NCBI GenBank assembly: GCA_051003195.1
Contig: JBPCLP010000025.1
Location: 67,616 to 131,615 of the forward strand
Reading direction: 5' to 3'
Length of the DNA stretch: 64,000 nt
Origin: Candidatus Sumerlaeaceae bacterium
GTDB lineage: Bacteria > Sumerlaeota > Sumerlaeia > Sumerlaeales > Sumerlaeaceae
A program made the position numbers and the translations under genes. Positions within the stretch are counted from its first letter, which is position 1. Each line of letters opens with the position of its first letter. The notes beneath the pieces were generated by a model that was not told the DNA's origin, searched no databases, and saw only the letters and a list, made by a program, of their open reading frames with translations. Shown one piece after another: positions 1-64,000 of the stretch.

Positions 1-1075
1 CACCGCAAAGTGTTCTCCGAACATAACTTTCATTCTTAGAAAACAAATCAGCAGGGCCTGGAAACGTACTCGGCAGGCGTAAGCCGGAAAGATCCTTCCT
101 AAACGTGGCAAATTTTTCTTCGAGTTGCTTCGAAAGCTCTTCATCAAAATGCCGATTAAAGTTTTTCAAACGGTAACCGCCGGTTTTTTCCAGGCCGATA
201 CGGCACTTGATCGTCTGTGCGGTCCATATCACTTCGGCTTCACACGTGCGAAGTAAATTTTTACGCGCACGCTGCGGATCCAATTGATCGTACAATCTGG
301 CTGCGATCTCCTCGCTCGGTACGGGAACAGAGCTCATCAGCTTACTGCATACATCGAAGCAAATACCATCCAGCGCTACTCCTATCATTCCTTCCATCAT
401 GGAAGTGGTGGCGACCTTAAAGAATTCGGGCAGGTACATCCAATTCAGCAGTAGCGTATAGGCTCTGGTCGTATCGGAGTCAGCTACTGCAAGCCATACC
501 GCGGTTGGCAGCAATACGCGCGTTACCTGACGCGCATGAAACCCCTGCTTGAAGTAGACCGACTGCTCCGCGAAAGAAGCATAAGTCCACCCAAGCTCTT
601 CAATGCGGCACTTTTCGTGCAAAGTGAGCAACGCTTCGATTGGAGTGCTGTTAATATCTGAACAGACGATCAGGCTTTCGGTCGTGTAGTCGTTACTTCC
701 AAGGTAGCGTTTGACCCATTCCGGACCACTGAAGGGAACATTTCCGTCCGCCATTCTACTTGGTTTTTTGGAAACCAGGTCTTTGGGTTCGGCTCGCATA
801 GCCGAGAAAATACGGACAACTTCCGCGACACCTTCTCGCCCTCGTTCACTAGACGGATACTTCGCCTTGTAGGCCTCAAGTGTAGCAGCAATACCCGCCG
901 CTTCAACAACGGCAATCTGCTTTTTCTCTGCATCCAGGAACCAGCGATCAGAGTAATAGTTTTCCAGTAACGCCAGGCAAACTGCCAGGCAAACAAGCAG
1001 CAATCCACTGAGCACCCACAAGCGTTTACGACTGCGCCCCGCCGCAGCGGCAGTGCGGCCTACCGCGATCTTCAT
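1..1075 (-). CDS. hypothetical protein with N-terminal signal-anchor; C-terminal part lies beyond window start (partial)
   Basis: Reverse-strand frame is open from ATG at 1075 to position 1. Translation begins MKIAVGRTAAAAGRSRKRLWVLSGLLLVCLAVCLALLENYY. All in-frame tta/cta/tca triplets were checked and none is present. A basic N-terminus is followed by a hydrophobic helix. It is missing from the ORF track because no stop lies inside the window. No family recognised. Confidence 0.45.
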   Translation of the reverse strand, partial: MKIAVGRTAAAAGRSRKRLWVLSGLLLVCLAVCLALLENYYSDRWFLDAEKKQIAVVEAAGIAATLEAYKAKYPSSERGREGVAEVVRIFSAMRAEPKDLVSKKPSRMADGNVPFSGPEWVKRYLGSNDYTTESLIVCSDINSTPIEALLTLHEKCRIEELGWTYASFAEQSVYFKQGFHARQVTRVLLPTAVWLAVADSDTTRAYTLLLNWMYLPEFFKVATTSMMEGMIGVALDGICFDVCSKLMSSVPVPSEEIAARLYDQLDPQRARKNLLRTCEAEVIWTAQTIKCRIGLEKTGGYRLKNFNRHFDEELSKQLEEKFATFRKDLSGLRLPSTFPGPADLFSKNESYVRRTLCG

Positions 1076-1246
1076 CTGACTATTGTCGAGTTTGCGATAC
1101 GCATTCGCTGCATTCCGCGTTGCGAAACTTATCTAAGCAACTCCGGACCGCCCATGACTGGATAGTAATCTATCTCAATGGGTTCTGCCCGACCTTATAT
1201 CCGTCCATAATTCGGGCGATCGAAACAACTCGAATCGGAAAGCTAA

Positions 1247-2524
1247 CTACGCGCTTTCCTTCTTTTCGCGGGCGATGTATACGGGTTCGGCGCGTTTTTC
1301 AATCACGTCGAGATCGATCCGCACTTCTGAAAGTTCGCTGCTGCGTGTCGGAAGGTCGTACATGATTTCAAGCATGACAGATTCCAGGATCGCGCGAAGC
1401 CCACGGGCGCCTGTTTCCATCTTAATCGCTTTTTGCGCCACCATTGCAAGCGCTTCCTGGTCGAACGACAGCTCGACGCCTTCCAGTTCGAAGAACTTCT
1501 TGTACTGTTTGATGATTGCGTTCTTCGGCTCCTGCAGGATTTGAACGAGCTGCTCTTCGCCCAATTTCTCCAGCGTCGAAACGACGGGCAAACGTCCGAT
1601 GAATTCCGGGATGAAACCAAACTTGAGCATGTCCTGGTAAGTGACCTGTGCGAAGAGCGCGCCGACGTCGCGCTCTTTGCGCGATACAATGTCGGCCCCG
1701 AAACCCATGCTCTTGGCCGCGGTACGGTGTTCAATGATGCGGTCCAGGCCATTAAACGCGCCGCCGCAGATAAAGAGAATGTTTGTCGTATCGATCGTGA
1801 TGTATTCCTGGTGCGGGTGCTTGCGTCCGCCGCTGGGGGGGACGTTGGCGACGGTGCCTTCCAGGATTTTAAGCAGGGCCTGCTGGACGCCTTCGCCGCT
1901 GACGTCGCGCGTGATGGAAACGTTCTGGGTGGTGCGCGCGATTTTGTCGATCTCATCGATATAGACGATACCGCGCTCGGCCTTCTCCTTGTCGTTGCCG
2001 GCATTCTGCCAAAGTTTGAGCAGAATGTTCTCAACGTCCTCACCAACGTAGCCGGCCTGCGTCAGCGTTGTCGCGTCTGCAATGGCGAATGGAACATCGA
2101 GAATCCGCGCGAGAGTTTGCGCGATCAGCGTCTTGCCGCTGCCCGTGGGGCCAATCAGCAGGATGTTCGATTTCTCCAGTTCAACGTCGTCGTTGCCGTA
2201 GTTGAACATGATACGCTTGTAGTGGTTGTGCACGGCGACACTGAGGATTTTTTTGGTTTGTTCCTGGGAGATGACGTACTGGTCCAGCGCCTTCTTGATC
2301 TCGTGAGGCGTGGGCAGGCGCTTGATGTTTTCAAGTGCAGCCTCTTCGGCCTTGATGAGCTGCTCCTGGCGCAGGCGATCGCTACATTGCGTGATGCAGT
2401 CATCGCATATATAAACGCTGGTCATCGTCTCCTTGTTCGGCAGCCCGCGGAACAGCGTCTTTACCGAGTGCTGATCCTTGCCACAGAAGGAGCATTTTAA
2501 GCGCATGCAGTGAGCCTCTCCCAA
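1247..2524 (-). CDS. clpX: ATP-dependent Clp protease ATP-binding subunit ClpX
   Basis: N-terminal C4 zinc ribbon (CSFCGK...CDDC), Walker A motif [44 protein letters not shown], 425 aa with typical ClpX length and layout. Confidence 0.95.
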
Positions 2525-2753
2525 GAGTACAAATCACGCCGCGAAACCCACACCATGTGGAACTTACGTCGTCGTCCGGGAAGAATCTGCATGCCAGAAC
2601 ACAAACGGCAACAAAATCCTTCCGTAATTGTTAACCTTTAACGTTTTGGCGCATTCAGCAGCGCGCGATTGATTTTGGAAATAGCGTTTGGGGAAATGAC
2701 GAGTCGCGACGCATCTTGACTTTAGATGTGCCGGCTCCTGAACATTCTTTATT

Positions 2754-4049
2754 ATGAATCAACGGAACTTTCAGACCGCCCTGGCGCTTGTAACGACAAT
2801 GCTTTTGAGTTCGTGGTGTGCAGCCGATTGTACCTACATCTCGACTGGGCTGATACCACTGAACGAGCTCGGGTCTGCGTCGTACCAGGGAAGCGCTGGC
2901 GGGCTGTACCCCGGCGGAAGCAATACTCGCCCTGCAGCCCATCTAACTTCAGGCACCGCAATCGCCAGTACGGACGTACTGCCTCGAGATTCCAGCGGCA
3001 ACCCCGACACACTGGCAGGACGTATCGTGCTGATCTCGATTGGAATGTCGAACACGACGCAGGAATTCGGGTCAGGCGGATCCTGGTCGTTTAAGCCAAG
3101 GTCCGACGCAGACTTGTCTCGAGCGCCACTGGTTCGCATCGTTGATGGAGCCCAGGGCGGACAGACGGCGGCAGTGTGGGCGAACAGTAACGCCAACTGC
3201 TGGAATGTATTATCCAGTCGCCTTGTCGCCGCCGGTGTGACAACCGGCCAGGTCCAGCTCGCGTGGATCAAAATGGCCGACGCACAGCCCGCCCAGTATG
3301 GTGTTTTCCCCGCCCACGCGCAGTTGCTGAAAAGCGAGTACGCGCAGGTTATCCGCCTGGCCCGTGCCAAATACCCGAACATTAAGATCGCATATCTTTC
3401 GAGCCGCACTCGTGCCTGGCGCAACGATTCCACCGCACTGAATCCTGAGCCATACGCTTACGAATCAAACTTTGCGGTAAAGTGGGTCATTGACGATCAG
3501 ATTAACGGCATCGGGAACCTGAACTACGACGCAGCCGCGGGAGCGGTGGTGGCGCCGTGGCTGAGCTGGGGCCCCTACCTGTGGGCGGATGGGACAAATC
3601 CAAGATCGGACGGCCTGACATGGCTTTGCTCCGATACCACAAGCGATTTCACGCACCCGTCCGCGAGCGGGCAGGCCAAAGTCGCCAACCAGCTCATGGC
3701 GTGGTTCCATTGCGATACCACCGCGCGGCCATGGTACCTGAAGACTACCAGCAGCGGGGCGCAGCCACTTGTAAACGTGACACCCAGCACCTCGGCCGGC
3801 GCCGCGCCTCTCAGCGTCTCGTTTAATACCAGTGCGTCGGACTCTGACGGCACAATTGCTTCCACATGGTGGAGCTTCGATGACGGAGGCACGACTACGA
3901 CATTGAGCCCCACGAAGGTCTTCAAAGTTCCGGGAAGCTATAACGTCAGCGTCACCGTGGTCGATAATTCTGGAAACCATGCCAGCCAGACGATACCGAT
4001 CACCGTAACTCCACCCGCGGGCGTTCGCGATTGGTATGGGTATCACTGA
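2754..4049 (+). CDS. secreted SGNH/GDSL-type hydrolase-like protein with C-terminal PKD domain
   Basis: Signal peptide MNQRNFQTALALVTTMLLSSWCAADC. Block-I-like ISIGMSNT and block-V-like DFTHPS (DxxH) fit an SGNH esterase fold. C-terminal ~80 aa (PLSVSFNTSASDSDGTIASTWWSFDDGG...YNVSVTVVDNSGN) resembles a PKD domain. Confidence 0.65.
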   Translation: MNQRNFQTALALVTTMLLSSWCAADCTYISTGLIPLNELGSASYQGSAGGLYPGGSNTRPAAHLTSGTAIASTDVLPRDSSGNPDTLAGRIVLISIGMSNTTQEFGSGGSWSFKPRSDADLSRAPLVRIVDGAQGGQTAAVWANSNANCWNVLSSRLVAAGVTTGQVQLAWIKMADAQPAQYGVFPAHAQLLKSEYAQVIRLARAKYPNIKIAYLSSRTRAWRNDSTALNPEPYAYESNFAVKWVIDDQINGIGNLNYDAAAGAVVAPWLSWGPYLWADGTNPRSDGLTWLCSDTTSDFTHPSASGQAKVANQLMAWFHCDTTARPWYLKTTSSGAQPLVNVTPSTSAGAAPLSVSFNTSASDSDGTIASTWWSFDDGGTTTTLSPTKVFKVPGSYNVSVTVVDNSGNHASQTIPITVTPPAGVRDWYGYH

Positions 4050-4111
4050 GGTCTGGTTCTTCCAACTCACAACCGCCAGACGCAGAAAATCTTACCTGAG
4101 GTACCGATGGA

Positions 4112-5383
4112 TCAGGTATGCGAAGCTGCGCACCTCTGCCGTAGCTCGCCGGCCAGGCCGCAGAAATCCACCACGCGCTCAATCACCTCACCGATTGCGC
4201 GGTTCGGTGTGCTGGCCCCCGCGGTAAAGCCAACGCGCAGAGGCAATTTTGGCAGCCAGTTCTCCGCGGTCTCTACCTGGTGGCTGTCCCAACGCTTATG
4301 GCGTAGTTCCGTGGGTGAGACGAGGTGCGCTACGTCCTCGATGTGAAAGGCACGGGTATAGTGGTTGGCGATTTCAATGAGATGCGTGGTGTTCGAACTG
4401 TTAAAGCCGCCGACAACAAGGATCAGGTCGAGATCCCGCGCGACGAGTGCCTGCACAGCATCCTGCCGCTCCTGGGTGGCCGAGCAGATGGTGTCGAAAC
4501 TCCGGAAATGCGCGTCGAGTTCGCCCGCAGTGTACCGGTCGGCCATGGCCTGTTTAAGCATACCGGCTATTTCGAGGGATTCGCTGCTCAGCATCGTGGT
4601 CTGGTTGGCAACGCCGACACGCTGAAGGTCGCGCTCCGGATCGAAACCCGGCAATGTGGCTCTCGAAAATTTGTTTCGAATGACATCCACGGGCACCGTC
4701 CCGCGGATGAAGTCGCACACCAGTTGCGCTTCGTCCTTATCCCGAACCACGATGTACTGCCCGCCGGGAAACTGCGTGACGTGGCTGCTGGTGCCGATCG
4801 TTTCTTCATGCGAGTACTTGCCATGAATGACGGCGGTGAAACCCTCTTTCGCGTATTTCTCAACGCGCTTCCACACGTGAATGACGGATCCGCAGGTGGT
4901 GTCGACGATGGTGCAGCTACGCTTGCGCAGGGTCTCCACTTCCTGCACACTGGCGCCGAACGCCGGCAGTATGACCACATCATCGGGAGTGACCTCGTCG
5001 TAGCCGGTGTCACCCTTGTACTGGCCGGAGAGAAACTGGATGCCCATATCGAGGAGCCGGCGGTTTACGCGTGGGTTGTGGATGATTTCCGTCGTTAAAA
5101 AGATCCGCTTGTCCGGAAACATGCGGCGCGTCTGGTAAGCGTAATCGATGGCTTTGTCGACGCCGTAACAAAAGCCGAATTCGCGCGCCAGGTTGATCTC
5201 CAGCCCAGGCAGCTCGAGCGTGTAATCCGCCTGCTTAACGCAATCCACGATCTGGCACGTATAGTCACCCGATATGTCCTGCTCCACGGCGGATTTGAGC
5301 CCAAATCCGTGGCGGTAAATACCCGTAGCCGCATCGGGTTTACCAATGGGGGAAGGCTTCAGCGTAGCAGCGGGGTCAGTCAT
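4112..5383 (-). CDS. ispH: 4-hydroxy-3-methylbut-2-enyl diphosphate reductase, long form with N- and C-terminal extensions
   Basis: LytB motifs FGFCYGVDKAIDYAY and CGSVIHVWKRVEKYAKEGFTAVIHGKYSHEETIGTSSH. 423 aa versus ~310 for the short bacterial form. Confidence 0.9.
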   Translation of the reverse strand: MTDPAATLKPSPIGKPDAATGIYRHGFGLKSAVEQDISGDYTCQIVDCVKQADYTLELPGLEINLAREFGFCYGVDKAIDYAYQTRRMFPDKRIFLTTEIIHNPRVNRRLLDMGIQFLSGQYKGDTGYDEVTPDDVVILPAFGASVQEVETLRKRSCTIVDTTCGSVIHVWKRVEKYAKEGFTAVIHGKYSHEETIGTSSHVTQFPGGQYIVVRDKDEAQLVCDFIRGTVPVDVIRNKFSRATLPGFDPERDLQRVGVANQTTMLSSESLEIAGMLKQAMADRYTAGELDAHFRSFDTICSATQERQDAVQALVARDLDLILVVGGFNSSNTTHLIEIANHYTRAFHIEDVAHLVSPTELRHKRWDSHQVETAENWLPKLPLRVGFTAGASTPNRAIGEVIERVVDFCGLAGELRQRCAASHT

Positions 5384-5515
5384 GTCGGCATATGATACAG
5401 AACTGGAGAAAACTCATCCAAAAGAAAACGCACACCAGAGCATTGCTCAAGTGCGCGTGGATAAAATCAAGTCGACTGCGATCCAGCTTTGCGTGGTGTA
5501 CTCAACAGAATCCGT

Positions 5516-6241
5516 TTACGGGAATGTCTCGTTATACTTGTTTTGAATTCGATCAATAGAAGGCAAGCGGGACGCGTTAATTGGGCCCGGGGCCGAAGAA
5601 ACCCGAACGACATCTCCCCGGCTGACGGTTCCATTTGTTGGATCGTAGTCTAATCCAAAGGAGGCGTTTGCTCCCATTTGTCCGACATACCCCCCCCCGA
5701 AGAAGTTAACTTTGTCCGGCCCTGCCGACACAACCCTCCACGTCGCTCCGGAAGTCAGCCCTGCCCCACGCCAATTACCCGTAGTAGTGTCATACGCGGC
5801 GCCGTTGACAAAATCAAAGGCATTCCAGTAGTCAAAACTATCGTATTGGGTATCTAAGTCCCCAGTATTAGAAACGCCAAAACCTGACGGGCGAAAAACA
5901 TCCGGCGGAATCGACGTAATATACGCGATGGGAGTTGTCAGGCGTTTAAAGCGGCCACTTACCGCATTCTGATTCGTAATGGTGGAATTGATGACGCTTT
6001 CCCCGTTCCAAGGGCTCGCCTGCGCGGACGTCTTACCGAACTGGATAACTGTCATCGGCTTGTTCTCATCAACGGTGTAAGACTCAAGACCGGTGGCAAG
6101 AGTTCGCATGTCCGCCTTAGTTCTGGCGACTTTGGATCGCGTCTGCGCTTCCAGGAAATTTGGAACCGCAATAGCCGCAAGAATCGCGATGATTGCGACC
6201 ACAATTAAGAGCTCAATAAGCGTAAATCCTTTACGATGCAT
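5516..6241 (-). CDS. GspG-like pseudopilin (prepilin-type N-terminal cleavage/methylation domain protein)
   Basis: Short basic leader MHRKG followed by FTLIELLIVVAIIAILAAIAVPNFLEAQTRSKVARTKADMRTLATGLESY. A GGAGGA RBS lies upstream of the start on the minus strand. C-terminal YDPTNGTVSRGDV motif is shared with the 62118 paralog. Confidence 0.8.
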   Translation of the reverse strand: MHRKGFTLIELLIVVAIIAILAAIAVPNFLEAQTRSKVARTKADMRTLATGLESYTVDENKPMTVIQFGKTSAQASPWNGESVINSTITNQNAVSGRFKRLTTPIAYITSIPPDVFRPSGFGVSNTGDLDTQYDSFDYWNAFDFVNGAAYDTTTGNWRGAGLTSGATWRVVSAGPDKVNFFGGGYVGQMGANASFGLDYDPTNGTVSRGDVVRVSSAPGPINASRLPSIDRIQNKYNETFP

Positions 6242-6542
6242 GCCATCCTCCGGGAGGGAAATTTAGATGTCTTGTGGCAAACCGGGCTTTCGAGTGCAAG
6301 AAAAGAAATCAAGGCCCTGACAGCCAAATCATCCAAACCTCGAACAAAACCAATCGACGAACGCCATCCATCGAGCGCATCTCGCTCACAGCAGCTATCG
6401 CACGACTGGAATTCGTGAAATTCGTCAGGTTCGTGGATGCTTTCATCCTGATGAATACTTGAGCCTTTCGCCTTGCATTGGGCGCGGGGGCGTTTCGTGC
6501 TGCCCCGCGTTTACTTGATCTATTACAGGAGCCGATTTACCC

Positions 6543-7697
6543 ATGGCCAAGCGCCTGCTTTTTACCTCTGAGAGTGTCTCCGAAGGTCACCCGGACAAGG
6601 TTTGCGACCAGGTTTCCGACGCAATCCTGGATGCCTTGCTGGCGCAGGACCACAATAGCCGCGTGGCATGTGAATGCCTTGCGACAACGGGGCTCATTGT
6701 TGTCGCGGGCGAGATCACGACCAAGGCAAATGTGGACTACACCACGATTGCGCGCCAGACGGTAAAAGAAATCGGCTATACCTCCGACGACATGGGTATC
6801 AACGGCGACACATGCGGGGTGCTGATCGCGCTGGACCGCCAGTCGCCCGACATCGCCATGGGTGTGGACTCAAGCGCCGATAAGGAACAGGGGGCGGGCG
6901 ACCAGGGCATGATGTTCGGCTACGCAACCAGGGAGACCCCTGAGCTGATGCCGCTGCCAATCAGCATGTCGCACGAGCTGCTGCTGTTGCTCAGCCAATT
7001 GCGCCATTCGAAAAAGCTGCCCTACCTGCGCCCGGACGCCAAGAGCCAGGTGACGGTTGAATACGTGGACGGGAAGCCCGAGCGCATTCACACCATTGTT
7101 ATATCGACACAGCATTCACCCGATGTGGAAACAGGACAGATACGCGAAGACGTACTAAAGCACGTCATTCCGCAGGTCGGCGACAAACTTGGCTATTCGA
7201 CAAAAGACATCATCCTGCACGTAAACCCGACCGGTCGCTTCGTCGTTGGTGGACCGCACGGCGACACAGGGCTGACCGGTCGCAAAATCATCGTGGATAC
7301 GTACGGCGGAATGGGTCGGCACGGCGGCGGTGCATTCAGTGGCAAGGACCCCAGCAAGGTGGATCGCTCGGCAGCCTACGCCGCTCGGTGGGTTGCCAAA
7401 AATGTTGTTGCTGCCGATCTGGCGGAGAAATGCGAAGTGCAGGTGGCGTATGCCATCGGGGTCTCAAAGCCGGTCTCCATAAGCGTGAATGTGGATTCGT
7501 TCGGCACCGCGAAAATGGATGACGAAAAACTCACGAAACTTGTGGAGTCGTCGTTCGACTTATCCCCTCGCGCCATCATCCAGCAACTGGACCTGCGGCG
7601 CCCCGTATATAAGCCGACTGCGAGCTACGGCCATTTCGGTCGTACCGGTGATGGCTTTACATGGGAGCGGACAGACATGGTGGAACAACTGAAGTAA
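6543..7697 (+). CDS. metK: S-adenosylmethionine synthetase
   Basis: [33 protein letters not shown] plus glycine-rich [35 protein letters not shown] upstream. 384 aa. Confidence 0.95.
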
Positions 7698-7815
7698 CCG
7701 GCAAAGCGCTCCACGAAGCACCGCAATCCGCATGGGAATGCCCGTCCTGCGGAATCTCTTGATCGCGTCTTAAATACGAATTCGTGTAAATGTGTGAGCC
7801 TCGTGGATACTGCCT

Positions 7816-9687
7816 GTGCTGCTTCGCACCTGCACGCGCGTGTTCATGCATAGTTCTAATCGCGCCACGGTGGGTACGCGTCAGTCGGCGCTCATGCGCT
7901 GGCTGATTCTTGCAGTTGTCGTAGTTTATGCATTCCGTTACCTGGGGCTGGCACTTCACCGCGCGCCTAACCCTGACGAGCTGCAAAGTCTTGTGAATGC
8001 ATTCGATCTTTCACGCGGCTTGCGGCTCTATCTCGATTTCTGGGACAATCACGGCCCCGCGCTGACGTGGCTGCTGGCGCCGCTGCTGCACTGGTGGCCG
8101 GACGATCATAACGTTTTCTTTGTCGCCCGGATGGTAGCATGGGGCATGGCAATGCTGACGGCATTGCTGGTTTACAAATGTGCGCAAGTCGCGTTTCCCT
8201 CAAGCCGGATTGTGGCACCCCTGGCCGCGCTGCTGTTTGTCGTATCGACACCGGTCATGGCGCACGGCATCGAGATTCGCCCCGATAACTGCGTGCTGTT
8301 ACTGTGGGCTGGTTGTCTTCTTGCGCTGATACACGGCATCCGAAGCGGCCGGGGGCGATGGTGGATGGTTGCAGGCTTGCTGCTTGGCTGCTGTGCCGTT
8401 TTCACGATCAAAGTGCTGCCGTTGTGCGTGTGCGTCATTCTACTTTTCGCCGGCGCGTGTTGGATCCGCAGGTATCAGGCAGATGAAAAATCGCCGGCAT
8501 TCGACCGCCCCTCAGTCCGCAACCTGCTTATGTTTGCGTCCGCGTTTAGTTTGCCGGTCGCCGTATTACTTGGGTGGATGTGGCTCTCCGGCTCGTTGGA
8601 AGCATGGTATCTTTGCGTTATCCAGGCGAACGTGGATCGGCAGGAACGCGCGGGGCTGAGCCCTTTTACTGAACTTTTCGAAGGTGCACCGATCTGGATC
8701 GGGTTGAGTTTTGCGAGCATCGGACTCGCATTGCGCCGCTGGATTGGCGGCCGTGCCGGCGCCGAACTTCTTCTCGTCGGGCCCGCCGCGTTTCTGCTTT
8801 TCCAGTTTGCGTTTCTGCTGCCGACCAAATTCTTGAGCTCACTGCTGTCGGCCCAGGTGCCACAGGCAATTCTAAGCGCCTGGTTCGTGTGCGAGCTTGC
8901 ATCCAAAGTAGCCGCGCGCGCACCCGAACCGCTGAGATGGCTCGCCGCGCAGTCTATGCTCCGAAGAGTTTCAGTGGCTGCAGTCTTTGCTGTGCTTGCG
9001 TTTGCAATGCGGTGGGAATGGCAGCGAGAAGAAGTAAGGTATGGCAGGTTTTATAATACAGAAGGCGTGGCGTATGTTAAGTTCGCCAATGACGTGGCCG
9101 GACGTTTCGGTCGCGGAGAGACTGGGTTTGATCCGAGTGGCTATGTTTTCCTGCGCGAAAAACCCGGGCTTTTCCACATCCTTGTTACTTTCATCAGGCG
9201 GATGCACAGCGAAGGCTTCATCGATCTGCAAATCCCGGCGCTGCTGCGCTCCAGCAATTGCAAATATGTAATTTACGATGCTCGTGCAAACAGTCTCAGA
9301 CCCCGGGATGTTGCGTATCTGCGCTCGCATTTTGTTCCGGTCGATCAAGTTACGATAGCGAAGCAACCGGCGGTCCTCGCAATTGCGGGGCACCGCAGCT
9401 CGCCATCGGGCCAGACAAGCGCGCCGATTTCGGCAGTGTACGCCGCCCATTGGAAATTGGGAACGAGGTGGCAACGGACTCCGCTCGGTTTCCACTCAGC
9501 AGGCAATAGCATAGGCATGCCGCCAAACGTATGGCTGCTCGCTGCTGACAATCGTCCCCGGTCCGCGCCCCCGGCGCAAATAACCGGCTGGTCCGCGTTC
9601 AAAGAAGCTGGTAGTGAAGAGCGTCCTGGCCGAGAGGCTGCACCCGCGTGGTTTACACGCTACAAGGCGATTGCTGTTGAGCGATGA
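7816..9687 (+). CDS. polytopic membrane protein, GT-C-fold (ArnT/PMT-like) putative glycosyltransferase with soluble C-terminal domain
   Basis: About 10 hydrophobic helices in the first ~330 aa. An acidic loop follows helix 1 (NPDELQSLVNAFDL). The real start is probably the internal Met near 7894 (MRWLILAVVVVYAF). Family assignment is weak. Confidence 0.5.
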   Translation: MLLRTCTRVFMHSSNRATVGTRQSALMRWLILAVVVVYAFRYLGLALHRAPNPDELQSLVNAFDLSRGLRLYLDFWDNHGPALTWLLAPLLHWWPDDHNVFFVARMVAWGMAMLTALLVYKCAQVAFPSSRIVAPLAALLFVVSTPVMAHGIEIRPDNCVLLLWAGCLLALIHGIRSGRGRWWMVAGLLLGCCAVFTIKVLPLCVCVILLFAGACWIRRYQADEKSPAFDRPSVRNLLMFASAFSLPVAVLLGWMWLSGSLEAWYLCVIQANVDRQERAGLSPFTELFEGAPIWIGLSFASIGLALRRWIGGRAGAELLLVGPAAFLLFQFAFLLPTKFLSSLLSAQVPQAILSAWFVCELASKVAARAPEPLRWLAAQSMLRRVSVAAVFAVLAFAMRWEWQREEVRYGRFYNTEGVAYVKFANDVAGRFGRGETGFDPSGYVFLREKPGLFHILVTFIRRMHSEGFIDLQIPALLRSSNCKYVIYDARANSLRPRDVAYLRSHFVPVDQVTIAKQPAVLAIAGHRSSPSGQTSAPISAVYAAHWKLGTRWQRTPLGFHSAGNSIGMPPNVWLLAADNRPRSAPPAQITGWSAFKEAGSEERPGREAAPAWFTRYKAIAVER

Positions 9688-9954
9688 GGGCCGCGATTTG
9701 CAGCATTAGTAGTGGAGCAGGAACACTGATTTTCCGGTAAACATTCGGCCTCTTTGTCAGTAGATGGAAAGGACTGCGGCTGCCCAGGGCTGTCTCGCGC
9801 GCGTAAGCTTCTCTTCGTAAGTACCGGCGTCTTGTACAACAGGTATAACTTACTTGACGTGCAGAGTACGGTAACCATAGATTTTACGCCAGAAGACGGC
9901 TGGTACGCCATCACTTGTCGCAGCCGCAGAAACAGATGTGGGAGCTAGATTCTT

Positions 9955-12798
9955 TTGAGGCCAACCGGTTTGAAACCAGCTTTTCTGTTTTTCATGTCCC
10001 TGTTGCTTTTGTGCACTGCCGCCGTAGCCGCGCCGAACGACGGTACTTTTAAGGTTCGTGTAGCCAGGGACTTGAAAAAAGAGGCTGCCGACAGCATCAC
10101 GGCGGAACTAAAAAAAGAAGGCTATACGCCGGTGGATATCGTCCCGTCTGCCAGTGGATTTACCGTACTGGTGGGCGCGGCGCGAACAAAACAGGAAGCC
10201 CAGGTGCTGGCAAAAGACCTGAAGTCGGCCGGCTTCACAACGGAAGACATTGAAGAGCCCGCCGCCGCAGGCGCAACTGCCGGCGCCGGAGCGCCAGCAG
10301 TATCGGCAGACACCAGCGGAGGCACAACGGCATATCGCGTGCTGGTACACGAGTTTCCAAAGTCGGAGCAGGCCGAGCAGGGAAAAGAAAACCTGAAGGC
10401 CGAGGGTTTCACGAACGTCGATATCACTCCTGAGGACGGCAAATATAAGTTATACGTCGGCACTTTCCCGCAGCAGTCCGACGCACAGGCGCTTCTGAGC
10501 CAGATCAAAGGCGCGGGGTTTGCGATGGCGCAGGTTGCAACCATTGCCCGCCGACCGGATGCGAAGTCTGAGTCGGCTGCTGTGCCGCCACCGCTTGCAT
10601 CTTTGCCGGCAAATCTTTCCGCCTCGCAAAAGAGCGATGCGCAAAGCCTGCTCGACAGAGCTAAACGTGCAGATGCGGGCGAAATGAGTTATGCCGAGTA
10701 CCAGGAATTTGTAAAAGAACGCCAGCGCCAGAGCAGTGGCGTCAAAATGCTGATTGCAGGCTATGAGAAGGACCTCGGCGAGAAGCGGGAAATCCAGAAC
10801 AAGACCTGGTCGCTCTACCGCGAATTCGACAACCTGTTGGAGTCGCGGCGCTATGATGCGGCCCGGCGCAAGCTGGATGAAGTCCGCGCAGTTGATCCAA
10901 AGGATGCCTACCTCCCGGCAAAGCAGGAGCGGTTGTCGATGCTGATGGGTTCCGGCGGTGGAACTGGAGCACCTGTTGTCGCGCAGGGTTCTGCGGCAGG
11001 TCCAAGGCCCAACGGCCCCAAACCAGCCGATCCGGAAGCCGTGCAGCAGATGCTCGCCGAAGCGCGCAAGGCTGAAGGCGAGGGACGCAACGAAGCAGCC
11101 CTGGCGCGTTATAACAAAGTGTATGAGCTGGATGCAACTCACGTGGAAGCGCGCAGCAAAATTGCAGAGCTGAACGAAAAGCTTAAACCGCAAGCCCCCG
11201 CGGCTGCGGGTACCAACCAGAAGCTGATCTACGGGGGCGGCGGGTTGCTGGTCGTTGTCATCCTGGCGCTCGCATACTGGAATTTCGTGAATGGCCGCCG
11301 CGAGAAGAAACTTGAGCAGCAGGTGCGCGAGTTGGCGCAGCACGGCAGCGTCGGCGCCCCTGCGCCTACACCTGCTTATGGCGCATCTGCGCAGACGTTC
11401 GTGGATCCCCTGGCACCGGGCGGCATGTATAGTGCCGGCTCGGCGGCCACAGCAGGAGCTGGAATGAGCGGCATGGGAGCGGCAGCCATGGGTGACATGG
11501 GCGGCTCAGGGAAGCTGTTTGCCGGCGGAATGGATATGCCGGGCATGGGCGCGATGATCGGCGGAGCGGAAGATGAGAGTGATGAGCGCGAAGAAAAGCC
11601 GGCCGCCGCACAACAAACTTTCGAAGCCGAAGAAGTGGGCCATGACGAGGATGTGGTGTCGCTCTCGAGCTTGAATTTCGATGGGCTGCAAATGGGTGGT
11701 GACGAGCCGGATGTCGAAGTAAGCGCCAACGACACAGCGCCGGTGTTACCACCGCCGGGGTCTGATTCGCTTTCCCTGGGTGACCTGGACCTGGGCTTTG
11801 GTTCGGCCTCTGCTCCCTCTGCTCCCTCTGCTCCTACGCCTGTGCCTGCGGAGCCGGTCAACGCCTCTTCGCCATCTATGTCGATGCCCGACCTGGACCT
11901 GGACGCACTGCTGAAAGGGACGTTTCCCGGGGCAAGTGCTGCAGCGCCGGACATGCCGTCCGCGCGCATCCAGGACATTTCTCCCGTGCAGTTGCCGTCG
12001 CTCGGAGAATTGACTTCCACCCAGGAAGAGAGATCGATCCATGATGAGCTGACCCTGCGTGAAATGAACGCTGGCGGCCTGGCTGCTGCCATGGGTGGCC
12101 TTGGGACCGCGCCGACGGTGCACATTCCAACACCTTTCCCTCAGCACGAATCCCTGGGTGGTGGTTCAGCCGGTGGAGCATCGCAGGCGCCTGTCGCGGC
12201 AACTTCAACCGCGCCCGCGGCTGCGGCAAACGCAAGTCACCACGAGCAAACGTTTGACCAGGAGCCCGTCGGATCGCAGCCCGCAAACTGGACGGGTGAT
12301 TATGAGTACGCGTCCCTTACGGTCGACGATCAGAATTCCGTGGATGGCACAGGACGCTGCCTGAAGTTTGAAAAACGTTCGGGTGCGGGAAGCGCAAGCT
12401 ACCACTGCAACTTTCCCAATGCCTCAGGTCAGGTGACTGTCGAGTTTGACATTCGGTGCGACGACAAGAACAAGTACCTGCTGGGATTCTATGTCGAAAA
12501 GGACGAAGACTTTAAGCAGTCGGTTCACACAATCGTGCACCGGATTGATTCGCGGAGCCAGCCGTCGCTGCGAATCCAGGGCGAGCCTGTCCCGTATGAG
12601 CTTGGCAGTTGGCGCCGTGTGAAGTACGAGCTGAACCTGCTGATTGGCGTGGTGAACGCATTCGTGGACGAGCAGCACGTCGTTAAAGATGCGAAGTTGC
12701 CGACGATTCCTGCCTATGTGAACACGCTCTCGATTCGCGATAACCTCGCCACGACTGGCCTTTTTTACCTGGATAATATTCGGATTACGCGCCGCTAG
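9955..12798 (+). CDS. SPOR-domain-containing membrane protein (three N-terminal SPOR-like repeats, coiled-coil/TPR-like middle, TM helix, Gly/Ala/Met-rich linker, C-terminal beta-sandwich-like domain)
   Basis: Signal peptide. Three ~75-aa repeats of SPOR type (FKVRVARDLKKEAADSITAELKKEGYTPVDIV; YRVLVHEFPKSEQAEQGKENLKAEGFTNVDITPEDGKYKLYVGTFPQQSDAQALLSQIKGAGF). TM segment LIYGGGGLLVVVILALAYWNFV. Low-complexity tract GMSGMGAAAMGDMGGSG. TTG start at 9955 (ATG alternative at 9994). Confidence 0.75.
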   Translation: MRPTGLKPAFLFFMSLLLLCTAAVAAPNDGTFKVRVARDLKKEAADSITAELKKEGYTPVDIVPSASGFTVLVGAARTKQEAQVLAKDLKSAGFTTEDIEEPAAAGATAGAGAPAVSADTSGGTTAYRVLVHEFPKSEQAEQGKENLKAEGFTNVDITPEDGKYKLYVGTFPQQSDAQALLSQIKGAGFAMAQVATIARRPDAKSESAAVPPPLASLPANLSASQKSDAQSLLDRAKRADAGEMSYAEYQEFVKERQRQSSGVKMLIAGYEKDLGEKREIQNKTWSLYREFDNLLESRRYDAARRKLDEVRAVDPKDAYLPAKQERLSMLMGSGGGTGAPVVAQGSAAGPRPNGPKPADPEAVQQMLAEARKAEGEGRNEAALARYNKVYELDATHVEARSKIAELNEKLKPQAPAAAGTNQKLIYGGGGLLVVVILALAYWNFVNGRREKKLEQQVRELAQHGSVGAPAPTPAYGASAQTFVDPLAPGGMYSAGSAATAGAGMSGMGAAAMGDMGGSGKLFAGGMDMPGMGAMIGGAEDESDEREEKPAAAQQTFEAEEVGHDEDVVSLSSLNFDGLQMGGDEPDVEVSANDTAPVLPPPGSDSLSLGDLDLGFGSASAPSAPSAPTPVPAEPVNASSPSMSMPDLDLDALLKGTFPGASAAAPDMPSARIQDISPVQLPSLGELTSTQEERSIHDELTLREMNAGGLAAAMGGLGTAPTVHIPTPFPQHESLGGGSAGGASQAPVAATSTAPAAAANASHHEQTFDQEPVGSQPANWTGDYEYASLTVDDQNSVDGTGRCLKFEKRSGAGSASYHCNFPNASGQVTVEFDIRCDDKNKYLLGFYVEKDEDFKQSVHTIVHRIDSRSQPSLRIQGEPVPYELGSWRRVKYELNLLIGVVNAFVDEQHVVKDAKLPTIPAYVNTLSIRDNLATTGLFYLDNIRITRR

Positions 12799-12813
12799 TG
12801 TGGTACCCCATTC

Positions 12814-12897
12814 AATTCGTTCACTGGTTTTGTGTGCCGTCCGAGCTCGAAAGCTTCCTGAAGTATAGCCATGAACTTCCGGGACGGCACACTAGAT
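12814..12897 (+). repeat. REP-like palindromic repeat, family 1 (diverged copy)
   Basis: ttcgttcactggttttGTGTGCCGtccgagctc...cgggaCGGCACACtagat. An 11-12-bp perfect inverted repeat shares GTGTGCCG/CGGCACAC arms, the left flank (tcgt..c.g.tttgtgtgccg) and the right end (cggcacactagat) with copies at 32411, 40897 and 57286. It starts 15 nt after the SPOR gene stop. Confidence 0.65.
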
Positions 12898-12987
12898 GAT
12901 CAGGGGTTAGGATGTGTGATGTACGACGTTTGCGCAAATCTGGAGTTGGCGCAGTCCATCCTGTCTCTGTGTGAAGGAATCTAGCGG

Positions 12988-15900
12988 TTGGATCTCGCAA
13001 TAGCACAGGAATTTCTCGACGAAGTAAATGCGAAAGCCGACGCGGGCGAACTCCTCAAGCGAATCGGCTATGCAAACGATAAAATCCAAGTGGTTGGAGA
13101 TGCCATCAAGGCATTTTGCCCGATCCATAAAGATAAGAAGTTTCGCTCGCTCCTTATTGAAAGCGGTAAACAGAGCTTCAAGTGCACGCTGAAGACATGC
13201 GCCGGCGCGCAGGGTGGAACCCTTGTGGAGCTTTATGCGCTGGCGCGTAAGATGGAGCCGCTGCTTGCGGGCGCTGAACTGGTGGGAGCGCTTGACCTCG
13301 CTATTGATCCCGAATGGACGAGCCAGATTGCGGCAGCCATGCTTGAGGAAGCACAGCAGGCATTCGTCAGGCGTGAACCTGAGCTGGCCGAAAGTGCTGC
13401 GCGCCGCGCGCTTAAGTTTCAGCCGACGCTTGCCGATGCACGTTTATTACTTGCGACGATGTTTGCCGAACGCGGCGAGATGGCGCAAGCTGTGGATGAG
13501 TATGCCGCCCTCGTGGAAGGCTATCTTTCCGCCTCGCAATATGAGGAAGCCGACCAGACGCTCGAAAGCGCGATCGCTGCATTTCCGGACAGCGAAGACC
13601 TGCTGTTTCTGCAGGTGCGTAGCGCCGAGCAGCAGAATCAAACGGATCGCGCCGTCGAGCTACTGAATGAGATCGTTGGTCGACGTGAGGCAACCAACCG
13701 CCAGATGGATAACGTTGGCGTGTTACAGAAAATTCTCGAGCTGCGTGCGGACAATGCGGATGCCCATGTAAAACTTTCGGAAATTTACGAGCAGCGCCAC
13801 GATATGCGCACGGCAGGCAAAGAGCTGGAGATAGCAGCCCGACTGCTGAAAGAACAGGGACGCAACGCCGACGCAATTCCACTTCTCGAAAGAGTTGTGA
13901 AACTTGCGCCTGAGATGGCGAAGACTCGCCTCGATCTCGCCGAGGAGCTGATTCGGGATGGCGATTATGCACGCGCCAAAGAACAGATTTTTGAAATCGC
14001 CAACCAGCAGATTGAGAACCAGAATTTCGCCGCCGCAGAATTAACAGCGCGTCGCTGGCTGGAAGTTGAACCGGAAAGTTTCGAGGTCCATGAGACACTG
14101 GCGCGTATCTACATGGACCAGGATCGGCAGTCGGAAGCCGGTGTCGAACTGAAACAGGCCGCCGAGTTTTCGCTGAAGCACGGTGAGTCGGAACGGGCGA
14201 TGCAGTTCTTCTTCAGGGTTAAGTTTGTAGCTCCGGAGAACCTCGAGGTACGCCGACAGATTATCAGCCTGTTTGAGCAGCAGGGAGAAACGGAGCGTGC
14301 CGGTTTCGAACTGCTGGACCTTGCTGAAGTGCTGCTGGGGCAATCAAATCCGGAGGAAGCAGAGCAGGCGCTTACCAGGGCCGCGGATATTACAGATTCG
14401 CGCGATGTGAAGCAGCAGGTAGCAGACACGCTGCTGTCCCACGGACGCAACGATGCGGCGGAACAGCTCCTCAGGCAGATAATCAGCGAGGCAGAAGCTG
14501 ACGCCGACCTGGCAGCGGTTGCCGATGCGAGCAGCACTCTGCTACAGATCCTGCCGGACGATGTGAGCCTGGCCTTTCGCCGATGCATGTGCCTCTGGGA
14601 GTGCGATCCGGACAGGGCGCTGGAAGAGACCGGAAGAGTTGTGGGCGATCTGTTGCAGGCAGGTGAACGTGAGAGTGCAGTAGATCTGCTGCGTAAGGGC
14701 GCTGCTTACGCATCCGAATACTGCGAAGAAAGCCTGGATTGTCTGCGACAGGCGTTGGGTGTGCAGGACGCTGAGTCCGCCGGGAAATTTTACTCTGCTG
14801 TAATTCACACCGTTGCGGAAGAAGATACTGAGGCAGCCCTGCAACTTGCTCGCGAGATGACAGCACTGGACCCTTCGCACGCAACGGCCCTGGCGGACTG
14901 CGGTGTGCTGTTCGCAAACGTCGGCATGACTCATGACTCTGCCGAGGCGTATGTTCAGCTTGCGAAAATCAGTGAGTCGACTGGTGACCGTGAACTCGCG
15001 CTGCAGCATCTGGAGGATGCGCTATCGCAGGAACCTGAGCACTTAACCGCGCTGCAGCGACGCGCAGAGCTCGCGCTGGCGCATACTGACGCCGACTCCG
15101 CGCGATCTTACTTTCAGGCATTCGTAGATGTACTCCAGGTGCGTGGTTCGGAAGATGAGCTACGGAGCGGACTGCGAACATACCTGGAATATTACCCGGA
15201 TGATCTCGCCGTGCAAATGCAGCTTGCATCGTTACTGGTTCAAGCAGGCGAGGAACAGAACGCGCTTGAAATGTACCTTCGGATTGCGGAGCATGCCAGC
15301 ACAACAGAAGCGGTCAGTCTCCAGGTAAACAGTCTGCAAAATGCAGTCGGCATCGCGGGGCGGGATGCGGCAATTCGGCAGCGCCTTGGAAAGGCTCTGA
15401 AACTTCACGGACAGGCGCAGGCTGCAGCTATCGAACTGCTTGAAGCCGCGCGACTTTTGTGCGAGTCGGGCAGCTTGTCCCAGGCGCGTACCGCAGCTGC
15501 TGAATCCGCAGAATCGGCTGACGATCCTCTCCAGGCGCTTGAGCTCCTGTGCACTATCGATGAGGAAATGAACGATCCCGAGCTGCTTGCAGAAGATCTG
15601 CCGCAGCTGATTGCACAGCTTCGCAGCGCTGGCCGTGTACATCAAGCTTTAGAACGGGCGAACCGGCTGCTTCAGCTGAAACCTGGTCTGGTAAGCCAGC
15701 GCATTGTCGCTGACCTCCGCGCCGAAAACGGCGACACAGACGAAGCGCTGAAGGAATACACGCTTCTTGCGCAGCAGTATGAGGAGCAGAAGGATTATCC
15801 GGAGGCGCTGGCCATTCATGCGGAAATGGCTCAACTGCGGGCGCCGAATCTTGATACGCTGCATCGGCTTGTTCGGCTCGCGGAAAAGACCAGTCCCGAA

Positions 15901-18900
15901 GCGGCGGCTTCGGCGAAGCTGCAATTAGGCCAGGCTTTGCTCGCATCTGGAGATGTGCTGGGGGCATTTGAAACCGCAAGAACGCTGGGTAAGCAAAACA
16001 CCGGTGTCCTGGCCGCGGCGATGCTGCTGCAAAAAATTGGACGGGCTGCGGGCACATTGGAACAGGCGCTGGAAGCTTTTCTCGCCGCCGCCGAAGCATA
16101 CGCGACGTTCCCTGAAAAATCGGAAGCCAAGATCGAGTGCCTTGAAGCGGCCCTGGCGCTTGATCCCGAAAACACCGCCGCGCACCAGATGCTCGCTGAG
16201 CATTACGAAGCCGCGGGAGAAGCGGATTTCGCATTCTCGCACCGTGTCGCATTACTGCCCGTGGCAGCCGGATCGAAAAAACAGAATGCCTGGAAACAGG
16301 AACTTGCAAAACTGCGTGTGCTGGCAGCCGATGATCCGGGCAAGCACCTCGAGCTTGGCAGGCGCGCGCTTCGCAGCGAGCAGGTAGCATATGCACTGGA
16401 GGACTTTGAAAAGGCCGCAGAGTTGGGCGCCGCAGCCGGGGATGATCCTGTTGTCCTGGAGTCCGCCGACGCTGCAGAGGCACTGGTGTTTAACTCCGTG
16501 GTGTTATGTCGCGCGAAATTTGACGTCCTGCTTTCTTCCGGTGATAAGGAAGTTGCGAAAGTATGGCTGCGCGAATGTGCGCAACAGGCACTACGAAGCG
16601 ACAAGGCCTCCGAAGCCGAAGACTACGCACAACGATGGATTGAACTCGACCGCGCCGATGCCGATGCGCTGGAACTGCTGGCGGCTGCCTACCAGAAACA
16701 GAACCGTACCCAGAAAGCCGTGGATACTTATATTGCGCTGGCTAATCTGCTTAAATTTGCTGGCGATTACGAGCGTTCCATCGCTATTCTTCGTCAGTGC
16801 CTCGCCGTCGACGATCAGTCCGTCCCAGCGCGACAGCTCCATTGGCAGGTGCTGCTTGAGGCAGATAAGCAGAACGAAGCATTACAGGAGATGCACCAAC
16901 TGGCTGACTTGCTGATTGAGCGGCAGTCATACCGCGACGCTTGTACGCTGCTATCGCGAATTCTCGATTATCGCACGAACTCCGAGCAGACGCTGGAGCG
17001 CCTGGCTTCTCTTGTTCACGAACACGAGGGATTCGCGAAGGCCTCCCCATACTTTAGAAAACTCATTCAATTGAAGAGTGCGACACTTCCGGCGGACCAG
17101 ATGGCGGCCGAGTACGAACGCATCTTGAAGCTTGAAGGGGTCGATGCCGAGTTTCGCCGGGAATATGCGGACTTTTTAAAAGCGCAGGGGCTGCTGCCCG
17201 ATGCCAAGGAACAATACCTTCACACCGCACAGGTGTACCGCGACGAATTGAATTCTCCCGAAAAAGCAGTCGAGCTTTTCATCCTTGCCGTGGAACTGCT
17301 TCCAGAGAGCGGCGACTCTCCCATCTACGAGGAAGTGGCCAGGCTGCACCAGGCATCAGGCAATCTGGAGGACGCGGTCGCAGCCCTCCGGAAAGCATCG
17401 AGACAATACATTGCTGCAGGTGAGAGCAAAAAGGCGGTGCAGTCTATCCGCAGAGCCCTGGAGATAGACATCGGTCAGGACCGAGCGGCGGACGAGGCTC
17501 TCCTCGCTCATGCACTGGTTGCAGCGGGGGAAAAGAAAAAGGCGAAGGAAGCGTTTAACCAGGCGTTCATAAAAGCGCAGTCGCCAGACAGCTCTCTTCC
17601 AGAATCAGTGCAACGCGAAGTCTACACGACACTTTTAGCGGCTGATCCGCTGCATGTGGAAAGCGCTCTTGCGCTGCTGGCGCTCTTACCAACCGGCGAT
17701 GTTGCGCCGTCTGCGCTGGAGACCCTTGGCGCTTTCAAGGAAGCAGGGCGTCACGAGGATCAAATTCGTATTCTCAAGGCGGCACGCTCCGCCGCACCTG
17801 CGGATATACAGATTCGTCAGGAGTTGGTTGGCTTATACAGGTCGCGCGGCGATACTGCGAAATTGCAATACGAGCTCGCCGACCTTGTGCGCACTGCCAG
17901 CGCCGCAAAACAGCATGATCATGCCCGCGAGGCGCTGGAAGAGCTTACGTGTCTCCCGCCATCGGCCGACCTTAAGCTGCAGGTAGCGCCGCTCTATTTT
18001 CAGCTCGAGGATGAGGAGCAGGCCGTCGCCGCCTACTGCAGCGCTGCTGAGCTTTTCGAGGAAGCGGGGCAGAGCGACGATGCGGTGGATGCTTTGCGGC
18101 ATGCACTCCAAATCAATGGCAACTCGGTACCTGCCGCCCTCGTTGCTTCGCTGGCGCGCAAGGGAGGCGCCGAGGTTCGAAAGATTGCGCGCGACATTCT
18201 CGAAGCGGCATTGATCGCCCGCACACGTACAAGATCACTGGTACTCGCGGTGGCCCTTTTGGAACGAGAACCCCTGGAGGAAGCAAAGCGGCTGCTGAGC
18301 ATGGTTTTTATGCGCGGCGGTGCAGGGTTTGTCGCCGCGATTGCCGGAACCCATGCGGACTGGCTGCTGGAAGCGGGAAGAAGCGACGATACCGCAGGGG
18401 TTGTGACGTTCATAACGCAATTGGCTCCGAACTCACCGGATGTATGGTGGCTCGCGTCCCAATTGAGAAAGCGCTGCGGCGACAAAGCGGGTTCCGCCGA
18501 GGCCGCACTGAAAGCGGCACAGCTATACAATGAAGCTGGCGCCGTTTCTGAGGAGGAGAGCTGCTACCGCGACGTTTTGGACGAGATTCCGGAAGACGCG
18601 GCGACGCTACAGACGCTGGCGTTTTTTTACGAACGCGAGAAGCGCGGTGAAGAAGGCATCGAAGTCATGCGCCGGCTGGCTGCCATCGCGCATAATGCAG
18701 GCGATGTAACCGGCGGATTAAGCTGGCTGCGGAAGGCGCTTGATTTGGGCCCCTCCCAGGATGAGTTGCGCGCGCAATACGCAGAACTGCTTCAGGTTGC
18801 CGGCAAATCTGACCAGGCGCTTGAGCAATGGCTGGAGGTTGCGCGACGCAGCGCCAAGACTGGAATCCCGGACCGCGCAGTCCACGCCTACCAGAAGGTA

Positions 18901-21846
18901 CTGCAGCTGGAGCCGGAGAACGAACACGCCCTCAGCTTCCTCCTGGATGCAGCAACGCGAGCTGGCGATGAAGCCGAGGTCCGCCGGCTCTCGCTCATAT
19001 TGGCAGAGATTAAAGCAGAAACCGGCGCAGTCATGCAGGCGTGTCAGCTTTTGAAGAACCTGGTACAGAAAGATCCCGGCAACATCGAAGCCCTGGAAAA
19101 ACTGTCGGCATTTTCGCTGCTGGCACACGATGAAGAAGGACACCGCGTTGCAGCGCTGAATCTCGGCAACAGGCTGGTAAAGCGCGGCGATTACCTGCGC
19201 GCCATGGAGCAGCTGGAATCGGCACTCGAGTACGACACCAGCAATCTCGAAATCCTCCAGACGCTGATCGACTGCTGCGCAGCCGAAGGTATCCTGGATC
19301 GAGGCGCTTCCTTCGCGATGCGTATGCTACAGGCCGCGAAAGCCGCTGGCCAGCCGGAGCGCGTGCGCCAGGCAGCCAGCACTATCCTCGGCTACGACGA
19401 GCAGCACACCATTGCGCGCCGCGAACTGGCTGAGGCGCTACTGTGCATGAACCGCCTGCCCGATGCCATTGCCGAATGGCAGCGTGCCGCAGAACAATTG
19501 GTATCTGATAAAAACCCGGCCTATGCGCTGGAGTGCTACCGCAGGATTGTGCAGGTCAGCCCCTCGCATATCCAGGCATGGCGCAAACTCGGCGACCTAT
19601 CCCTGCTTACCGGTGATTCAGACGCTGCGCGCGGCGCCTATCTGCATCTGCTGGAAGTGTACTCCCAGTCCGGCGAAATTGAAAAAGCTGATGCGATGAT
19701 CGCACGAATGCTTCAGCTGGACCCAGAGGACGCAGAACTACACCAGGAAGCGCTGGATGCATACAGGCGGACTGGTCGCAATGAGCACGCGATGGAGCAG
19801 GTGTTATGGCTGGTTCGGGATGCGATGGCAGCCGACGATCACGAAGAAGCCGAGCGCCTCATTGATCTTGGCAATGCCATTGCGCCGGACAGCCTTGCGT
19901 TGCAGCAATGCCAGCTGGAGGTCATCCGCAAACTTGGACGGACCGATGAGCTGCAATTGCGCCTGCGAGAACTTGCCGACAAGATGCTGCACGCAGGGGA
20001 ATTGCAAAGAGCAGCCGATGTGCTCGAGCAGATGCGAGACGCAGATCCCGAGAACATAGAGCTGCGAAAGGAAATTGCATCCACACGGATGCAGCTCGGT
20101 GAAATTCCACCAGCCATAGCAGAATACGCCTATGTCCTGCGCGAACTGATCCAGCGGCAGGAAACAGAGGAAGCACGAAGCACGGCGGACCAGATAGCGG
20201 CGCAATACGCCGACGTACTGGAGCTGCGAGCGCGCATCGGTGAAGTCTTTGCACAGAACGGCATGGCGGACGTCGGTTCCCGTCACTACATGGCGTGTGC
20301 GGAACTGGCCTACTCCGCAGAGGACCCGCTGGCGCAACTTCATTTTCTCCGCCTGGCCGTTGATGCACGACCGCGCTGGGCAGAGGGATACGAGAAGCTG
20401 GCGGAGGCGGCCCTAGCCGCCGATGACACGCAGGCGGCAGACACCGCATATGGGTCACTGGCCGAACTTTTAATAGAAGCCCGTAAATTTCCGCAGGCAG
20501 CTGCCACTCTGCGCACGCAGATTTCCCTGTTCCCAAAGCATGAACTTCCGCGTGCCCGATTAGTCGATTTATATGAGCGCACCGGAGATCGTGAAAACGA
20601 GGCGGTCGCTCTCCGCGAACTGGCAGACTTATACATTGCTGGGGGGATGATGGACGAAGCAGTCGAGAGCTATAAACGGCTGGTTACGCTTCGGCCTGAC
20701 GATCCGAAAACCCTGCAGAGGTATATTGAGCATTTCGCGCAAGTCGGAAACGAACTTGAAATCGTCGGCGAGTATCTGCGGCTTGCGCAGGCCTACGCCG
20801 CCAGCGGGAAATTGCAGGAGGCAATCCAGACGTTCGAGCAGGTCGCGTCCATTGACCGCAAAAACCCTGAGATTCATGAGAAGTTTGCCGCGTTACTGCT
20901 CACAAATGGTCAGAAGGGCCGAGCACTGGCAGAGCTGCGAAAGCTCGCGGATATTTATCAGCAGAAAGGTGAAATGGACGCCGCGGTCGAAGTGCTTCAT
21001 GCAGGACTGGCTCTGGATCCAGAGAACGCGGAATTGTGCCTGACGCTTGCGTCGGGTCAGCAAAAGTGTGGACTGCGCGACGAAGCGCAAACCAGCTACG
21101 CTCGCGCAAGCAACATTCTCAGTGGCACGACGGCAGTAAAAGCCATGGATGTTTACCGTGGAATGCTGGCGCACGATGAAGAGAACACCGAGATACGGCG
21201 CCGCCTGTGTGATTTGCTGGTCGAGTCGGGTGAACCTGCCGATGCCGCCGCTCACGCACGGAAGCTTGCTGAAATCCACTGCGGACGTGGTGAGATGGAT
21301 GACGCCGAAGACGCATATCGTATCGCTTCGGAATTGCAGCCGGAATCAGTCGATGCCTTAATGCAGGAAATTCAGAAGCATGCGCGCGATCCGTTTCTTC
21401 AGTACCTTGCCTACATTCGCCTGGGCAATCGGTTGTTCGAGGATGGCGACATTGATAGAGCTCTCGACACTTACCGCACAGCGCGATCGTTGAATGACGA
21501 ACGTCCCCAGACCATCCAGAAGTGTGTGGATTGTGTGAGCCTGATTGCTCCCGAGGCTGAAGCAATTCCCGATTACATCGCGCTGGCCGAGCGCTACATG
21601 GTGGCTGGCGATCCCGCACGCGCACGCAAGGTTTACGAACACATTGCGCGACTTGACCCATTTAACGCAGATGCAGGCAGAGGCCTTGTCGCTGCTGTGC
21701 AAGCAGAAAACGGTGCGAGATCGGTGCACAAGGCCGACACACGGCACGATCGCCAGGTACTTGGCCGTCGCGAACGCAAGAAGCGCGTCGGTCTTGAGGA
21801 GTTACTGTCTGCCTGTAAAGACGCCGCCGCACAGGAACGTCACTGA
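12988..21846 (+). CDS. giant tetratricopeptide-repeat protein (2952 aa) with N-terminal primase-type CHC2 zinc-finger-like motif
   Basis: Single uninterrupted ORF. Residues ~44-80 read CPIHKDKKFRSLLIESGKQSFKCTLKTCAGAQGGTLVELY, resembling the DnaG zf-CHC2 pattern CPFHxEKTPSFxV...KQxxHCFGCGxxGxxIxF. The remainder is helical TPR-like repeats (recurring AxxxxxxAL/LxxxP periodicity, very high Ala/Leu/Glu content). Confidence 0.85.
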   Translation: MDLAIAQEFLDEVNAKADAGELLKRIGYANDKIQVVGDAIKAFCPIHKDKKFRSLLIESGKQSFKCTLKTCAGAQGGTLVELYALARKMEPLLAGAELVGALDLAIDPEWTSQIAAAMLEEAQQAFVRREPELAESAARRALKFQPTLADARLLLATMFAERGEMAQAVDEYAALVEGYLSASQYEEADQTLESAIAAFPDSEDLLFLQVRSAEQQNQTDRAVELLNEIVGRREATNRQMDNVGVLQKILELRADNADAHVKLSEIYEQRHDMRTAGKELEIAARLLKEQGRNADAIPLLERVVKLAPEMAKTRLDLAEELIRDGDYARAKEQIFEIANQQIENQNFAAAELTARRWLEVEPESFEVHETLARIYMDQDRQSEAGVELKQAAEFSLKHGESERAMQFFFRVKFVAPENLEVRRQIISLFEQQGETERAGFELLDLAEVLLGQSNPEEAEQALTRAADITDSRDVKQQVADTLLSHGRNDAAEQLLRQIISEAEADADLAAVADASSTLLQILPDDVSLAFRRCMCLWECDPDRALEETGRVVGDLLQAGERESAVDLLRKGAAYASEYCEESLDCLRQALGVQDAESAGKFYSAVIHTVAEEDTEAALQLAREMTALDPSHATALADCGVLFANVGMTHDSAEAYVQLAKISESTGDRELALQHLEDALSQEPEHLTALQRRAELALAHTDADSARSYFQAFVDVLQVRGSEDELRSGLRTYLEYYPDDLAVQMQLASLLVQAGEEQNALEMYLRIAEHASTTEAVSLQVNSLQNAVGIAGRDAAIRQRLGKALKLHGQAQAAAIELLEAARLLCESGSLSQARTAAAESAESADDPLQALELLCTIDEEMNDPELLAEDLPQLIAQLRSAGRVHQALERANRLLQLKPGLVSQRIVADLRAENGDTDEALKEYTLLAQQYEEQKDYPEALAIHAEMAQLRAPNLDTLHRLVRLAEKTSPEAAASAKLQLGQALLASGDVLGAFETARTLGKQNTGVLAAAMLLQKIGRAAGTLEQALEAFLAAAEAYATFPEKSEAKIECLEAALALDPENTAAHQMLAEHYEAAGEADFAFSHRVALLPVAAGSKKQNAWKQELAKLRVLAADDPGKHLELGRRALRSEQVAYALEDFEKAAELGAAAGDDPVVLESADAAEALVFNSVVLCRAKFDVLLSSGDKEVAKVWLRECAQQALRSDKASEAEDYAQRWIELDRADADALELLAAAYQKQNRTQKAVDTYIALANLLKFAGDYERSIAILRQCLAVDDQSVPARQLHWQVLLEADKQNEALQEMHQLADLLIERQSYRDACTLLSRILDYRTNSEQTLERLASLVHEHEGFAKASPYFRKLIQLKSATLPADQMAAEYERILKLEGVDAEFRREYADFLKAQGLLPDAKEQYLHTAQVYRDELNSPEKAVELFILAVELLPESGDSPIYEEVARLHQASGNLEDAVAALRKASRQYIAAGESKKAVQSIRRALEIDIGQDRAADEALLAHALVAAGEKKKAKEAFNQAFIKAQSPDSSLPESVQREVYTTLLAADPLHVESALALLALLPTGDVAPSALETLGAFKEAGRHEDQIRILKAARSAAPADIQIRQELVGLYRSRGDTAKLQYELADLVRTASAAKQHDHAREALEELTCLPPSADLKLQVAPLYFQLEDEEQAVAAYCSAAELFEEAGQSDDAVDALRHALQINGNSVPAALVASLARKGGAEVRKIARDILEAALIARTRTRSLVLAVALLEREPLEEAKRLLSMVFMRGGAGFVAAIAGTHADWLLEAGRSDDTAGVVTFITQLAPNSPDVWWLASQLRKRCGDKAGSAEAALKAAQLYNEAGAVSEEESCYRDVLDEIPEDAATLQTLAFFYEREKRGEEGIEVMRRLAAIAHNAGDVTGGLSWLRKALDLGPSQDELRAQYAELLQVAGKSDQALEQWLEVARRSAKTGIPDRAVHAYQKVLQLEPENEHALSFLLDAATRAGDEAEVRRLSLILAEIKAETGAVMQACQLLKNLVQKDPGNIEALEKLSAFSLLAHDEEGHRVAALNLGNRLVKRGDYLRAMEQLESALEYDTSNLEILQTLIDCCAAEGILDRGASFAMRMLQAAKAAGQPERVRQAASTILGYDEQHTIARRELAEALLCMNRLPDAIAEWQRAAEQLVSDKNPAYALECYRRIVQVSPSHIQAWRKLGDLSLLTGDSDAARGAYLHLLEVYSQSGEIEKADAMIARMLQLDPEDAELHQEALDAYRRTGRNEHAMEQVLWLVRDAMAADDHEEAERLIDLGNAIAPDSLALQQCQLEVIRKLGRTDELQLRLRELADKMLHAGELQRAADVLEQMRDADPENIELRKEIASTRMQLGEIPPAIAEYAYVLRELIQRQETEEARSTADQIAAQYADVLELRARIGEVFAQNGMADVGSRHYMACAELAYSAEDPLAQLHFLRLAVDARPRWAEGYEKLAEAALAADDTQAADTAYGSLAELLIEARKFPQAAATLRTQISLFPKHELPRARLVDLYERTGDRENEAVALRELADLYIAGGMMDEAVESYKRLVTLRPDDPKTLQRYIEHFAQVGNELEIVGEYLRLAQAYAASGKLQEAIQTFEQVASIDRKNPEIHEKFAALLLTNGQKGRALAELRKLADIYQQKGEMDAAVEVLHAGLALDPENAELCLTLASGQQKCGLRDEAQTSYARASNILSGTTAVKAMDVYRGMLAHDEENTEIRRRLCDLLVESGEPADAAAHARKLAEIHCGRGEMDDAEDAYRIASELQPESVDALMQEIQKHARDPFLQYLAYIRLGNRLFEDGDIDRALDTYRTARSLNDERPQTIQKCVDCVSLIAPEAEAIPDYIALAERYMVAGDPARARKVYEHIARLDPFNADAGRGLVAAVQAENGARSVHKADTRHDRQVLGRRERKKRVGLEELLSACKDAAAQERH

Positions 21847-21882
21847 GACACAAACCCCCGGCGGCGCACTATATCCTGCGTG

Positions 21883-22665
21883 CTATATCATTCCCGTTCC
21901 GCTTGCCGGGCCGCTGTCCGATTTCCATGGCCGCACTTTGCGGCACACGAGCATCGTGAACTTCGAAGCCCAGGCTGCCTCTCCTTTGCCGATTGCGACT
22001 TTCATGTCATCCACGCCTTTGGCGAACTCCTCTTCGCTTAACGTGGCAAGGCCAGTAAGTTCGCGATGGGCAATTGCACGCAGCAGAACTTCATCAATTT
22101 GCAGCTGCCCTTCCAGCACAACTCGCTTTGCACAGTAGAGCCCCTGCTTTTCCAGCATCTTCTCCAGCACCGGAATTTCCGTCACGAGCGGCAGAGCGCG
22201 ATTCACAGCTTCCGGAAAGAACTTCGCCAAGCCGTCATGCTGCAAGTTCTCGCGGCTGCGCGCAACAAAAGCGAACAGCCTGGTTGTCCGTGTAACGCGT
22301 GCGGCTTCGCGAACGAAGGCTTCCACATCGGTTTCATAGTGCAGTGCGTCCACGCTGATCAGGAGATCGACGCTGTCGTCGGCAACGGGCCACTGCCAGG
22401 GGCGTGACACAGATTGTACCGGTAGGTCCACTGTCACACGTACTGCCGCCGGTATGCTGAGCGATCGTGCATAACTACCGGCGCCAATTCCCACCTCGGC
22501 GACAGTGTTTCCCTCTTTCAGGCCGTTCGCGAGCTGCTGTAATTCCTCTTCCACCCAGGTAGCGTTTGGCCAGCTGCGCACCCGCCGTTTAGGATTACCC
22601 CCAGCCAGTTGCGGATTCACGATCGCCAGTTTCGCCTCGCTCGCCATTTTCAAACTCCCGTCCAA
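21883..22665 (-). CDS. class I SAM-dependent methyltransferase
   Basis: Motif I VAEVGIGAGSYARSL, acidic beta-2 end VTVDL, motif IV-like VDLLISVDALHY. The start may be the internal Met (MASEAKLAIV). Confidence 0.65.
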   Translation of the reverse strand: MDGSLKMASEAKLAIVNPQLAGGNPKRRVRSWPNATWVEEELQQLANGLKEGNTVAEVGIGAGSYARSLSIPAAVRVTVDLPVQSVSRPWQWPVADDSVDLLISVDALHYETDVEAFVREAARVTRTTRLFAFVARSRENLQHDGLAKFFPEAVNRALPLVTEIPVLEKMLEKQGLYCAKRVVLEGQLQIDEVLLRAIAHRELTGLATLSEEEFAKGVDDMKVAIGKGEAAWASKFTMLVCRKVRPWKSDSGPASGTGMI

Positions 22666-22778
22666 TTACTATCTGAACCAAGGTGCTGTAATGACGAACT
22701 TCAGGATCAAGTAAAAGGCGACGCCGTTCCATTTCGCGGTAGTAAACGCGAAACACTTGCGTACGTACTCGACCCGGA

Positions 22779-23747
22779 TTGTCTTCTAACCACATGCGCA
22801 CTCGCCGGCCAACATTACTACACCATCTGGAATATGCCGGTTGGAAAACCGTCGGCGCGGCACTGAAGATTGTGCCTAGGAGGGGGATGGTGTTTATCGC
22901 AGACAGCGTGGGTTGGCTCCTGTATGGCGTTCTGCGGGTCCGTCGCACGGTAATTGACGAGCAATTGCGTATCGCTTTTGGCGATTCGATAACCCGGTCC
23001 CGTCTGAACGTAATCGGAATGCAGGCATGGCAAAATGCGGTGCTCACCTTCTTCGAGTTTTTGCAGCCCGAGCCGCTGGCCGCAGTGGGCTGGGATGCGT
23101 TCGAACATCGTGAGGGCTATGCCGAGCACGTCCTTCCGCTTCTGGAGCGTGGCAACGCGTTAATCCTCACTGGTCATATTGGTAACTGGGAAGCCCTCGG
23201 GAGGCTTGGCCCCGAACGGAACTTCCAAATCTCGGCGGTCGCCAAGCCAATGCACAATCCCCTCGTAAACCATGCGATTCTAAAAGCGCGTGCGAGACGC
23301 GGCCTGGAAGTTCTTTCCACAGCCGGAAGCCTGAAGAAAATTGTCGGTGCAGCACGGGACGGGAAGTGGGTTGCATTCCTTGGAGACCAGGATGCGCGGC
23401 GTCATGGCATCTTCGTGGATTTCTTCGGCCAGCCGGCATCAACGGCAGAAGGGCCGGCCTATTTTGCGTGGAAGCTTAATCTGCCGCTGCTCCCCGCATT
23501 TTGCGTACGCGATCGTGATCGCCACCGAAAGCTGAAGCTTGTCGTGCTGCCGCCCATCATGCCGGATCCATCGCAGGACCGTGATGTAGAGATACGACGC
23601 ATTACCCGTTTGCATGTCGAGGCGCTCGAATCCGTCATTCGCCAGTATCCTGGGGATTACTTCTGGCTGCACCGCCGGTGGAAAACCAAACCAAAGCGCA
23701 AAGGCAATAAGCACGAGACCAAAGCAGGTGCCAATCCCGCAAATTAA
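22779..23747 (+). CDS. lipid A biosynthesis LpxL/HtrB-family (lysophospholipid) acyltransferase
   Basis: HX4D-type active-site block ILTGHIGNWEALGRL, characteristic of LpxL/LpxM late acyltransferases. 322 aa. N-terminal membrane-association region. Confidence 0.8.
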   Translation: MSSNHMRTRRPTLLHHLEYAGWKTVGAALKIVPRRGMVFIADSVGWLLYGVLRVRRTVIDEQLRIAFGDSITRSRLNVIGMQAWQNAVLTFFEFLQPEPLAAVGWDAFEHREGYAEHVLPLLERGNALILTGHIGNWEALGRLGPERNFQISAVAKPMHNPLVNHAILKARARRGLEVLSTAGSLKKIVGAARDGKWVAFLGDQDARRHGIFVDFFGQPASTAEGPAYFAWKLNLPLLPAFCVRDRDRHRKLKLVVLPPIMPDPSQDRDVEIRRITRLHVEALESVIRQYPGDYFWLHRRWKTKPKRKGNKHETKAGANPAN

Positions 23748-23759
23748 GTCTCCAGTATT

Positions 23760-24281
23760 CTAGATGCCTCCGGATTTGCCCCCGCCGCCTCCACCACGTC
23801 GACCGCCTCCCGAATCCATCGCAGCACCCGGCGCTCCGCCCGCACCGCTCGCAGCACCTGAGGCCTTGGGCGTCTTTGGCAGCGGCGCCAGCGAGCGGCC
23901 CTTGATGTCGTTCTCCTTCGCTTTTTCCTCGGCCGCGGTTTCTTCGATTGTCTTACCATAGGCCTTCCATTCCGTGGAACGCTGCTCGAGCGGGTAAAGA
24001 TCGCGAACCGCCGTTGCGGGAATATACCCAATGGTCCCATTGAAACCAAACGTGACGACTTTGCCATCGGTCCCGAACGCCAGGAATTTTTCGTCAGGCT
24101 TCAGCTGACCAATCACCTGGTTTGTGGACAAGGATGAGACTGCCACCGCCGCACCGGGCGCCTCGGGCAATCCGCTTAGCACCTGCCACTTCGGTGCATC
24201 GTGCACGGGCATCAGCGCAAGCTGCGCACTTGCCGCTGCGGCAAGGCTGACTACAAAGCATAGAAGGCACACTTGTTTCAT
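23760..24281 (-). CDS. secreted hypothetical protein with C-terminal Gly-rich tail
   Basis: The ORF track entry starts at 24437. The likely true start is Met at 24281 (MKQVCLLCFVVSLAAAASAQ signal peptide), preceded by a GAGGAG RBS. C-terminus is GGGRRGGGGGGKSGGI. Confidence 0.5.
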   Translation of the reverse strand: MKQVCLLCFVVSLAAAASAQLALMPVHDAPKWQVLSGLPEAPGAAVAVSSLSTNQVIGQLKPDEKFLAFGTDGKVVTFGFNGTIGYIPATAVRDLYPLEQRSTEWKAYGKTIEETAAEEKAKENDIKGRSLAPLPKTPKASGAASGAGGAPGAAMDSGGGRRGGGGGGKSGGI

Positions 24282-24648
24282 CGCTGCCAAACTCCTCGGT
24301 ATTCTGGCAATACTGACACAAGATAACGCGCCGTTAGTCTTTGGTTCAATTTTAATCGCCAGTCCAGACCCTGCAACGCGCCGCTTCATTAAATTAAGAC
24401 TTGGAATGACCAGCCAGATGTGCAGTATTTTGCACATTAAGTGAAGAACTGACGGTCTATAGGGCCAAGAGCCCGCGGAAGGGGGTGCAAATCCCCCACG
24501 GACACGCCGCTGTAATCGGGGACGAACTCTGTAGAACCACTGCCGAAAGGCGGGAAGGACAGAGCGAGGACGAACCGAAAGTCAGAAGACGGGGTCGCCA
24601 GTTCCTCCAAATTGCCTCCCGTGCTCAGGAGGCGAAGGAGAGAATGGT

Positions 24649-25455
24649 ATGTCATCAGTCCTGTCACGCGCCAGTGGCTCGGCCCGGCATTGGGCTGCGC
24701 TTGTACTGTTGATGATTGCGGCGTATCCCGCTCAATCGCAATCGTTTCCCGATCGTGTGGCGGCATTTATGCCGGGAGTGAACAGCGGCTTCGGGCAAGC
24801 TTACTACCCCACAAACGTTCTGGGCGCGCCGCACGGAAATACAAATCCCCAGACGCCGAACTTCTCACAGCAGGATCTCTTAAGTCTCGGCACCGGAGGT
24901 GAAATCGTCCTGGAGTTTACAAGTACGGAAATCGTCAACGGTCCGGGAGACGACTTCACCGTGTTCGAAAACCCGGTCCAGCCGATCAGCAATCCTGACC
25001 AGAGCTTTGTCGATTCGGCAACAGTTTCAGTGAGTGACGACGGAACGTCATGGGTCACTTTCCCATTTCATATTGTTTCCATCAGTGCCGACAGGCTCTA
25101 TTATAAGAGCAACTACGTTGGTCTTGCAGGCGTACAGCCGACATTCAGCTCTCCCACCAATGGGATTTCCCCGTTCGATCGCGCAGTAAGCGGCGGCGAC
25201 GGCTATGACCTGACGAGCGTCGGTCTTACCCGCGCGCGTTTCATTAGAATCAAAGACACAGGAACCACGACCGTCTCCCCTACTATCGATTTGCTGGGAC
25301 ACATTGTAAACGACTACGGAAATCAGCTGGACCCGGATCCCCTTTCGCCAGGGGTTGGAATTGCCGCGGGATTCGATCTTGATGGGATCGCCGCCATCCA
25401 CACCACACCACGCACAACCGCCGTTCGGCGCGAAGACTGGGTTCTTTACGAATGA
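24649..25455 (+). CDS. secreted hypothetical protein, first gene of pseudopilin/Wzy_C/GT39 operon
   Basis: Signal peptide ...HWAALVLLMIAAYPAQSQS. The stop overlaps the start of the downstream pseudopilin gene (ATGA). No family recognised. Confidence 0.6.
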   Translation: MSSVLSRASGSARHWAALVLLMIAAYPAQSQSFPDRVAAFMPGVNSGFGQAYYPTNVLGAPHGNTNPQTPNFSQQDLLSLGTGGEIVLEFTSTEIVNGPGDDFTVFENPVQPISNPDQSFVDSATVSVSDDGTSWVTFPFHIVSISADRLYYKSNYVGLAGVQPTFSSPTNGISPFDRAVSGGDGYDLTSVGLTRARFIRIKDTGTTTVSPTIDLLGHIVNDYGNQLDPDPLSPGVGIAAGFDLDGIAAIHTTPRTTAVRREDWVLYE

Positions 25456-26096
25456 TGCAGCGACGGGTGACCGCGTTTACGCTGATCGAACTGCTGGTCG
25501 TGGTTGCGATCATTGCCATTCTCGCGCTGATTGCCGTCCCAAACTTTCTGCAGGCCAAACACCGTGCAATTCAAACCAGGTGTGCGGCGAACCTGAAAAC
25601 ATTGGCACAGGCGCTTTATACCTACCGTGTTGACCTGGATAAGTACCCGCTGGCGGACGGCATTGCAGGTATTGAGGAAAGCATGGCGCAGACCTCCGCC
25701 GGAAACGGGCCGGCCGCGAACGGAAGCTGGGACGCCGTGCCGCGCGTGCTTGTTCGGTTGCGATATCTTGCGACAGATGATTACCTGTTCTGCCCATGTT
25801 TTAAGGAGCAGTTTCGCAGTGAGCGCCTGCAACGCTTCCGCTATGCCTACAACAACTCAGCCGCAGACACCGGAGGAACCGGAGGCAGCACCAACGACGT
25901 CGATCGTGACTCGCACGATATCTGGTTGGCGCGATGCCTTTGGGTTCCCACGGCCCGCAGCTTCCATCCGGAAGCACGCGAAGTGCAGTGGCCCCACGGA
26001 AAAAATCACGATCGCGAAAACGTGCTGTATTCTAACAGCCGCGTTGAGCTCGCGAACGGCCAGGCTGACTTCGAGCGGGCAAATCCGGCGCCATAG
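25452..26096 (+). CDS. GspG-like pseudopilin (prepilin-type N-terminal cleavage/methylation domain protein)
   Basis: MMQRRVTA followed by FTLIELLVVVAIIAILALIAVPNFLQAKHRAIQTRCAANLKTLAQALYTY. Gly/Thr/Ser-rich tract TGGTGGSTND in the C-terminal half. Confidence 0.8.
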   Translation: MMQRRVTAFTLIELLVVVAIIAILALIAVPNFLQAKHRAIQTRCAANLKTLAQALYTYRVDLDKYPLADGIAGIEESMAQTSAGNGPAANGSWDAVPRVLVRLRYLATDDYLFCPCFKEQFRSERLQRFRYAYNNSAADTGGTGGSTNDVDRDSHDIWLARCLWVPTARSFHPEAREVQWPHGKNHDRENVLYSNSRVELANGQADFERANPAP

Positions 26097-26117
26097 GCCA
26101 GTATTTCACTCGGGGCA

Positions 26118-28190
26118 GTGAGCACAAATGAATCCGCGGGTACCCGGAAATATGTCTGGATTCGAAGCGGCTATTCACGGTGCAATTATCGCAAGATGAG
26201 TGCTGCAACGCCAGATCTGCCAATTCGTATGCGGGCACGATCATTTAACTTACTGCGGTCAGATCTGCCGCTGACGGTCCTTTGCGTACTCACGATCTTA
26301 CTGCCGCTCTATCGAACCAGTACGCTGGAAGATTCATTTATTACACCCAAAGTCTTCCTGTTGCAGTTTTGCATCTTTCTCGCGCTGGCAGGATGCATCG
26401 CATTTCGTCTAAGACCGCGCAATTCTCATCCGGGCAATTATGAATCGGATGATCCACAGGCGGCCCCGGGTCTTCGCATGGCTTTATGGGTCCCCTACAC
26501 GTTTTCAGCCCTTGTGGCGGTACATGCGCTCTCGATCCTGTGGGCTCGCTCCCCCGCCCTCGCAATAAATGCGACCATGTACTGGTGCAGCTTTCTTCTG
26601 CTATACTTGACCTTCGTGCTCGCGTTGCGCAGTCGCATTGCCGTGAGCCTGTTGTTTGCCTGCGGAGCAATCGCCGCTGTGTTGACAGCGGGCTGGGTAG
26701 TGTTTGAAGACGCCACACACGGGCGTGGATTCGGGGACATTGTCGCCCGTCTGCCGGACTGGCGCGGCCATTTATCGGCGGGCCTCGGAAACAGTGGACA
26801 CATTGCGGGCTACATGGGGTTGTTTTTGCCATGGCTGTTGTGGAGATTTCTGGCCAGCCCAAGCCGAACCCACCGGATACTTCTTCTTTGCGCCCTTGTT
26901 ATTCTGGCGATGGCGTTCATCGTGACATGGTCCGTCGGTTCGAGCGCAGCAACTTTAGTGAGCCTCGCCATTTGGACTCTTGTTGCATGGCGTGCCAGAG
27001 CGCTAGACTCTATCTCGTTAAGGCGATGTCTGTGGCTCATCGTACCAGTCGCTGCCGCCTGTGCATTCTATCTGCTGCCCCATCCGCTCAATCCGCATTC
27101 ACCGTCGCTTATGAAAGAAGCGTTCGGCAGCCAGCGCTGGGCAGAGGGCTGGCCGACACGCGTAGTAATATGGAAGACGACCATCCACATGATCGAGCAC
27201 TCTTTTCCGCTCGGCATCGGCGCTGGAAGCTTCACGCTGGAATACGTCCGCCAGGTAGTCCCGTCGGTTGTCTCAGAACCCGCATTGCGGGTCTACGCGG
27301 GGGCTTTTACGAATGACGCACACAACGAATACCTTCAGATCGCCTGCGAGACAGGCATTGCGGGTCTGCTGTTCTTCTCCACGTTAATTATTTCATTTTT
27401 CGCAGCCGCTGCGCATCGTATCCGGACCACAACGAGCACCGAGAGTAAATGGTTGCTGATTTGCGCTGGATCAGGCGTAACCGTTTTCCTGCTCGATTCG
27501 ATCATGACGTTCCCGATTCGCTTGCCCGCACACTTTGCCGCCTTCACATTCTTTCTCGCTGTACCTGCAGTACTTGCGGAGCCCGCTGGAGCCGATCTTA
27601 AGAATCACCGCGCCAGGGCCATTCGCTTTCGGTTCGGCGCCCCGCTTCTTGTGTTGCTGGTGCTTGCTTGCCTTGGGTGGCAATTTCGGCGGGTTGCTGC
27701 AGAATATCACCTGAAACTCGGCCGTACGACCGTAGAGAATTCACCATTCGTAGTCCAGGGACGCGTGATTCCTTTATGGTCGCTGGGGGATTCACTCATG
27801 CGCGAAGCTTTGATGCACCTGGCAGAAGGCAACAGGGAACAGATGGCTGCGAACCTTCGACAGGCGCAGCACGCTATGCAAGGCGATGCTGTAACGGTCG
27901 CGGAGCAACAGTTCCGTAAATCGCTTTCGTCTGATCCGCATTACTCCAATGCATCGAGTCGGCTTGGGGCGCTTCTGCTGATGAAAGGCCAGTATGTTAA
28001 GTCGGCGGACATCACCAAAACAACGCTCAAAGATCTGGAGAGTTCAGAAATCCACGAGCGACTTGGTTTTGCAGAGTTTCTGCAGCAGAACTGGCCGGCT
28101 GCGCGGCAGGCGTGGACGACCTGCAAATTACGCCGGCCAGTCCAGGCGCCTTTCTACGACGCACTGATCCGCCAGATTCCCCCCGAATGA
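26118..28190 (+). CDS. O-antigen ligase (Wzy_C) family polytopic membrane protein with C-terminal TPR domain; possible O-oligosaccharyltransferase
   Basis: About 12 TM helices. Wzy_C-type periplasmic loop block TNDAHNEYLQIACETGIAGLLFFSTL. C-terminal ~200 aa are TPR-like. Start uncertain (alternative Mets near 26196 and 26229). Confidence 0.7.
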   Translation: MSTNESAGTRKYVWIRSGYSRCNYRKMSAATPDLPIRMRARSFNLLRSDLPLTVLCVLTILLPLYRTSTLEDSFITPKVFLLQFCIFLALAGCIAFRLRPRNSHPGNYESDDPQAAPGLRMALWVPYTFSALVAVHALSILWARSPALAINATMYWCSFLLLYLTFVLALRSRIAVSLLFACGAIAAVLTAGWVVFEDATHGRGFGDIVARLPDWRGHLSAGLGNSGHIAGYMGLFLPWLLWRFLASPSRTHRILLLCALVILAMAFIVTWSVGSSAATLVSLAIWTLVAWRARALDSISLRRCLWLIVPVAAACAFYLLPHPLNPHSPSLMKEAFGSQRWAEGWPTRVVIWKTTIHMIEHSFPLGIGAGSFTLEYVRQVVPSVVSEPALRVYAGAFTNDAHNEYLQIACETGIAGLLFFSTLIISFFAAAAHRIRTTTSTESKWLLICAGSGVTVFLLDSIMTFPIRLPAHFAAFTFFLAVPAVLAEPAGADLKNHRARAIRFRFGAPLLVLLVLACLGWQFRRVAAEYHLKLGRTTVENSPFVVQGRVIPLWSLGDSLMREALMHLAEGNREQMAANLRQAQHAMQGDAVTVAEQQFRKSLSSDPHYSNASSRLGALLLMKGQYVKSADITKTTLKDLESSEIHERLGFAEFLQQNWPAARQAWTTCKLRRPVQAPFYDALIRQIPPE

Positions 28191-29800
28191 AAATTACGAT
28201 GGGTCGCTTCGACTGGCGTTCCGAGCGCTTTCTGCTGTTCCTGATTCTGCTGCTTGCCGCAATTCTGAGACTAGTGCGTCTGGATGCACTGCCGCCTGCG
28301 ATGTTCCGCGACGAAGCCGAAAAGGCATACAACGCTTATAGCATCCTAAAGACTGGTCGCGACATCGATGGTCGGCTGCTGCCGATCTTTATCCACGTGT
28401 TCGGCGTCACAACGTCAGCGATCTACCAGTATGCAGCGATACCGTTTATAGCTGCGCTCGGATTAAACGAGTGGAGCGCTCGACTCCCCGCCGCCGCTGC
28501 AGGAATCGCTACAATCGGTTTCACCTTTCTTGTGATGCGTATTTTACGCGGAAGCAGGACCGCGCTGTGGGCCGCCTTCCTGCTGGCCCTTTCGCCCTGG
28601 CATATCGTCTTCAGCCGATGGGCACAACAGGGTATCTTTGTGCCTCTTTTGCTCTCGATAGGAGCGTACGGGCTCGCTCGCTATACCTCACGCGCGAATC
28701 CGCGAAAGTCCGACATGACCCTGCTACTCATCGGAACTGCCTCGATGGGTTTCGCAACCTACGTCTACGATGTCGCACGGCTTTTCGTACCGCTGTTATT
28801 ACTCGTCGCGCTGATTACTTACTGGAGACAATTATCGCGTGCTCCATTGCTGCTCGGCGGAACGGTGGTGGCATGCCTCATCGGCGCGCTTCCCACTTTG
28901 TACCTCCTCTTTTTTCAGAGCGGCTCTGCACACGCGCGATTCGGATTCGTTTCGATTTTACAGCCTGGAATCGGCGCGGTGGAGATTGTTCGCGTCTTCT
29001 TCATGAACTATGTCGCACACTGGTCGCCGCAGTTCCTGCTGCTGCACGGTGATTCCGAGCTGCGCCACGGTCCGCAAATCGGCGTCCTCACATTGCTTGA
29101 AATACTGGGCCTCGTCGCGGGCGGGGTCGTACTTCTCCGCGATCGGAGCCGCGCCAACTGGTTTTGGATTGGCTGGCTGCTGCTCTTTCCGGTCGCCGCA
29201 AGCCTCACGCGCATCGGCATTCCCCATGCCTTGCGATGCATCGTTGCGCTCCCCGCCCTGCAGATCGTCGCCGCGATCGGGCTCGAGACGTGTACGCAGC
29301 ACATCCGCATCGAAAGACGTCGCGCGTTTCAGCAGCTGCTCGTGCTCCTCGCGTTCCTCACCTTTGTGCCGTTTGGATTGCGCTATTACTCGCATCAGTA
29401 TGCCCTGGCTTCTGCATTCAACTGGCAGTACGGCCTGAAGGAATCGCTCAAGCTGTGCAATGAAGGTGAACTTCGCGACGCGCGGGTTTACATGCACAAC
29501 ATCGTCGGCGCGGAGTACCTCGTCCCGTTCTATCTGGGTGCGGACCCCAACGCGGTGCAATCCGTCAGGCGCACTTCGTCGGCGCACTTCGGGCGATTTG
29601 TATATCTCCCATTCCAACAGGAAGACCGGTTACTGCAAGTTTCAGACGATTTGCCTGCTGCCTACATTACTCCGCCGGGTAGATACAGCTGGCCCCGCGG
29701 CTGGCGGCCGTTGGCTATTTTTCCTGCGCACGACGAGAACTACCCACCCGTACTCTATGTTTACCTGAACCCTGCACTGCGCGCGAAGCTGGAGAAATGA
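28187..29800 (+). CDS. glycosyltransferase family 39 (PMT/ArnT-like) GT-C membrane protein
   Basis: MKITMGRFDWRSERFLLFLILLLAAILRLVRLDALPPAMFRDEAEKAYNAYSILKTGRDIDGRLLPIFIHVFG. DE motif in the first periplasmic loop and multiple TM helices, as in PMT_2/ArnT. The ATG overlaps the stop of the upstream Wzy_C gene (ATGA). Confidence 0.75.
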   Translation: MKITMGRFDWRSERFLLFLILLLAAILRLVRLDALPPAMFRDEAEKAYNAYSILKTGRDIDGRLLPIFIHVFGVTTSAIYQYAAIPFIAALGLNEWSARLPAAAAGIATIGFTFLVMRILRGSRTALWAAFLLALSPWHIVFSRWAQQGIFVPLLLSIGAYGLARYTSRANPRKSDMTLLLIGTASMGFATYVYDVARLFVPLLLLVALITYWRQLSRAPLLLGGTVVACLIGALPTLYLLFFQSGSAHARFGFVSILQPGIGAVEIVRVFFMNYVAHWSPQFLLLHGDSELRHGPQIGVLTLLEILGLVAGGVVLLRDRSRANWFWIGWLLLFPVAASLTRIGIPHALRCIVALPALQIVAAIGLETCTQHIRIERRRAFQQLLVLLAFLTFVPFGLRYYSHQYALASAFNWQYGLKESLKLCNEGELRDARVYMHNIVGAEYLVPFYLGADPNAVQSVRRTSSAHFGRFVYLPFQQEDRLLQVSDDLPAAYITPPGRYSWPRGWRPLAIFPAHDENYPPVLYVYLNPALRAKLEK

Positions 29801-30483
29801 CCAGGACACCCAAAGCTCTCATGGGCCACAAAAGCGCTCATCTGCATCCCACTCCCCCGCCGGATCTTTCTCTTCGATTTCCACAGGCCTTCTACGAACG
29901 GTCGACGCTGCAGGTGTGCAGAGATCTGCTCGGAGCTTACCTCGTCCACAACACTACTGCCGGCCCTGTCGGTGGACGCGTTGTCGAAGCCGAAGCGTAC
30001 CTGGGTCCGGCCGACCAGGGGGCGCATTCCGCGGCCGGGCGCAGAACGCAGCGCAACGAAGTGATGTACGGCGCGCGTGGCAGAGCGTATGTTTTCATCA
30101 TCTACGGCATGTACTGGTGCTTCAACGTGGTCACCGGTGCAGGCCAGCGCCCGCAGGCTATTCTCATCCGCGCGCTCGAACCATCACTGGGGATTGATCT
30201 CATGAAAGATAACCTGAGCGCGCCGGCACACGTGGCGCTATCAACTTTGTGTCGCGGACCCGGAAAACTCTGCAAGGCGCTGGGAATCACACGAGACTAT
30301 AACAGCGAGGATCTCTCCGGCAATCGGCTGTTTCTGGTTCCCGGGAAGCGGCTGCCCGCGGCTCTCGTTGGCCGCTCGCCACGCATCAACATCGATTACG
30401 CAGGCGACTGGATCGACAAGCCCTGGCGCATGTACGAACGCGGCAACCCATGCGTAAGCGGCCCTCCGCGGTTACGTGTTTGA
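29797..30483 (+). CDS. DNA-3-methyladenine glycosylase (AAG/Mpg family)
   Basis: FYERSTLQVCRDLLGAYLV plus core MYGARGRAYVFIIYGMYWCFNVVTGAGQRPQAILIRALEP, typical of Mpg-family glycosylases. The start overlaps the stop of the GT39 gene (ATGA). Confidence 0.85.
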   Translation: MTRTPKALMGHKSAHLHPTPPPDLSLRFPQAFYERSTLQVCRDLLGAYLVHNTTAGPVGGRVVEAEAYLGPADQGAHSAAGRRTQRNEVMYGARGRAYVFIIYGMYWCFNVVTGAGQRPQAILIRALEPSLGIDLMKDNLSAPAHVALSTLCRGPGKLCKALGITRDYNSEDLSGNRLFLVPGKRLPAALVGRSPRINIDYAGDWIDKPWRMYERGNPCVSGPPRLRV

Positions 30484-31500
30484 CGCGCGTGCCTGGTGCA
30501 GCATGTGCAAATGCAGCAGTCCGCCCAGCAGCGAGAGTATCGCAATGTAGCTGAACTGAATCAGCGAGATTCCGACCGCTGCTTCAGGCGCTACTGCACT
30601 GCTCGCCAGTAGCAGTACGTAGCCGGCTTCACGCAGTCCGATGCCATTAAAGCTGATCGGCAGCATTGCGGCCAGCGTTACCATGGGAACCGCTATCAGG
30701 AACGGATGAAACGGCAACTGTAGCCCCAGCGCACGCGAGGCAATATAGACCAGGGTACTGTCGATCACCTGCGTGAGAACCGAAAGAAGGAGTGGCACCG
30801 ACCAGTAACTGCGATAGTACCGTATCTCCTCGTGCAACGTATGCAGCGCACCCAGCAGCCGGCCGCGCCAGCCTACATGCACGTGATCGGGCCCTTGCGC
30901 CGTTTTCCATATCAGCTTATAGAGCGGTTCGGAAACAAGTGCCAGGTTGATTGCGACATACCCTGCGGTTGCCATGGCAAACCATACGGCCGGAAACGAC
31001 AACAGGTAAGGCAGTTCGTATCTACCTGCCACGGGTGGAATGCGTTCCGGCCAGATCCAGCTCGCCAGGTTTGCAACAATCAGCAACCCCGCAAGTCCTG
31101 TATTGCGCTGCATAAAGACACTCGCAGCCGCACGCATCGAGCCGCCAACACGTTCGGCCACAAACACCGTGCGCGCTACGTCACCACCCAGGGAACCCGG
31201 CAGGAAGTTGTTATAAAACATTCCGATCAGCGAAATCCGCACAGACTCGCGCAGCCGCAGCCGCTCTCCCAGGTGCGCCAGCAGTAGCTTCCATTTGTAC
31301 GCTGTCAGGGTTTCGCCAATGATCGCAATGGCTAACCCGAAAAGCAGCAGCGGCACCGATGCGTTGCGAAGCTTCTCCACCGTCTTGTGGAAGTCCGCAA
31401 AAATGCGAAACACCACGATCAGCAGTCCCGCTGCCAACAGAATGCGTATCAGCAGGACTGTGCGCGAACGAAGCGATTGACTGCTGCTGGTCATGAACAC
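30472..31500 (-). CDS. flippase-like / lysylphosphatidylglycerol-synthase-TM-region family (UPF0104) membrane protein
   Basis: MFMTSSSQSLRSRTVLLIRILLAAGLLIVVFRIFADF...LLLFGLAIAIIGETLTAYKWKLLL. About 8 TM helices, typical of the family. Confidence 0.65.
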   Translation of the reverse strand: MFMTSSSQSLRSRTVLLIRILLAAGLLIVVFRIFADFHKTVEKLRNASVPLLLFGLAIAIIGETLTAYKWKLLLAHLGERLRLRESVRISLIGMFYNNFLPGSLGGDVARTVFVAERVGGSMRAAASVFMQRNTGLAGLLIVANLASWIWPERIPPVAGRYELPYLLSFPAVWFAMATAGYVAINLALVSEPLYKLIWKTAQGPDHVHVGWRGRLLGALHTLHEEIRYYRSYWSVPLLLSVLTQVIDSTLVYIASRALGLQLPFHPFLIAVPMVTLAAMLPISFNGIGLREAGYVLLLASSAVAPEAAVGISLIQFSYIAILSLLGGLLHLHMLHQARASNT

Positions 31501-31591
31501 AGCGTTCCCGCGCGAATCCAGAGCGCAATCTCTTTGCTTGCAGCCCGCTCACGCGCTTTCAACTTCGCATCCGTAAGCCAAAGCGGAGAAC

Positions 31592-32416
31592 TTGATGAAA
31601 CTTGGAATAGTTGGCAGCACCACGATGGCGGACTTCTGGCGCGCGGCCGCGATGGCAGCAGATGCACGTGCAGATATTAAGTACTACGAGTCTGACGTGC
31701 CTGGTGCAGATCTCGCAATCGCCGACTGCGAAGTGGTGTGGATTCCAGCTTCCTCGATGGCTGTGAACCACGGGGCGGGCAGAGTGCTATACAACCCCGC
31801 CGCTGACCCGGAACACAAAATAACCAACGGCAGTCCGAGCTTTCCACTGCGCCATCGGTCCGAGATTCGACACCTGAAGCAAGTGTTGGAAGGCGGAAAG
31901 CTGGGCCAGGTCGGCACCGTGCGACTCAGCCTGTGCCGCAGCGCCTCCGCTCCGGGCCCGCTTTGCTATAGCGAGTTCTCTCCGGTCGCAGGCGCACTGC
32001 AGCAACTCGGGGGGCATGGGTTTGATGCAATCCACTGGTGCTTTGGTAATATCGAGCGCGTGCACGCCGTCGAAAGCAGCGAATCCACAAATGCCGCGCA
32101 GTATGCGCTGCTCGTGGCGCGACTCGATAGCGGCGCCATTGCGCATCTGGAGCTTTCCTTCGCCGAGCCTGCAGGTGGTGACTACCTCTATTATGAAATC
32201 GCAGCGAAAAACGGCATCGTTGAATACGACTCCCGCAAAGAGCCCACCCTGGAGCTTGTCGCAAAAACTTCCGCCGCCCCAGCTACGTCCCCACCGCCCG
32301 AACTCGTCGCCGAACTCCGCGCATTTCTCAGGAACGAGACTGCGAATTTCCCAACTCATGCAGACGCCGCCGCAGCAAGCCAGCTAGTAAAAGCCAGCCG
32401 GGCCAGCGTTATCTAG
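31592..32416 (+). CDS. Gfo/Idh/MocA-like oxidoreductase-fold protein (degenerate NAD-binding motif)
   Basis: N-terminal KLGIVG Rossmann start and central RHRSEIRHLKQVLEGGKLGQVGTVRL block as in Gfo/Idh/MocA. The TAG stop is contributed by the inverted repeat copy at 32411. Confidence 0.45.
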   Translation: MMKLGIVGSTTMADFWRAAAMAADARADIKYYESDVPGADLAIADCEVVWIPASSMAVNHGAGRVLYNPAADPEHKITNGSPSFPLRHRSEIRHLKQVLEGGKLGQVGTVRLSLCRSASAPGPLCYSEFSPVAGALQQLGGHGFDAIHWCFGNIERVHAVESSESTNAAQYALLVARLDSGAIAHLELSFAEPAGGDYLYYEIAAKNGIVEYDSRKEPTLELVAKTSAAPATSPPPELVAELRAFLRNETANFPTHADAAAASQLVKASRASVI

Positions 32417-32507
32417 TGTGCCGAATCAGTAGTTCCTTACCAGGCCAAAGGGCAGACTTGAGAGCTCGATTCGGCACACAGAACTGGTTACGAATTAATG
32501 GTAGACC
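32411..32507 (-). repeat. REP-like palindromic repeat, family 1 (copy A, inverted orientation)
   Basis: Reverse complement reads ggtctaccattaattcgtaaccagttctGTGTGCCGAATCGAGctctcaagtctgccctttggcctggtaaggaactactGATTCGGCACACtagat. About 85% identical to 40897..40985. Perfect 12-bp arm GTGTGCCGAATC/GATTCGGCACAC. Confidence 0.75.
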
Positions 32508-32961
32508 ACGCTAGCCTGAATTGTCAGGGAAGCATCGACTCTGGAATTGGCTGTGGCATCGGCTGTATCGTAATTTATGAATCCGCAGAGTGAATGGGTC
32601 ATCGACAGCGATGCGCTTGCTCGAGTCCATGACCTCGTCCGGCGCCAACGCTTACGTTGCCTCTGGTTCACGCGCGAATCTGCCTGAAGATCTGCCCTCT
32701 TGCTTGCGAACACTCGACCAGATCGAGACGAATGGCGACCGAAACGCATACGTGGAGGCGCGCAAACTAAAGCAGTGGCTCTTACAATTAGCCAGCGGGA
32801 CATCTGCCGCCTAATATCCCAAAACCGAAAGTCGCAGAACGAAGCCTACATCGCTATTCGCGGAGCATTTCCAATGATAGGTTCTGATGCTGACAATTAG
32901 ATCGCAGCAGTAACTCGTAACACTTGTTCGAAATTGCCGGCCATCAAGACGCCTGCCCCAT

Positions 32962-33012
32962 AAAACAAAACCGCCCCGGGCTGTTCGCGCAGCACCGGGG
33001 CGGTTGGTTTTT
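32962..33012. terminator. bidirectional Rho-independent terminator (downstream of rny; also faces 31592 gene)
   Basis: aaaacaaaa CCGCCCCGG gctgttcgcgcagca CCGGGGCGG ttggttttt. A 9-bp GC stem is flanked by an A-tract and a T-tract. Confidence 0.7.
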
Positions 33013-33140
33013 CAGGAGGTTTACTTTTCTACTCTTCCACTTTTGTACTTTTCTGCTTCAGCTCTCGTGAGTTTTGCTTTCTTGGTTTTGGCTGCTGTTT
33101 GCCTCAGCAGTTCATTCCAGCGAGGGCGGCTTCCCGGCCT

Positions 33141-34712
33141 CTATTTAGCATATTCGACGATTCGTTTCTCTCTCAGAACCGTGACTTTGATTTGTCCCGG
33201 GTACTCCAGTTCGTCCTCAATGCGCTTCGTAACTTCGCGCGCCAGGACAGCTGCTTCGTTGTCGTTGATGCGTTCTGGTTCGACCATAATTCGAACCTCT
33301 CGCCCTGCCTGCAGTGCGTAGGATTTCTCCACGCCTGCAAAGCTGCTGGCGATTTCTTCCAGCTTTTCGAGCCGCTTCACATAGCTCTCAAGGCTTTCGC
33401 GTCTCGCACCCGGCCGCGATGCTGAAATTGCATCCGCTGCCTGTACCAGGATGGCCACCAGCGTGCGAGGCTCTTCCTCATTGTGATGCGCTGCAATGGC
33501 GTGTACGACCGGTGCGCTCTCACCGTACTTGCGGCAAAGCTCCGCACCAATCAAGGCGTGCGTCCCCTGCATCTCGTGACTGACTGCCTTACCAAGGTCA
33601 TGCAGCAGTCCGGCCCGCCTGGCTACCGTTGCATCGGCTCCAAGTTCCGCGGCCATCGAGGCGCAAAGGTGTGCAACCTCCTGCACATGCAGCAGGATGT
33701 TCTGCCCGTAAGACGTGCGGAACTTCAAGCGGCCGAGCAATTTGATCAGCTCGGGGTGCAGGTCGTGGATGCCCAGGTCGAATGCAACCTGTTCGCCCTC
33801 CTGGCGCAGGTGCTCCAGCAACTCGCGCTCGGTCTTCTTTACTACTTCTTCGATGCGGGCGGGATGAATGCGTCCGTCCGCCAGTAGCTTTTCGAGCGAG
33901 AGCCTGGCAATCTCTCTGCGCAGCGGGTCGAAACAGGAAAGCACTACGGCCTCAGGTGTATCGTCCACGATCAGATTTACGCCGGTAGCAGCCTCCAGGG
34001 CACGAATATTACGTCCTTCGCGCCCGATGATGCGTCCTTTAACGTCTTCCGAGGGCAACGTCAGCACCGAACACGTCGACTCAGATACCTGCTCGGAAGA
34101 GCACTTCTGAATGGCCAGCGTGATGATTTGTCGCGCCTTCTTGGCTGCCGTTTCACGAGTTTCGTTTTCAACCCGGCGAATGATTCCGGCGCTTTCCTGC
34201 CGGACCTCAGTCTCCAGGCTTTCAAGCAGAACCCGTTTAGCCTCGTCCACCGTCATGCCGCAGATCTCCTCGGCCTTCCGGCGGGTTTCGCCAATCGCCT
34301 GCTCCAGGTCTCCTTCGCGTTTGTCGAAGGCGGCCTTTCTGTCATCCAGCGCGGTTTCCTTATCCATCAGTTGACGCTCGCGCCGTTCGTACTGCTCGAT
34401 CTTGTTGTCGAGAACCCGCTCCTTGTTCTTGAGACGGTTCTCAATCCGCTCGACCTCGACACGGCGACGCTGGTTATCCTTCTCGAACACGCGCGTGCGT
34501 TGAAGGATTTCCTCCTTCACCTGCAACTCGGCGGACTTGCGGATCGTCTCGGCGTCCAGTTCGGCTTTCGCCTTTACGTCCAGCGCCGCTCGCTCCGCAT
34601 TACTTACTCGTGTCCCCATCCGCTTCTGTAAAAACCAGAACAAAGCCCAGACGCACACCGCCAGTATGACGACGTTCGCCAGGACCACGGATAGTATCCA
34701 ATAATTATCCAT
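33141..34712 (-). CDS. rny: ribonuclease Y
   Basis: N-terminal TM anchor [26 protein letters not shown], coiled-coil region, KH domain ([26 protein letters not shown]), HD domain ([19 protein letters not shown]...GLLHDLGKA). 523 aa. Confidence 0.92.
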
Positions 34713-34903
34713 GGAAAGCTTTCTACCTCCATATTGTCAAAGAACACTGACCTGCTGCATCGGTCTAAGCGACTTACCCCGAAACACCAGGTAATGAACG
34801 CCTGGGTAGCCTGCGGCAATTTTCTGCCCGTCAAACCCCCACAGCTTGAACCATTGGTCTCTACAACCGGGTAATTGCAGTCAAATCAAAAGAACCGCCA
34901 ATT

Positions 34904-35227
34904 TCACCACTTTTCCACAGTCGACGACCAGTTTTGTCTAAATCCGGCTTTCTCGTCCCATGGCATGGATGAATCTGGCGCTGATGCGTCTGGATTCCAG
35001 GCGTAGTTCACGGCGAGCACAGGTGCGGCAAGGATCTCGATTTCCCGCATGTAATCGGTGCCGCGTTCAAAAAAGTTCCAAGTTGTCGCACATAAGCCCT
35101 TTAACTTCAGCGCGTTTGCTGCGCGTGCGTGACCGTAGATATTACGGGCGACTGTGTGGTCCCATCTTTGAGACGTAACACGTCTGCACGCGACACACCG
35201 CAAGCGCAGCACATCGCAAGCAACCAC
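34904..35227 (-). CDS. small hypothetical ORF (possible degenerate metallophosphoesterase fragment)
   Basis: 107-aa ORF between rny and the cyclo-ligase gene. The only motif is a weak GH(T)H-like NIYGHARAAN. May be non-coding. Confidence 0.2.
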   Translation of the reverse strand: MVACDVLRLRCVACRRVTSQRWDHTVARNIYGHARAANALKLKGLCATTWNFFERGTDYMREIEILAAPVLAVNYAWNPDASAPDSSMPWDEKAGFRQNWSSTVEKW

Positions 35228-35286
35228 GCGGACAAAATGCTGCGAATCAACGCGGGCTGCATCTTACACTGTCCCAAAGTCAAAGG

Positions 35287-35868
35287 TCACCGGCGGCTTG
35301 CCGCGGCAGTCACCGACGTTTCCGTTACGAGCACTTCCACGGGAATATCCCAGTCCTCGTGCGGAACATGATCAATTACCTGGAAATCAAAAGAAAGCCC
35401 AACCGACGACGAAAGGGCAGGCGCGACAGCCAACAGGCGATCGAAGTAACCACTGCCAAAACCGACACGATAACCGTGTTTATCCCAGACAATCCCCGGC
35501 ACAACAAACAGGTCGACCTGCGATATGTCTGGGTGCGCAAGCGGCTCCAGGCGAAACCCGCTGCCTTCAGCAATCACCTGCTCCACTGTTTCCTGCGGCC
35601 GCAGTGTGGCTGCCGGGCCCGGGGCCAGAACCGTCTTACCGCTTCGCAGCAGGCTCAGGATGAGCTCGCGCGTCTCTACCTCGCCAGGAAATGCGACGTA
35701 AGAATAAACGCATTTCGCGCGTGCCACCTGATCCAGGGCAAGTACGGCATTCGTAATCAGCGCGCACTTCCGGTCGCGTTCCTCGCGTGACTGTTGCGAC
35801 CGCAGCTCCCGATACTTCGCGCGCAATTGAGCTTTTATCGCGGCATCATCTTTTCCGGTGACCGGCAC
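35287..35868 (-). CDS. 5-formyltetrahydrofolate cyclo-ligase
   Basis: KAQLRAKYRELRSQQSREERDRKCALITNAVLAL...SYVAFPGEVETRELILSLLRSGKTVLAP...GYRVGFGSGYFDRLL, typical of the YgfA/MTHFS family. 193 aa. Confidence 0.85.
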   Translation of the reverse strand: MPVTGKDDAAIKAQLRAKYRELRSQQSREERDRKCALITNAVLALDQVARAKCVYSYVAFPGEVETRELILSLLRSGKTVLAPGPAATLRPQETVEQVIAEGSGFRLEPLAHPDISQVDLFVVPGIVWDKHGYRVGFGSGYFDRLLAVAPALSSSVGLSFDFQVIDHVPHEDWDIPVEVLVTETSVTAAASRR

Positions 35869-35904
35869 TAGAGACAGCCGTTCATCGGCCTATATCCACA
35901 TGGC

Positions 35905-36804
35905 TCAGTAGCTGCCCTTACCCTGCTGTCCCTTTACAATGCCTACGCTGGCGCTGGCGCCGATGCGCGTTGCGCCGCTGTTAATCATGGTCTGGGCGGT
36001 GCCACAGTCGCGAATGCCACCCGAAGCCTTTACGCCCATCTGGTCGCCGACGATCCGCCGCATGAGTGCCACATCTTCCGGGGTCGCGCCACCTGTTGAA
36101 AATCCAGTCGACGTTTTCACAAAGTCCGAACCCGCCGCTTTAGCCAACACGCACGCCGCGATCTTCTGGTCTTCGTTAAGTAACGACGTTTCCAGGATCA
36201 CCTTCACCGTGTTCCCGGAGGCCGCTTTTACGACCGCCCGTATGTCTTCGTAAGTGTATGCGTAATTCCCGGATTCCAGCTTGCCGACGTTGATCACCAT
36301 GTCCACTTCATCGGCGCCCTGGGACACTGCTGTCCGCGTTTCGAATGCCTTCGCGTCGGTGCTCATCGCGCCAAGCGGGAAACCCACCACGCAGCACACC
36401 TTTACACCCGACCCGGCAAGCAACCTTGCGCACGTTTCCACGTACGATGTGTTCACGCACACAGAAGCAAATTTGTGTTTGCGCGCCTCGGCACAAAGCT
36501 TCTCAACCTCAGTCTCGGTCGCATCCGCCTTGAGCAGCGTGTGGTCGATATAAGGTGCAAGATCGCCGCACTCCAATCCCCCACCGCTCGCGCCGATTCG
36601 GCACGCGCCTTTATCCAGCACTTCCTTGCTGGCCCTGGTCTGCTCGACCTTACACTCGGTGCAATCCTCGCTCTTCTTCCCGTGAGCGCATTTGCACCCG
36701 CAGCCACATTCGGACGATTTCTTGTCGGGCGAGGCCGGCGAGGACAACCGCCGCACCACTTCGTCAACGACTTCTGCTATTTCTTTCTCGGACAATGCTT
36801 CCAT
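35905..36804 (-). CDS. deoC: deoxyribose-phosphate aldolase with N-terminal Cys-rich extension
   Basis: Core YIDHTLLKADATETEVEKLCAEARKHKFASVCVN...GADEVDMVINVGKLESG...VKASGGIRD with a Schiff-base Lys context. About 70 extra N-terminal residues include SSECGCGCKCAHGKKSEDCTECK. Confidence 0.88.
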   Translation of the reverse strand: MEALSEKEIAEVVDEVVRRLSSPASPDKKSSECGCGCKCAHGKKSEDCTECKVEQTRASKEVLDKGACRIGASGGGLECGDLAPYIDHTLLKADATETEVEKLCAEARKHKFASVCVNTSYVETCARLLAGSGVKVCCVVGFPLGAMSTDAKAFETRTAVSQGADEVDMVINVGKLESGNYAYTYEDIRAVVKAASGNTVKVILETSLLNEDQKIAACVLAKAAGSDFVKTSTGFSTGGATPEDVALMRRIVGDQMGVKASGGIRDCGTAQTMINSGATRIGASASVGIVKGQQGKGSY

Positions 36805-36875
36805 AAGCCGGTAGATTGCCGATGCGACAATGGCTCAGTCAAGGCACAGCTTCAGGTATCCCGCCGCCCACCACA

Positions 36876-38453
36876 CTACCGCGCGGAGGCGGTCTGCGTC
36901 ATCAACGGAATCACCGACCGTCCGCTTTCGTTCCCGCAACGGTCCACGGCCGATACAGCCAGGGCGCCAGGCTGCGCACCGCCCGCCGTATTGATGGAGT
37001 ATCCGCTGGTCGCGCCGGGCACGACGTCCATGCGCCACGCACCGTTCACATGGGCATAGATCGCATAGAGGAACACGTCCTGATCCGCGCCCGATTTCCA
37101 TGTCACCACGATATTACCGCCGCCATCGCGCTGTGCCTCTGCTCGCGGGGCCGCGGGGGCTTTTGAATCCAACCAGGGACATGCAGGAATCAGCGCCGGG
37201 CCCTGGTATAGCTGCGAAGAAAGCTTGTCGCTCAACCCGTCGGAGTTCTTCAGCAGTGGCTTCGCGCTGAAGAAGATATTGCCGCTGGCCCCGCGCTCGT
37301 TTCGCGTCGAGGTAATCTGCTTGATGATTTCGTCCGCTGTCCACTTACCAAGCGACACGCTGCTGGCGTAATTACCAATCCAGATGTGACGGTTCGCGGA
37401 GTTCTGGTCCGTCCACCATTTCTGAAGGCTGCCGTAATCGTGCCCGCGTGTATCGAGCGTCCAGTAGAGTTGCGGCGCAATGTAATCCACCCAGCCCGAT
37501 TTGAGCCACTTTTTCGAATCGACATATATTTCCTGGTATGCATCCATTCCGACGGTTCCCGGCGGGTTATTTGGGCGCCAGATACCGAAGGGCGAAATCC
37601 CAAACTTCAGCGTCGGCTTCAGCTGCTTAAGTTCGCTGGCGGTCCGCTCCACCAGCGTGTCGACATTCGATCGCCGCCAGTCGTCGCGCGACATATTTCC
37701 ACCACCGCTCTGGTACGTCGACCAGCTCGCGTCGTCGGGAAACTCCAGTAGTTTTCCCGCGCTGTCCTTCTCGCGATAAGGATAGAAGTAGTCGTCGAAA
37801 TGAATCCCGTCCACGTCGTATCGCTTCGCCACGTCCAGAATCACCGAGAGAGAATAGTCCTGTACGGCCTTCTGGCCGGGATCCAGCCACAGGTGCTTGC
37901 CGTAGCGTTTGACCAGATCGGGGTGAGTGTTCGAAACATGCGTCGGCGCAAACGTGGCATTCTGAACAAGCCCGGCGCGGTATGGATTAAACCATGCGTG
38001 CAGCTCGAGCCCGCGTTTGTGGGCCTCCTGGATCGCAAACTCCAGGGGATCGTAGGCGGGCTCGGGAGCCTTGCCCTGCTGCCCGGTTAGAAAAACAGAC
38101 CATGGTTCAATCGACGAAACATAGAACGCATCGCACATGGGCCGCACCTGGAAAATCACGGCATTCAGCCGCAGCGCCTTCGCCTTATCGAAAATCGCCC
38201 GCAGTTCATTTTGCTGCTGCGGCGCGGGCAACCCTCTCTGGCTGGGCCAGTCGATGTTTGCCATCGTCGCGACCCACACCCCACGGAACTCACGCGGTGG
38301 CGACGGGATCTCAGACACCGCTGCGGCCGGCTGCAACTGCGGCGGAGCGGTCACCGGCGGTACTGCACTCGCACGCTGCGCGCATACCAGAAAAGAAAGT
38401 ATTACAGCGAGCGCAGGGCATACCTTACCAACGTAAAATAGCACACGAAGCAT
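36876..38453 (-). CDS. GHL10-family glycoside hydrolase-like protein (YngK/YddW-DigH-like)
   Basis: Signal peptide. FRGVWVATMANIDWPSQ...LRLNAVIFQVRPMCDAFYVSSIEPWSVFLTGQQG...GLELHAWFNPYRAG matches the glycosyl-hydrolase-like-10 TIM-barrel signature. Confidence 0.75.
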   Translation of the reverse strand: MLRVLFYVGKVCPALAVILSFLVCAQRASAVPPVTAPPQLQPAAAVSEIPSPPREFRGVWVATMANIDWPSQRGLPAPQQQNELRAIFDKAKALRLNAVIFQVRPMCDAFYVSSIEPWSVFLTGQQGKAPEPAYDPLEFAIQEAHKRGLELHAWFNPYRAGLVQNATFAPTHVSNTHPDLVKRYGKHLWLDPGQKAVQDYSLSVILDVAKRYDVDGIHFDDYFYPYREKDSAGKLLEFPDDASWSTYQSGGGNMSRDDWRRSNVDTLVERTASELKQLKPTLKFGISPFGIWRPNNPPGTVGMDAYQEIYVDSKKWLKSGWVDYIAPQLYWTLDTRGHDYGSLQKWWTDQNSANRHIWIGNYASSVSLGKWTADEIIKQITSTRNERGASGNIFFSAKPLLKNSDGLSDKLSSQLYQGPALIPACPWLDSKAPAAPRAEAQRDGGGNIVVTWKSGADQDVFLYAIYAHVNGAWRMDVVPGATSGYSINTAGGAQPGALAVSAVDRCGNESGRSVIPLMTQTASAR

Positions 38454-38545
38454 GAGATATATATAATCCTAAAGAGGCCTGATTTACTAAAAAGTTTGAT
38501 AGTACAACATACGCAAAGTGGCGCTGGCAACCATTTGTGACAGCA

Positions 38546-40060
38546 CTATTCAGGTTTCATTAAAGGAAACAGGATCACGTCGCGAATGGAAGCCGAGTTC
38601 GTCAGCAGCATGGTCAGCCGGTCGATACCAACACCCAGTCCGCTGGTCGGAGGCATGCCGTACTCCAGCGCGCGCACGTAGTCCTCGTCCATGTCCTGCG
38701 CTTCCTCGTCCCCGCCTGCCTTGGCGGCCACCTGCTCCTTGAATCGTTCGTACTGTTCCTTGGGGTCGTTCAGCTCCGAATACCCGTTCGCGATTTCCAT
38801 CCCGCAGATGTACAGCTCGAATCGTTCCGCGACATACGGATCGTCTGGCTTCGACTTCGCCAGCGGGCTTACCGCCTTCGGAAATTCGGTGATGAAGACC
38901 GGCTCGAGCAGCTGCGATTCCACCCGCGCCTCGAATATCTCGATCAGCATTTCGTGCGTGCTGCCCGGCTTTAATGGCGCATGGAAAGCCCGCACCTTTT
39001 GCAGCGTCACCTCCGCAGGGTCGGACCAACTGAAGTCCACCTGGGCCGCCTCCGGCACATACCGGCGGATCGCGTCCAGGTACGTCAGGCGCGGGAACTC
39101 CGGTCCAATGTCGATGCTCGCCTCGCCGAACGTAAAGGTCGTTGTCTGAAACACGGACTGCGCCGTAGTGCGGATCATCTCCTCCGTCAGCGCCATTGTG
39201 TCGCGGTAGTCCCAGTATGCCGTGTACAACTCCAGCATCGTGAACTCCGGGTTGTGCCGGATCGAGAGCCCCTCGTTGCGGAAGTTCCGGTTAATCTCAA
39301 AAGTCTTTTCGAGCCCGCCCACCGTCAGCCGCTTCAGGTAAAGCTCTGGTGCGATACGCAGGTACAGCGGCATGTTGAGCGCGTTGTGATGCGTCACGAA
39401 AGGCCGTGCCGTGGCGCCGCCCGCCACCGGATGCATCATCGGTGTTTCCACTTCCAGGTAACCACGAGCGTCCAGGTACTTGCGCATCGCGCTGACAATG
39501 CGGCTGCGGTTGACGAACGTCTGCTGCACCTCGTCGTTCGCGATCAGGTCCACATAACGCTGCCGGTAGCGCGTCTCCTTATCGGTCAAACCATGCCACT
39601 TCTCCGGCAGCGGCCGCATCGACTTCGTAAGGAAATGAAAGCGCTGCGCGTGAATCGAAAGCTCGCCCGTTTTCGTGATGAACGCGAAGCCCTCCACGCC
39701 CGCCACGTCGCCCATGTCCGTGTACTCTTTGAAGACACGGTAATCTTGCTCTGGCACATCGTCGCGACGCAGGTATACCTGCATTCTGCCGCTCTCATCC
39801 TTGAGGTGGAAAAACGACGCCTTGCCCATGTGCCGGATCGTCATGATGCGACCCGCCAGCTTCAGCGGCGTCTGATCGGCGATCAGCGCTTCAGAGTTTT
39901 CGCGCACGTCACTGCTGCGATGCGTGGGCAGCCAGCGGTTCACGAACGGGTTCAGCCCCTCTGCGCGCATTCGCTCCGCCTTCTCATAGCGGTTTCGGAT
40001 TATTTCATTATGGTCGTTCAGCATCGCTTCAGGGGATTCGGTTGCGGTCGTCATGCTCAA
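38546..40060 (-). CDS. lysS: lysine--tRNA ligase (class II)
   Basis: Anticodon-binding OB domain (GRIMTIRHMGKASFFHLKDESGRMQVYL) and class II motifs FEINRNFRNEGLSIRHNPEFTMLELY and GGLGVGIDRLTMLLT. 504 aa. Confidence 0.95.
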   Translation of the reverse strand: MSMTTATESPEAMLNDHNEIIRNRYEKAERMRAEGLNPFVNRWLPTHRSSDVRENSEALIADQTPLKLAGRIMTIRHMGKASFFHLKDESGRMQVYLRRDDVPEQDYRVFKEYTDMGDVAGVEGFAFITKTGELSIHAQRFHFLTKSMRPLPEKWHGLTDKETRYRQRYVDLIANDEVQQTFVNRSRIVSAMRKYLDARGYLEVETPMMHPVAGGATARPFVTHHNALNMPLYLRIAPELYLKRLTVGGLEKTFEINRNFRNEGLSIRHNPEFTMLELYTAYWDYRDTMALTEEMIRTTAQSVFQTTTFTFGEASIDIGPEFPRLTYLDAIRRYVPEAAQVDFSWSDPAEVTLQKVRAFHAPLKPGSTHEMLIEIFEARVESQLLEPVFITEFPKAVSPLAKSKPDDPYVAERFELYICGMEIANGYSELNDPKEQYERFKEQVAAKAGGDEEAQDMDEDYVRALEYGMPPTSGLGVGIDRLTMLLTNSASIRDVILFPLMKPE

Positions 40061-40138
40061 TGCTATTCTTGCTTAAAGTCGGTTCGGAATCAGGAAACGT
40101 TATTCGCGTCCGGCGCGCCGTGGCACCCGGACAGGGGA

Positions 40139-40465
40139 CTACAGAACGTTCAACTGCTCGTCGAGCATGTCGATCAGGCCGTCCACGCGTTTTCGTACGT
40201 CATCCGTCAGGCCGTGCACTGCCGACGCGTCGTCGATCATTTTGTAATACTCCACAGTCACCAGCAGGGCCGCCTGCATCGCCAGCTTGCCGGTATCTGG
40301 TGTCGTCAGCTTGCTGCTAAGGTCGCGCATGAGGGTATCCACATGCCGGGCCGCGCGCCTGAGGCGCTCGTGCTCATCCTCGGGCGCCCGCAGCCGGAAG
40401 GGCAGGTTGTAGATCTCGAACTCCAGCTTCGCCGGGCCGCCATGGTTATTGGACTCCTGGCTCAT
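40139..40465 (-). CDS. zapA: cell division protein ZapA
   Basis: 108 aa. KLEFEIYNLPFRLRAPEDEHERLRRAARHVDTLMRDL...LAMQAALLVTVEY matches the ZapA fold signature. Lies directly downstream of a coiled-coil gene. Confidence 0.8.
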   Translation of the reverse strand: MSQESNNHGGPAKLEFEIYNLPFRLRAPEDEHERLRRAARHVDTLMRDLSSKLTTPDTGKLAMQAALLVTVEYYKMIDDASAVHGLTDDVRKRVDGLIDMLDEQLNVL

Positions 40466-40767
40466 TCGGCGCCGTGGCTGTCGAGTTCGAGTATCTCGGA
40501 TTCCAGCGTGTCAATGCGGTTCAAGATCATCTTTAACCGGTCCTTGACGGTCGACTCCTTGTCATCGCGCAGGTTCAATTCCTGCTCAAGTTCGCGGATG
40601 CGCCCCTGCAACCTGACATTGTCGCTGTCCGTCTGGTTTTTCTGTTCCACCACGGCGGATAGCTCGCGATTCTGGCGCTGCAATTCCCCAATGCGGCCCT
40701 TGGCTTCGTTGATCTTGTCCACCAGGGCTGAAATCTTTTCCTCAAGGGCATCAATCCGGTCAATCAT
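40462..40767 (-). CDS. ZapB-like coiled-coil protein
   Basis: 101 aa, entirely heptad coiled-coil (IDALEEKISALVDKINEAKGRIGELQRQNRELS...). The stop overlaps the zapA start by 4 bp. Confidence 0.6.
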   Translation of the reverse strand: MIDRIDALEEKISALVDKINEAKGRIGELQRQNRELSAVVEQKNQTDSDNVRLQGRIRELEQELNLRDDKESTVKDRLKMILNRIDTLESEILELDSHGAE

Positions 40768-40896
40768 CCAGCAACGCTCCCGCCTTGCACAACTATAGTC
40801 TTACGCGCAGTGTAAAGCCGCAGCTCAAAATGGATCAAGTGAAATCGCCTGTCCTGCATGACAACTTGTTGTCAAGTAACGCGGCTGACAAGCGAC

Positions 40897-40985
40897 GGTC
40901 TACCATTAACTCGTAACCAGTTCTGTGTGCCGAATCGAGCTCAAGTCTGCCGGGCTGGTAAGGAACTACGGACTCGGCACACTGG
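40897..40985 (+). repeat. REP-like palindromic repeat, family 1 (copy B)
   Basis: ggtctaccattaactcgtaaccagttctGTGTGCCGAATCGAGctcaagtctgccgggctggtaaggaactacggaCTCGGCACACtgg, in the divergent intergenic region between zapB and the cupin gene. Confidence 0.75.
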
Positions 40986-41061
40986 TGCAGAATCTGTAAT
41001 GGACAACCTGCAATACCCGTGCAGACTTCAGCTTTAATCGATTTCAGAAAGGACCAGTTAC

Positions 41062-41421
41062 ATGGCCGCGATGGAAAAGAAAAATCTTTCTCAGCCCGAT
41101 GAGACCCGCACTTTTGACAAGGGGCAGTTGGAACTCGTCACGCTTGGCGGTGTGACCTTCGGTCGCATCACGCTGCAGCCCGGCTGGAAGTGGTCCACCT
41201 GCGTCAAGCCTCTCGCGAAAACGGAAAGCTGCCAGGCCCCCCATCTGCAGTATCAGATCTCCGGCCGGATGCACGTGCGCATGGACGACGGATCCGAGGA
41301 GGAATTCGGGCCGGGAGACGTTCTGAAGCTGCCCCCCGGTCACGACGCATGGGTAATTGGAAACGAGCCGGTCGTCGCAATCGACATCACGGGCATGGGC
41401 GAATACGCAAAACAAAACTGA
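41062..41421 (+). CDS. cupin-domain protein
   Basis: 119 aa. Two-motif cupin pattern (GRITLQPGWKWSTCVKP...HLQYQISGRMHVRMDDGSEEEFGPGDVLKLPPGHDAWVIGNEPVVAID). Confidence 0.7.
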   Translation: MAAMEKKNLSQPDETRTFDKGQLELVTLGGVTFGRITLQPGWKWSTCVKPLAKTESCQAPHLQYQISGRMHVRMDDGSEEEFGPGDVLKLPPGHDAWVIGNEPVVAIDITGMGEYAKQN

Positions 41422-41630
41422 CACTAACATCTCACGCGGCGTCCTTATCCCACAAGACGTCCGCCCATTGCATAAGACCGTCCGGAATTCTTAATTCAAC
41501 AGATCAGGTTTTGGCTTTTTCGTGCCCGTGCACGTGCCCTGATCTCGTGCACGTCAATTGTTGAACGACGCCTCCCCGGAATCGAGTGTCCGCGTTTTCA
41601 GAGGAAGTTCAACTTAGCCCTTACCGTAAC

Positions 41631-41694
41631 TGATCTTTTGATGAAGTCTCCATGACGTTAGCAACTTAATTAGTGACAACGTCAACAGTCCCAG
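41631..41694 (+). mobile_element. MITE/REPIN-like element family 2, truncated copy F (left flank plus partial TIR)
   Basis: tgatcttttgatgaagtctccatgacgttagcaacttaattagtgacaacgtcaacagtcccag aligns to 61893..61957 of copy D and then diverges. Confidence 0.6.
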
Positions 41695-41707
41695 ATATTT
41701 TCTTCTG

Positions 41708-43876
41708 TTACGGTTCGCGTTTCGATTCGGCCTGCAAAATCCACATATACCCAATACGCATTCCACACGGTCGCGACGATTTTAGTACGAATGGCTGAGC
41801 CGATTGCTTTACTGCTGATAACTCAGCGAGCTGAGTAATTGTCGTTTCCGCCGACTTCAGCGATATCGATGTTTCACTTTCGCCAATCATCATTGTCAGC
41901 CATCCGCCTTGGTCACCAGCCTTCATGCGCGCAAGTGCGCGCAGCTTATGGCCAACCTCCAGCCCATGCAATTTTCCGCTGACGTGCCCCGTCACGTGTC
42001 GACTTATGTCCACCACCGTCGGCGTGCTTTCCAAATCCGTCAATGCCGGCGCATCCATCACGTAGTGAAGCGTCTTGTCGCGCCAATCAACCTCGTGATC
42101 TTCCTCACTTCTCAAATCCGCAAAATCTACATGGTCAACCAACCGCCAGCCCTTCGGCAGAAACTTCGCAGGAAGCATTTCCGCCGAACGCACGAACTCA
42201 CGCGGAAATCTATACAGTTTCATGTCTGCATTGCGATCGTTCATCGGCAGGGCATCCGGAAATGTTGCCGGGTCAGCAATGAGATCGGCGGTGTAGCACG
42301 GCGACTGCCACATCGGACTGAACATCGCCGCCACATCAGGCAACTCCTCGGTCGTCAGGCAGCGCTCAATTGCCTCAAACGGCGCGAACGCACCCTCAAT
42401 TGCAGCACGCGTCAGCTCATACCCGGGCAGTTGCATGCACAGCCCGATCACGTCAAAACCGTTAATGTCGCTGAAGTACATCGGCGCGCCAGCGTCGTGG
42501 CTGATCAGCTTCTTATATGTGCCGGGCTTTTCGCGGTTCACTTTTGCTATGTAGCGCCCGATGGGAATCTGTCGCGCGGCAAGCACCTGGGAATTGCGGA
42601 TGTAGAGTTCGTGGATCTGCCTCAACGCGGGCATCGATCCTGCGACCAGCACAAGTGGTAAGAGTGCGACCGCACGTTGAAACCAGAGCTGCCCCGGCCG
42701 CTGCGACAGCCGCACTGCGGCTTTCATCAAGTTTCCCGCGCCTATTCCCGCCAAAAGAAACAGTGGCGGTACGTAGGGCTGCAGGTAACGGAATGTTCCC
42801 GTGCCAACAACGTCTCGCTGCCCTGCCATAAAACAAAATTCGACCGCGACAACAATCCATGTACACAGTATTGCCAGCCGCAATCTAATACCACACGGCC
42901 ACAGACTCAGCGCCAGCAAAACGAGTGCAACCGCGCCACTTAGCAGACCAAACGTTGCTGGACCAAAACTGCCAATCAATTCGCCCGGCAGGTTCGATAT
43001 CTTTTCCTGCCAGAAAGATCCCTTTTGCGACTGGTCCCGAAACGGGTCGCTCCAGATGCTGCGCAATTTCATGCTGTTCGGAATTGGGTCGCCGGTCATC
43101 ATCCAGTTCAGCGACAGAAACGCCGCTAGCGGAAGTACACACAATACGCCACATATCAAAGGCTGCAGAATTGTCGATGCATGTACTCGAGCCCGGTCGC
43201 GCCAGATCTGTAACGCTCCTGCTCCGCTTACGAATGCCCAGCACACCCCAACCGCAAGTATCGCCTCGGGCCGCAGCAGCGGCAGTGCAGCGCCGACTGC
43301 TGCAAAGCGGCTGTTCCATCTCGGTAGTTCACCGCGTTCAAGCAAATCCCATGTGCACCACATCAGCGCGATTACGCCTGCCGTCGCTATCCCGGTCTCC
43401 ATCCCCGAGACCGCACCGCAAACCAGGAACCCACACACGCTCCACAGCATCGCCGTGCTCGTCGCAATCAGCGCCGTCGTGTGGCGACAAAGCAGCCGCC
43501 ACAACAGATAGATCCCTGCACTCGCAGCCGCGACGTTCACGATGTGTGCAAACAGCATGATCCAGTGCTCGCGAAATCCAACTGAGTAACCGACCGTCAG
43601 AATCAGCGGATACAGAGCACTCGTCGCGCCCTTGCTATAGCCACTGTCCGGCGACCACGTATACAGCATTCCCCGCGTAAAGTTTTTCGCATACTGCGCG
43701 TGAATGTAAGCATCATCCACCAGTGCCGGCCAGATGCCCCCACCGACCCGGTAACCTGTTAATATAAACCAGATACACAGCGCAAAGAAGGTAGCAGTAG
43801 GAAGCAGCCACGCAATGCATGTTACAGTACCGTTACAAGTTTTCCGGGCAATCATCTGCATTCCAAAGAATTGCAA
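41708..43876 (-). CDS. large polytopic membrane protein, putative GT-C-fold glycosyltransferase
   Basis: 722 aa with more than 12 predicted TM helices. Conserved acidic loop LVDDAYIHAQYAKNF after the first helix. Family uncertain. Confidence 0.45.
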   Translation of the reverse strand: MQFFGMQMIARKTCNGTVTCIAWLLPTATFFALCIWFILTGYRVGGGIWPALVDDAYIHAQYAKNFTRGMLYTWSPDSGYSKGATSALYPLILTVGYSVGFREHWIMLFAHIVNVAAASAGIYLLWRLLCRHTTALIATSTAMLWSVCGFLVCGAVSGMETGIATAGVIALMWCTWDLLERGELPRWNSRFAAVGAALPLLRPEAILAVGVCWAFVSGAGALQIWRDRARVHASTILQPLICGVLCVLPLAAFLSLNWMMTGDPIPNSMKLRSIWSDPFRDQSQKGSFWQEKISNLPGELIGSFGPATFGLLSGAVALVLLALSLWPCGIRLRLAILCTWIVVAVEFCFMAGQRDVVGTGTFRYLQPYVPPLFLLAGIGAGNLMKAAVRLSQRPGQLWFQRAVALLPLVLVAGSMPALRQIHELYIRNSQVLAARQIPIGRYIAKVNREKPGTYKKLISHDAGAPMYFSDINGFDVIGLCMQLPGYELTRAAIEGAFAPFEAIERCLTTEELPDVAAMFSPMWQSPCYTADLIADPATFPDALPMNDRNADMKLYRFPREFVRSAEMLPAKFLPKGWRLVDHVDFADLRSEEDHEVDWRDKTLHYVMDAPALTDLESTPTVVDISRHVTGHVSGKLHGLEVGHKLRALARMKAGDQGGWLTMMIGESETSISLKSAETTITQLAELSAVKQSAQPFVLKSSRPCGMRIGYMWILQAESKREP

Positions 43877-43882
43877 AAAATC

Positions 43883-43913
43883 GGGACGGTTGACGTTTTC
43901 CCCAATTAATTGG
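43883..43913 (-). mobile_element. solo terminal inverted repeat of element family 2, abutting RAYT remnant
   Basis: gggacggttgacgttttccccaattaattgg matches the right TIR of copy E (ccacggttgacgtttcccccaatttttgg) and the reverse complement of the left TIR of copy D. Confidence 0.65.
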
Positions 43914-43963
43914 ATTGCATCTGCCGTTCATCTGCAGGCTGCCGTAGATCACCTATCGCACGT

Positions 43964-44215
43964 ATGGCAAGGATTGTTGTCGCGGGATGCCCGCATCACA
44001 TCACCCACCGCAGCAACCTGCGCGCCGACATCTTCCTCCACGACAACGACCGCCTGCTCTACAAGTCGCTGCTCGCACAAACCTCGCGCCCGTTCGGACT
44101 GCAGATCTGGGCCTACTGCCTTTTGACAAACCACATCCACCTCATCGCCGTCATTAATTACTCAATAGAATCAGACCCAAACTCTGCACGAATTCCCGGG
44201 AATTTGCACTCGTGA
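43964..44215 (+). pseudogene. REP-associated tyrosine transposase (RAYT, IS200/IS605 TnpA-like) N-terminal fragment, truncated
   Basis: MARIVVAGCPHHITHRSNLRADIFLHDNDRLLYKSLLAQTSRPFGLQIWAYCLLTNHIHLIAV matches the RAYT pattern (YHVTxRGNxRQxIF...AYCLMPNHxHLL, HUH motif NHIHLI). It terminates ~84 aa in, before the catalytic Tyr region. Confidence 0.7.
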
Positions 44216-44262
44216 TTTTATGCACAAATGCGGCAGTCGACAGCATGACACGTGCTCAACGA

Positions 44263-44281
44263 AACCGGCCACAACGTGGCC
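44263..44281. terminator. perfect palindrome CCGGCCAC-aac-GTGGCCGG downstream of DinB-family gene (possible terminator hairpin)
   Basis: 8-bp GC-rich stem with a 3-nt loop, 11 nt after the minus-strand stop. Only a weak T-tract (tttcgtt) on the minus strand. Confidence 0.3.
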
Positions 44282-44291
44282 GGAGCGGCCC

Positions 44292-44855
44292 TCACATCTC
44301 CTGCGGAAGCCGCTTTCGTAGCCACCGAATCTGGCCGCGGTGGTTCACCTCGTCTTCAAAAACGTGGAACCACATGAAATAGTAATTCGCGGTTGCCTCC
44401 CCGAAAGGAACCACGGTTCGCAGCCAGGCATCGTCACGCTGCGCCAATTCCCCCTGCGTTCGGTTGCGCCCGCTCTCAAGGAGATCCGTATAGTAGTCGA
44501 GATTGTGCCCGCGAATCTCCGAGCGACCCGCCTCCCCCAGGTCCAGCGCTGCGGTCCACGGACGCAGTTCTTCCTCCGAAGCAGCGCCGCGGAAAGTTTT
44601 CAGCGTGTAGAAAAACTCCACCGCCGCAATGTGCAGCAGCAGCGCGCCGATGGAATTGCTCTCCGCATCATGAACGTGGTCGAGCTGGGCCGTCGTTAGT
44701 CCCGCCACGGAGTGCAGCGTCGTGAAACGCGCATAGTTCATCATGGAGACGAGATCCGAGATACCCGGCGAAAGGCCGGCCCGCGGTCCGATCACCATCA
44801 GCTGAGAAAGGTCCTGCATCATCGCAACAGCGCCGCGCCGCGAAGCCGCAGTCAA
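44292..44855 (-). CDS. DinB/YfiT-family (DinB_2-like) four-helix-bundle metal-dependent protein
   Basis: HLxxxE-type block LLLHIAAVEFFY and C-terminal HVFEDEVNHRGQIRWL, characteristic of the DinB superfamily. Confidence 0.75.
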   Translation of the reverse strand: MTAASRRGAVAMMQDLSQLMVIGPRAGLSPGISDLVSMMNYARFTTLHSVAGLTTAQLDHVHDAESNSIGALLLHIAAVEFFYTLKTFRGAASEEELRPWTAALDLGEAGRSEIRGHNLDYYTDLLESGRNRTQGELAQRDDAWLRTVVPFGEATANYYFMWFHVFEDEVNHRGQIRWLRKRLPQEM

Positions 44856-44935
44856 GCCACAGCCGCACCCGCGGCTACCTCACTCATGAATTCGCTTCGC
44901 ACGTTTTTCGACGGCGGGTGTATGCTTGGCCACGT

Positions 44936-45544
44936 ATGGACGACAAGTTTCCAGAACCGCTAGAGCGACTTATCCACGAACTGTCGCGGCTGCCCACCAT
45001 CGGCCGCAAAAGCGCACAGCGGCTGGCGTTTCAGCTGCTGAAATCGCCCGCGGAACAGCCGCAGCGACTGGCCGATGCGCTGCACCATCTGCACGAACGC
45101 GTCCACTTCTGCCGTCAGTGTTTCTACATCACCGAGGAAGAGCTGTGCGCGATTTGCCGCAACCCCGACCGTGATGGCTCGCAAATATGCGTGGTGGAGG
45201 AGCCCATGGACGTCGCGTCGTTCGAGCGCACGGGTTCTTACCGCGGGTTTTACCACGTGCTGCTGGGGCGCCTGTCGCCGTTGCAGGGCGTGATGCCCGA
45301 AGACCTGAAGATCGGCGAGCTGATGAATCGCGTTGAGCGAGCGAACGGCGAAGTCCGCGAAGTGATTCTCGCCACGAATCCGAATGTCGACGGCGATGCG
45401 ACCGCACTTTATATTTCGCGCATGCTCGAACCGCGGGGGATTTCGATTACGCGCCTGGGACTCGGGTTGCCCATGGGCAGCTCGCTCGAATACGCTGACG
45501 AGCTCACGCTGCAAAAAGCGCTCGAGACGAGAAAATCGGTGTAG
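44936..45544 (+). CDS. recR: recombination protein RecR
   Basis: HhH start LIHELSRLPTIGRKSAQRLAFQLL, C4 zinc finger CRQCFYITEEELCAICRN, Toprim block. The ORF track begins at 44918; Met at 44936 fits the RecR N-terminus better. Confidence 0.9.
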   Translation: MDDKFPEPLERLIHELSRLPTIGRKSAQRLAFQLLKSPAEQPQRLADALHHLHERVHFCRQCFYITEEELCAICRNPDRDGSQICVVEEPMDVASFERTGSYRGFYHVLLGRLSPLQGVMPEDLKIGELMNRVERANGEVREVILATNPNVDGDATALYISRMLEPRGISITRLGLGLPMGSSLEYADELTLQKALETRKSV

Positions 45545-45552
45545 CGCGGGAT

Positions 45553-48360
45553 TTACCTGAGGTACTCCAGCACCGATCTCATCAACTCTGCGCGCGTAAT
45601 TTCGTCACCTGCGTTTTCAAATGGAAAGGCCAGGAACATCCAGTTGCCGGTTCTTCTATTCGTGCTTCCACCTGCAACGGCAGCCGCGGAAGCGCCCGCA
45701 ACTTTGTAGCGCAGCACCTCGCCGCTGCCGCCCAGCGCACCCACGACATCGCTTGGCAACGGATCGCCGAGCCCTTGCTCGTTCCCGGTGAGGGTGAACT
45801 CGGGCACGTTCTGCAACACTCCACCCGGCACGGGCGAAACCACCCGGCTCTGCACGTTCATGCCGCGATACGCCAGGCCGAGCAATTGGCGCAGGAACAG
45901 GCGATCCTCGTTGCTGGGCACGGACTGCGGAGACGCGCCGTCCATCGCCGCGGCCAGGTGTGCTCCGTTCAGCACCAGCTTGCCGCCCTGTCGCAGGTAA
46001 TCGGCAATGAGTGCCTGGGTGGGTGTGGTCAAAATTCCGTTCCGCGGATTCTGGCGTCCGACCGACCAGATCACCAGCGGATAATCATTCAATCGGATCT
46101 GACCTTCGCCCACGGATCGCGAGTTGCAGCTGTCAAAGCTCACAGCACACGAGGTCAGCGCTTCGGCCGCCGCCTGCATTCTCGGCGCATTGAGGTGGGT
46201 GCGCGGCCGCACGCGCCAGGTAATTTGACCGTGGTCGGCCGGGTTTCCAAATGGGTTATCGATTACCTGCGATTCGTCCGAAGTTGCATCGAGGTTTGTG
46301 ATCCCGGCAATTAAAAGTGCGCGCCGCATTGGAACGGTGGTCGCGCCATCGCCCGCCAATGCGGGCAGTACCGAGACCACCTGGGAAGGCCACGACTCTC
46401 CCCCCGCGTTCAGGCCTGTGACGCGAACATAGGTGGGACTACTGCTCGTGACCGGGTCGAGGACCGCCGCGAGTTCACCCTGCGTCGATTGTCCACCATC
46501 GAAACTGTAACCGGTTGCGGAGCGATAGATACGATAATCCGTTGCCGGATCTCCTTCAATTCGCCCGGCGTGACCGGGCTGCCACGATACCTGGATGCGT
46601 CCATCGGGCAGCGACCGCGCCACGGGGTTTTCCGGTGCGGTCGGCAAAACTCCCAGCGCACTGTTCTTTGCACGCAGAGCCGCGAACCAGTTCAGCACGC
46701 CGCGAAGCGTGGCGCGCGCCATGTCCATCCGCGCCCTCGGGTCGAGCAGGAACATTGCGTCTTCCGCATTATCGTGAAACGCGACCTCCACAATCGTCGC
46801 GCACATTTCGTTCTGTATGTAATCTTTGCGGAGCTCGCCGAAAGTTATACCGTTGTACGTGACGCGGTCGCGCGCGGCCCACTTCGGATACGAGAACGGC
46901 GGATCCTCGATCAGTTCCTGGTTTACCTGCGTGCCGATCATCCTCGCCAGCAGTTCCTGGTAATCGGGCCGCTGCTCAGGCGATTCGTTGAACAGGGCCA
47001 CACATCCCCGCGACTGTCCCCGGAAGGCATTTGAGTGAAAACTGACGAGCACGCGATCCGTAAAGCTGCCTTCGGTTTCACGGTTCATGTACGCAGCAGT
47101 CCTGGGCGGCGAGGCGATTGTCGCATTTCCGTCGCTGACATTAGAGGAGTAAATTCGGCGGTCTGCGGTCGGGCCAAGGCTTCGCTCGATCCAGTAACAG
47201 TCCGCCTCGTCCTCGCGAATAAAACCAGAGCGTCCAGCGGGCCGCGGAACGTCGCCCACTCCGTTGCCAAACCGAACGGCATCCGCTACCACCACGTGTT
47301 TGCCGTCGTCTTCATAAGGATCGTCGACAACATTGCTTACATCGACGTAGCCCGTATCACCCTTTTCGAACCAGAAACTGCCCAGCCATACCCATCCCTT
47401 GCCGACGCGCCGGTGGTTCACGTGGATCTCCGTCACGGCTCCTGCATGGGCAATACGATACAACTGAGCCGATACACGATCCTCGCCGTCGCGCGCCCAC
47501 ACATAAACCGGGTAGTCGCCTGATTCGGGGATCCACGGACGGTACCGCGCTACTGCTGTCTCGCTGCGCTGAGCCGTTGCGAACGCATACGGAACGCGGT
47601 CGCGCTTCCCGCCGAAGTAAACCTTCGAGCTGCTTTCCTGCCATTCGCCGTAGAACTTTACCTGCGCGCTGGTGTTGTCGAGAATGCGTTCGTTGGGTTG
47701 ATGGTCCACTGGGCGCAACGGCACAACCGTCGCCCCGGAATTCCAAAGCAGGTGCGCAAAAATATGCATCTGGTCCAGGTTGCCAAAATCTTCCACGATA
47801 CCATGGCCAAGGGCACGCTGCGTGTAGTAGATCTGTTTATCGTCATTGTAGGTCCATCCATGGCCCGCCATTGCGAAAACGACTTTGCCGGAAAAGCTTC
47901 CGGTCGGTTGAAATGCGTGCGGCGCCGACATCAGCGGGCTCTGCGTCCGCTGGGCTTCTGCCAGGGGTGATGCCCGCAGCGGTTTACCGGGTATTTCGAC
48001 AAACTTATCCGCGCGTGCTGCATCGACCAGCCACTGCGGCGCTCCAAATCCGGGCGCCGGAACGCTGGGCGGTGTGACAAGAGAGATCGTGGTAGCTGAT
48101 AACCCCTCCGTGTTGATGGGCATGGTAACGGCCGGCGCGAGCGATTCAGTGCCCGTACTCATCGTAATCGTCGCGCTGGTGAGTGCCTGCTGCGAGAGTC
48201 CAACGCCGCAATTCAACAGGTGGGCGATTGTGAATGCCACCACGCCGCCCGCACACCGCTGCGTGAAGTAGTAACTGTGGTTTAGCTTTCGCACGTTGTC
48301 TCGAAACTTGCCCGGCGAGCAGCCAGTGCAATCAATACTAAAAGCGAGCAACGGGCTCAC
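45553..48360 (-). CDS. large secreted N-acetylmuramoyl-L-alanine amidase (Amidase_3)-like multidomain protein
   Basis: 935 aa. N-terminal hydrophobic segment. Amidase_3-like zinc ligand blocks VVFAMAGHGWTYNDD and VSFHSNAFRG...ATIVEVAFHDNAEDA are separated by a large insertion. Start codon uncertain. Confidence 0.55.
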   Translation of the reverse strand: MSPLLAFSIDCTGCSPGKFRDNVRKLNHSYYFTQRCAGGVVAFTIAHLLNCGVGLSQQALTSATITMSTGTESLAPAVTMPINTEGLSATTISLVTPPSVPAPGFGAPQWLVDAARADKFVEIPGKPLRASPLAEAQRTQSPLMSAPHAFQPTGSFSGKVVFAMAGHGWTYNDDKQIYYTQRALGHGIVEDFGNLDQMHIFAHLLWNSGATVVPLRPVDHQPNERILDNTSAQVKFYGEWQESSSKVYFGGKRDRVPYAFATAQRSETAVARYRPWIPESGDYPVYVWARDGEDRVSAQLYRIAHAGAVTEIHVNHRRVGKGWVWLGSFWFEKGDTGYVDVSNVVDDPYEDDGKHVVVADAVRFGNGVGDVPRPAGRSGFIREDEADCYWIERSLGPTADRRIYSSNVSDGNATIASPPRTAAYMNRETEGSFTDRVLVSFHSNAFRGQSRGCVALFNESPEQRPDYQELLARMIGTQVNQELIEDPPFSYPKWAARDRVTYNGITFGELRKDYIQNEMCATIVEVAFHDNAEDAMFLLDPRARMDMARATLRGVLNWFAALRAKNSALGVLPTAPENPVARSLPDGRIQVSWQPGHAGRIEGDPATDYRIYRSATGYSFDGGQSTQGELAAVLDPVTSSSPTYVRVTGLNAGGESWPSQVVSVLPALAGDGATTVPMRRALLIAGITNLDATSDESQVIDNPFGNPADHGQITWRVRPRTHLNAPRMQAAAEALTSCAVSFDSCNSRSVGEGQIRLNDYPLVIWSVGRQNPRNGILTTPTQALIADYLRQGGKLVLNGAHLAAAMDGASPQSVPSNEDRLFLRQLLGLAYRGMNVQSRVVSPVPGGVLQNVPEFTLTGNEQGLGDPLPSDVVGALGGSGEVLRYKVAGASAAAVAGGSTNRRTGNWMFLAFPFENAGDEITRAELMRSVLEYLR

Positions 48361-48547
48361 CCCGTCACGTCAGCACGGTTTGAAATCTCGAAATTTCCGC
48401 CTTTTATATTGCCTAACGACATGCCTGCCGGGGCAAATGCATGGTGCAGGTTACCTATGACCTGCAGAAAGCTGCCTCTGCGTGGCCCGGCATCCGCCGT
48501 GGTCTATCGGTTCAGGCACAACACCGGTCACGAAAGGGTGCTTAAAC

Positions 48548-49906
48548 ATGTCCCGCTATTTTTATCGCTTCACATTCTTCTGTGCGTTTTATCTACTGTC
48601 GTGCGGACCGGCCTTTGCAGCCACGCTGCTTTCGGACACTTTCAGCAGCGCTTCGCTCGACTCCTCAAAATATGCAATTCTCCGCTCCTCAAATGCGAGC
48701 GTCTCGGGCGGATCACTTATCGACGTCGCTAACATCGTGGACATCGGAATGGAAGTGCCGTCCTACTCGGCAAACTTCCCTAATACCGTGCAGGTCGACT
48801 GCGTCATGAAAATCCCGGATCCTACTATAGCAGCCCGGATCAACAACAGCGTTCCCGAGACCAATGCGGGTTTCCGCGTGGTTGAAGCCGGCCCGGAGGG
48901 AATCGGAATTGAGATTTTTCCATTCAGGGGCGCTTCGGACGTGGACACGCTTAACATCCGCCGCGCCGTGAACTGGGGTAATGACGTAAGTGCCAACATC
49001 TCGCCGCAGCTTACGCCGAATCAGCTCGTCGTGCTGCGCGGAATTGTGAACGGCGCGAATGTCACGGCCACGCTTTACGACTTCAATACCTCGGCTGTGC
49101 TGGCCACGCTGGCCACCACCACTGCCACGCTTCAGGTCAACAATACGGCCGGCGCCCTTCGCTTAACGACGTACAACCAGGCGAACGTCGAGTTCCTGAG
49201 CTGCAAGGCGACCAACACGGCGAACAGCAATGTGCTTATAGATGATACCTTCAATGGCACATCCCTGAACCTGAACAACTGGTGGCCCGCCGCTACCGAT
49301 GAAGTGTCGAACGTTTCGCCAAATCCCACCACGGGCACAGCTACACTGATTGGTTACAATGGGACAAACCTGACGGCGCTACTTCCCACGAAACAGACGT
49401 TCTCAAATTTCGAGATGCAGTCCGTGTTCAAGATGAGCCAGCGTGGACCGAACGGCTACGGCAATTTCAGCGTCCAGTTTCGCGAAACAGACAAGTTCAA
49501 TGCCTTGTACCAGCTCGCCGTCTTCCCTCAGACCGGAAGTTCAGTCGGCGATGGCGTCACCACTTATACAACTCCGTGTATCGTCTTACGAAAAGGAACG
49601 GCGCCGGGAGCTTACACGAACCTGGGCGGAAAGACAATCAGCGAGCCGACGGACAGCAGTACGCTGGTCGTTAACCTGATTGCCAACGGATCCGCGATTA
49701 GTTTCTACACGGGTCCCACAAAAACCGCGGGCATTGGGCCGGTAGTATCCGTTACCGATAGCAGCAACACTTCAGGGTTCGTGAAGTTTACGAATTTTGC
49801 ACTGACGGCGGTCGACCTGGACGAATACCAGATCGCGACAATCGGTTCAAACATCGTGGCGCCGATTACCACCGCGGCGTCCGACGAGTGGATGCTGATG
49901 CAATAG
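48548..49906 (+). CDS. secreted hypothetical protein (beta-rich, lectin/LamG-like composition)
   Basis: Met at 48548 gives signal peptide MSRYFYRFTFFCAFYLLSCGPAFAA. Rich in N/T/S/G and low in charge. No family recognised. Confidence 0.55.
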   Translation: MSRYFYRFTFFCAFYLLSCGPAFAATLLSDTFSSASLDSSKYAILRSSNASVSGGSLIDVANIVDIGMEVPSYSANFPNTVQVDCVMKIPDPTIAARINNSVPETNAGFRVVEAGPEGIGIEIFPFRGASDVDTLNIRRAVNWGNDVSANISPQLTPNQLVVLRGIVNGANVTATLYDFNTSAVLATLATTTATLQVNNTAGALRLTTYNQANVEFLSCKATNTANSNVLIDDTFNGTSLNLNNWWPAATDEVSNVSPNPTTGTATLIGYNGTNLTALLPTKQTFSNFEMQSVFKMSQRGPNGYGNFSVQFRETDKFNALYQLAVFPQTGSSVGDGVTTYTTPCIVLRKGTAPGAYTNLGGKTISEPTDSSTLVVNLIANGSAISFYTGPTKTAGIGPVVSVTDSSNTSGFVKFTNFALTAVDLDEYQIATIGSNIVAPITTAASDEWMLMQ

Positions 49907-50024
49907 CATGGGTTGGCACAGCAGGCCAAGCGACGGGCTGCTGCGCAAGCTTCAAACGACGCTGGACAATGGCGCGAACCGCTGCACCCCTGTGTACAAT
50001 AATCGCCATGTGGAGGCCTAAACA

Positions 50025-50411
50025 TTGCCAAAGCGAATAGTGGTAGTGGACGATGAGCCGGACATCCGCACGATGCTGGACATCAGCCTGAAAAACCAGG
50101 GGTACGAGGTGCAGCTGGCGTCCGACGGTGTTGAAGGGCTGGAGCTCATTCGCAAAACACGGCCCGACCTGGCGATACTTGACGTGAAGATGCCGCGCAT
50201 GAATGGCTTCGAGCTGCTGGTTGCTATGCGCAACGACGCGCAGCTAAAGGACATGCCCGTGGTGATGCTGACGTCCCTGACAGTCGGCACCGGAAAGTCG
50301 GACGAGCTTTGGCGCCAAAGCCTGGAAATCACCGACTTCCTGTCCAAGCCCTTCGATACACAGGAATTGCTGAGCCGCGTCAACCGAATCCTGGAGAAAC
50401 CCGCGGAATAG
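50025..50411 (+). CDS. single-domain response regulator (CheY-like receiver)
   Basis: RIVVVDDEPDIRTML...PDLAILDVKMPRMNGFELL...MPVVMLTSL with conserved Asp pocket and phospho-acceptor. 128 aa. Confidence 0.85.
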   Translation: MPKRIVVVDDEPDIRTMLDISLKNQGYEVQLASDGVEGLELIRKTRPDLAILDVKMPRMNGFELLVAMRNDAQLKDMPVVMLTSLTVGTGKSDELWRQSLEITDFLSKPFDTQELLSRVNRILEKPAE

Positions 50412-50579
50412 TTCGTGCGCAGCGGCTTCGGGCGTCCATACTGTCTCCGTTTCTCTAGTTGACTTGATCCGGGCCGGGTAACGACTATCCGCGGCTTTGT
50501 GAAAAATGGCGCAAATACAGCGCCTGCTGCAATGTTGCAGCCTCTTAGTTTGCCAAATTACCCGGAGTCACGCTATTAG

Positions 50580-52592
50580 ATGCTAAGACAGTTGCGGTCA
50601 GCCCACAAAATTCGTAAAGTCATCTGGATCGGGCTGCTGCTTATCGTAATTCCTTCCTTTGTCGCCTTCTATGGTTGGAGCGACTACTCCACCACTGCCG
50701 GTTCGCAGCCCATGACTGCCGCGAAACTCAAGTTCGGTTTCCTGGACTCAGAAGAGATACACCAGCCAGACATGCAACGCGCCGAACAGATGTTGCGCGC
50801 GCAGTACATGAATTACTCTCGAAACCAGAACATGACGCTGGAGCCCGCCGCCATTGATAAACTGGCCGGATCGCGCGAGATTCTCGACCAGGCAATCAAC
50901 GTCGAGATTCTGCGCCACTACGCCAAGGAACATGGCATCGTCGTCGAACCGCAAGACGCAGTCGACGAACTCGCGAAAGCCTATCCCCCGGATCGCCGCG
51001 CCATGGTCGAGCAGGAGCTCAAGCGCCAGGGCATGACGTTTGGCCAGTTCCTGGAACAGATTCAGAATGGCATGCTGTTGCAGCGCGTGAGGGACACTCT
51101 GACCGCCCAGACACGCGTTACACATTATGAAGCCTGGCTCGACTACCTGCTAAAAAACGAGCGTCTCCTGGTCGACTTCGTGCGCTTCGACGCCGCAGAC
51201 TACACGACGAGCGTCACCGTAGACGAGAAGGAGCTTCAGGATTACTTTGCGAAAAACATCAAGAAGTACCACGTCCGGGAACAGGTGAAGTACTCCTACC
51301 TGATCGTCCGCAAGGATGACTTAAAAAGCAGCCTGACCCTTACCGAAGACGAGGTCACTTCGTATTACCAGAGCAACCAGGAAGAGTTCCGTTTGCCGCG
51401 CACAGCCGACATTCGTCAAATCATGATCAAAAAGCCGGGGCGCGAAGCGGGCTCCACCGCTGAAGAACTGACTTCAGCCACTGAAGCAGCCCGTGCGAAG
51501 GCCAGCGACATTTACCAGCGGATCGTAAAAGGCGAAGACTTTGCAACGCTGGCAGACCAGTATAATGAGGAAACCCGCGTACCGCCACGCGAGGATAGCG
51601 ATACAACTGCAACCGACAGAATGACCACCGCCGGCGGATTTCTCGGAACGGTTTCCGAGGTGCGCATGAAAACCTTCTACGGGGAAGACTGGACCAGTGC
51701 CGTGTTCAACCTGAAGCCGGGCGCAATCAGCCAACCGGTTGATAGTCCGCGTGGCTTCTTCGTGCTCAAGCTTGAATCCTTGAAAGAGGGGCTTGTTCAG
51801 CCGCTCGATGTAGTAAAGAGCGAGGTGGAGGATAAGGTCCGCACAGAAAAGGTTGAGCCGGTATTCGAGGATGTAGGCAATCAGCTTCGCGATGTCGCCG
51901 AAAAAGGTGCTACCCTGCAACAACTTGCGCAGGAAACCTCAAGGACTGTCGAGTTCACCCCGAAAGTGGACAAGCGCGCAGAGTTCATACCCGGCGTAGG
52001 GTTACTGGGCGAGTTCAAGGAAGCGGTGCAGGACCTGCAAAAGGGTGGCCGCAGCGAGGTAATGTCCGACCAGGCACGCCACCTTGTCATGGAGGTTCAG
52101 GAAGAGTTCCCAGATCACGATCCGCCGCTCGACGAAGTTCGCGAGCAGGTGGTGCAGGGCTATAAGGAAAGCAAGGCGCGGGAGCTCGCCAAGGCAGCGG
52201 CGGAATCCGTCAAGGTCAAGGCTACGAGCGTGGAAGCACTCAAGCAGGCCGTGGTTGACGCTGGCTCGACCGTTTCTCGGACACGCCCATTTACCCGGCC
52301 CGAGGCTCCAACGGTACTCGGCCCTGTGCAGAACTTTACTGAAATTGCCGGCGGGTTGCGTAAAGGTGCGATTTCACTCAGCCCGCTTGGTTCTGAGGAT
52401 GCTGCACAGGGTTACATTGTCTGGCACCTCGCAGAAGTCACGGAACCCTCGAAGGCGGAATTTGCGAAGCAGCTCGCGAAGATCAGCCAGGACTTACTGG
52501 CTCACAAGCGTGAGATCCTGCTCCTGGAGTTTTTGCGCGATCGGCGGAAGCAGTTAAAGGACGATATCGAAATCTCCAAAGCGTACCGCTGA
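50580..52592 (+). CDS. PpiD/SurA-like periplasmic chaperone, peptidyl-prolyl cis-trans isomerase (parvulin type)
   Basis: N-terminal TM anchor (KVIWIGLLLIVIPSFVAFYGW), SurA_N-like region, parvulin domain (IRQIMIKKPG...GEDFATLADQYNEE...GGFLGTV...GFFVLKL). 670 aa. Confidence 0.75.
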   Translation: MLRQLRSAHKIRKVIWIGLLLIVIPSFVAFYGWSDYSTTAGSQPMTAAKLKFGFLDSEEIHQPDMQRAEQMLRAQYMNYSRNQNMTLEPAAIDKLAGSREILDQAINVEILRHYAKEHGIVVEPQDAVDELAKAYPPDRRAMVEQELKRQGMTFGQFLEQIQNGMLLQRVRDTLTAQTRVTHYEAWLDYLLKNERLLVDFVRFDAADYTTSVTVDEKELQDYFAKNIKKYHVREQVKYSYLIVRKDDLKSSLTLTEDEVTSYYQSNQEEFRLPRTADIRQIMIKKPGREAGSTAEELTSATEAARAKASDIYQRIVKGEDFATLADQYNEETRVPPREDSDTTATDRMTTAGGFLGTVSEVRMKTFYGEDWTSAVFNLKPGAISQPVDSPRGFFVLKLESLKEGLVQPLDVVKSEVEDKVRTEKVEPVFEDVGNQLRDVAEKGATLQQLAQETSRTVEFTPKVDKRAEFIPGVGLLGEFKEAVQDLQKGGRSEVMSDQARHLVMEVQEEFPDHDPPLDEVREQVVQGYKESKARELAKAAAESVKVKATSVEALKQAVVDAGSTVSRTRPFTRPEAPTVLGPVQNFTEIAGGLRKGAISLSPLGSEDAAQGYIVWHLAEVTEPSKAEFAKQLAKISQDLLAHKREILLLEFLRDRRKQLKDDIEISKAYR

Positions 52593-52705
52593 TTTTTATT
52601 GAAGGCGATCTACGCCGCATTTAGAGCAACGTGGGTATCATACGTCACGGCTGGCAAAGCCATTCTAATTGCGAGGCTTAGGCACTGTTAAACGTTCAGG
52701 CAATC

Positions 52706-55249
52706 GTGGTCAAAAACCTTAGTTCTGCTAAATTAAGGAAGGTTCTTTTTGAGCAGCACCTGTGGACTCGGGTGTTCCTGTGCCTGATCGCCTGTAATCT
52801 GTGTGCGGGCAGGATTGCTGCGCAAGCTGCGTTTCCTACTGCCGATAACCAGGTTCAACACCACGTTCTTCCGACCGACGAGGAGTCTGCTGCGCCGATG
52901 GAAGACCCGGATGGTGTTGTCATGCGGGAACGTACGCCCGCGGACGACCAGAAGATCGCGCGCGATCAGGCGGCGAAGGCACGTAAGAGTGCGGCAACAA
53001 AGCCTGTGACGTCAACGGATCCGCTGCTCAGCGAGATTTCCGATGCTCCGGTCGTTAAGGAAATCGAAGTTGCCGGCCTGGACGGACCTGACCTGCGTCG
53101 CGCCATGCGCGCGCTCGTGACGCGCGAAGGCGAACCACTTAACCCCGACAAGCAGCGCGAAGACATAAAGAACCTGTACGAAGTTGGCTCCTTCCGCCCG
53201 GACATCCAGGTGGAAGCCGAGGAACTGGACGGCGGGGTGAAGTTGCGTTACCTGGTTGAGCCGAACCCAAAAGTCGGAGCCATCAACGTCACGGGGAACG
53301 TCAAAGTACCCACCAAGAAACTGCTGGCAGAGCTGCCTGTGAAAGCCGGCGAAACTTACACGGTGCAGGCGCAAAACAAGATCCGCGAAACACTTGCCCG
53401 CTACTATGAAGAACGCGGATATGGTGACGCCGCCGTTCACGTGGAAGAGCGCCCGGGTCCCGCGAACACCGTCGATCTCGGTATTTCACTGGACGAAGGC
53501 ACCAAGACAAAAATCCGCAACCTCGTCATCCGCGGCAACGAGCACGTTGGTGATCTCGGGCTGAAGTTGCGCGCCAGCAACAAGGGTTCGTGGGGTCCTT
53601 TTAAGCATTACTACAACGAAGCCAAGTTTGAAGACGACCTGAATGTGGTGCGGGCGGTGATGGCAAATCATGGCTACCTGGATGCCGATGTGCGGCGCGG
53701 CGAGTTCGCTTACGCGGAGGACCGCAGCTGGGTAGACCCTGTTATCGAGGTGAGCGAGGGTCCGTGCTATAAGTTCGGGCGCCTCGAAGCACGCGGCTAT
53801 TCCGTGTACTCGAGGGACGAAGTGCTGGAAGGCTTTCGTCCTCTGCAAGGCCAGGTCTATAGCCCGGCCGAATTCGAGAAGCGAGCCGAGCGTGTAAAGA
53901 ACATGTACGGGGACGAGGGATTTCTCAACTGCTCAATCGAGCCGAACCTCCACAAAGACCCGAACACCGGAACTGTCGACGTGGACCTGGATATTACGGA
54001 GGGATCACGCATCTACGTAGGCGATGTGAAGGTAGTGGCGGACACCTACGCGGAAGATAAAGAGCAGAGCTGGCTGCGCCGTGCGTACAGCAAAGTTTCT
54101 CCTCCGGTTAAGGACGAGGTCGTTCGTCGCGAAGTGCGGATGCGGCCCGGCCAGGTTTACCGTCGATTTGATGAAGTGCGCACGAAGGAGCGCCTGCGCG
54201 CGCTGAACGTTTTTGAAGACGTAAAGGTGCAGGAGCAGATGACGGACGATCCAAACGTCCACGACTGCGTTGTACAGGTTGAACAGGGCAACACCGGCAA
54301 CCTGATATTCGGCGTGGGCTTTGGCGACGTCGAGGGCGGCTTCCTCTACGGCAACTACATCGAGCATAACCTGTTCGGCCTCGCGCGAGACTTGCGAATC
54401 TCCGCACTCGTGGGTTCAAAGGCAATCAGCGGCGAAGTCTCCTACCTAGACCGCTACTTCATGGGCAGCGATATAGCGGCCCAGTTCACCGCGTTCCATC
54501 GTCGCTACGACCGCACTGGCGCGTTCCGGCAGACTAATACCGGAGTTACGGCGGAGTTCACGCGTCCGCTTTCCGAATGCCTGAAAGACAGCGTGCGGCT
54601 GCGTCTGGAGAGCATCGGCTATGATATCAGCGCAGCGCGGCAGCCCGATGAGGAATTGCGCGACTACGTTGCCGCAACAATTCGCTACAAGCTTTGTCAT
54701 GACACGCGCGACGATACGTTCTTCCCGACTTACGGGCACGTGGCGGCAGCCAGTTTCGAGACCGGCGCTGCCGATGGCTTCCTCGCAAAGCTTGAAGGGC
54801 AGTACGCCCAATACTGGCAGATGTGTGACAGCTGGGTGCTGGCGAACAACACCGTGGCAGGCTTGATGCCGTACGACGCGACGCGCATCGGCTATGCGGA
54901 CCGATTCTTCCTCGGCGGCGCAAGCGATCTGCGCGGATTCCGCGTTGCGGGCGCTGGCCCACATGATGGCCGAAATCACTCGATCCCGCTGGGCGGCTCG
55001 ACAAAGCTGCTGAACCAGACCGAGGCACGCCACCTGTTCACCGACAATCTTGCCGGTGTGCTCTTTGCTGACGTCGGCATGCTTGGACGCAAGCCGTTTG
55101 AAATTGGCTCGCCCCGGGCTTCCATCGGTACGGGTGTTCGCCTGCGGCTGCCCATGGCTTCCGTCAGCCTTGATCTGGCGGTGCCGGTCATCAGCCACGA
55201 CGACGACCAGACTCAAATCTTCCACTTCAACCTGACCTCAGCCTTCTAA
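52706..55249 (+). CDS. bamA: outer membrane protein assembly factor BamA
   Basis: Signal peptide. POTRA repeats (VKEIEVAGLDGPDLRRAMRALVTREGEPLNPDKQREDIKNLYEVGSF...; AINVTGNVKVPTKKLLAELPVKAGETY). C-terminal 16-strand barrel ending in aromatic beta-signal ...FHFNLTSAF. Confidence 0.9.
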   Translation: MVKNLSSAKLRKVLFEQHLWTRVFLCLIACNLCAGRIAAQAAFPTADNQVQHHVLPTDEESAAPMEDPDGVVMRERTPADDQKIARDQAAKARKSAATKPVTSTDPLLSEISDAPVVKEIEVAGLDGPDLRRAMRALVTREGEPLNPDKQREDIKNLYEVGSFRPDIQVEAEELDGGVKLRYLVEPNPKVGAINVTGNVKVPTKKLLAELPVKAGETYTVQAQNKIRETLARYYEERGYGDAAVHVEERPGPANTVDLGISLDEGTKTKIRNLVIRGNEHVGDLGLKLRASNKGSWGPFKHYYNEAKFEDDLNVVRAVMANHGYLDADVRRGEFAYAEDRSWVDPVIEVSEGPCYKFGRLEARGYSVYSRDEVLEGFRPLQGQVYSPAEFEKRAERVKNMYGDEGFLNCSIEPNLHKDPNTGTVDVDLDITEGSRIYVGDVKVVADTYAEDKEQSWLRRAYSKVSPPVKDEVVRREVRMRPGQVYRRFDEVRTKERLRALNVFEDVKVQEQMTDDPNVHDCVVQVEQGNTGNLIFGVGFGDVEGGFLYGNYIEHNLFGLARDLRISALVGSKAISGEVSYLDRYFMGSDIAAQFTAFHRRYDRTGAFRQTNTGVTAEFTRPLSECLKDSVRLRLESIGYDISAARQPDEELRDYVAATIRYKLCHDTRDDTFFPTYGHVAAASFETGAADGFLAKLEGQYAQYWQMCDSWVLANNTVAGLMPYDATRIGYADRFFLGGASDLRGFRVAGAGPHDGRNHSIPLGGSTKLLNQTEARHLFTDNLAGVLFADVGMLGRKPFEIGSPRASIGTGVRLRLPMASVSLDLAVPVISHDDDQTQIFHFNLTSAF

Positions 55250-55273
55250 GTGGTCCGGCATAAAGGATTCCCA

Positions 55274-55960
55274 ATGAAGCAGTTTGTCACCCTTTGCATA
55301 TTCCTGTGCCTTGTTTGCGTTGCAGGCGCGGCCGATACCAAAATTGCCTATGTCGACATCGAGAAGGTTACCGGTAAGGCGAAAGCAATCAACAGCGCTC
55401 TCTCGACGGTCGGCGATAAAGTCAAAAAGTACCAGAACGACATTGAGTCCAAACGCAAAAAGATCCGCGACCTTGAAGACGATGTGAAGCGCACCGAAGG
55501 AGTGTTGTCTCGCGACGAGGTCGATAAAAAACGCAAAGAGATCAACACGCTGAACAACGAAATCGACGACCTTGTGCTGCAGGGACGCCGCGAGATGCAG
55601 CGAGTCGACGACACTTTTTATTCCCCCCTTCTGAAGAAGATCATTTACGCCATCCAGGACGTCGCCGCCGAGAAGGACATCGATATCGTCCTGCGCGGGG
55701 AAGTCGTACTGTACGGCAAGGACACCGCCGACATTACCAACGATGTGATTCGGAAGCTGAACGAGGACGATAGCGCTTCCACTGCTGCCAGAACAGAGAA
55801 GAAGACTGAAACACCGGCGAAGCCCGCAGACACCACCGCCAAGCCCACCGAGTCGGCAAGCCCGGCAGCCGCAAACGTTGTGGTGCCGGAAACACCCGCA
55901 AAGCCAAAGCCGACGAAAACGCCTGCCTCCGCGCGACCGGTTGACCGCCAGCCTGACTGA
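55274..55960 (+). CDS. skp: periplasmic chaperone Skp (OmpH)
   Basis: Signal peptide MKQFVTLCIFLCLVCVAGA. KIAYVDIEKVTGKAKAINSALSTVGDKVKKYQNDIESKRKKI... coiled-coil OmpH pattern. AAGGA RBS before ATG 55274 (the track ORF starts at GTG 55250). Pro/Thr-rich C-terminal tail. Confidence 0.8.
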   Translation: MKQFVTLCIFLCLVCVAGAADTKIAYVDIEKVTGKAKAINSALSTVGDKVKKYQNDIESKRKKIRDLEDDVKRTEGVLSRDEVDKKRKEINTLNNEIDDLVLQGRREMQRVDDTFYSPLLKKIIYAIQDVAAEKDIDIVLRGEVVLYGKDTADITNDVIRKLNEDDSASTAARTEKKTETPAKPADTTAKPTESASPAAANVVVPETPAKPKPTKTPASARPVDRQPD

Positions 55961-55980
55961 TCGCCTGCCCCGCTAGCGGA

Positions 55981-56817
55981 ATGCGTAATCGTCAGACGAT
56001 CAACTCCGTCGTCGAAGTCTCGGGGCGCGGCGTCCACACCGGGCAGGAAGGTACGGTGCGCTTTTTGCCGGCGCAATCGGGCGAAGGAATCATCTTCCGG
56101 AGAACGGACCTCCACGGCGAAGCGATACCTGCACGGCTGGACTACCTCGTGCCTGATCAGTTGCTGCGGCGAACCACACTTGCGAACGGTCGTGCCAAAG
56201 TCCACACGATCGAACATGTGCTGTCCGCCGCAGCCGGATGTGATGTCGACGACTTGCTGATCGAAATGAACACAGGCGAGCCGCCCTTTCTGGACGGCAG
56301 CGCCGCACGGTTTGTCGAACTGCTTCAACAAGCGGGCATCACACAGCAGCGGGAGAATTGCCAGCCGCTCGAGATCGGCGAACCGCTGGCGTTCCGGGAT
56401 GGAGACGCCGAGTTTTCGTGCCTCCCGTCTGACGAGTTTCGAGTCAGTTTCTTCTTCACCTCCGACCATCCTAAACTAAGGCGTCAGGCGGCCAGCATCG
56501 TCATAACGCCGGAAACGTACGCCGCGGAAGTCGCACCCGCCCGCACCTTTTGTTTCTTTGAAGAAATCGAGTCCATGCGTCGGCAGGGACTTATCAAAGG
56601 CGCCAACCTTTCCTCCGCTGTGGTGATTGGCCGCAAAGGCATGTTGAACGACTCGCTGCGTTTTCCGGATGAGCCGGTGCGGCACAAAATTCTTGATTTT
56701 ATCGGTGACCTCGCCCTGCTCGGACGACCCCTGAAGGGGCACTTCCTGGCGTGGCGTTCCGGTCATCGTGCCAATGCGGCGTTTGCGCTTTATCTCAAAA
56801 AGGAGTTCGGCCTGTGA
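55981..56817 (+). CDS. lpxC: UDP-3-O-acyl-N-acetylglucosamine deacetylase
   Basis: MRNRQTINSVVEVSGRGVHTGQEGTVRFLPA...VHTIEHVLSAAAGCDVDDL...EPPFLDGSAARFVELL with conserved zinc ligands. 278 aa. Confidence 0.93.
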   Translation: MRNRQTINSVVEVSGRGVHTGQEGTVRFLPAQSGEGIIFRRTDLHGEAIPARLDYLVPDQLLRRTTLANGRAKVHTIEHVLSAAAGCDVDDLLIEMNTGEPPFLDGSAARFVELLQQAGITQQRENCQPLEIGEPLAFRDGDAEFSCLPSDEFRVSFFFTSDHPKLRRQAASIVITPETYAAEVAPARTFCFFEEIESMRRQGLIKGANLSSAVVIGRKGMLNDSLRFPDEPVRHKILDFIGDLALLGRPLKGHFLAWRSGHRANAAFALYLKKEFGL

Positions 56818-57293
56818 GTGAAACCCCGGCGGTACCCGCGGCGATGGACATCAACCGCATCCTGGAGATTCTCCCCCACCGCTATCCGTTTCTGCTGGTG
56901 GATCGCATCCTCGAAATGCGCGAGGGGTTTGTAGTCGGCCAGAAGTGCGTCACGATGAACGAATGGTTTTTCCAGGGCCACTTCCCGCAGCAGCCGGTGA
57001 TGCCGGGAGTCCTCATCCTCGAGGCGATGGCGCAGACGGGCGCTATACTCGCACATCTGCACGAGGAAAACCGCGGCCGCCTGATTTTTCTCGCGGGTGT
57101 GGATGACGCGCGATTCCGCAAAGTCATATCGCCGGGCGATGTGCTGCGTATCGAGATGACTGAGATCCAGCGGCGCAAAAACATCGGCCGTTGCAGCGGA
57201 CGCGTGCTCGTCGACGGCAAGCTTGCGTGCGAAGCTGTGCTGACCTTCGCGGTACAGGCATCGAGCCAGGGTCGGTCTGCCGATAGTTCGTAA
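56814..57293 (+). CDS. fabZ: 3-hydroxyacyl-[ACP] dehydratase FabZ
   Basis: ILEILPHRYPFLLVDRILE...FFQGHFPQQPVMPGVLILEAMAQTGAIL hotdog motif. Probable GTG start overlaps the lpxC stop (GTGA); alternative ATG at 56844. The TAA stop lies inside the repeat copy at 57286. Confidence 0.9.
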   Translation: MSETPAVPAAMDINRILEILPHRYPFLLVDRILEMREGFVVGQKCVTMNEWFFQGHFPQQPVMPGVLILEAMAQTGAILAHLHEENRGRLIFLAGVDDARFRKVISPGDVLRIEMTEIQRRKNIGRCSGRVLVDGKLACEAVLTFAVQASSQGRSADSS

Positions 57294-57353
57294 TCAGTTC
57301 TGTGTGCCGAATCGAGGGTAAGTTTGCCCTTTGGTCTGGTAAATGAACTAAGG
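57286..57353 (+). repeat. REP-like palindromic repeat, family 1 (copy C, 3' part diverged)
   Basis: gttcgtaatcagttctGTGTGCCGAATCGAGggtaagtttgccctttggtctggtaaatgaactaagg. The 5' 40 nt are near-identical to copies A and B. It shares gccctttgg.ctggtaa with copy A. Confidence 0.65.
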
Positions 57354-57481
57354 GGCCCCCCGTCCACACGATACTCGTTGACACTACCGAGTTTCATGTT
57401 TTTATAAGGTTTCCAATCCGGACTCGTTGCGTGATTTCACTCTGTCTGCTCCTGCCCGGCACTCCACAGGGGAGAATTCTC

Positions 57482-58741
57482 ATGCAGAAGCAAACCGTAA
57501 CCCGGCATCTCGCCCGCTTTTCAATCCACGTCATCATCGCCGCGGCACTGTTAGCCAGCGCGGGCCTGATTCATGCCATCCCGCCGAACTTTGCCGTTCA
57601 GTTAAACAACCCGGGCCCCCTGGGCAGCGCCCTGAACTCACAGTTTGGTATAGCCATCGCAGGCACGGGCAAAGTGGTTTACGTCGGCGCGCCGACATTC
57701 GACCAGGACGGAACCGATTCCGGCGCTGTGTTCGCGTTCGACCAGAAGACCGGCGCCTACCAGGGCCGTCCAAGTTTCGGGGCCTTTTCCGCAGCCGATA
57801 ACAAGATCGGTACTGCCCTGGCCGCGAACAAAAAGTATTGGATCGTCGGCGCACCGGGAACGACGCTCAGCGCAAATCTCAATGCCGGGCGCGTCTTCAT
57901 CCTGTCCGCACGCGGCTTGCCCTCCCTCTATATTGACAACCCGGCGCCAGGCGTCGGCGACAATTTCGGCGCGGCCCTTGCCCTGTACAAGACTCTGCTC
58001 GTCATCGGAGCGCCCAAGGACACGGCACCCGGCGGCGGCCCTGCCGGTTCAGGCGCAGCGTACCTCGTAAACCTCAAGACCGGGCTGACACTGGTCGGGT
58101 TGATAGATCCGGGCGCCGCAGCTGGTGATACGGCGGGCGCGAGCGTCGCCGTCAGCAAAGACTATATCGTCGTCGGCGCGCCGGGCCGCCAGGTCGGTGG
58201 TTTCGCGGGCGCTGGCGCAGTGGCTGTCTTCGACGCAAAAACGGCTGCGTATCTCGGCACGCTTACCGATCCCTCGCCTAACACCGACGATGCATTTGGT
58301 TCAGCCGTTGCCATCAGCGGTTCGCTGGTTACCGTCGGCTCACCAAACAGCGAGTATATAACCGACGCCGTCTATACTAATGCAGGCGCCGTGTTCCAGT
58401 TCGACGCCGCTACGAGAACGTTGGTGCGAGAGCTCCCCGAAAATACATACAACGACGGCGGACACCGCGGCGCAGCAATGGCAACGGATGGCAAACTGCT
58501 GATCGTCGGGAAACCAGACTTCTACTATTCCGGGCCAAACGCCGGATCAACCACTACGTACAAATACAAAACCGGCGAGGCCATCCGCGAGAACATCAGC
58601 GAGAACCCCGTTGCCGGTGGGAATTTCGGTAAAGCGGTCGCGGCGTTTAAGGGTGGCCGCTACGCCGTAGGCGAACCGTTCGGTCAGGATACCTCCGGAA
58701 ACATCGTCGGAGCCGCTTACATGTATAACAAGTACCCGTGA
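57482..58741 (+). CDS. secreted FG-GAP-repeat (integrin-alpha-like beta-propeller) protein
   Basis: Signal peptide from Met 57482 (MQKQTVTRHLARFSIHVIIAAALLASAGLIHA). Seven or more repeats of the xhGAP...G.hhhF pattern (YVGAP, IVGAP, VIGAP, VVGAP, TVGSP, IVGKP, AVGEP). Confidence 0.7.
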   Translation: MQKQTVTRHLARFSIHVIIAAALLASAGLIHAIPPNFAVQLNNPGPLGSALNSQFGIAIAGTGKVVYVGAPTFDQDGTDSGAVFAFDQKTGAYQGRPSFGAFSAADNKIGTALAANKKYWIVGAPGTTLSANLNAGRVFILSARGLPSLYIDNPAPGVGDNFGAALALYKTLLVIGAPKDTAPGGGPAGSGAAYLVNLKTGLTLVGLIDPGAAAGDTAGASVAVSKDYIVVGAPGRQVGGFAGAGAVAVFDAKTAAYLGTLTDPSPNTDDAFGSAVAISGSLVTVGSPNSEYITDAVYTNAGAVFQFDAATRTLVRELPENTYNDGGHRGAAMATDGKLLIVGKPDFYYSGPNAGSTTTYKYKTGEAIRENISENPVAGGNFGKAVAAFKGGRYAVGEPFGQDTSGNIVGAAYMYNKYP

Positions 58742-58861
58742 TGGGCTGGTAGAGCGGGGTAAAACTACCGCTTGGCCTAACCCGCAGGAACCCGCCCGGC
58801 CCTGAATTCAAGTAGCGCGCCGAGCTTTACTTTCGCGTTTCGCGTCGTGCGTTTCCCAATC

Positions 58862-61048
58862 ATGAATGTTTCAACGTTCCTTCACGTCTCATTTGGATTC
58901 CTTGTTATGTCGACGTCCATCCCCGCCCACGCCGCCGAAACGCCCGCCGGCGACACGGCAACTTCGATCCCGGCAACACTGCTTCCTTTTAACCACGTAC
59001 ACGAACTCCTGGCCCCGCCAGAACCCGGCGCCGACTACAGGCTATGGCGCGAGGGAATGCTGAAGTGGCGCGAGGAACAGCGCGCGGTGCTCGCGAAACT
59101 TCGCCAGGACCTGGACGATCCATATGCGCTGCCGCAACTGCAGTGGACGCAGACGAGCTTCATGCAGATCCAGATGATGTCGCACGAGCGGTACTTCTAC
59201 GATCCCGCCACCCGGAAGTACACGGTGAATCGGCTGCTCGACGATCTCGAAAATCGCTACGGCGGCATCGACAGTGTGCTCGTCTGGCCGACGTATCCAA
59301 ACATCGGGGTGGACAACCGAAACCAGTACGACCTGTGGCGCGACATGCCCGGCGGGCTGGAGGGCGTCCGCAAGATGGTGGCCGATTTCCACCGCCGCGA
59401 TGTCCGCGTGTTTGTTCCCATCATGTTCTGGGATCACGGCACCCGCGAGGAGGGCATGCCTATGCCCGACGCGCTGGCAAAGCTGTGCATGGAGATCGGT
59501 GCGGACGGCCTGAACGGCGACACGATGAGCGGCGTGACTCGCGACTTCTACGACGCCAGCGTAAAAATTAATTACCCGCTGGTCATGGAACCGGAAAACG
59601 GCATGAGCGACATCCAGATGCTGGCCTGGAACACGATGACGTGGGGCTACTTCTTTCCCTACCAGGCCGCGCCGGGCGTGAACAAGTTCCGGTGGGTGGA
59701 GCCGCGACACATGACGCACACGTGCGACCGCTGGGCCCACAACCGCACGGACATGCTGCAGTACGCGTTCTTTAACGGCGCGGGTCATCAGGCATGGGAG
59801 AACGTGTGGGGCGTGTGGAATGGAATTACGCCCCGCGATGGCGAAGTCATCCGCCGCATCCAGATCATCTACAAGGCGCTGCCCCACGGCGTGCTCTCAA
59901 GTGACGATTACGAGCCGCATTATCCCACGCTGAAGCAGGGCGTTTACGCGACGCGTTTCCCATCGGCGAACGGGACGCTGTATACGATCGTCAATCGAAC
60001 CAGTGACGCGCTCGACGAGCCGCTGCTCGAGGTCGCGGATGCGGCCGGTTCCCAGTGGTATGACCTGTGGAACGGCTCCGGGAAGGTGACCGTGACGCCG
60101 GGTGCGAACGGCGCTGCGGCGATCCGTGTGCCACTCGATCCCAATGGCTACGCCGCAGTTTTCCAGGCGAAGGGCGAGCTGGAGAAAATGGCAGGGCTGC
60201 TGAGCGCGATGGCCGACCGCGAGAAAACCCCGCTGGCGTCGCTATCCAACGAGTGGCGCGTGCTGCAGCAGCGCATCGTGCCGATCGCGAAAACGTCGGC
60301 GGCGACCACCGCGCCGGAGGGGATGGTTCGCATCCCGGCCGGGCGGTTCGTGTTCGAGGTCGAAGGCGTGATGATCGAACAAAACGAAGGCGTCGGGGTG
60401 CAGTTCCCGTGGGAAGATCAGCCGGAGCTGAAGCACGTCAAACCGATGGATATCGCGACGTTTTACATCGATAAATATCCCGTCACGTGCGCACAGTTTA
60501 AGAAGTTCGTGGATGCGACAAACTATCGCCCCGCCGATGATCACAATTTCCTGAAGGGCTGGAACGGCACGAACCTTCCCGATGGTTATGCGAAGAAGCC
60601 CGTGACGTGGGTGTCGATGGAGGACGCGCGCGCGTACGCCGCGTGGGCCGGCAAGCGCCTCCCCCACGATTGGGAATGGCAGTTCGCGGCGCAGGGAAGC
60701 GATGGCCGGCTTTTTCCGTGGGGCAGCAAGGACCCAGCGCGCGTTCCGGCGTTCCACGAAACACGTACGCAGCCACCGCCGGACGACGTCGACGCGCATC
60801 CGGCCGGGGCGAGCCCGTTCGGCGTAATGGATCTTGTAGGCAACGTGTGGCAGTGGACCGATGAATTCCACGACGACCACACGCGCGCCGCCCTGCTACG
60901 CGGCGGTAGCAATTACCGTCCAACCACTTCGCACTGGTACTTCCCGCAGGCGCACGAACTCAACAAACACGGCAAGTACCTGCTGATGTCCCCCAGCCTG
61001 GACCGCTCCGCCACGATCGGCTTCCGGTGTGTGGCCGACGCTAAATAG
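58862..61048 (+). CDS. secreted two-domain protein: N-terminal TIM-barrel-like glycoside-hydrolase-like domain plus C-terminal FGE-sulfatase (formylglycine-generating-enzyme-like, DUF323) domain
   Basis: Signal peptide MNVSTFLHVSFGFLVMSTSIPAHAA. C-terminal ~260 aa (YPVTCAQFKKFVDATNYRP...WVSMEDARAYAAWAGKRLPHDWEWQFAAQGSDGRLFPWG...GASPFGVMDLVGNVWQWTDE) match FGE-sulfatase family blocks. Confidence 0.75.
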   Translation: MNVSTFLHVSFGFLVMSTSIPAHAAETPAGDTATSIPATLLPFNHVHELLAPPEPGADYRLWREGMLKWREEQRAVLAKLRQDLDDPYALPQLQWTQTSFMQIQMMSHERYFYDPATRKYTVNRLLDDLENRYGGIDSVLVWPTYPNIGVDNRNQYDLWRDMPGGLEGVRKMVADFHRRDVRVFVPIMFWDHGTREEGMPMPDALAKLCMEIGADGLNGDTMSGVTRDFYDASVKINYPLVMEPENGMSDIQMLAWNTMTWGYFFPYQAAPGVNKFRWVEPRHMTHTCDRWAHNRTDMLQYAFFNGAGHQAWENVWGVWNGITPRDGEVIRRIQIIYKALPHGVLSSDDYEPHYPTLKQGVYATRFPSANGTLYTIVNRTSDALDEPLLEVADAAGSQWYDLWNGSGKVTVTPGANGAAAIRVPLDPNGYAAVFQAKGELEKMAGLLSAMADREKTPLASLSNEWRVLQQRIVPIAKTSAATTAPEGMVRIPAGRFVFEVEGVMIEQNEGVGVQFPWEDQPELKHVKPMDIATFYIDKYPVTCAQFKKFVDATNYRPADDHNFLKGWNGTNLPDGYAKKPVTWVSMEDARAYAAWAGKRLPHDWEWQFAAQGSDGRLFPWGSKDPARVPAFHETRTQPPPDDVDAHPAGASPFGVMDLVGNVWQWTDEFHDDHTRAALLRGGSNYRPTTSHWYFPQAHELNKHGKYLLMSPSLDRSATIGFRCVADAK

Positions 61049-61184
61049 GCAATGTCCGCATTCCTTTTACGCATCCCTGCGAGTTTGCCAGGTTTCGGAA
61101 CCGGTGCTGTCGAATTAAAAGAATCGAGTTTGATGGGCAGGCGCCGGCGTATGCACGGTTTTAAAACGGTCGGTGAGCCTCCTT

Positions 61185-61252
61185 AATCAAAACTAATCAA
61201 AACAATCAAACAATTGGCGTCGCTCATTGGCATTTCACGATTTAAATCAAAC
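61185..61252. repeat. short tandem direct repeats (AATCAAAAC x3 plus a fourth copy) in AT-rich intergenic island
   Basis: aatcaaaactaatcaaaacaatcaaacaat ... taaatcaaacagg. Local AT content is far above the window average. Confidence 0.6.
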
Positions 61253-61370
61253 AGGCCAAAGGGGGGTATTTCGCCCTTTGATTTCCGTAATATTCCGATC
61301 ATGTGGCCGCGCGTGCTCCAAAGATCGGCGGCGTGAACGACTTAATAGCAGGGGCGACTAAGGTTGGAGG

Positions 61371-61485
61371 TTTTCAAGTTTTCAAGTTTTTCAAGTTGGT
61401 ATTCAAGTTTGCGTATGAAAGCTTGAAATGCTTGCAGATAAATCAAGTTGGCGAAAAATGGGTAATTTCGCCACTTGAAAAACGG
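61371..61485. repeat. iteron-like array of TCAAGTT heptamers (5 direct, 3 inverted) with embedded hairpin
   Basis: ttttcaagttttcaagtttttcaagttggtattcaagtttgcgtatgaaagcttgaaatgcttgcagataaatcaagttggcgaaaaatgggtaatttcgccacttgaaaaacgg. Perfect 8-bp inverted repeat tggcgaaa/tttcgcca at 61449..61473. Confidence 0.6.
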
Positions 61486-61892
61486 TAATCCTCGCGTAAG
61501 AATTCGCGGGGGCCGTGGATTTCCCGCTTCCTCGCGCGATGGGCGGCTCTTTCCGCCAGGCGCAAAGACGTAAAATGCCACGCGGATTGGGCACAGAAGT
61601 CCCTTTGCCGTCGGTCACGGCGTTCGGGCTGCATAGTTTTCAAAGAACGTGTTCAGCTTTACTACGCTGACACGTTTACACCAGTTGTGGAGGGGGTGTC
61701 ACTTCCCAGGCGTCACCTTAGGGTACGCTAAGTCCAATAAAGTCGAAGAACGTTTTGGGCGAAGGTGCGCTGATGCGTGCGGGCAGCTCCGGAGGAGCGC
61801 GGTTGCTCGAGTGCCATTGATGTGGAGATTTCAGCGAGAAAGTTTGATCGTCGAGCGTCGCAGAGTGGACGCGCTCCCAAAGCCCCGTAGAT

Positions 61893-62090
61893 GATCTTGT
61901 GGTGAAGTATTGCTTACGCTAGCAAATTAATTAGTGAAAACGTCAACCGTGGGGCTGTTGAAAAACCCTGTGTCTTTGTTCGACCCTTGCAGGGTCGTGA
62001 GGATATTACGCTCCAGATCCGCAGGTTGCACCTGCGGCTATTCATGTTCGACACCTCCGGTGTCGGTTTTTCAACACCCCCACCGTCCCC
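61893..62090 (+). mobile_element. MITE/REPIN-like element family 2, copy D (left flank arm plus ~165-nt palindromic core)
   Basis: Left TIR aaacgtcaaccgtggggctgttgaaaaacc. Internal hairpins (gaccc-ttgca-gggtc; ccgcaggt-tgca-cctgcgg; gacacc-tcc-ggtgtc). Degenerate right TIR ggtttttcaacacccccaccgtcccc. Core ~85-90% identical to 63405..63560. Confidence 0.75.
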
Positions 62091-62117
62091 GAATTAAAGA
62101 CCGACGTAGTTCGCGGT

Positions 62118-62840
62118 TTAGCGTGTGCTGCCGGATTCCGGACCAATGCCGGGTCCCAGGAAAAAGACGTCCCCAGCGCTGACGGTGCCGTTCGTAGGGT
62201 CATAGGAGGTGGCGTTCGGGCTGTCGTGACCGAGTGTGGTGGCGTTCAGGTCAGGCCCGACACTTCGCAGCGCCCACAAAACGCCCGCGCTCCGGCTGAT
62301 CCGTTCCGTCCATAGCGGCGGAGTAAGAGGAATGACAATGTTCTCATCCCGCCCATCCGGCGTCATGCGGTACGCGTAGTCAAAAGCGCACACGCTTGCC
62401 AGCTCGCCGCCCGGGCCCGTTTTGTAGTATTCCCCGAGCTGCGGGTTCCGGTAAACCGCGGTGCGGGCGAAGGTATCTTCGGGGATTGAGGAAAGATAGG
62501 CGGTTGGAGTGGTCAGAACAATAAACCGGTTAATATAGTAGGCATAATTGCGAACGGATGTCGGAACCTGCCCGCCGTATGTGGGTTGATTATCCTGAAA
62601 GTCCGGAGGGTACTTGTTATCGTCGACCCGATACGATTCAAGGGCTGTGGCAACAGTTCTCATGTCGGCTTTCACTCTCGAAACCTTGGCCCGCGTCTGC
62701 GCTTCGAGAAAGTTCGGCACTGCGATGGCAGCCAGAATGGCGATGATTGCGACGACGATCAGCAATTCGATCAGAGTGAAGCCACGATGAATCTTCCCGC
62801 CTGGATGGCACGGTACAAAACAATAGGACATAATGGTCAT
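62118..62840 (-). CDS. GspG-like pseudopilin (prepilin-type N-terminal cleavage/methylation domain protein)
   Basis: ...GGKIHRG followed by FTLIELLIVVAIIAILAAIAVPNFLEAQTRAKVSRVKADMRTVATALESY. The likely start is the ATG at 62831 (MSYCFV...), giving a 17-aa leader. C-terminal YDPTNGTVSAGDV is shared with the 5516 paralog. Confidence 0.8.
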   Translation of the reverse strand: MTIMSYCFVPCHPGGKIHRGFTLIELLIVVAIIAILAAIAVPNFLEAQTRAKVSRVKADMRTVATALESYRVDDNKYPPDFQDNQPTYGGQVPTSVRNYAYYINRFIVLTTPTAYLSSIPEDTFARTAVYRNPQLGEYYKTGPGGELASVCAFDYAYRMTPDGRDENIVIPLTPPLWTERISRSAGVLWALRSVGPDLNATTLGHDSPNATSYDPTNGTVSAGDVFFLGPGIGPESGSTR

Positions 62841-63079
62841 CTCCGACAGCTTTGCGGTTTGGGTTTGGATCTACTGGTGCAAGTTGTTGCGGGCAAATTT
62901 GCAGATGCAATCAATAACGCTACCGCGCACCAGGTCTAAGGCGTGGAATAAAGTGCAATCAGCCTCGCCGGCATGGTTGCAGGCGGCCCCGGCTCGTTGT
63001 CAAAGTCATGTCATTCACAATAGTCATCTGGAAATCTCAATCACATCACGGTAAATTCCTGCAGCTTCTTGCGCGTCGG

Positions 63080-63391
63080 CTACTTTGCTGCCGCTTTATC
63101 GAGTCCATCAAGCAGCGGGCCAAATGCATCCCCGATCTTTGTTTCCGGCGGGAGAGGCGGCGGCAGCTTCGCGAGACAACGCTGTAGCACGGCAGTTAGA
63201 TCAGGCATGGGAGCGACTTTATCAAGGTACGCGCGCATCTCCTTGTCCGCCGCGGCAAGAAAGGCGGTGGGGTTCCTTTTATCCCGGAGCCGCAGCAGAC
63301 GCGCCGCACTCGTGAGCTGATCGGAATCAACCAGCACTATCCCGGCTGGTTTCTGCGGCTCTTCGCTGCCAAGGCTTTTAGCATCCATGCG
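63080..63391 (-). CDS. hypothetical small protein
   Basis: The track ORF 63080..63493 would start inside repeat copy E. Internal Met at 63391 (MDAKSLGSEEP...) avoids the repeat. No family recognised; could be non-coding. Confidence 0.3.
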   Translation of the reverse strand, partial: RMDAKSLGSEEPQKPAGIVLVDSDQLTSAARLLRLRDKRNPTAFLAAADKEMRAYLDKVAPMPDLTAVLQRCLAKLPPPLPPETKIGDAFGPLLDGLDKAAAK

Positions 63392-63404
63392 CCATAGAAA
63401 TTCG

Positions 63405-63560
63405 GGGACGTTGGGGCTGTTGAAAAACCCTCTATCTTTGTTCGACCCGTTCAGGGTCGTGGGGATATTACGCTCAAGATCCGCAGGTTGCACCTGCGGC
63501 TATTCATGTTCGACACCTCCGGTGTCGGTTTTTCAACAGCCCCACGGTTGACGTTTCCCC
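63405..63560 (+). mobile_element. MITE/REPIN-like element family 2, copy E
   Basis: acgttggggctgttgaaaaacc...ggtttttcaacagccccacggttgacgtttcccc. Intact right TIR, left TIR with a 5-nt deletion, same three internal hairpins as copy D. Confidence 0.75.
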
Positions 63561-64000
63561 CAATTTTTGGCGCCGATATGGGTCTATTTTCCACGCTTTC
63601 GAGGAGCATTGATTCGCTGGGCGCGTGCATAGGATGGGATGGGGCGTGCGCCTCAGGAGGTGAACGGGTGTCGCGAGTGGCATGCCGCCGCCAGCATCGC
63701 CAGGTACACTGCGCGATCCTCGGGCTCAAAGATCACCGCCGCGCGATGATTGCCCCGAGACGTGATGTGATACGGCTCACCCGTCACAACAACTCTTGCA
63801 AATCGCGGGATGAGGCATTTCGGTAGCGTTCGACGTGCTCAACGCAAAAAGAAAAATTCCACGTCCTGAATTTTCAAGCGGGGACCCTTCAACGAATCCA
63901 GCCGTTGAACCAGCAGAAGTTCCGGCTATATTCAGATGACCAAAAAACCTGTCCAGCATGCCATTATATTTGGGTTTCTCGTTTTACTAGTCGTTTTTGC

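Follow-up and report, generated by a model that had tools for sequence, protein, structure and literature searches.

The window analysed here, a 64,000-nt stretch of a contig from a Candidatus Sumerlaeaceae bacterium, contains two consecutive reading frames whose positions, lengths and strand are those given in the initial annotation (Table 1). The first encodes a SPOR-domain protein and the second a giant protein made almost entirely of TPR repeats. The spacer between them measures 189 nt (12799-12987), and a scan of this gap found no terminator-like site. It holds a long inverted repeat that is present in the MFE fold, although folding of the spacer as a whole falls short of significance (z=-1.1), and a Shine-Dalgarno-like sequence precedes the start codon of the giant. 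Upstream of the SPOR gene, the promoter scan is weak, with 2 sites found versus 1.0 expected. The gene downstream of the giant is convergent. The shared strand, the 189-nt gap, its lack of a terminator-like site and the convergent downstream gene all support a linkage of the pair. The neighbourhood is populated by many envelope genes, including PMT_2 glycosyltransferases, a lipid A acyltransferase, Wzy_C and prepilin-like proteins.

Table 1. Features of the two-gene locus (positions in the window; res, residues)
Feature	Position	Strand	Basis
Sigma-70-like promoter candidate TTGACG-18-TAGATT	9854..9883	+	Consensus scan, 9/12 matches; in 267-nt gap 5′ of SPOR gene
Gene 1, predicted bitopic SPOR-TM-linker-ConA-like protein	9955..12798	+	ORF, 947 aa, TTG start
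Signal peptide, res 1-26 (...LLLLCTAAVAA/PNDG)	9955..10032	+	Hydrophobic N-terminus, R/K in n-region; cleavage site inferred
SPOR domain 1, res 30-94, predicted periplasmic	10042..10236	+	PF05036 E=1.7e-7, model positions 3-70/76
SPOR domain 2, res 125-189, predicted periplasmic	10327..10521	+	PF05036 E=5.1e-11, model positions 3-70/76
Predicted periplasmic helical charged region, res ~200-420, one weak TPR-like motif	10552..11214	+	Composition; Pfam TPR_11
Sole TM helix, res 424-446, then RREKK	11224..11292	+	Kyte-Doolittle scan; TM and R/K flank kept in orthologues
Acidic low-complexity linker, res 448-760, predicted cytoplasmic	11296..12234	+	Composition: A/G/S/P/M-rich
C-terminal ConA-like beta-sandwich, res 762-946, predicted cytoplasmic	12238..12795	+	AF2, Foldseek
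Long inverted repeat GTGTGCCGTCC ... GGACGGCACAC in 189-nt spacer	12832..12892	+	Read from sequence; no T-run behind
Shine-Dalgarno-like GAAGGAA	12973..12979	+	Read from sequence; 8 nt ahead of the giant's TTG
Gene 2, predicted cytoplasmic ZBD-TPR giant	12988..21846	+	ORF, 2952 aa, TTG start
DnaG-type CHC2 zinc-binding domain (ZBD), res 1-108	12988..13311	+	PF01807, family profile, AF2, Foldseek
ZBD ligand codons C44, H47, C66, C71	13117-13119, 13126-13128, 13183-13185, 13198-13200	+	
Near-continuous TPR array, res ~115-2905	13330..21702	+	Pfam TPR_19, TPR_14, TPR_11, TPR_8, TPR_2, TPR_1, others
C-terminal basic tail, motif R(V/I)GLxDLLxACxDAA	21703..21843	+	Common to P0001, P0011, P0012, P0014

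From the N-terminus, the product of gene 1 consists of a signal peptide and two SPOR domains, then a helical region and a single TM helix, and finally an acidic disordered linker that leads to a ConA-like beta-sandwich. This architecture is identical in every orthologue examined. SPOR domains bind denuded (i.e., peptide-stripped) glycan strands, which are enriched at division septa. Against PF05036, the whole protein scores 54.7 bits (cut-off 21), with two full-length domains of 31.9 and 43.2 bits; of the three SPOR repeats originally counted, two are thus complete and the third Pfam stretch is partial. NCBIfam returned weak matches to RlpA/MPL36 alone, through the SPOR part, and the TPR_11 match at residues 377-410 (E=1.7e-4) lies under the gathering score. 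The TM helix was found as announced, and the RREKK behind it places the C-terminus of the protein, by prediction, in the cytoplasm. Judged from its sequence, gene 1 would therefore encode a type-I bitopic envelope protein with a cytoplasmic ConA-like domain. The linker, previously described as Met/Gly-rich, does contain 5% Met and has Gly among its abundant residues, but with 41 D+E versus 12 K+R it is better termed acidic and A/G/S/P-rich. Both its length and its composition differ among orthologues.

The C-terminal domain, for which a beta-sandwich had been suggested, is 54-72% identical among orthologues and has no match in Pfam or NCBIfam. Its AF2 model (pLDDT 94) adopts a ConA-like fold, which Foldseek relates to lectin and CBM jelly rolls (E~1e-9, TMq up to 0.70). 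At E<=1e-3, 392 PDB matches were obtained, led by sialidase CBM-like domains (TMq 0.63-0.70), legume lectins and CBM11. Sequence identity to these proteins is merely 8-16%, hence the resemblance is one of fold alone. Carbohydrate-binding modules, for which a ConA-like fold is characteristic, usually lie outside the cytoplasm.

The product of gene 2 has the same sequence as GenBank MGI8906879.1, 'tetratricopeptide repeat protein [Candidatus Sumerlaeaceae bacterium]'. Current annotation of these proteins goes no further than 'tetratricopeptide repeat protein' or 'hypothetical protein'. A likeness of its N-terminus to the CHC2 zinc finger of primases had been noticed from the sequence, and it exceeds chance. 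PF01807 matches the first 120 residues taken alone with E=7.6e-4 and 19.7 bits, short of the gathering score (24.9); within the family, it matches 37 of the 48 members (E<0.01; best E=1.1e-9), P0035 reaching 26.5 bits. TIGR01391 (dnaG) also matches the giant (E=1.7e-3), over the first ~92 model positions only. When the family profile was compared with the PDB, the sole matches were the primase ZBDs 2au3 (2.8e-5) and 1d0q (5.3e-4). The AF2 model of the domain (pLDDT 92.8) was likewise assigned by Foldseek to 2au3 and 1d0q with a probability of 1.0 (TM 0.57-0.65) and to no PDB structures other than primase ZBDs, and all its matches in BFVD are phage CHC2/primase proteins.

The domain carries the motif CPIHKDKKFRSLLIESGKQSFKCTLKTCAG, in which C44, H47, C66 and C71 form the pattern C-x2-H-x18-C-x4-C. 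A zinc-finger score and conserved Cys/His residues, whose absence had been set beforehand as grounds for refutation, were both found: the score is primase-specific and the four ligands are invariant in 150/150 family representatives. The spacer from His to Cys is of 18 residues in 129/150 representatives. The CxxxxC second pair reported in place of CxxC is also the rule, with x4 in 129/150 representatives and a range from x2 to x6 across the family of the giant. The whole ~100-residue domain is shared with DnaG and phage primases (PF01807 Zn_ribbon_DnaG / zf-CHC2; Aquifex aeolicus 2au3, Geobacillus stearothermophilus 1d0q), including the N-terminal helices, the four-stranded zinc ribbon with C-x2-H ... 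C ... C, the GG motif behind the second knuckle and the C-terminal helices, whereas the second knuckle is C-x4-C in the giant and C-x2-C in primases. In the conservation profile of the giant, this domain ranks with the most conserved segments. Its zinc-ribbon segment (residues 41-70) is basic, with 8 K+R versus 2 D+E, and basic positions 41, 53, 61, 62 and 65 are conserved. On the strength of these profiles and of the structural model, the first ~110 residues are a genuine but divergent DnaG-type CHC2 ZBD with putative zinc binding. Zinc ribbons can also serve protein-protein contacts instead of DNA binding.

Unlike in DnaG, this ZBD precedes ~2850 residues of TPR. Neither a TOPRIM/DnaG catalytic domain nor a helicase-binding domain was matched in the giant by Pfam and NCBIfam profiles. 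A role as a primase is ruled out for a protein in which the ZBD comes without TOPRIM/RNA-polymerase or helicase-binding domain and TPR begins at about residue 115. The near-continuous TPR character first proposed is borne out by TPR_19 (7e-72, 238 bits, 16 stretches) and TPR_14 (1e-65, 211 bits), with TPR_11, TPR_8, TPR_2 and TPR_1 also above the Pfam cut-off. The giant is collinear with its orthologues over its full length, its best-conserved TPR blocks lying at residues 2500-2900, and the tail motif is missing from the 2600-aa class. A hydropathy scan revealed neither a signal peptide nor a convincing TM helix. The single 19-residue window over threshold (1.63 versus 1.6), near residue 1549, sits within the repeat array and was not accepted as a TM helix. 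Given this and the predicted topology of gene 1, the giant and the ConA-like domain would share a compartment.

TPR arrays act as sensors in some defence NTPases, and primases of phages and plasmids often contain CHC2 domains. The pair could on these grounds be read as an anti-phage or conflict system, in which the giant would be a TPR sensor, its zinc finger detecting nucleic acid, and its partner a membrane effector or anchor. However, Pfam detected no AAA+ or Bac_DnaA domain, NTPase, nuclease or other effector domain in the giant, and because the long type has no such domain this explanation is refuted for practical purposes. In addition, neither protein matched any PADLOC family, mobile-element signatures are absent nearby, and the genes are single-copy, collinear and lineage-following amid housekeeping genes, which together make a defence function highly improbable.

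In ~18 independent Sumerlaeota loci (WIN, i.e., the window, L001-L005, L012-L014, L018-L026 and L028), a long ZBD-TPR giant is immediately preceded by the SPOR-TM-ConA gene. At three further loci (L027, L029 and L031), this gene is found 2.5-5.4 kb upstream of the giant, with a membrane+TPR gene sitting between the two. The check on co-occurrence of the homologues proposed with the initial annotation thus had a positive outcome. All relatives bearing a name belong to Sumerlaeota and, as far as these show, the two-gene module is restricted to this candidate phylum. The adjacency is not universal, since L015, L016 and L017 carry the SPOR-ConA gene without an adjoining giant, and ZBD-TPR paralogues without a SPOR gene occur at 13 loci. 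Both observations, together with the possibility that the 189-nt spacer houses a separate promoter, would suit two genes that work separately and owe their proximity solely to descent, one encoding a SPOR-type septal peptidoglycan protein and the other a TPR scaffold or chaperone-like platform of the cytoplasm with no relation to it. Nevertheless, adjacency and orientation have been kept across subfamilies that share no more than ~35-55% protein identity, while the genes around the pair vary from locus to locus. Moreover, both conserved modules are predicted on the cytoplasmic side, and the gap is free of terminator-like sites. Independent action consequently appears unlikely, and the two-gene architecture is well supported. 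The two products may interact physically, adjacency alone being no proof of it.

The paralogues lacking a SPOR partner are shorter, are encoded elsewhere and combine ZBD and TPR with domain III of DnaA, the AAA+ domain (PF00308 E~1e-64, TIGR00362 E=4e-96). The complete DnaA-type AAA+ domain stands at the end of these proteins, whereas the giant of the window has none. Its motifs are recognisable, namely the P-loop (GLGKT, the first Gly being replaced by Ser), Walker B, the Box VII arginine and sensor II, while DnaA domains I, II and IV are absent. Because the short paralogue has the ZBD and no SPOR partner, the ZBD cannot be a module specific to the pairing. The joining of the ZBD-TPR module to DnaA domain III suggests, at the level of domain composition, a link with replication.

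The architecture of gene 1 differs from that of known SPOR proteins. FtsN, DamX, DedD and RlpA share the SPOR domain, which is above the Pfam threshold in gene 1; however, FtsN, DamX and DedD are bitopic N-in/C-out proteins with a C-terminal SPOR, and RlpA is a lipoprotein, whereas gene 1 has N-terminal SPOR domains behind a signal peptide and a large conserved part predicted in the cytoplasm. A topology of the FtsN/DamX/DedD type was consequently discarded for gene 1, its SPOR domains being N-terminal and RREKK following the TM helix on the C-terminal side. A further parallel is offered by polar landmark proteins. HubP reportedly anchors the chromosome-segregation machinery at the pole. The defining elements of HubP and FimV are a PG-binding domain in the periplasm, a TM region, an acidic stretch in the cytoplasm and a TPR portion (PMC12918733). 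The overall logic of HubP/FimV/TspA, i.e., periplasmic peptidoglycan binding, one TM helix, a long acidic low-complexity region in the cytoplasm and association with TPR, is one that gene 1 would share (PMC12918733). However, the PG-binding domain is SPOR in gene 1 and LysM in HubP/FimV (Pfam gave no LysM match in gene 1), the C-terminus is an all-beta ConA-like domain in place of the TPR domain of FimV, and the TPR part belongs to a separate 2952-aa neighbour instead of the same polypeptide. Pfam and NCBIfam profiles detected no sequence homology to HubP/FimV, and the relation is one of analogy, not of membership. SgmX, PilF/PilW, PrsT and MamA are TPR solenoid scaffolds like the giant, with partial HMM matches that all stay far under the family cut-offs, but none has a primase-type ZBD, none comes near 2950 residues and several are periplasmic or lipoproteins, whereas the giant is predicted to be cytoplasmic. 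The fusion had been flagged as an undescribed architecture, and no paper describing a CHC2-TPR protein was found.

We tentatively favour, as a possibility short of a firm expectation, a peptidoglycan-anchored hub comparable to HubP/FimV that recruits a giant cytoplasmic scaffold and couples the chromosome or the replication machinery to the envelope or the division site. The periplasmic SPOR domains of gene 1 would bind denuded glycans, and the protein would thereby mark the septum or the new pole, as the HubP/FimV landmarks do through LysM; septal targeting is what known SPOR domains lead one to expect. The ~310-residue acidic disordered tether would reach into the cytoplasm and present the ConA-like beta-sandwich, which, as a guess, could dock the TPR scaffold of the giant. 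At the other end, the basic zinc ribbon would bind nucleic acid, most plausibly ssDNA as primase ZBDs do, or alternatively a replication-related partner. The outcome would be a chromosome or replication machinery coupled to the envelope or division site. The initial annotation had already put forward an envelope or division scaffold, the zinc finger serving either to tether nucleic acid or simply as a divergent Zn ribbon. This idea, still an inference, is now backed by the predicted topology and by the paralogue with a DnaA ATPase.

The anchored hub could also exist with a ZBD that is a structural or protein-interaction zinc ribbon, used to dimerise or to dock the giant on a protein surface, be it that of the ConA-like domain or of a different protein, in which case the module would organise envelope, pilus or polysaccharide machinery without any DNA link. 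The altered second knuckle is consistent with this, as are the envelope-gene-rich surroundings of the window and the membrane+TPR gene found inside the pair at three loci; however, the neighbouring genes are not kept with the pair at other loci. The TPR array also partially matches the envelope and pilus proteins PrsT, PilW, SgmX, LapB and GltE, yet all these matches are far under cut-off and amount to generic repeat similarity. Furthermore, the giant retains the entire primase ZBD fold, including its flanking helices and the conserved basic ribbon, and the paralogues fuse ZBD-TPR to a DnaA-type ATPase. A zinc ribbon with a purely structural or protein-binding role is therefore a serious alternative that we nonetheless consider somewhat unlikely.

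Returning to a coupling of the chromosome to the envelope, a more specific and rather improbable version can be proposed, in which Sumerlaeota reused the primase ZBD as the nucleic-acid-recognition head of a chromosome-organising TPR family. The short form, devoid of the DnaA-box-binding domain IV, would be a non-canonical replication initiator or its regulator. The long form, docked on the ConA-like domain of the SPOR-anchored protein, would tether replicating DNA or ssDNA, or else the origin or terminus, at the septum or the new pole.

The locus thus presents a primase-type ZBD without a primase, capping a scaffold of ~3000 residues, for which we found no published description, and this giant has been kept across a candidate phylum alongside a partner predicted to be anchored to the cell wall. 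Even with a ZBD that binds protein only, the HubP/FimV principle of 'landmark plus scaffold' would be extended to a SPOR-based version made of two proteins. If the target of the ZBD is DNA, the two proteins would connect envelope and chromosome in a novel manner, and this in a lineage with an unstudied cell biology. How Sumerlaeota start or control replication is a question raised by the paralogue, which has a DnaA ATPase but lacks the DNA-binding domain of DnaA. If the long form does tether DNA to the septum or pole, it would represent a previously unknown coupling of replication or segregation to division.

The initial annotation had described a SPOR-domain membrane protein directly followed by a giant tetratricopeptide repeat (TPR) protein, and both open reading frames were recovered at the same coordinates (see the table), separated by a spacer of 189 nt. 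A Shine-Dalgarno-like motif precedes the TTG start of the giant, no terminator-like site was found in the window spacer and the gene downstream of the giant is convergent. The spacer and the convergent neighbor are consistent with a two-gene operon, although they do not prove it. The spacer also contains a perfect inverted repeat, but the RNA fold of the whole intergenic spacer is no better than that of shuffled sequences (z=-1.1). The product of the giant gene is the same, residue for residue, as GenBank entry MGI8906879.1 ('MAG: tetratricopeptide repeat protein [Candidatus Sumerlaeaceae bacterium]'), which assigns the window to a MAG of Sumerlaeota (formerly BRC1). The database names for proteins of the two families are 'tetratricopeptide repeat protein' and 'hypothetical protein'. 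The remainder of the window is ordinary chromosome, encoding ClpX, IspH, MetK, RNase Y, LysRS, BamA, LpxC, a SurA-like protein and glycosyltransferases, with a cobalamin riboswitch. This riboswitch lies directly 5′ of a 268-aa ORF, which is followed by a prepilin-type N-methyl protein and then by a Wzy_C/O-antigen-ligase-like protein, an unusual gene set for a B12 riboswitch.

Features of the gene pair, of other window genes and of homologous loci (L numbers) in other genomes and metagenomes
Feature	Location	Strand	Details
SPOR protein gene	window 9955..12798	+	947 aa
Signal peptide	SPOR protein, residues 1-26		
Two complete SPOR domains	SPOR protein, residues 30-94 and 125-189		PF05036, 31.9 and 43.2 bits (cut-off 21)
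Charged helical region	SPOR protein, after the SPOR domains		one weak TPR-like motif
Single transmembrane (TM) helix	SPOR protein, residues 424-446		RREKK directly after
Linker	SPOR protein		313 residues, A/G/S/P/M-rich; 41 acidic, 12 basic
C-terminal, concanavalin A (ConA)-like domain	window 12238-12795		~185 residues; no Pfam or NCBIfam match
Acidic run EKDED	SPOR protein, residues 860-864		within YVEKDEDF
Spacer inverted repeat	window 12832-12892	+	11 bp, GTGTGCCGTCC ... GGACGGCACAC; ~39-nt loop, no T-run afterwards
Shine-Dalgarno-like GAAGGAA	8 nt 5′ of the TTG start of the giant		
Giant gene	window 12988..21846	+	2952 aa
Prepilin-type N-terminal methylation-motif protein	window 5516-6241	-	
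Cobalamin riboswitch	window 24436-24613	+	RF00174, 79 bits
ORF downstream of riboswitch	window 24649-25455		268 aa; no Pfam match
Prepilin-type N-terminal methylation-motif protein	window 25452-26096	+	
Golvesin C-terminal domain protein	window 45553-48360	-	935 aa; E=5e-25
SPOR orthologue with extra N-terminal domain	L002, 6380-9904		
SPOR orthologue with extra N-terminal domain	L003, 6225-9920		
SPOR orthologue with extra N-terminal domain	L005, 1418-4912		
SPOR-ConA or giant gene called as several genes	L012 (GCA_026005155.1, BPKN01000009.1), 4477-14986		
SPOR-ConA or giant gene called as several genes	L014, 7846-18646		
SPOR-ConA or giant gene called as several genes	L018, 6933-11887		
Short-type paralogue of the giant	L006, 9977-14062		

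The SPOR protein was initially thought to carry three SPOR repeats; two are complete and the third is only a partial stretch. Because SPOR domains act on peptidoglycan and positive charges directly follow the TM helix, the protein is predicted to be oriented N-out/C-in, which would put both linker and C-terminal domain on the cytoplasmic side. Conservation within the protein is highest in this C-terminal domain, with 54-72% identity in orthologues and 70 invariant columns among six sequences. A phmmer search with the single sequence against the PDB returned only noise. The early guess of a beta-sandwich was borne out by an AlphaFold2 model (pLDDT 94), which shows an all-beta, concanavalin A-like jelly roll. 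Its top PDB hits are CBM-like sialidase domains (E~1e-9, TMq up to 0.70), along with legume lectins and CBM11.

Within the ConA-like domain, one predicted strand bears a conserved run of alternating acidic residues. E99 never varies in either alignment; D101 and D103 do not vary among the six orthologues, and D101 is kept in at least 90% of 28 sequences. DDKNKY and SIRDNLATTG form further invariant patches. The acidic run recalls the metal/active sites of ConA-like glucanases, which would be odd if the domain is cytoplasmic as predicted. Three longer SPOR orthologues (1165-1232 aa) carry an extra periplasmic N-terminal domain (residues ~25-230; ...GRWQDxxNYY...FDNFIV) that looks like a LamG/DUF1080-type beta-sandwich, has no Pfam match at E<0.01 and is absent from the window protein. 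Elsewhere in the window, the protein with a Golvesin C-terminal domain also has a weak match to Amidase_3 (N-acetylmuramoyl-L-alanine amidase). Amidases make the denuded glycans to which SPOR domains bind.

For the N-terminus of the giant, the initial annotation had proposed a primase-like CHC2 zinc finger. Residues 1-120 match only PF01807 (Zn_ribbon_DnaG / CHC2) in Pfam, at E=7.6e-4 and 19.7 bits, which is below the gathering score of 24.9, and also match the first ~90 positions of TIGR01391 dnaG. An exhaustive HMMER search over 1.84 billion cluster representatives retrieved 219 relatives at E<=1e-3, including 122 at E<=1e-10. Among the best 150 of these 219, the domain starts at most ~100 residues from the N-terminus, mostly at residue 1-20; the putative ligands C44, H47, C66 and C71 are invariant in all 150, and their spacing, C-x2-H-x18-C-x4-C, is kept in 129. 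P45, L55 and G76-G77 are nearly invariant in the family, and 37 of 48 members match PF01807 individually (best E=1.1e-9).

A single-sequence phmmer search of the PDB with the giant N-terminus gave only noise. When a profile of 48 N-termini was compared with all PDB sequences, there were only two matches, both of them DnaG zinc-binding domains, from Aquifex (2au3, E=2.8e-5) and G. stearothermophilus (1d0q, E=5.3e-4), aligned over the ribbon and the C-terminal helices. The same two structures are the only significant PDB matches (probability 1.0, TM 0.57-0.65) of an AlphaFold2 model built from 28 family sequences (pLDDT 92.8), and every viral predicted structure that matches it is a CHC2 zinc-finger, primase or primase-helicase protein. 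In DnaG primases the second knuckle is C-x2-C, whereas in the giant it is C-x4-C, and the domain is followed by TPR repeats instead of a TOPRIM or RNA-polymerase domain. The fold and superfamily membership, together with the missing catalytic domain, indicate that this is a true zinc-binding domain (ZBD) and that the giant is not a primase. The ribbon segment has a strong excess of basic residues (8 K+R against 2 D+E over residues 41-70), and the family as a whole retains basic residues at positions 41, 53, 61, 62 and 65. From the sequence, we infer that the ZBD may bind both zinc and nucleic acid.

Beyond the ZBD, TPR repeats extend from about residue 115 to the end of the giant (Pfam TPR_19, 7e-72; TPR_14, 1e-65), as first proposed. 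The Pfam result was preferred because a home-made consensus count discriminates poorly, giving 54 against 38.6±3.7 in shuffles. No signal peptide was found in the giant, and a hydropathy scan flagged a single 19-residue window near residue 1549 (1.63 versus a threshold of 1.6), within the repeat array, which was not accepted as a TM helix. Assignments to PrsT, MamA, SgmX, PilW or LapB were rejected, the scores being far under the cut-offs and reflecting generic TPR similarity. Orthologues of the giant are collinear along their full length and are best conserved in the ZBD (50-58% identity) and at residues ~2500-2900 (up to 59%). Residues ~870-1170 are missing from a 2600-aa class, and members of the 2950-aa class have the motif R(V/I)GLxDLLxACxDAA in common at the C-terminus. 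Judged by sequence, the giants form a true orthologous family, beyond mere repeat similarity.

A scan with the closest N-termini, one genome per species, yielded 11 homologous loci, and a metagenome scan with a ~3060-aa subfamily yielded 28 more; HMMs for the ZBD and the ConA-like domain were run against all of them. The loci of the first scan come from Sumerlaeota/BRC1 MAGs, save one contig binned as Bacteroidetes (L011, PHDP01000010.1, 'Bacteroidetes bacterium HGW-Bacteroidetes-14'). Its alignment to the window giant equals, in length, identity and score, that of L001 (PHCB01000013.1, BRC1 HGW-BRC1-1) from the same study, so that its label probably reflects mis-binning or duplication, and it was rejected as a sign of wider distribution. 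Among the named matches, both families are thus confined to Sumerlaeota.

The two genes also co-occur in other loci. A SPOR-TM-ConA gene directly precedes a long-type giant gene on the same strand in about 18 loci, including near-duplicate contigs from related samples (the window, L001-L005, L012/L013, L014, L018, L019-L026 and L028). In L027, L029 and L031, it lies 2.5-5.4 kb upstream, with a membrane and TPR gene in between. SPOR domains were present in every upstream protein tested, and the TM-RREK-linker-ConA layout in every one whose sequence was read through. Flanking genes vary (Memo and rpoA/L17 in L012 and L014 versus MetK/PMT_2 and a methyltransferase in the window), implying that the conserved unit is the pair itself. 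The exceptions are L015-L017, whose three more divergent SPOR-ConA genes stand without an adjoining giant, and L030 and L007, where the limited upstream sequence shows no ConA gene before the giant. That the two proteins function independently is an improbable reading. It is still less probable, to the point of rejection, that the pair is a defence system, as it has no PADLOC matches and no effector domain.

Several assemblies break the SPOR-ConA gene or the giant into two to four called genes, and in L012 the ZBD forms a separate 112-aa ORF. These splits probably stem from frameshifts or assembly errors, which would account for many short 'hypothetical protein' fragments in databases. One of the two prepilin-type proteins of the window shares 54% identity over 81 residues with a protein encoded upstream of the SPOR gene of L002.

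Among the full-length relatives, about one in four is a shorter protein of ~1360 aa, and some are 1750-2150 aa long. The ZBD and TPR region of this short type (L006, L008, L009, L010, L034-L042; proteins P0035, P0024, P0044) is collinear with residues 1 to ~1000 of the giant, and these proteins end in a complete DnaA-type AAA+ domain, or domain III (PF00308, E~1e-64; TIGR00362 DnaA, E=4e-96 over model positions 100-340), for which the Hda model scores only 2e-24. The DnaA signature TFESFV..N, the P-loop GLGKTHL, in which the first glycine is replaced by Ser, Walker B LLLDDVQF, Box VII SDR and sensor II NIRDLKGA are recognizable, while domains I, II and IV of canonical DnaA are absent. The short-type gene occupies another genomic setting than the long type, downstream of nadC in L006, L008 and L009, and none of 13 short-type loci has a SPOR-ConA gene. 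Long and short types occur on one 425-kb contig (L025 and L038), which makes them paralogues within one genome. The joining of the ZBD-TPR module to a replication-initiator ATPase in Sumerlaeota makes a DNA- or replication-related role more likely for the ZBD, without proving it. The main rival, in which the ZBD is a protein-interaction zinc ribbon with no DNA role on an otherwise identical hub, is somewhat less probable than a DNA-directed ZBD.

The features that define HubP/FimV polar landmarks are a domain that binds peptidoglycan in the periplasm, a TM segment, an extensive acidic region in the cytoplasm and a TPR part (PMC12918733), and the SPOR protein follows the same design logic. It differs in having SPOR instead of LysM and a ConA-like domain instead of the FimV domain, and the TPR part resides on a separate giant protein. 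The pair combines SPOR domains, TPR repeats, the ZBD fold with its ligands and a ConA-like fold; membership in HubP/FimV failed for want of a LysM or FimV domain, in FtsN/DamX/DedD because of the reversed topology, and in DnaA because the giant has no AAA+ domain. Full-text literature searches retrieved no paper joining CHC2/zf-CHC2 with TPR, and the main Sumerlaeota genomics paper does not mention TPR, SPOR, DnaA or FtsZ.

The anatomy and homology of the two proteins can be stated with high confidence. A hub-plus-scaffold model with a DNA-directed ZBD is put forward more tentatively. In this model, SPOR binding to denuded septal glycans would place the SPOR protein at the septum or new pole, its tethered cytoplasmic beta-sandwich would dock the giant scaffold, and the basic zinc ribbon of the giant would contact either nucleic acid, with ssDNA the most plausible form by analogy with primases, or a client involved in replication. 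From its sequence, the pair, assembled from known domains, is classed as new both in its domain architecture and as a conserved gene pair, and its predicted function is testable.

Follow-up and report, generated by a model that had tools for sequence, protein, structure and literature searches.

A CTAG-bounded repeat of ~100 nt at gene ends of a Sumerlaeota bacterium, probably a MITE mobilized in trans

RESULTS

Four dispersed copies of a noncoding repeat

The window, by which we mean the whole 64-kb stretch of DNA analyzed here, contains four copies of a ~100-nt repeat, termed family 1, which ends in CTAG and in several cases overlaps the stop codon of the abutting gene. Judging from its sequence, family 1 is probably a geneless MITE that would be mobilized in trans by a CTAG-targeting DDE transposase, the IS481/IS3 type being the closest. 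A profile built from the copies (nhmmer) retrieved the four of them with E values of 1e-21 to 1e-32, the next-best match in the window having an E value of 1.4. All the copies that the first-pass annotation had located are present, and their homology extends ~20 nt beyond the 5' limit that it had drawn, to G-C[T/A/C]AG. The copies and the features associated with them are as follows.

12795..12895, + strand: copy A, full length (101 nt with both CTAGs included; profile E value, 3.2e-23)
12796..12798, + strand: TAG stop of the SPOR-domain gene, identical to the TAG of the 5' terminal CTAG of copy A (from the ORF list, Pfam and the sequence)
12832..12892, + strand: hairpin of copy A, arms GTGTGCCGTCC / GGACGGCACAC, 11 perfect bp
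32413..32514, - strand: copy B, full length (102 nt with both CTAGs included; profile E value, 1.3e-32)
32414..32416, + strand: TAG stop of the Gfo/Idh/MocA-like gene (31592-32416), identical to the TAG of the terminal CTAG of copy B
32416..32479, - strand: hairpin of copy B, arms GTGTGCCGAATC / GATTCGGCACAC, 12 bp plus one G-T pair
40889..40985, + strand: copy C, full length, 97 nt, with mutated ends CAAG and CTGG (profile E value, 2.1e-27)
57266..about 57354, + strand: copy D, with conserved 5' module and 5' arm and 5' end CCAG (profile E value, 1e-21; the match ends at 57354)
57267..57293, + strand: fabZ read-through, CAG (57267-57269) followed by the GRSADSS codons and TAA (57291-57293); frame checked by hand

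The copies occur in both orientations and have unrelated surroundings, and no other sequence of the window resembles them. Copy A is flanked by the SPOR gene and a gene for a 2952-aa TPR protein, both on the + strand, and copy C lies between divergent ZapB-like (- strand) and cupin (+ strand) genes. Over whole copies, identities were 84% for B-C, 81% for B-D, 74% for C-D, 70% for A-B, and 66% for A-C, copy A being the most diverged (66 to 70% identity to B and C). The B-C value fits the ~85% that had been estimated previously, and the 46-nt 5' parts of these two copies (at 32.4 and 40.9 kb) are 98% identical. Copies A to C span 97 to 102 nt, and no reading frame is open in every copy, as indels in the loop shift the frame. 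These data support the initial view of a dispersed, noncoding, hairpin-forming intergenic repeat of the REP/MITE type that overlaps gene 3' ends. Three Logan contigs from the same organism (SRR33880242) terminate within copies B (L083, window position 32440), C (L090, 40940), and D (L091, 57300), and a fourth contig, serving as a control, breaks in another repeat family. No copy of family 1 was found in relatives at the fabZ locus or within 10 kb of RNase Y.

Short inverted repeats adjoin terminal CTAGs

We then examined the boundaries of the element. The two copies that are full length with intact ends, A and B (101 and 102 nt), carry CTAG at both boundaries; the ends of C and D are mutated, so that intact CTAGs at both ends are seen in 2/4 copies. 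The termini read CTAGTGTGG...GGCACACTAG in copy A and CTAGCGTGGTCTACC...GATTCGGCACACTAG on the minus strand of copy B. In both, TGTG/CACA adjoins each CTAG, forming an inverted repeat CTAGYGTG / CACRCTAG of 8 nt counting CTAG. The general layout is a [CTAG] TGTG/CGTG left end, a conserved 5' module of ~30 nt, a GC-rich hairpin, and CACA [CTAG]. The hairpin thus sits at one end, its outer arm being the right end itself (...CACA [CTAG]), and the ~36-nt conserved 5' module lies outside the hairpin and is nonpalindromic, which makes the element asymmetric.

The terminal CTAGs probably reflect the target, and we infer that CTAG was duplicated at the copy ends. One observation runs counter to this: A and B have bases in common outside the CTAGs (one on the left, G, and two or three on the right, AT.A), which is more natural if CTAG belongs to the element. 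The shortness of the terminal inverted repeat also speaks against the MITE reading as a whole. Direct repeats of 6 bp (NCTAGN) were absent, since the outer bases differ (GCTAGT versus ACTAGA for copy A).

CTAG ends could also point to a MITE moved by an IS630/Tc1-mariner-type transposase, with duplication of the TA in CTAG, or by an IS5-type transposase, with a 4-bp duplication (CTAG/YTAR). CTAG does flank copies A and B, and the size of family 1 resembles that of known IS630-derived MITEs, which include RUP (107 bp) and the Correia elements. IS630 prefers the TA within CTAG, according to Tenzen & Ohtsubo 1991 as cited in PMC2170065, and MITEPsy1, an IS5-related MITE of 100 nt, duplicates CTAG or YTAA (PMC3189936). 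On the other hand, the TGTG...CACA that adjoins CTAG is as in IS3/IS481-type repeats, and the ends of family 1 are unlike the IS5-family repeats listed in the same sources (PMC2516522, PMC6794481, and PMC2877748). We therefore regard an IS630- or IS5-type transposase as unlikely, although it is the strongest competitor of the IS481/IS3-type assignment.

Terminal CTAGs coincide with stop codons

CTAG is the rarest tetranucleotide in the window, with 21 occurrences against 239 expected from base composition and 50 expected from a Markov model, and 4/21 of these are the ends of copies A and B in the alignment. In both A and B, the adjoining gene terminates in frame at the terminal TAG, and the aligned codon of copy D, CAG, is also in frame; three such coincidences have a chance of about 1/27. 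Copy A had been described as starting at 12814, 15 nt past the stop of the SPOR gene (9955-12798); it in fact begins at 12794-12795 and contains that TAG. In copy B, the terminal CTAG is palindromic and thus reads CTAG on both strands. That the TAG at 32414-32416 lies within the repeat was correctly seen, whereas its donation by the element is not upheld, the in-frame C-TAG being better read as a preexisting target. The C termini of Gfo/Idh/MocA orthologues are unconserved and of similar length, those of the five closest exceeding it by 0 to 4 residues. With the terminal C-TAG in frame with the SPOR, Gfo/Idh/MocA, and, ancestrally, fabZ stops, insertion into a preexisting C-TAG that was duplicated in the process is the most economical explanation, and targeting is more probable than donation for most of the stop codons.

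The fabZ gene is different. Its codon CAG (57267-57269) aligns with the terminal TAG of copies A and B, and translation proceeds through 8 extra codons to the TAA at 57291-57293, which is internal to copy D, as had been recognized. This TAA is the sole present stop that was truly donated, after a change of TAG to CAG. An identical tail is found in the Logan product P0129. In comparisons with orthologous 3' ends, DNA homology between the window and the closest orthologous fabZ locus ends at 57257, the closest FabZ (83% identity) terminates in LTFAVQR*, and FabZ orthologues terminate 1 to 10 residues past the last conserved Q or G. For these reasons, fabZ lost no coding sequence. The atypical tail that had tentatively been ascribed to the element as a whole derives from it in the last 7 to 8 of its 11 residues, and not in the rest.

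Hairpins of copies A and B differ in sequence and stay paired

The full copies A and B form a GC-rich hairpin of 11 to 13 bp. Perfect arms of 11 to 12 bp, previously noted for the family, hold for A (11 bp) and B (12 bp plus G-T) and fail for C, in which 9 bp are followed by an A-C mismatch and 3 bp, and for D, whose 3' arm is not recognizable, being missing or degenerate (its 3' remnant is not significant, as 587/2000 shuffles score equally). A 100-nt stretch including copy A (12806-12905) had an RNA minimum free energy (MFE) of -34.1 kcal/mol (z, -3.2), and the 111-nt stretch 32405-32515 including copy B had an MFE of -35.0 kcal/mol on the element strand (z, -3.2) and of -40.2 on the opposite strand (z, -4.5); by themselves, the hairpins had MFEs of -27.5 (A) and -25.8 (B). 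Between copies A and B, AATC/GATT in the arms is replaced by TCC/GGA with complementarity kept. Beyond GTGTGCCG, the arms vary among copies A and B and the two families of analogues described below, each being self-complementary. Loop sequence and length also vary between copies.

At copy B, the minus strand carries a promoter-like CTGACA-18-TACCAT and, directly downstream, a terminator-like hairpin plus T-run.

A family of selected functional RNAs (sRNA genes, mRNA 3' stabilizers, or terminators) rather than a mobile element would account for the stable folds of copies A and B (z about -3), for the compensatory changes in the arms, and for these promoter- and terminator-like signals. The signals are nevertheless limited to one copy, no U-tract follows the hairpin at any of the four copies, and no terminator-like site coincides with the hairpins. 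In Rfam, the only match in the window at the gathering threshold is a cobalamin riboswitch located elsewhere; no family-1 copy matched any curated covariance model, and permissive scans (E values up to 10) returned only chance microRNA-hairpin matches (E values of 0.17 and 5.4). The loop is variable, copy D is without a hairpin, relatives have no copy near RNase Y (within 10 kb) or at the fabZ locus, and dispersal in both orientations needs mobility anyway. We consider this explanation very improbable.

Metagenomic elements with the same layout

Two unrelated metagenomic families, of 133 and 166 nt, have the identical CTAG|TGTG...hairpin...CACA|CTAG layout. Contigs L089/L084 and L087 have in common only a 133-nt segment (97.7% identity) between different flanks; it is bounded exactly by CTAG...CTAG, and those are the only two CTAGs in each contig. 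The outer bases again differ (CCTAGT versus ACTAGC in L089). Contig L088 carries the 166-nt element, with an 11/12 terminal inverted repeat CTAGTGTGC(C/T)G. At each of these elements, a terminal CTAG provides the stop of an abutting ORF (171 to 233 open codons), one of which encodes a carbonic anhydrase. As the search pattern itself required ...CGGCACACTAG, the independent evidence consists of the left ends, the boundaries, and the stop codon coincidence only. We tentatively raise the possibility, which we think doubtful, that family 1 and the 133- and 166-nt elements belong to one widespread, undescribed MITE superfamily whose members have CTAG|TGTGCCG ends and a hairpin near one end, home to C-TAG stops, and serve as portable 3'-end modules (terminator/stabilizer). 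If so, each insertion in a CTAG-depleted genome would place a stable hairpin exactly at a gene end, and homing could partly explain the location of the few remaining CTAGs.

Candidate transposases

Neither the window nor the fetched loci yielded a transposase with matching ends, and the only transposase-family match among the scanned ORFs of the window was a truncated Y1_Tnp/RAYT-like ORF (43910-44215). This RAYT remnant, reported before together with its nonmatching flanks, is real but weak (Y1_Tnp E value, 5.5e-4), and a copy of the unrelated family 2 (43886-43918), not family 1, precedes it. A REP/REPIN mobilized by a RAYT, an HUH tyrosine transposase that would recognize the hairpin as single-stranded DNA and leave no target duplication, would be in line with this ORF, with the long imperfect palindrome at intergenic or gene-end sites, with stem pairing kept via compensatory changes, and with copies C and D, which are without clear duplications. 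We find it improbable, given the flanking family-2 copy, the ~36-nt 5' module outside the hairpin, the CTAG-TGTG at both ends, the exact CTAG...CTAG boundaries of the two analogue families, and a CTAG head in place of a GTAG-type REP head. A transposase-mobilized MITE fits better because of the short terminal inverted repeats and the CTAG on both flanks.

DISCUSSION

We propose that a DDE transposase closest to the IS481/IS3 type, whose gene would lie elsewhere in the genome, would bind the TGTG...CACA ends of family 1 and insert it into CTAG, duplicating 4 bp or the central TA only. CTAG appears to be nearly purged from the genome, so many tolerated targets would be C-TAG stops or intergenic CTAGs, and insertions would therefore fall exactly on stops and regenerate them. 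Old copies would then decay through mutation of their CTAGs; at fabZ, the change of TAG to CAG would have added the eight residues up to the internal TAA. A hairpin just past a stop codon may, moreover, stabilize or end the mRNA.

As a MITE at rare CTAG sites, often exactly on a TAG stop, family 1 appears to add a new family to a well-known type of element, and it leaves the current understanding of MITEs unchanged. Our literature search found no repeat or MITE family for Sumerlaeota (ex-BRC1), the matches to the phylum name being only ecology and genomics papers; family 1 is thus the first that we found described for this phylum, in an uncultivated host (Candidatus Sumerlaeaceae). It breaks short-read assemblies of its host and changes gene 3' ends, as shown by the eight residues added to FabZ. 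If homing to CTAG stops holds genome-wide, it would offer a clean natural case of extreme oligonucleotide avoidance channeling transposon insertion to gene ends, and a simple route to related elements in other CTAG-poor genomes.

Several known systems resemble family 1. REP, BIME, and REPIN elements are likewise palindromic, intergenic, often located just past stops, and proposed to stabilize mRNA, but REPs have 20 to 40 nt and a conserved GTAG-like head and flank their own RAYT, whereas family 1 is ~100 nt long, asymmetric, and CTAG bounded. MITEPsy1 and the IS630-derived RUP, Correia, and Nezha elements are, like family 1, noncoding, multicopy, hairpin forming, ~100 to 150 nt long, and found at gene ends. 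Their terminal inverted repeats of 18 to 26 nt pair end to end, while that of family 1 has only ~8 nt and its long hairpin lies at one end only, formed between the right end and an internal copy of it. None of these elements is similar to family 1 in sequence. The IS407 group of the IS3 family shares TG...CA ends with the present elements and duplicates 4 bp, as is proposed here, and the left end of the 133-nt analogue, TGTCCTGCCCCTT, although not that of family 1, resembles the IS407A inverted repeat TGACCTGCCCCCT (PMC2877748); IS407A duplications are not CTAG specific. Members of the IS481 family (IS481, ISLxc2, and ISRe46/TnRErm46) are at least 1.1 kb long, encode an rve-type transposase, and duplicate 6 bp (NCTAGN), whereas family 1 is ~100 nt long and noncoding, and its outer N is not duplicated. 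Their inverted repeats (e.g., TGTGTTTCTCAGGGACGTTGG) are unrelated to family 1 beyond TGTG, yet they begin with TGT(G/T), as the TGTG ends of family 1 do, and IS481-family elements target CTAG and supply stops to neighboring genes through the flanking TAG (PMC6794481 and PMC2516522), as family 1 appears to do.

Four copies of a small repeat, two with intact CTAG ends

The repeat family under study, family 1, had been annotated at four places in the window, and all four copies were present, as recovered by MAFFT and a repeat finder. The repeat as first delimited was real but started too far 3', as homology reaches ∼20 nt further 5', to G-C[T/A/C]AG.

Family 1 copies, the gene ends they meet, their stems, and the contig ends of an independent assembly (Logan)
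Copy A: 12795-12895 (+), 101 nt from CTAG to CTAG; SPOR-domain ORF 9955-12798 (947 codons), whose stop is the TAG of the 5' CTAG; stem of 11 bp, GTGTGCCGTCC / GGACGGCACAC
Copy B: 32413-32514 (-), 102 nt from CTAG to CTAG; Gfo/Idh/MocA-like gene 31592-32416, whose stop is the TAG within the 3' CTAG of the copy, a palindrome; stem of 12 bp plus one G-T, GTGTGCCGAATC / GATTCGGCACAC; contig L083 ends inside, at window position 32440
Copy C: 40889-40985 (+), ends CAAG and CTGG; between divergently transcribed ZapB-like and cupin genes; stem of 9 bp, then an A-C mismatch, then 3 bp; contig L090 ends inside, at 40940
Copy D: 57266-∼57354 (+), 5' end CCAG; fabZ, with an in-frame CAG codon (57267-57269) aligned with the terminal TAG of other copies; stem of at most 5 bp possible, with no real 3' arm; contig L091 ends inside, at 57300

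Directly inside the terminal CTAGs of copies A and B lie YGTG and CACA, so that the ends form an inverted repeat, CTAGYGTG, and the three divergent ends of copies C and D are each one substitution from CTAG. The left end is followed by a 5' module, GGTCTACCATTAAYTCGTAACCAGTTCT, and then by a hairpin, the 3' arm of which forms the right end. Whole-copy identity was lowest between A and C (66%) and highest between B and C (84%); copies B and C reach 98% identity over a 46-nt stretch at the 5' side, and copy D, at fabZ, shares 80 to 88% identity with these two across its 5' 43 to 61 nt. A profile HMM of the four copies matched exactly those four in the window (E values of 1e-21 to 1e-32, the next match having an E value of 1.4). 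We discarded a full-length copy D with a degenerate 3' arm (CACAC-GAT remnant, 57365-57372), as 587 of 2,000 shuffles scored equally well.

The Logan contigs, from run SRR33880242, carry genes identical to those of the window, are 1.4 to 4.5 kb long, and stop at repeats. All three that reach a family 1 element end inside it. The control contig L092 (window 62054-63443) ends in two 137-nt repeats of the unrelated family 2, and breaks in this assembly thus mark repeats. The best explanation of these data, which come from 64 kb read of the genome, is that family 1 is a real MITE family, ordinary in kind; it is previously undescribed.

The window has a G+C content of 57.4% and encodes housekeeping proteins (ClpX, LytB, MetK, RNase Y, an AsnS/LysS-type tRNA synthetase, and RecR) and a SurA-BamA-Skp-LpxC-FabZ cluster. 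Its FabZ and Gfo/Idh/MocA-like proteins are 100% identical to NCBI entries MGI8906911.1 and MGI8906889.1, both from one "Candidatus Sumerlaeaceae bacterium" MAG, and the closest genomes of the GTDB collection are Sumerlaeota MAGs (RNase Y identity, 59 to 79%). An exact 20-mer, GTTCTGTGTGCCGAATCGAG, had no match in GTDB genomes, JGI metagenomes, or IMG/VR, which implies that the source MAG and its close relatives are absent from these collections. The profile HMM found no family 1 match in 80 RNase Y loci or two fabZ orthologue loci. The RNase Y loci of nine relatives (L001 to L009) contained no copy, and synteny there was almost nil outside the RNase Y gene. BLAST of copy B against plasmids and phages gave no match, nor did the six-frame translation of the element, used as a protein query against predicted ORFs on other contigs.

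Other features of the window include a cobalamin riboswitch (24436-24613 [+], Rfam RF00174, 79 bits), which is followed by two genes, one unannotated (24649-25455) and one pseudopilin-like with N_methyl (25452-26096). The latter is the third gene with a prepilin-type N-terminal methylation motif, besides the paralogues 5516-6241 (-) and 62118-62840 (-), which are 72% identical in nucleotide sequence across 171 nt. A single TPR-rich ORF of 2,952 codons (12988-21846 [+]) lies directly downstream of copy A. Between copy D and an FG-GAP gene (57431-58741) is TTGACA-N18-TTATAA (57381-57412 [+]), promoter-like in appearance, which did not satisfy the strict -10 rule of our scan.

Terminal CTAGs and stop codons

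CTAG ranks last in abundance among the 256 tetranucleotides of the window, with 21 occurrences versus 239 expected from base composition or 50 from a Markov model, and the aligned termini of copies A and B account for 4 of the 21. Sumerlaeota relatives are depleted to the same degree (0 to 12 CTAGs per 13 to 21 kb versus 49 to 78 expected). For L001 to L006, L081, and L082, the figures are 0 to 12 per 10 to 22 kb versus 38 to 78 expected, which points to phylum-wide avoidance via restriction, methylation, or repair. Given this rarity, the CTAGs that bound each of the intact copies on either side are not due to chance: they belong to the element itself or represent a target that was duplicated. 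If they were duplicated, the empty allele at the SPOR gene would be expected to have a single CTAG, e.g., ...CGCCGCTAGATGATC.... CTAG may belong to the element, as copies A and B also have bases in common beyond it (a left-hand G and a right-hand AT.A); "targeted" stops would then revert to "donated" ones, and the class of small mobile repeat would be unchanged.

The first-pass annotation had placed the start of copy A 15 nt after the SPOR stop, whereas the 5' CTAG of this copy contains that very TAG. It had also proposed that the elements donate stop codons. This holds for fabZ, whose translation continues beyond the CAG as GRSADSS to a TAA internal to the element (57291-57293); for A and B, and for the ancestral end of fabZ, pre-existing C-TAG stops are favored. 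Compared with the closest orthologous fabZ locus (L081, FabZ 83% identical), DNA homology ends at 57257, and the L081 orthologue stops two codons further on (LTFAVQR*). Other orthologues have tails of 1 to 10 residues, and an ancestral fabZ ending in ...QASS-TAG would therefore have been of normal length. The Gfo-like protein has orthologues that extend 0 to 4 residues further, and their C-terminal ends are not conserved. An in-frame coincidence was found at all three gene-abutting ends (chance, ∼1/27), and there is no sign that coding sequence was lost. On these two grounds, we favor insertion into pre-existing C-TAG stops over the donation of new ones. This apparent homing to CTAG or stop codons would be the one neat twist of family 1.

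Hairpin, RNA, and RAYT readings

Perfect arms of 11 to 12 bp had been claimed for the family and occur in A and B (with one additional G-T in the latter), not in C or D. Between A and B, three or four positions changed on both sides of the stem with pairing retained, and these two copies folded better than shuffled controls (z ∼-3), which copy C did not. Such a hairpin could belong to a functional RNA. However, a check against Rfam gave nothing relevant at the gathering or a permissive threshold, there is no U-tract at family 1 copies, the element is missing from the relatives' loci examined, and promoter-like plus terminator-like signals are limited to copy B (32527-32498 [-] and 32407-32393 [-], respectively). 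An effect of the hairpin on mRNA may at most be inferred.

The ∼625 nt from the RNase Y stop to copy B (32516-33140) contain no convincing ORF (longest, 102 aa, without a Pfam match). Three further ideas were rejected: stops in all three frames hold for copy B only; a small toxin-like ORF (type I toxin-antitoxin) fails, the antisense 32-codon frame of copy B being disrupted in A and C; and the flanks, by inspection, do not match the RYYYAAC/GTTRRRY of an integron attC site.

The window also harbors a truncated IS200/RAYT-like ORF (43910-44215 [+]; Pfam Y1_Tnp, E value of 5.5e-4, profile positions 3 to 60 of 121), and family 1 could accordingly be read as a REP/REPIN mobilized by a RAYT. Yet family 1 is asymmetric, and this ORF immediately follows a copy of family 2, as the first-pass annotation had recognized. 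The latter position suggests a pairing of the RAYT-like enzyme with family 2 as its REP-type partner. Family 2 occurs at 41624-41689, 43886-43918, 61885-61967, 62065-62095, 63399-63429, and 63527-63565, and includes direct 137-nt copies (61950-62086 and 63412-63548, 94% identical), with inverted segments too, that bracket the pseudopilin-like gene 62118-62840; L092 breaks in both.

Comparison with elements elsewhere and with known IS

A metagenome scan with the pattern TGTGTGCCG-N35-60-CGGCACACTAG returned six loci. The pattern itself fixed the right end, whereas it placed no constraint on the left end, the exact boundaries, or the coincidence with stop codons. L085 and L086 look like chance matches (8-bp stem, no ORF association), and L084 and L089 are one locus.

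Analogous elements
133-nt element: L089 1667-1799; L084 4288-4420; L087 1551-1683; starts exactly with CTAGTGTCC and ends exactly with GGCACACTAG; hairpin with 16-bp arms at one end
166-nt element: L088 699-864, CTAGTGTGCCGTC...GACAGCACACTAG; terminal inverted repeat of 11/12; hairpin with 17-bp arms at one end

L089 and L087 have only the 133-nt segment in common (97.7% identical), with different flanks on both sides, and none of the three contigs has any CTAG other than the two that bound this segment. Both elements are bounded by CTAG-TGT...ACA-CTAG, and in L087, L089, and L088 a terminal CTAG is the stop codon of the abutting ORF (carbonic anhydrase, His-rich secreted protein, and porin-like protein; 171 to 233 open codons). 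The contigs have 66 to 70% G+C and no further similarity to the window, and BLAST of both elements against plasmids gave no match. They are two further MITE-like families in high-GC metagenome contigs.

No parental IS of family 1 was found in the window or retrieved loci, and across the 1.57 Mb examined, CTAGTGT...ACACTAG ends formed only two chance pairs, both in AT-rich Polaribacter loci. Among known systems, MITEPsy1 is a 100-nt IS5-related MITE that duplicates CTAG or YTAA (PMC3189936), and IS630 favors the TA within CTAG (Tenzen & Ohtsubo 1991, cited in PMC2170065). IS407A, of the IS3 family, combines TG...CA ends with 4-bp duplications, and the left end of the 133-nt element is similar to its inverted repeat (PMC2877748). 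IS481-family elements target CTAG, have inverted repeats starting with TGTG or TGTT, and have been reported to use the flanking TAG as the stop for their own transposase and for neighboring parB genes (PMC6794481, PMC2516522). Although the 6-bp NCTAGN duplication of IS481 is missing from family 1, the IS481/IS3 pattern fits it best.

Follow-up and report, generated by a model that had tools for sequence, protein, structure and literature searches.

To our knowledge, the IS1182 family of insertion sequences (ISs) is poorly characterised. IS1272 and other members of the family target inverted-repeat or stem-loop sequences (PMC5678879, which cites Siguier et al. for palindrome targeting by the IS1182 family), and an IS1182-family MITE, MITEPye1 of Paracoccus yeei, is described as carrying 18-bp TIRs and 4-bp direct repeats (PMC11578231). 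Among the ISs that target REPs, for which IS1397 is also cited (PMC2817692, PMC1525189), ISPpu9 is placed in the IS110 family (PMC12288879). A REPIN pairs two REPs that have a GT(A/G)G head in inverted orientation, and flanks a RAYT gene or matches its flanks (PMC3116915, PMC2817692).

In the window, the whole 64-kb stretch of Candidatus Sumerlaeaceae DNA that was analysed, a 131-nt element occurs as two copies, D and E. Judged from its sequence, the element is probably an IS1182-family MITE that was inserted twice, independently, at one position of a ~38-nt repeat (probability about 0.82), a reading based on observed TIR identity with IS1182 elements, a duplication of 5 bp and the contrast of occupied with empty sites. 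The element resembles MITEPye1 (PMC11578231) in being small, ORF-less and intergenic, with ~18-bp TIRs similar to those of IS1182-family ISs and short direct repeats, and in its long stem-loop fold and presumed mobilisation in trans. It differs in having direct repeats of 5 bp rather than 4 bp, in unrelated sequence and host phylum, and in its position inside another repeat family, an arrangement that the text consulted on MITEPye1 does not report. IS1272 and its IS1182-family relatives have transposases of the family encoded by elements with the TIR GGGGCTGTTGAAAAACC, likewise insert into inverted repeats or stem-loops, in many cases a short distance downstream of genes, and have been given a model which includes a pathway duplicating the loop only (PMC5678879). 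However, IS1272 is autonomous, has a 16-bp IR and replaces the stem-loop without target duplication (PMC5678879), whereas the element here is a 131-bp MITE whose weakly palindromic target is kept, with 5 bp duplicated. High selectivity for one position in a short dispersed extragenic repeat, with occupied and empty repeat copies in one genome, is also a feature of the REP-targeting ISs ISPpu9/ISPpu10, ISPa11, ISPsy8 and ISRm19/22, although the accessible text of PMC1525189 describes none of these as a MITE or an IS1182-family member.

The positions of all features are collected in Table 1. The repeat shared by D and E that was reported in the earlier note is confirmed, a repeat search of the window pairing 61950-62086 with 63412-63548 at 94% identity and a direct count giving 7 differences in 131 nt (94.7% identity), with the two cores in the same + strand orientation. 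Inverted termini are likewise present, in E as a perfect pair of 18 nt and in D as one of 22 nt with 91% identity, the spacing being 97 nt in each. The dimensions given originally, 165-200 nt with 30-35-bp TIRs, did not hold; the element is 131 nt long and ends in the 17-bp TIR GGGGCTGTTGAAAAACC, a 17-mer which, with up to 3 mismatches, occurs 4 times in the window versus 0.2 expected. Only two copies of the element are found in the window. It is crossed only by spurious short ORFs, contains no transposase gene, and a protein database search with the translated MITE ORF found no relatives. The Logan contig is broken within both copies, for which a 62-nt run identical between the two suffices as cause.

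Table 1. Positions in the window of the 131-nt element, its flanking pentamers, the ~38-nt target repeat and the RAYT-like remnants
Feature	Position	Strand	Details and basis
Probable MITE, copy D	61951..62081	.	131 nt; repeat comparison, TIRs, fold, alignment
Copy D, TIR-L	61951-61967		perfect
Copy D, TIR-R	62065-62081		1 mismatch
Copy D, internal hairpins	61981-61997, 62019-62037, 62049-62065		
Probable MITE, copy E	63413..63543	.	131 nt; repeat comparison, TIRs, fold, alignment
Copy E, TIRs	63413-63429, 63527-63543		both perfect
Copy E, hairpins	63443-63459, 63481-63499, 63511-63527		
Left TSD copy of D	61946..61950	.	ACCGT, 5 bp
Right TSD copy of D	62082..62086	.	ACCGT, 5 bp
Left flanking pentamer of E	63408..63412	.	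ACGTT
Right flanking pentamer of E	63544..63548	.	ACGGT
Target repeat at D, left part	61919..61950	+	AATTAATTAGTGAAAACGTCAACCGT; nhmmer E=3e-7, alignments
Target repeat at D, right part	62087..62098	+	CCCCGAATTAAA; alignments
Target repeat at E, larger part	63544..63575	-	minus strand AAAAATTGGGGGAAACGTCAACCGT; nhmmer E=8e-6
Target repeat at E, smaller part	63395..63412	-	minus strand AACGTCCCCGAATTTCTA
Empty target repeat ("copy F")	41658..41702	+	nhmmer E=2e-10; alignment across insertion point
Empty target repeat ("solo TIR")	43873..43917	-	nhmmer E=2e-11
RAYT-like remnant 1	43964..44215	+	83 aa, only ~63 N-terminal residues homologous; context, outside MITE
RAYT-like remnant 2	63656..63820	-	~45-aa N-terminal fragment; newly found

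The outer part of what had been taken for a 30-35-bp TIR is a distinct dispersed repeat of ~38 nt, AATTAATTGGGGAAAACGTCAACCGTCCCCGAATT. Using nhmmer, four copies of this unit were detected in the window, two of which are split by the element and two unoccupied. When the element and one duplicate are removed, the D and E sites align end to end with the two unoccupied copies, and the insertion point at both D and E is ...CAACCGT^CCCC... in the repeat. Thus, the two loci previously described as a copy that breaks off after the TIR start (copy F) and as a solo TIR are empty target sites and not truncated copies of the element. The sequence similarity on which these two calls rested is real: copy F is ~80% identical to the left flank of D, and 43883-43913 has the sequence described. 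Neither, however, contains any of the 131-nt element, the latter being an uninterrupted ~38-nt unit and the former showing homology with the reconstructed D site over about 41623-41722, an alignment which crosses the insertion point straight into the right flank of D. An orthologous empty site was also sought via the neighbouring FGE-family protein, whose best relative (78% identity) is encoded on a contig that ends 142 nt after the gene and has no downstream sequence in common. The unit is only a weak palindrome, folding as DNA at -4 kcal/mol (z = 0.2 versus shuffles), and is therefore not a stable hairpin, so that structure-based targeting is not demonstrated in this window.

The target repeat is inverted between D and E while the strand of the core is unchanged; the unit and the core were therefore not copied together, and the opposite orientation of the core relative to the repeat indicates two independent insertions. 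The same arrangement bears on a local segmental (inverted) duplication as the source of D and E. Such an origin would suit their separation of only 1.46 kb and their position flanking the same two genes, but it is highly improbable because inverted units with cores that are not inverted are impossible from a single inverted duplication, because the similarity ends at the unit boundaries, with no unique flank in common of the kind that the earlier note had named as evidence against its proposal, and because identical TIRs with a duplication are a family-wide signature of transposition.

The duplication itself is perfect at D. At E the pentamers ACGTT and ACGGT agree at 4 of 5 positions and are accordingly read as a decayed duplication. 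Across 58 non-redundant TIR pairs, in which full-length ISs are included with MITEs, perfect 5/5 direct repeats were observed in 22, whereas an offset control gave a single one in 58, and 4/5 direct repeats were observed in a further 12. Three metagenomic MITEs (L119, L122 and L128) have 5-nt flanks that are reverse complements and not direct repeats, a pattern that simple staggered cutting leaves unexplained. A stem of at least 3 bp abuts the duplicated 5 nt at 11 of 34 sites, whereas a permutation control, itself not independent, gave 4.5 on average; as this enrichment is only modest, a strict equivalence of loop and duplication is not claimed.

The exact 17-mer TIR GGGGCTGTTGAAAAACC also bounds 1.5-kb ISs encoding IS1182-family DDE transposases, as in one metagenomic locus (L007 6082-7597) where the 481-aa ORF reaches 348 bits with NF033551 (IS1182 family transposase), above the cut-off of 270, and contains the domains DUF772, DDE_Tnp_1 and DDE_Tnp_1_6. 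A Tn3-derived MITE (TIME), considered on account of the GGGG start of the TIR and the 5-bp duplication, was rejected once the transposase of elements bounded by this TIR had been assigned to the IS1182 family by its score. Scanning of metagenomes with the pattern TIR-N{82,112}-TIR (28 specified bases) identified at least 18 loci that are MITEs of 127-146 nt with the TIR found here and unrelated cores. Among the matches listed, the 17-bp end is identical letter for letter across phyla, occurring exactly in MAGs of Bacilli, Bacteroidales, Nitrospinota, Planctomycetota, Armatimonadota, Holophagales and Sumerlaeota, while ~70 chance matches to the bare 17-mer are expected by calculation in the 596-Gb genome collection. 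The genome of the window itself was not among the matches listed. No IS1182 transposase was found in the 64-kb window, and the subterminal or core sequence of the MITE was present in none of the fetched ISs.

The same IS clade is found elsewhere inside palindromic repeats with intact copies nearby, exemplified by CCCCCCC-TTGTC-AGGGGGG, of which three copies are present at locus L025, and the flank profile of the clade is A-rich sequence, a G/C run, N5, the complementary run and T-rich sequence. A GGGAC(A/G)GT flank recurs beside the TIR in several phyla and could represent a longer functional end in some subfamilies and not a target preference. A general reading of GGGAC(N)GT as a longer TIR was rejected, since most non-palindromic pentamers are direct repeats and empty sites exist; it is possible for a few subfamilies only.

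Combined, these features are consistent with a mechanism in which an IS1182-family DDE transposase would mobilise the MITE in trans by recognising the 17-bp TIRs and integrate it via a 5-bp staggered cut, the enzyme presumably preferring short G/C-run palindromes with A/T-rich flanks. Two such events, in opposite orientations, would have struck the same position of a pre-existing ~38-nt repeat in the Candidatus Sumerlaeaceae genome. Dozens of metagenomic copies with this TIR show 5-bp duplications and favour short palindromic repeats, which would broaden palindrome targeting, for which the only experimental demonstration is with staphylococcal IS1272, to MITEs and environmental phyla. A stronger proposal, that the clade with this 17-bp end is a dedicated "parasite of repeats" whose transposase captures end-mimicking palindromes, is unlikely. 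Captured palindromes of the form GGGG-N5-CCCC with A/T-rich flanks would, under that proposal, mimic the tips of the transposon ends, REP/RAYT repeat populations and terminator-like hairpins would be colonised systematically, and reverse-complement 5-nt flanks would indicate that the target intermediate is a hairpin or cruciform and the cut not a plain staggered one. GGGGAC(N)GT does resemble GGGGCTGT, and GTCAACCGTCCCC of the window resembles TTCAACAGCCCC.

The three internal hairpins described in the earlier note are reproduced by folding, with DNA minimum free energies of -31.9 kcal/mol (z = -5.8) and -36.7 kcal/mol (z = -8.0) for the two 131-nt copies. The note offered a structured ncRNA as an alternative. 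In a fuller form of this reading, the core would be a non-coding RNA or cis-regulatory element with three conserved hairpins, the 3' one terminator-like, and would have been duplicated on account of its function. The strength of the fold would fit this, as would the location of 6 of the 7 D/E differences at unpaired positions (P=0.03) and the terminator-like score of hairpin 3 with its T-run on the + strand. Nevertheless, this is very improbable, as no Rfam 15 model matched the element, whether gathering thresholds were applied or E values up to 10 allowed, the element terminates in transposon TIRs flanked by target duplications, the contexts differ, with one copy 3' of a convergent gene pair and the other 5' of a small ORF, and sibling MITEs with the same TIRs have unrelated cores. 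ARAGORN detected no tRNA or tmRNA. As is typical of MITEs, the hairpins most probably are passengers or stabilise the element, and any effects on neighbouring genes are most likely incidental at most. The element is ordinary selfish DNA, neither a RAYT-driven REPIN nor a structured RNA, and does not represent a new kind of system.

The description of the composite as MITE/REPIN-like stands in its MITE half, while its other half, a REPIN population of a decayed RAYT, is unsupported for the 131-nt element. According to the latter interpretation, the whole 165-200-nt composite would consist of two inverted REPs and a spacer, and a RAYT (Y1 transposase), decayed in the meantime, would have mobilised it. 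The likeness to REPIN/RAYT systems (PMC3116915, PMC2817692) is evident in short extragenic repeats near Y1-transposase genes and in a composite that folds as a long hairpin. Two RAYT-like remnants lie in the window, the unit called a solo TIR being 46 nt upstream of remnant 1 and remnant 2 lying ~80 nt away from the unit of site E. One unit is thus placed 5' of remnant 1 and one 3' of remnant 2, with relative orientations that are mutually consistent and fit a 5' REP and an inverted 3' REP. Y1/HUH transposases insert without target-site duplication, so a 5-bp duplication is not expected of them. The outer arms of D and E are unequal parts of one pre-existing ~38-nt unit and not mutually inverted copies or two REPs, the core is oriented differently relative to the unit in D than in E, and the inner TIR is a DDE-type IS1182 TIR found in several phyla with 5-bp target duplications. 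In addition, the unit lacks the GT(A/G)G head (a criterion of PMC2817692), shuffled sequences fold equally well, and both RAYT-like genes are short remnants. Remnant 1, named "transposase" by NCBI, matches Pfam Y1_Tnp (E=3e-4) as well as NCBIfam REP_Tyr_transpos (E=7e-4), each under its curated cut-off, and a PDB sequence search for a Y1 match found none. Remnant 2 alone matches no family, and 38 of its residues align with remnant 1 at 47% identity (pairwise E=6e-12). A REPIN origin of the composite is consequently most improbable and, for the 131-nt core, already largely refuted.

The apparent REPIN would instead comprise two nested elements with different mobilising enzymes, from which it follows that copy counts, solo-TIR calls and RAYT inferences made from the composite would be wrong. 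A RAYT connection is possible for the 38-nt target repeat only, which tentatively could be a REP of a RAYT system, decayed or elsewhere in the genome, with the MITE as a secondary parasite. This suggestion is compatible with the IS1182 MITE explanation, to which it adds the identity of the target. It draws on the consistently oriented units abutting RAYT-like remnants (2 of 4), on REPs being documented IS insertion hot spots (PMC1525189), and on the same IS1182 clade lying inside REP-like palindromes of other genomes. It is weakened by the missing head and weak palindrome of the unit, by the sight of four copies only (in a 64-kb window), by nhmmer finding no significant ~38-nt unit on the other side of either remnant, and by a RAYT homologue search that returned the query itself only and no homologous RAYT with flanks.

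The position of copy E also affects a gene model. As the earlier note reasonably argued in calling the start of ORF 63080-63493 spurious, its GTG start at 63493 falls inside copy E, which supports trimming; the in-frame ATG at 63388 gives a 102-aa ORF.

The window contains a two-copy repeat (61950-62086 and 63412-63548), detected by repeat finders across the window and by reading regions 61700-64000 and 41500-44400, the copies being 94% identical. Inverted repeats 97 nt apart close each copy, 18 nt and perfect in the right-hand copy (E) and 22 nt with 91% identity in the left-hand copy (D). The window has four matches to the 17-mer which ends the element, GGGGCTGTTGAAAAACC, at ≤3 mismatches, versus 0.2 expected. 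The part common to D and E is 131 nt long, has no coding capacity and differs between the copies at seven positions. Both copies fold into a closing stem of terminal inverted repeats (TIRs) and three hairpins (z = -5.8 and -8.0 relative to shuffles), the third hairpin, together with a T-run within the right TIR, being terminator-like on the + strand. Six of the seven differences lie outside paired positions (P = 0.03, from two copies only), and evidence for self-complementarity beyond that typical of a MITE is weak. The repeat described in an earlier note is thus real, inverted ends and three hairpins included; its parsing as a single element of 165-200 nt does not stand, two nested repeats being present.

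The second repeat became apparent in a multiple alignment, on both strands, of D, E and two sequences previously counted as further copies, F and a 'solo TIR'. In D as in E the core runs in one direction, on the + strand, whereas the outer parts of the supposed TIRs are swapped, with AATTAATTAGTGAAAACGTCAACCGT to the left and ACCGTCCCCGAATT to the right in D and AATTCGGGGACGTT to the left and ACGGTTGACGTTTCCCCCAATT to the right in E. Deletion of the 131-nt unit plus one flanking pentamer restores a ∼38-nt sequence, AATTAATTGGGGAAAACGTCAACCGTCCCCGAATT, at both places. F and the solo TIR align with this restored sequence over its whole length, and the alignment of F with the reconstructed D site continues uninterrupted across the insertion point for ∼100 nt, indicating that F and the solo TIR are unoccupied target sites and not copies of the element. 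Searched with a profile of all four copies, the window yields those four sites alone (E of 2e-11 to 8e-6), with nothing further at E < 0.1. D and E are sites of the same type in which the insertion follows ...CAACCGT; duplication of the pentamer ACCGT is perfect at D and holds for 4/5 positions at E. As D and E carry the unit in opposite orientations but the core in one, two independent insertions in opposite orientations are indicated, which excludes both local duplication as the origin of the pair and mobilisation of unit and core together.

Features located in the window
Feature	Position	Strand	Remarks
131-nt unit, copy D	61951-62081		
131-nt unit, copy E	63413-63543		
Unoccupied 38-nt unit (F)	41658-41702	+	
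Unoccupied 38-nt unit ('solo TIR')	43873-43917	-	
RAYT-like remnant 1	43964-44215		NCBI name 'MAG: transposase [Candidatus Sumerlaeaceae bacterium]'
RAYT-like N-terminal remnant 2	63656-63820	minus	translation right of E; contains ...ARVVVTGEPYHITSRGNHRAAVIFEPEDRAVYLAMLAA...
Small ORF	63080-63493		137 aa, GTG start inside copy E
Cobalamin riboswitch	24436-24613	+	RF00174, 79 bits, E=9e-18

The 17-mer was scanned against one-genome-per-species contigs (596 Gb), and clear element families with flanks are found among the matches listed, despite ∼70 chance matches expected by our arithmetic. Inverted 17-mer pairs ∼1.5 kb apart (L007, L048, L059 and others among the matches listed) enclose a 481-aa ORF with DUF772, DDE_Tnp_1 and DDE_Tnp_1_6 domains, which reaches 348 bits with the NCBIfam model NF033551, 'IS1182 family transposase' (cut-off 270). 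A 1.8-kb version in Bacilli (L043) scores 204 bits, below the cut-off, although no model fits it better than IS1182. A search of metagenomes with the pattern TIR-N{82,112}-GGTTTTTCAAC (28 specified bases) returned 18 loci, with MITEs of 127-146 nt that share the same ends and carry several unrelated cores. TIR pairing over all fetched loci at ≤2 mismatches yielded 58 non-redundant elements, full-length ISs included. Their 5-bp direct repeats are perfect in 22 and match at 4/5 positions in 12, compared with 1/58 for a control pentamer at 7-nt offset; among full-length ISs the repeats are TTGTC in L025 and CTCAA in L048 and L059. Since the ends and target duplication at D and E are those of this IS1182 clade and coding capacity is absent, the 131-nt element is classed as a MITE; on these sequence features it belongs to the IS1182 family and has entered a separate short repeat on two occasions. 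That it is instead a REPIN mobilised by a decayed RAYT, as the earlier note proposed, is highly improbable. IS1182-family MITEs have already been described, MITEPye1 having 18-bp TIRs and 4-bp direct repeats (PMC11578231), and the D/E element adds to this known type.

A parent IS sharing the subterminal sequence was not found among the fetched ISs, nor an orthologous empty site in a relative. A Logan contig with a pilin-like gene (L117) spans positions 62054-63443 of the window, so that its two breaks fall within the two copies, which is not proof of more copies as a 62-nt identical run in two copies suffices. The exact 17-mer also ends IS1182-type elements in gut MAGs of Bacilli and Bacteroidales (L002, L009, L028, L094, L035, L043), where an internal partial inverted copy follows (GGGCTGTTG...CAACAGCCC). 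In L002, L009, L028 and L094 the match lies at 39-55, at contig ends; several of these contigs stop 38 nt outside the 17-mer, as expected for an assembly break at a repeated IS. Four metagenomic MITEs with this TIR (L118, L123, L129, L132) have a common core containing GTCATCCTGAACGAAGTGAAGGATC. IS1182 ends are, from these sequences, evidently combined with different internal modules.

The short repeat carrying the MITE may be REP-like. The first ∼63 residues of remnant 1 match Pfam Y1_Tnp at E=3e-4 and NCBIfam REP_Tyr_transpos at E=7e-4, scores that fall below the cut-offs because the protein is truncated, and remnant 2 is 47% identical to it over 38 aa (pairwise E=6e-12). Remnant 2, absent from the earlier note, lies just right of copy E. 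Each remnant has a 38-nt unit beside it, 46 nt away on the 5' side of remnant 1 and ∼80 nt away on the 3' side of remnant 2, in relative orientations which fit the layout of a RAYT flanked by two inverted REPs (PMC2817692). However, the unit is without the GT(A/G)G head, its palindrome is weak and the window profile search revealed no significant unit on the other flank of either remnant, so that identity as a REP is a tentative reading, somewhat less probable than its opposite.

A structured RNA, the alternative raised previously, received no support from Rfam, where neither the gathering thresholds nor a relaxed limit of E = 10 produced a match to the element; no tRNA or tmRNA was found. The doubt cast on the start of the small ORF is reasonable, as its GTG is covered by copy E and translation from an in-frame ATG at 63388 would yield 102 aa, beginning MDAKSLG. 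Protein lookups contain no record of the longer or the shorter form, and the protein has no family match.

In the fetched loci the duplication is usually surrounded by an A-rich stretch, a G or C run, N5, the complementary run and a T-rich stretch, as in AAAGGGGG-ACAGG-CCCCGTTT (L030) or CCCCCC-TTGAG-GGGGG (L015, L026, L069). Several 8-kb loci keep intact copies of the invaded palindrome nearby, with three CCCTACCCCCCCTTGTCAGGGGGGTA copies within one mismatch in L025 and similar cases in L088, L048 and L069. This agrees with insertion of IS1272 (IS1182 family) into inverted-repeat or stem-loop sequences, for which one proposed pathway duplicates the loop alone, and with palindrome targeting by other family members (PMC5678879); REPs are known insertion hot spots (PMC1525189). 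A stem directly abuts the duplicated pentamer at 11/34 sites, where a permutation control (not independent) averages 4.5, a modest enrichment. The 38-nt unit does not fold stably into a hairpin (-4 kcal/mol, z about 0) and its right half, ACCGT-CCCC-GAATT, fits the general target profile; in the window, the preferred feature may be the sequence and not the structure.

In three metagenomic MITEs the flanking pentamers are not direct repeats but reverse complements differing only at the central base, ACAGT/ACTGT (L119, 10058-10193), ACGGT/ACCGT (L122, 7824-7963) and GCAGC/GCTGC (L128, 6418-6563), and long palindromes make up the outer flanks; such pentamers are not what duplication by a plain staggered cut would leave. 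GGGGAC(N)GT, the target half-site, is similar to the tip of the element itself, GGGGCTGT (L085, L054, L036, L080, L107, L070, L122), as GTCAACCGTCCCC of the window unit resembles the TIR end TTCAACAGCCCC (61938-61950, 62082-62095). The flank GGAAACTAGGGAC(A/G)GT repeatedly adjoins the TIR in Planctomycetota, Armatimonadota and Holophagales MAGs among the matches listed. Either end-mimic targeting or a functional end of greater length may underlie these features.

Elsewhere in the window, an unrelated intergenic repeat (40891-40975 and 57268-57345) is ∼80% identical over ∼75 nt and holds a near-perfect 27-nt block, TCGTAAyCAGTTCTGTGTGCCGAATCGAG; Rfam gave no match at 40800-41100. The cobalamin riboswitch lies upstream of ORFs starting at 24649. 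Segments 6059-6229 and 62613-62783 are 72% identical in DNA over 171 nt and belong to minus-strand genes 5516-6241 and 62118-62840, the latter with GspG/PilA-like matches and a prepilin-type N-terminal methylation domain; the two genes are probably paralogous pseudopilins.
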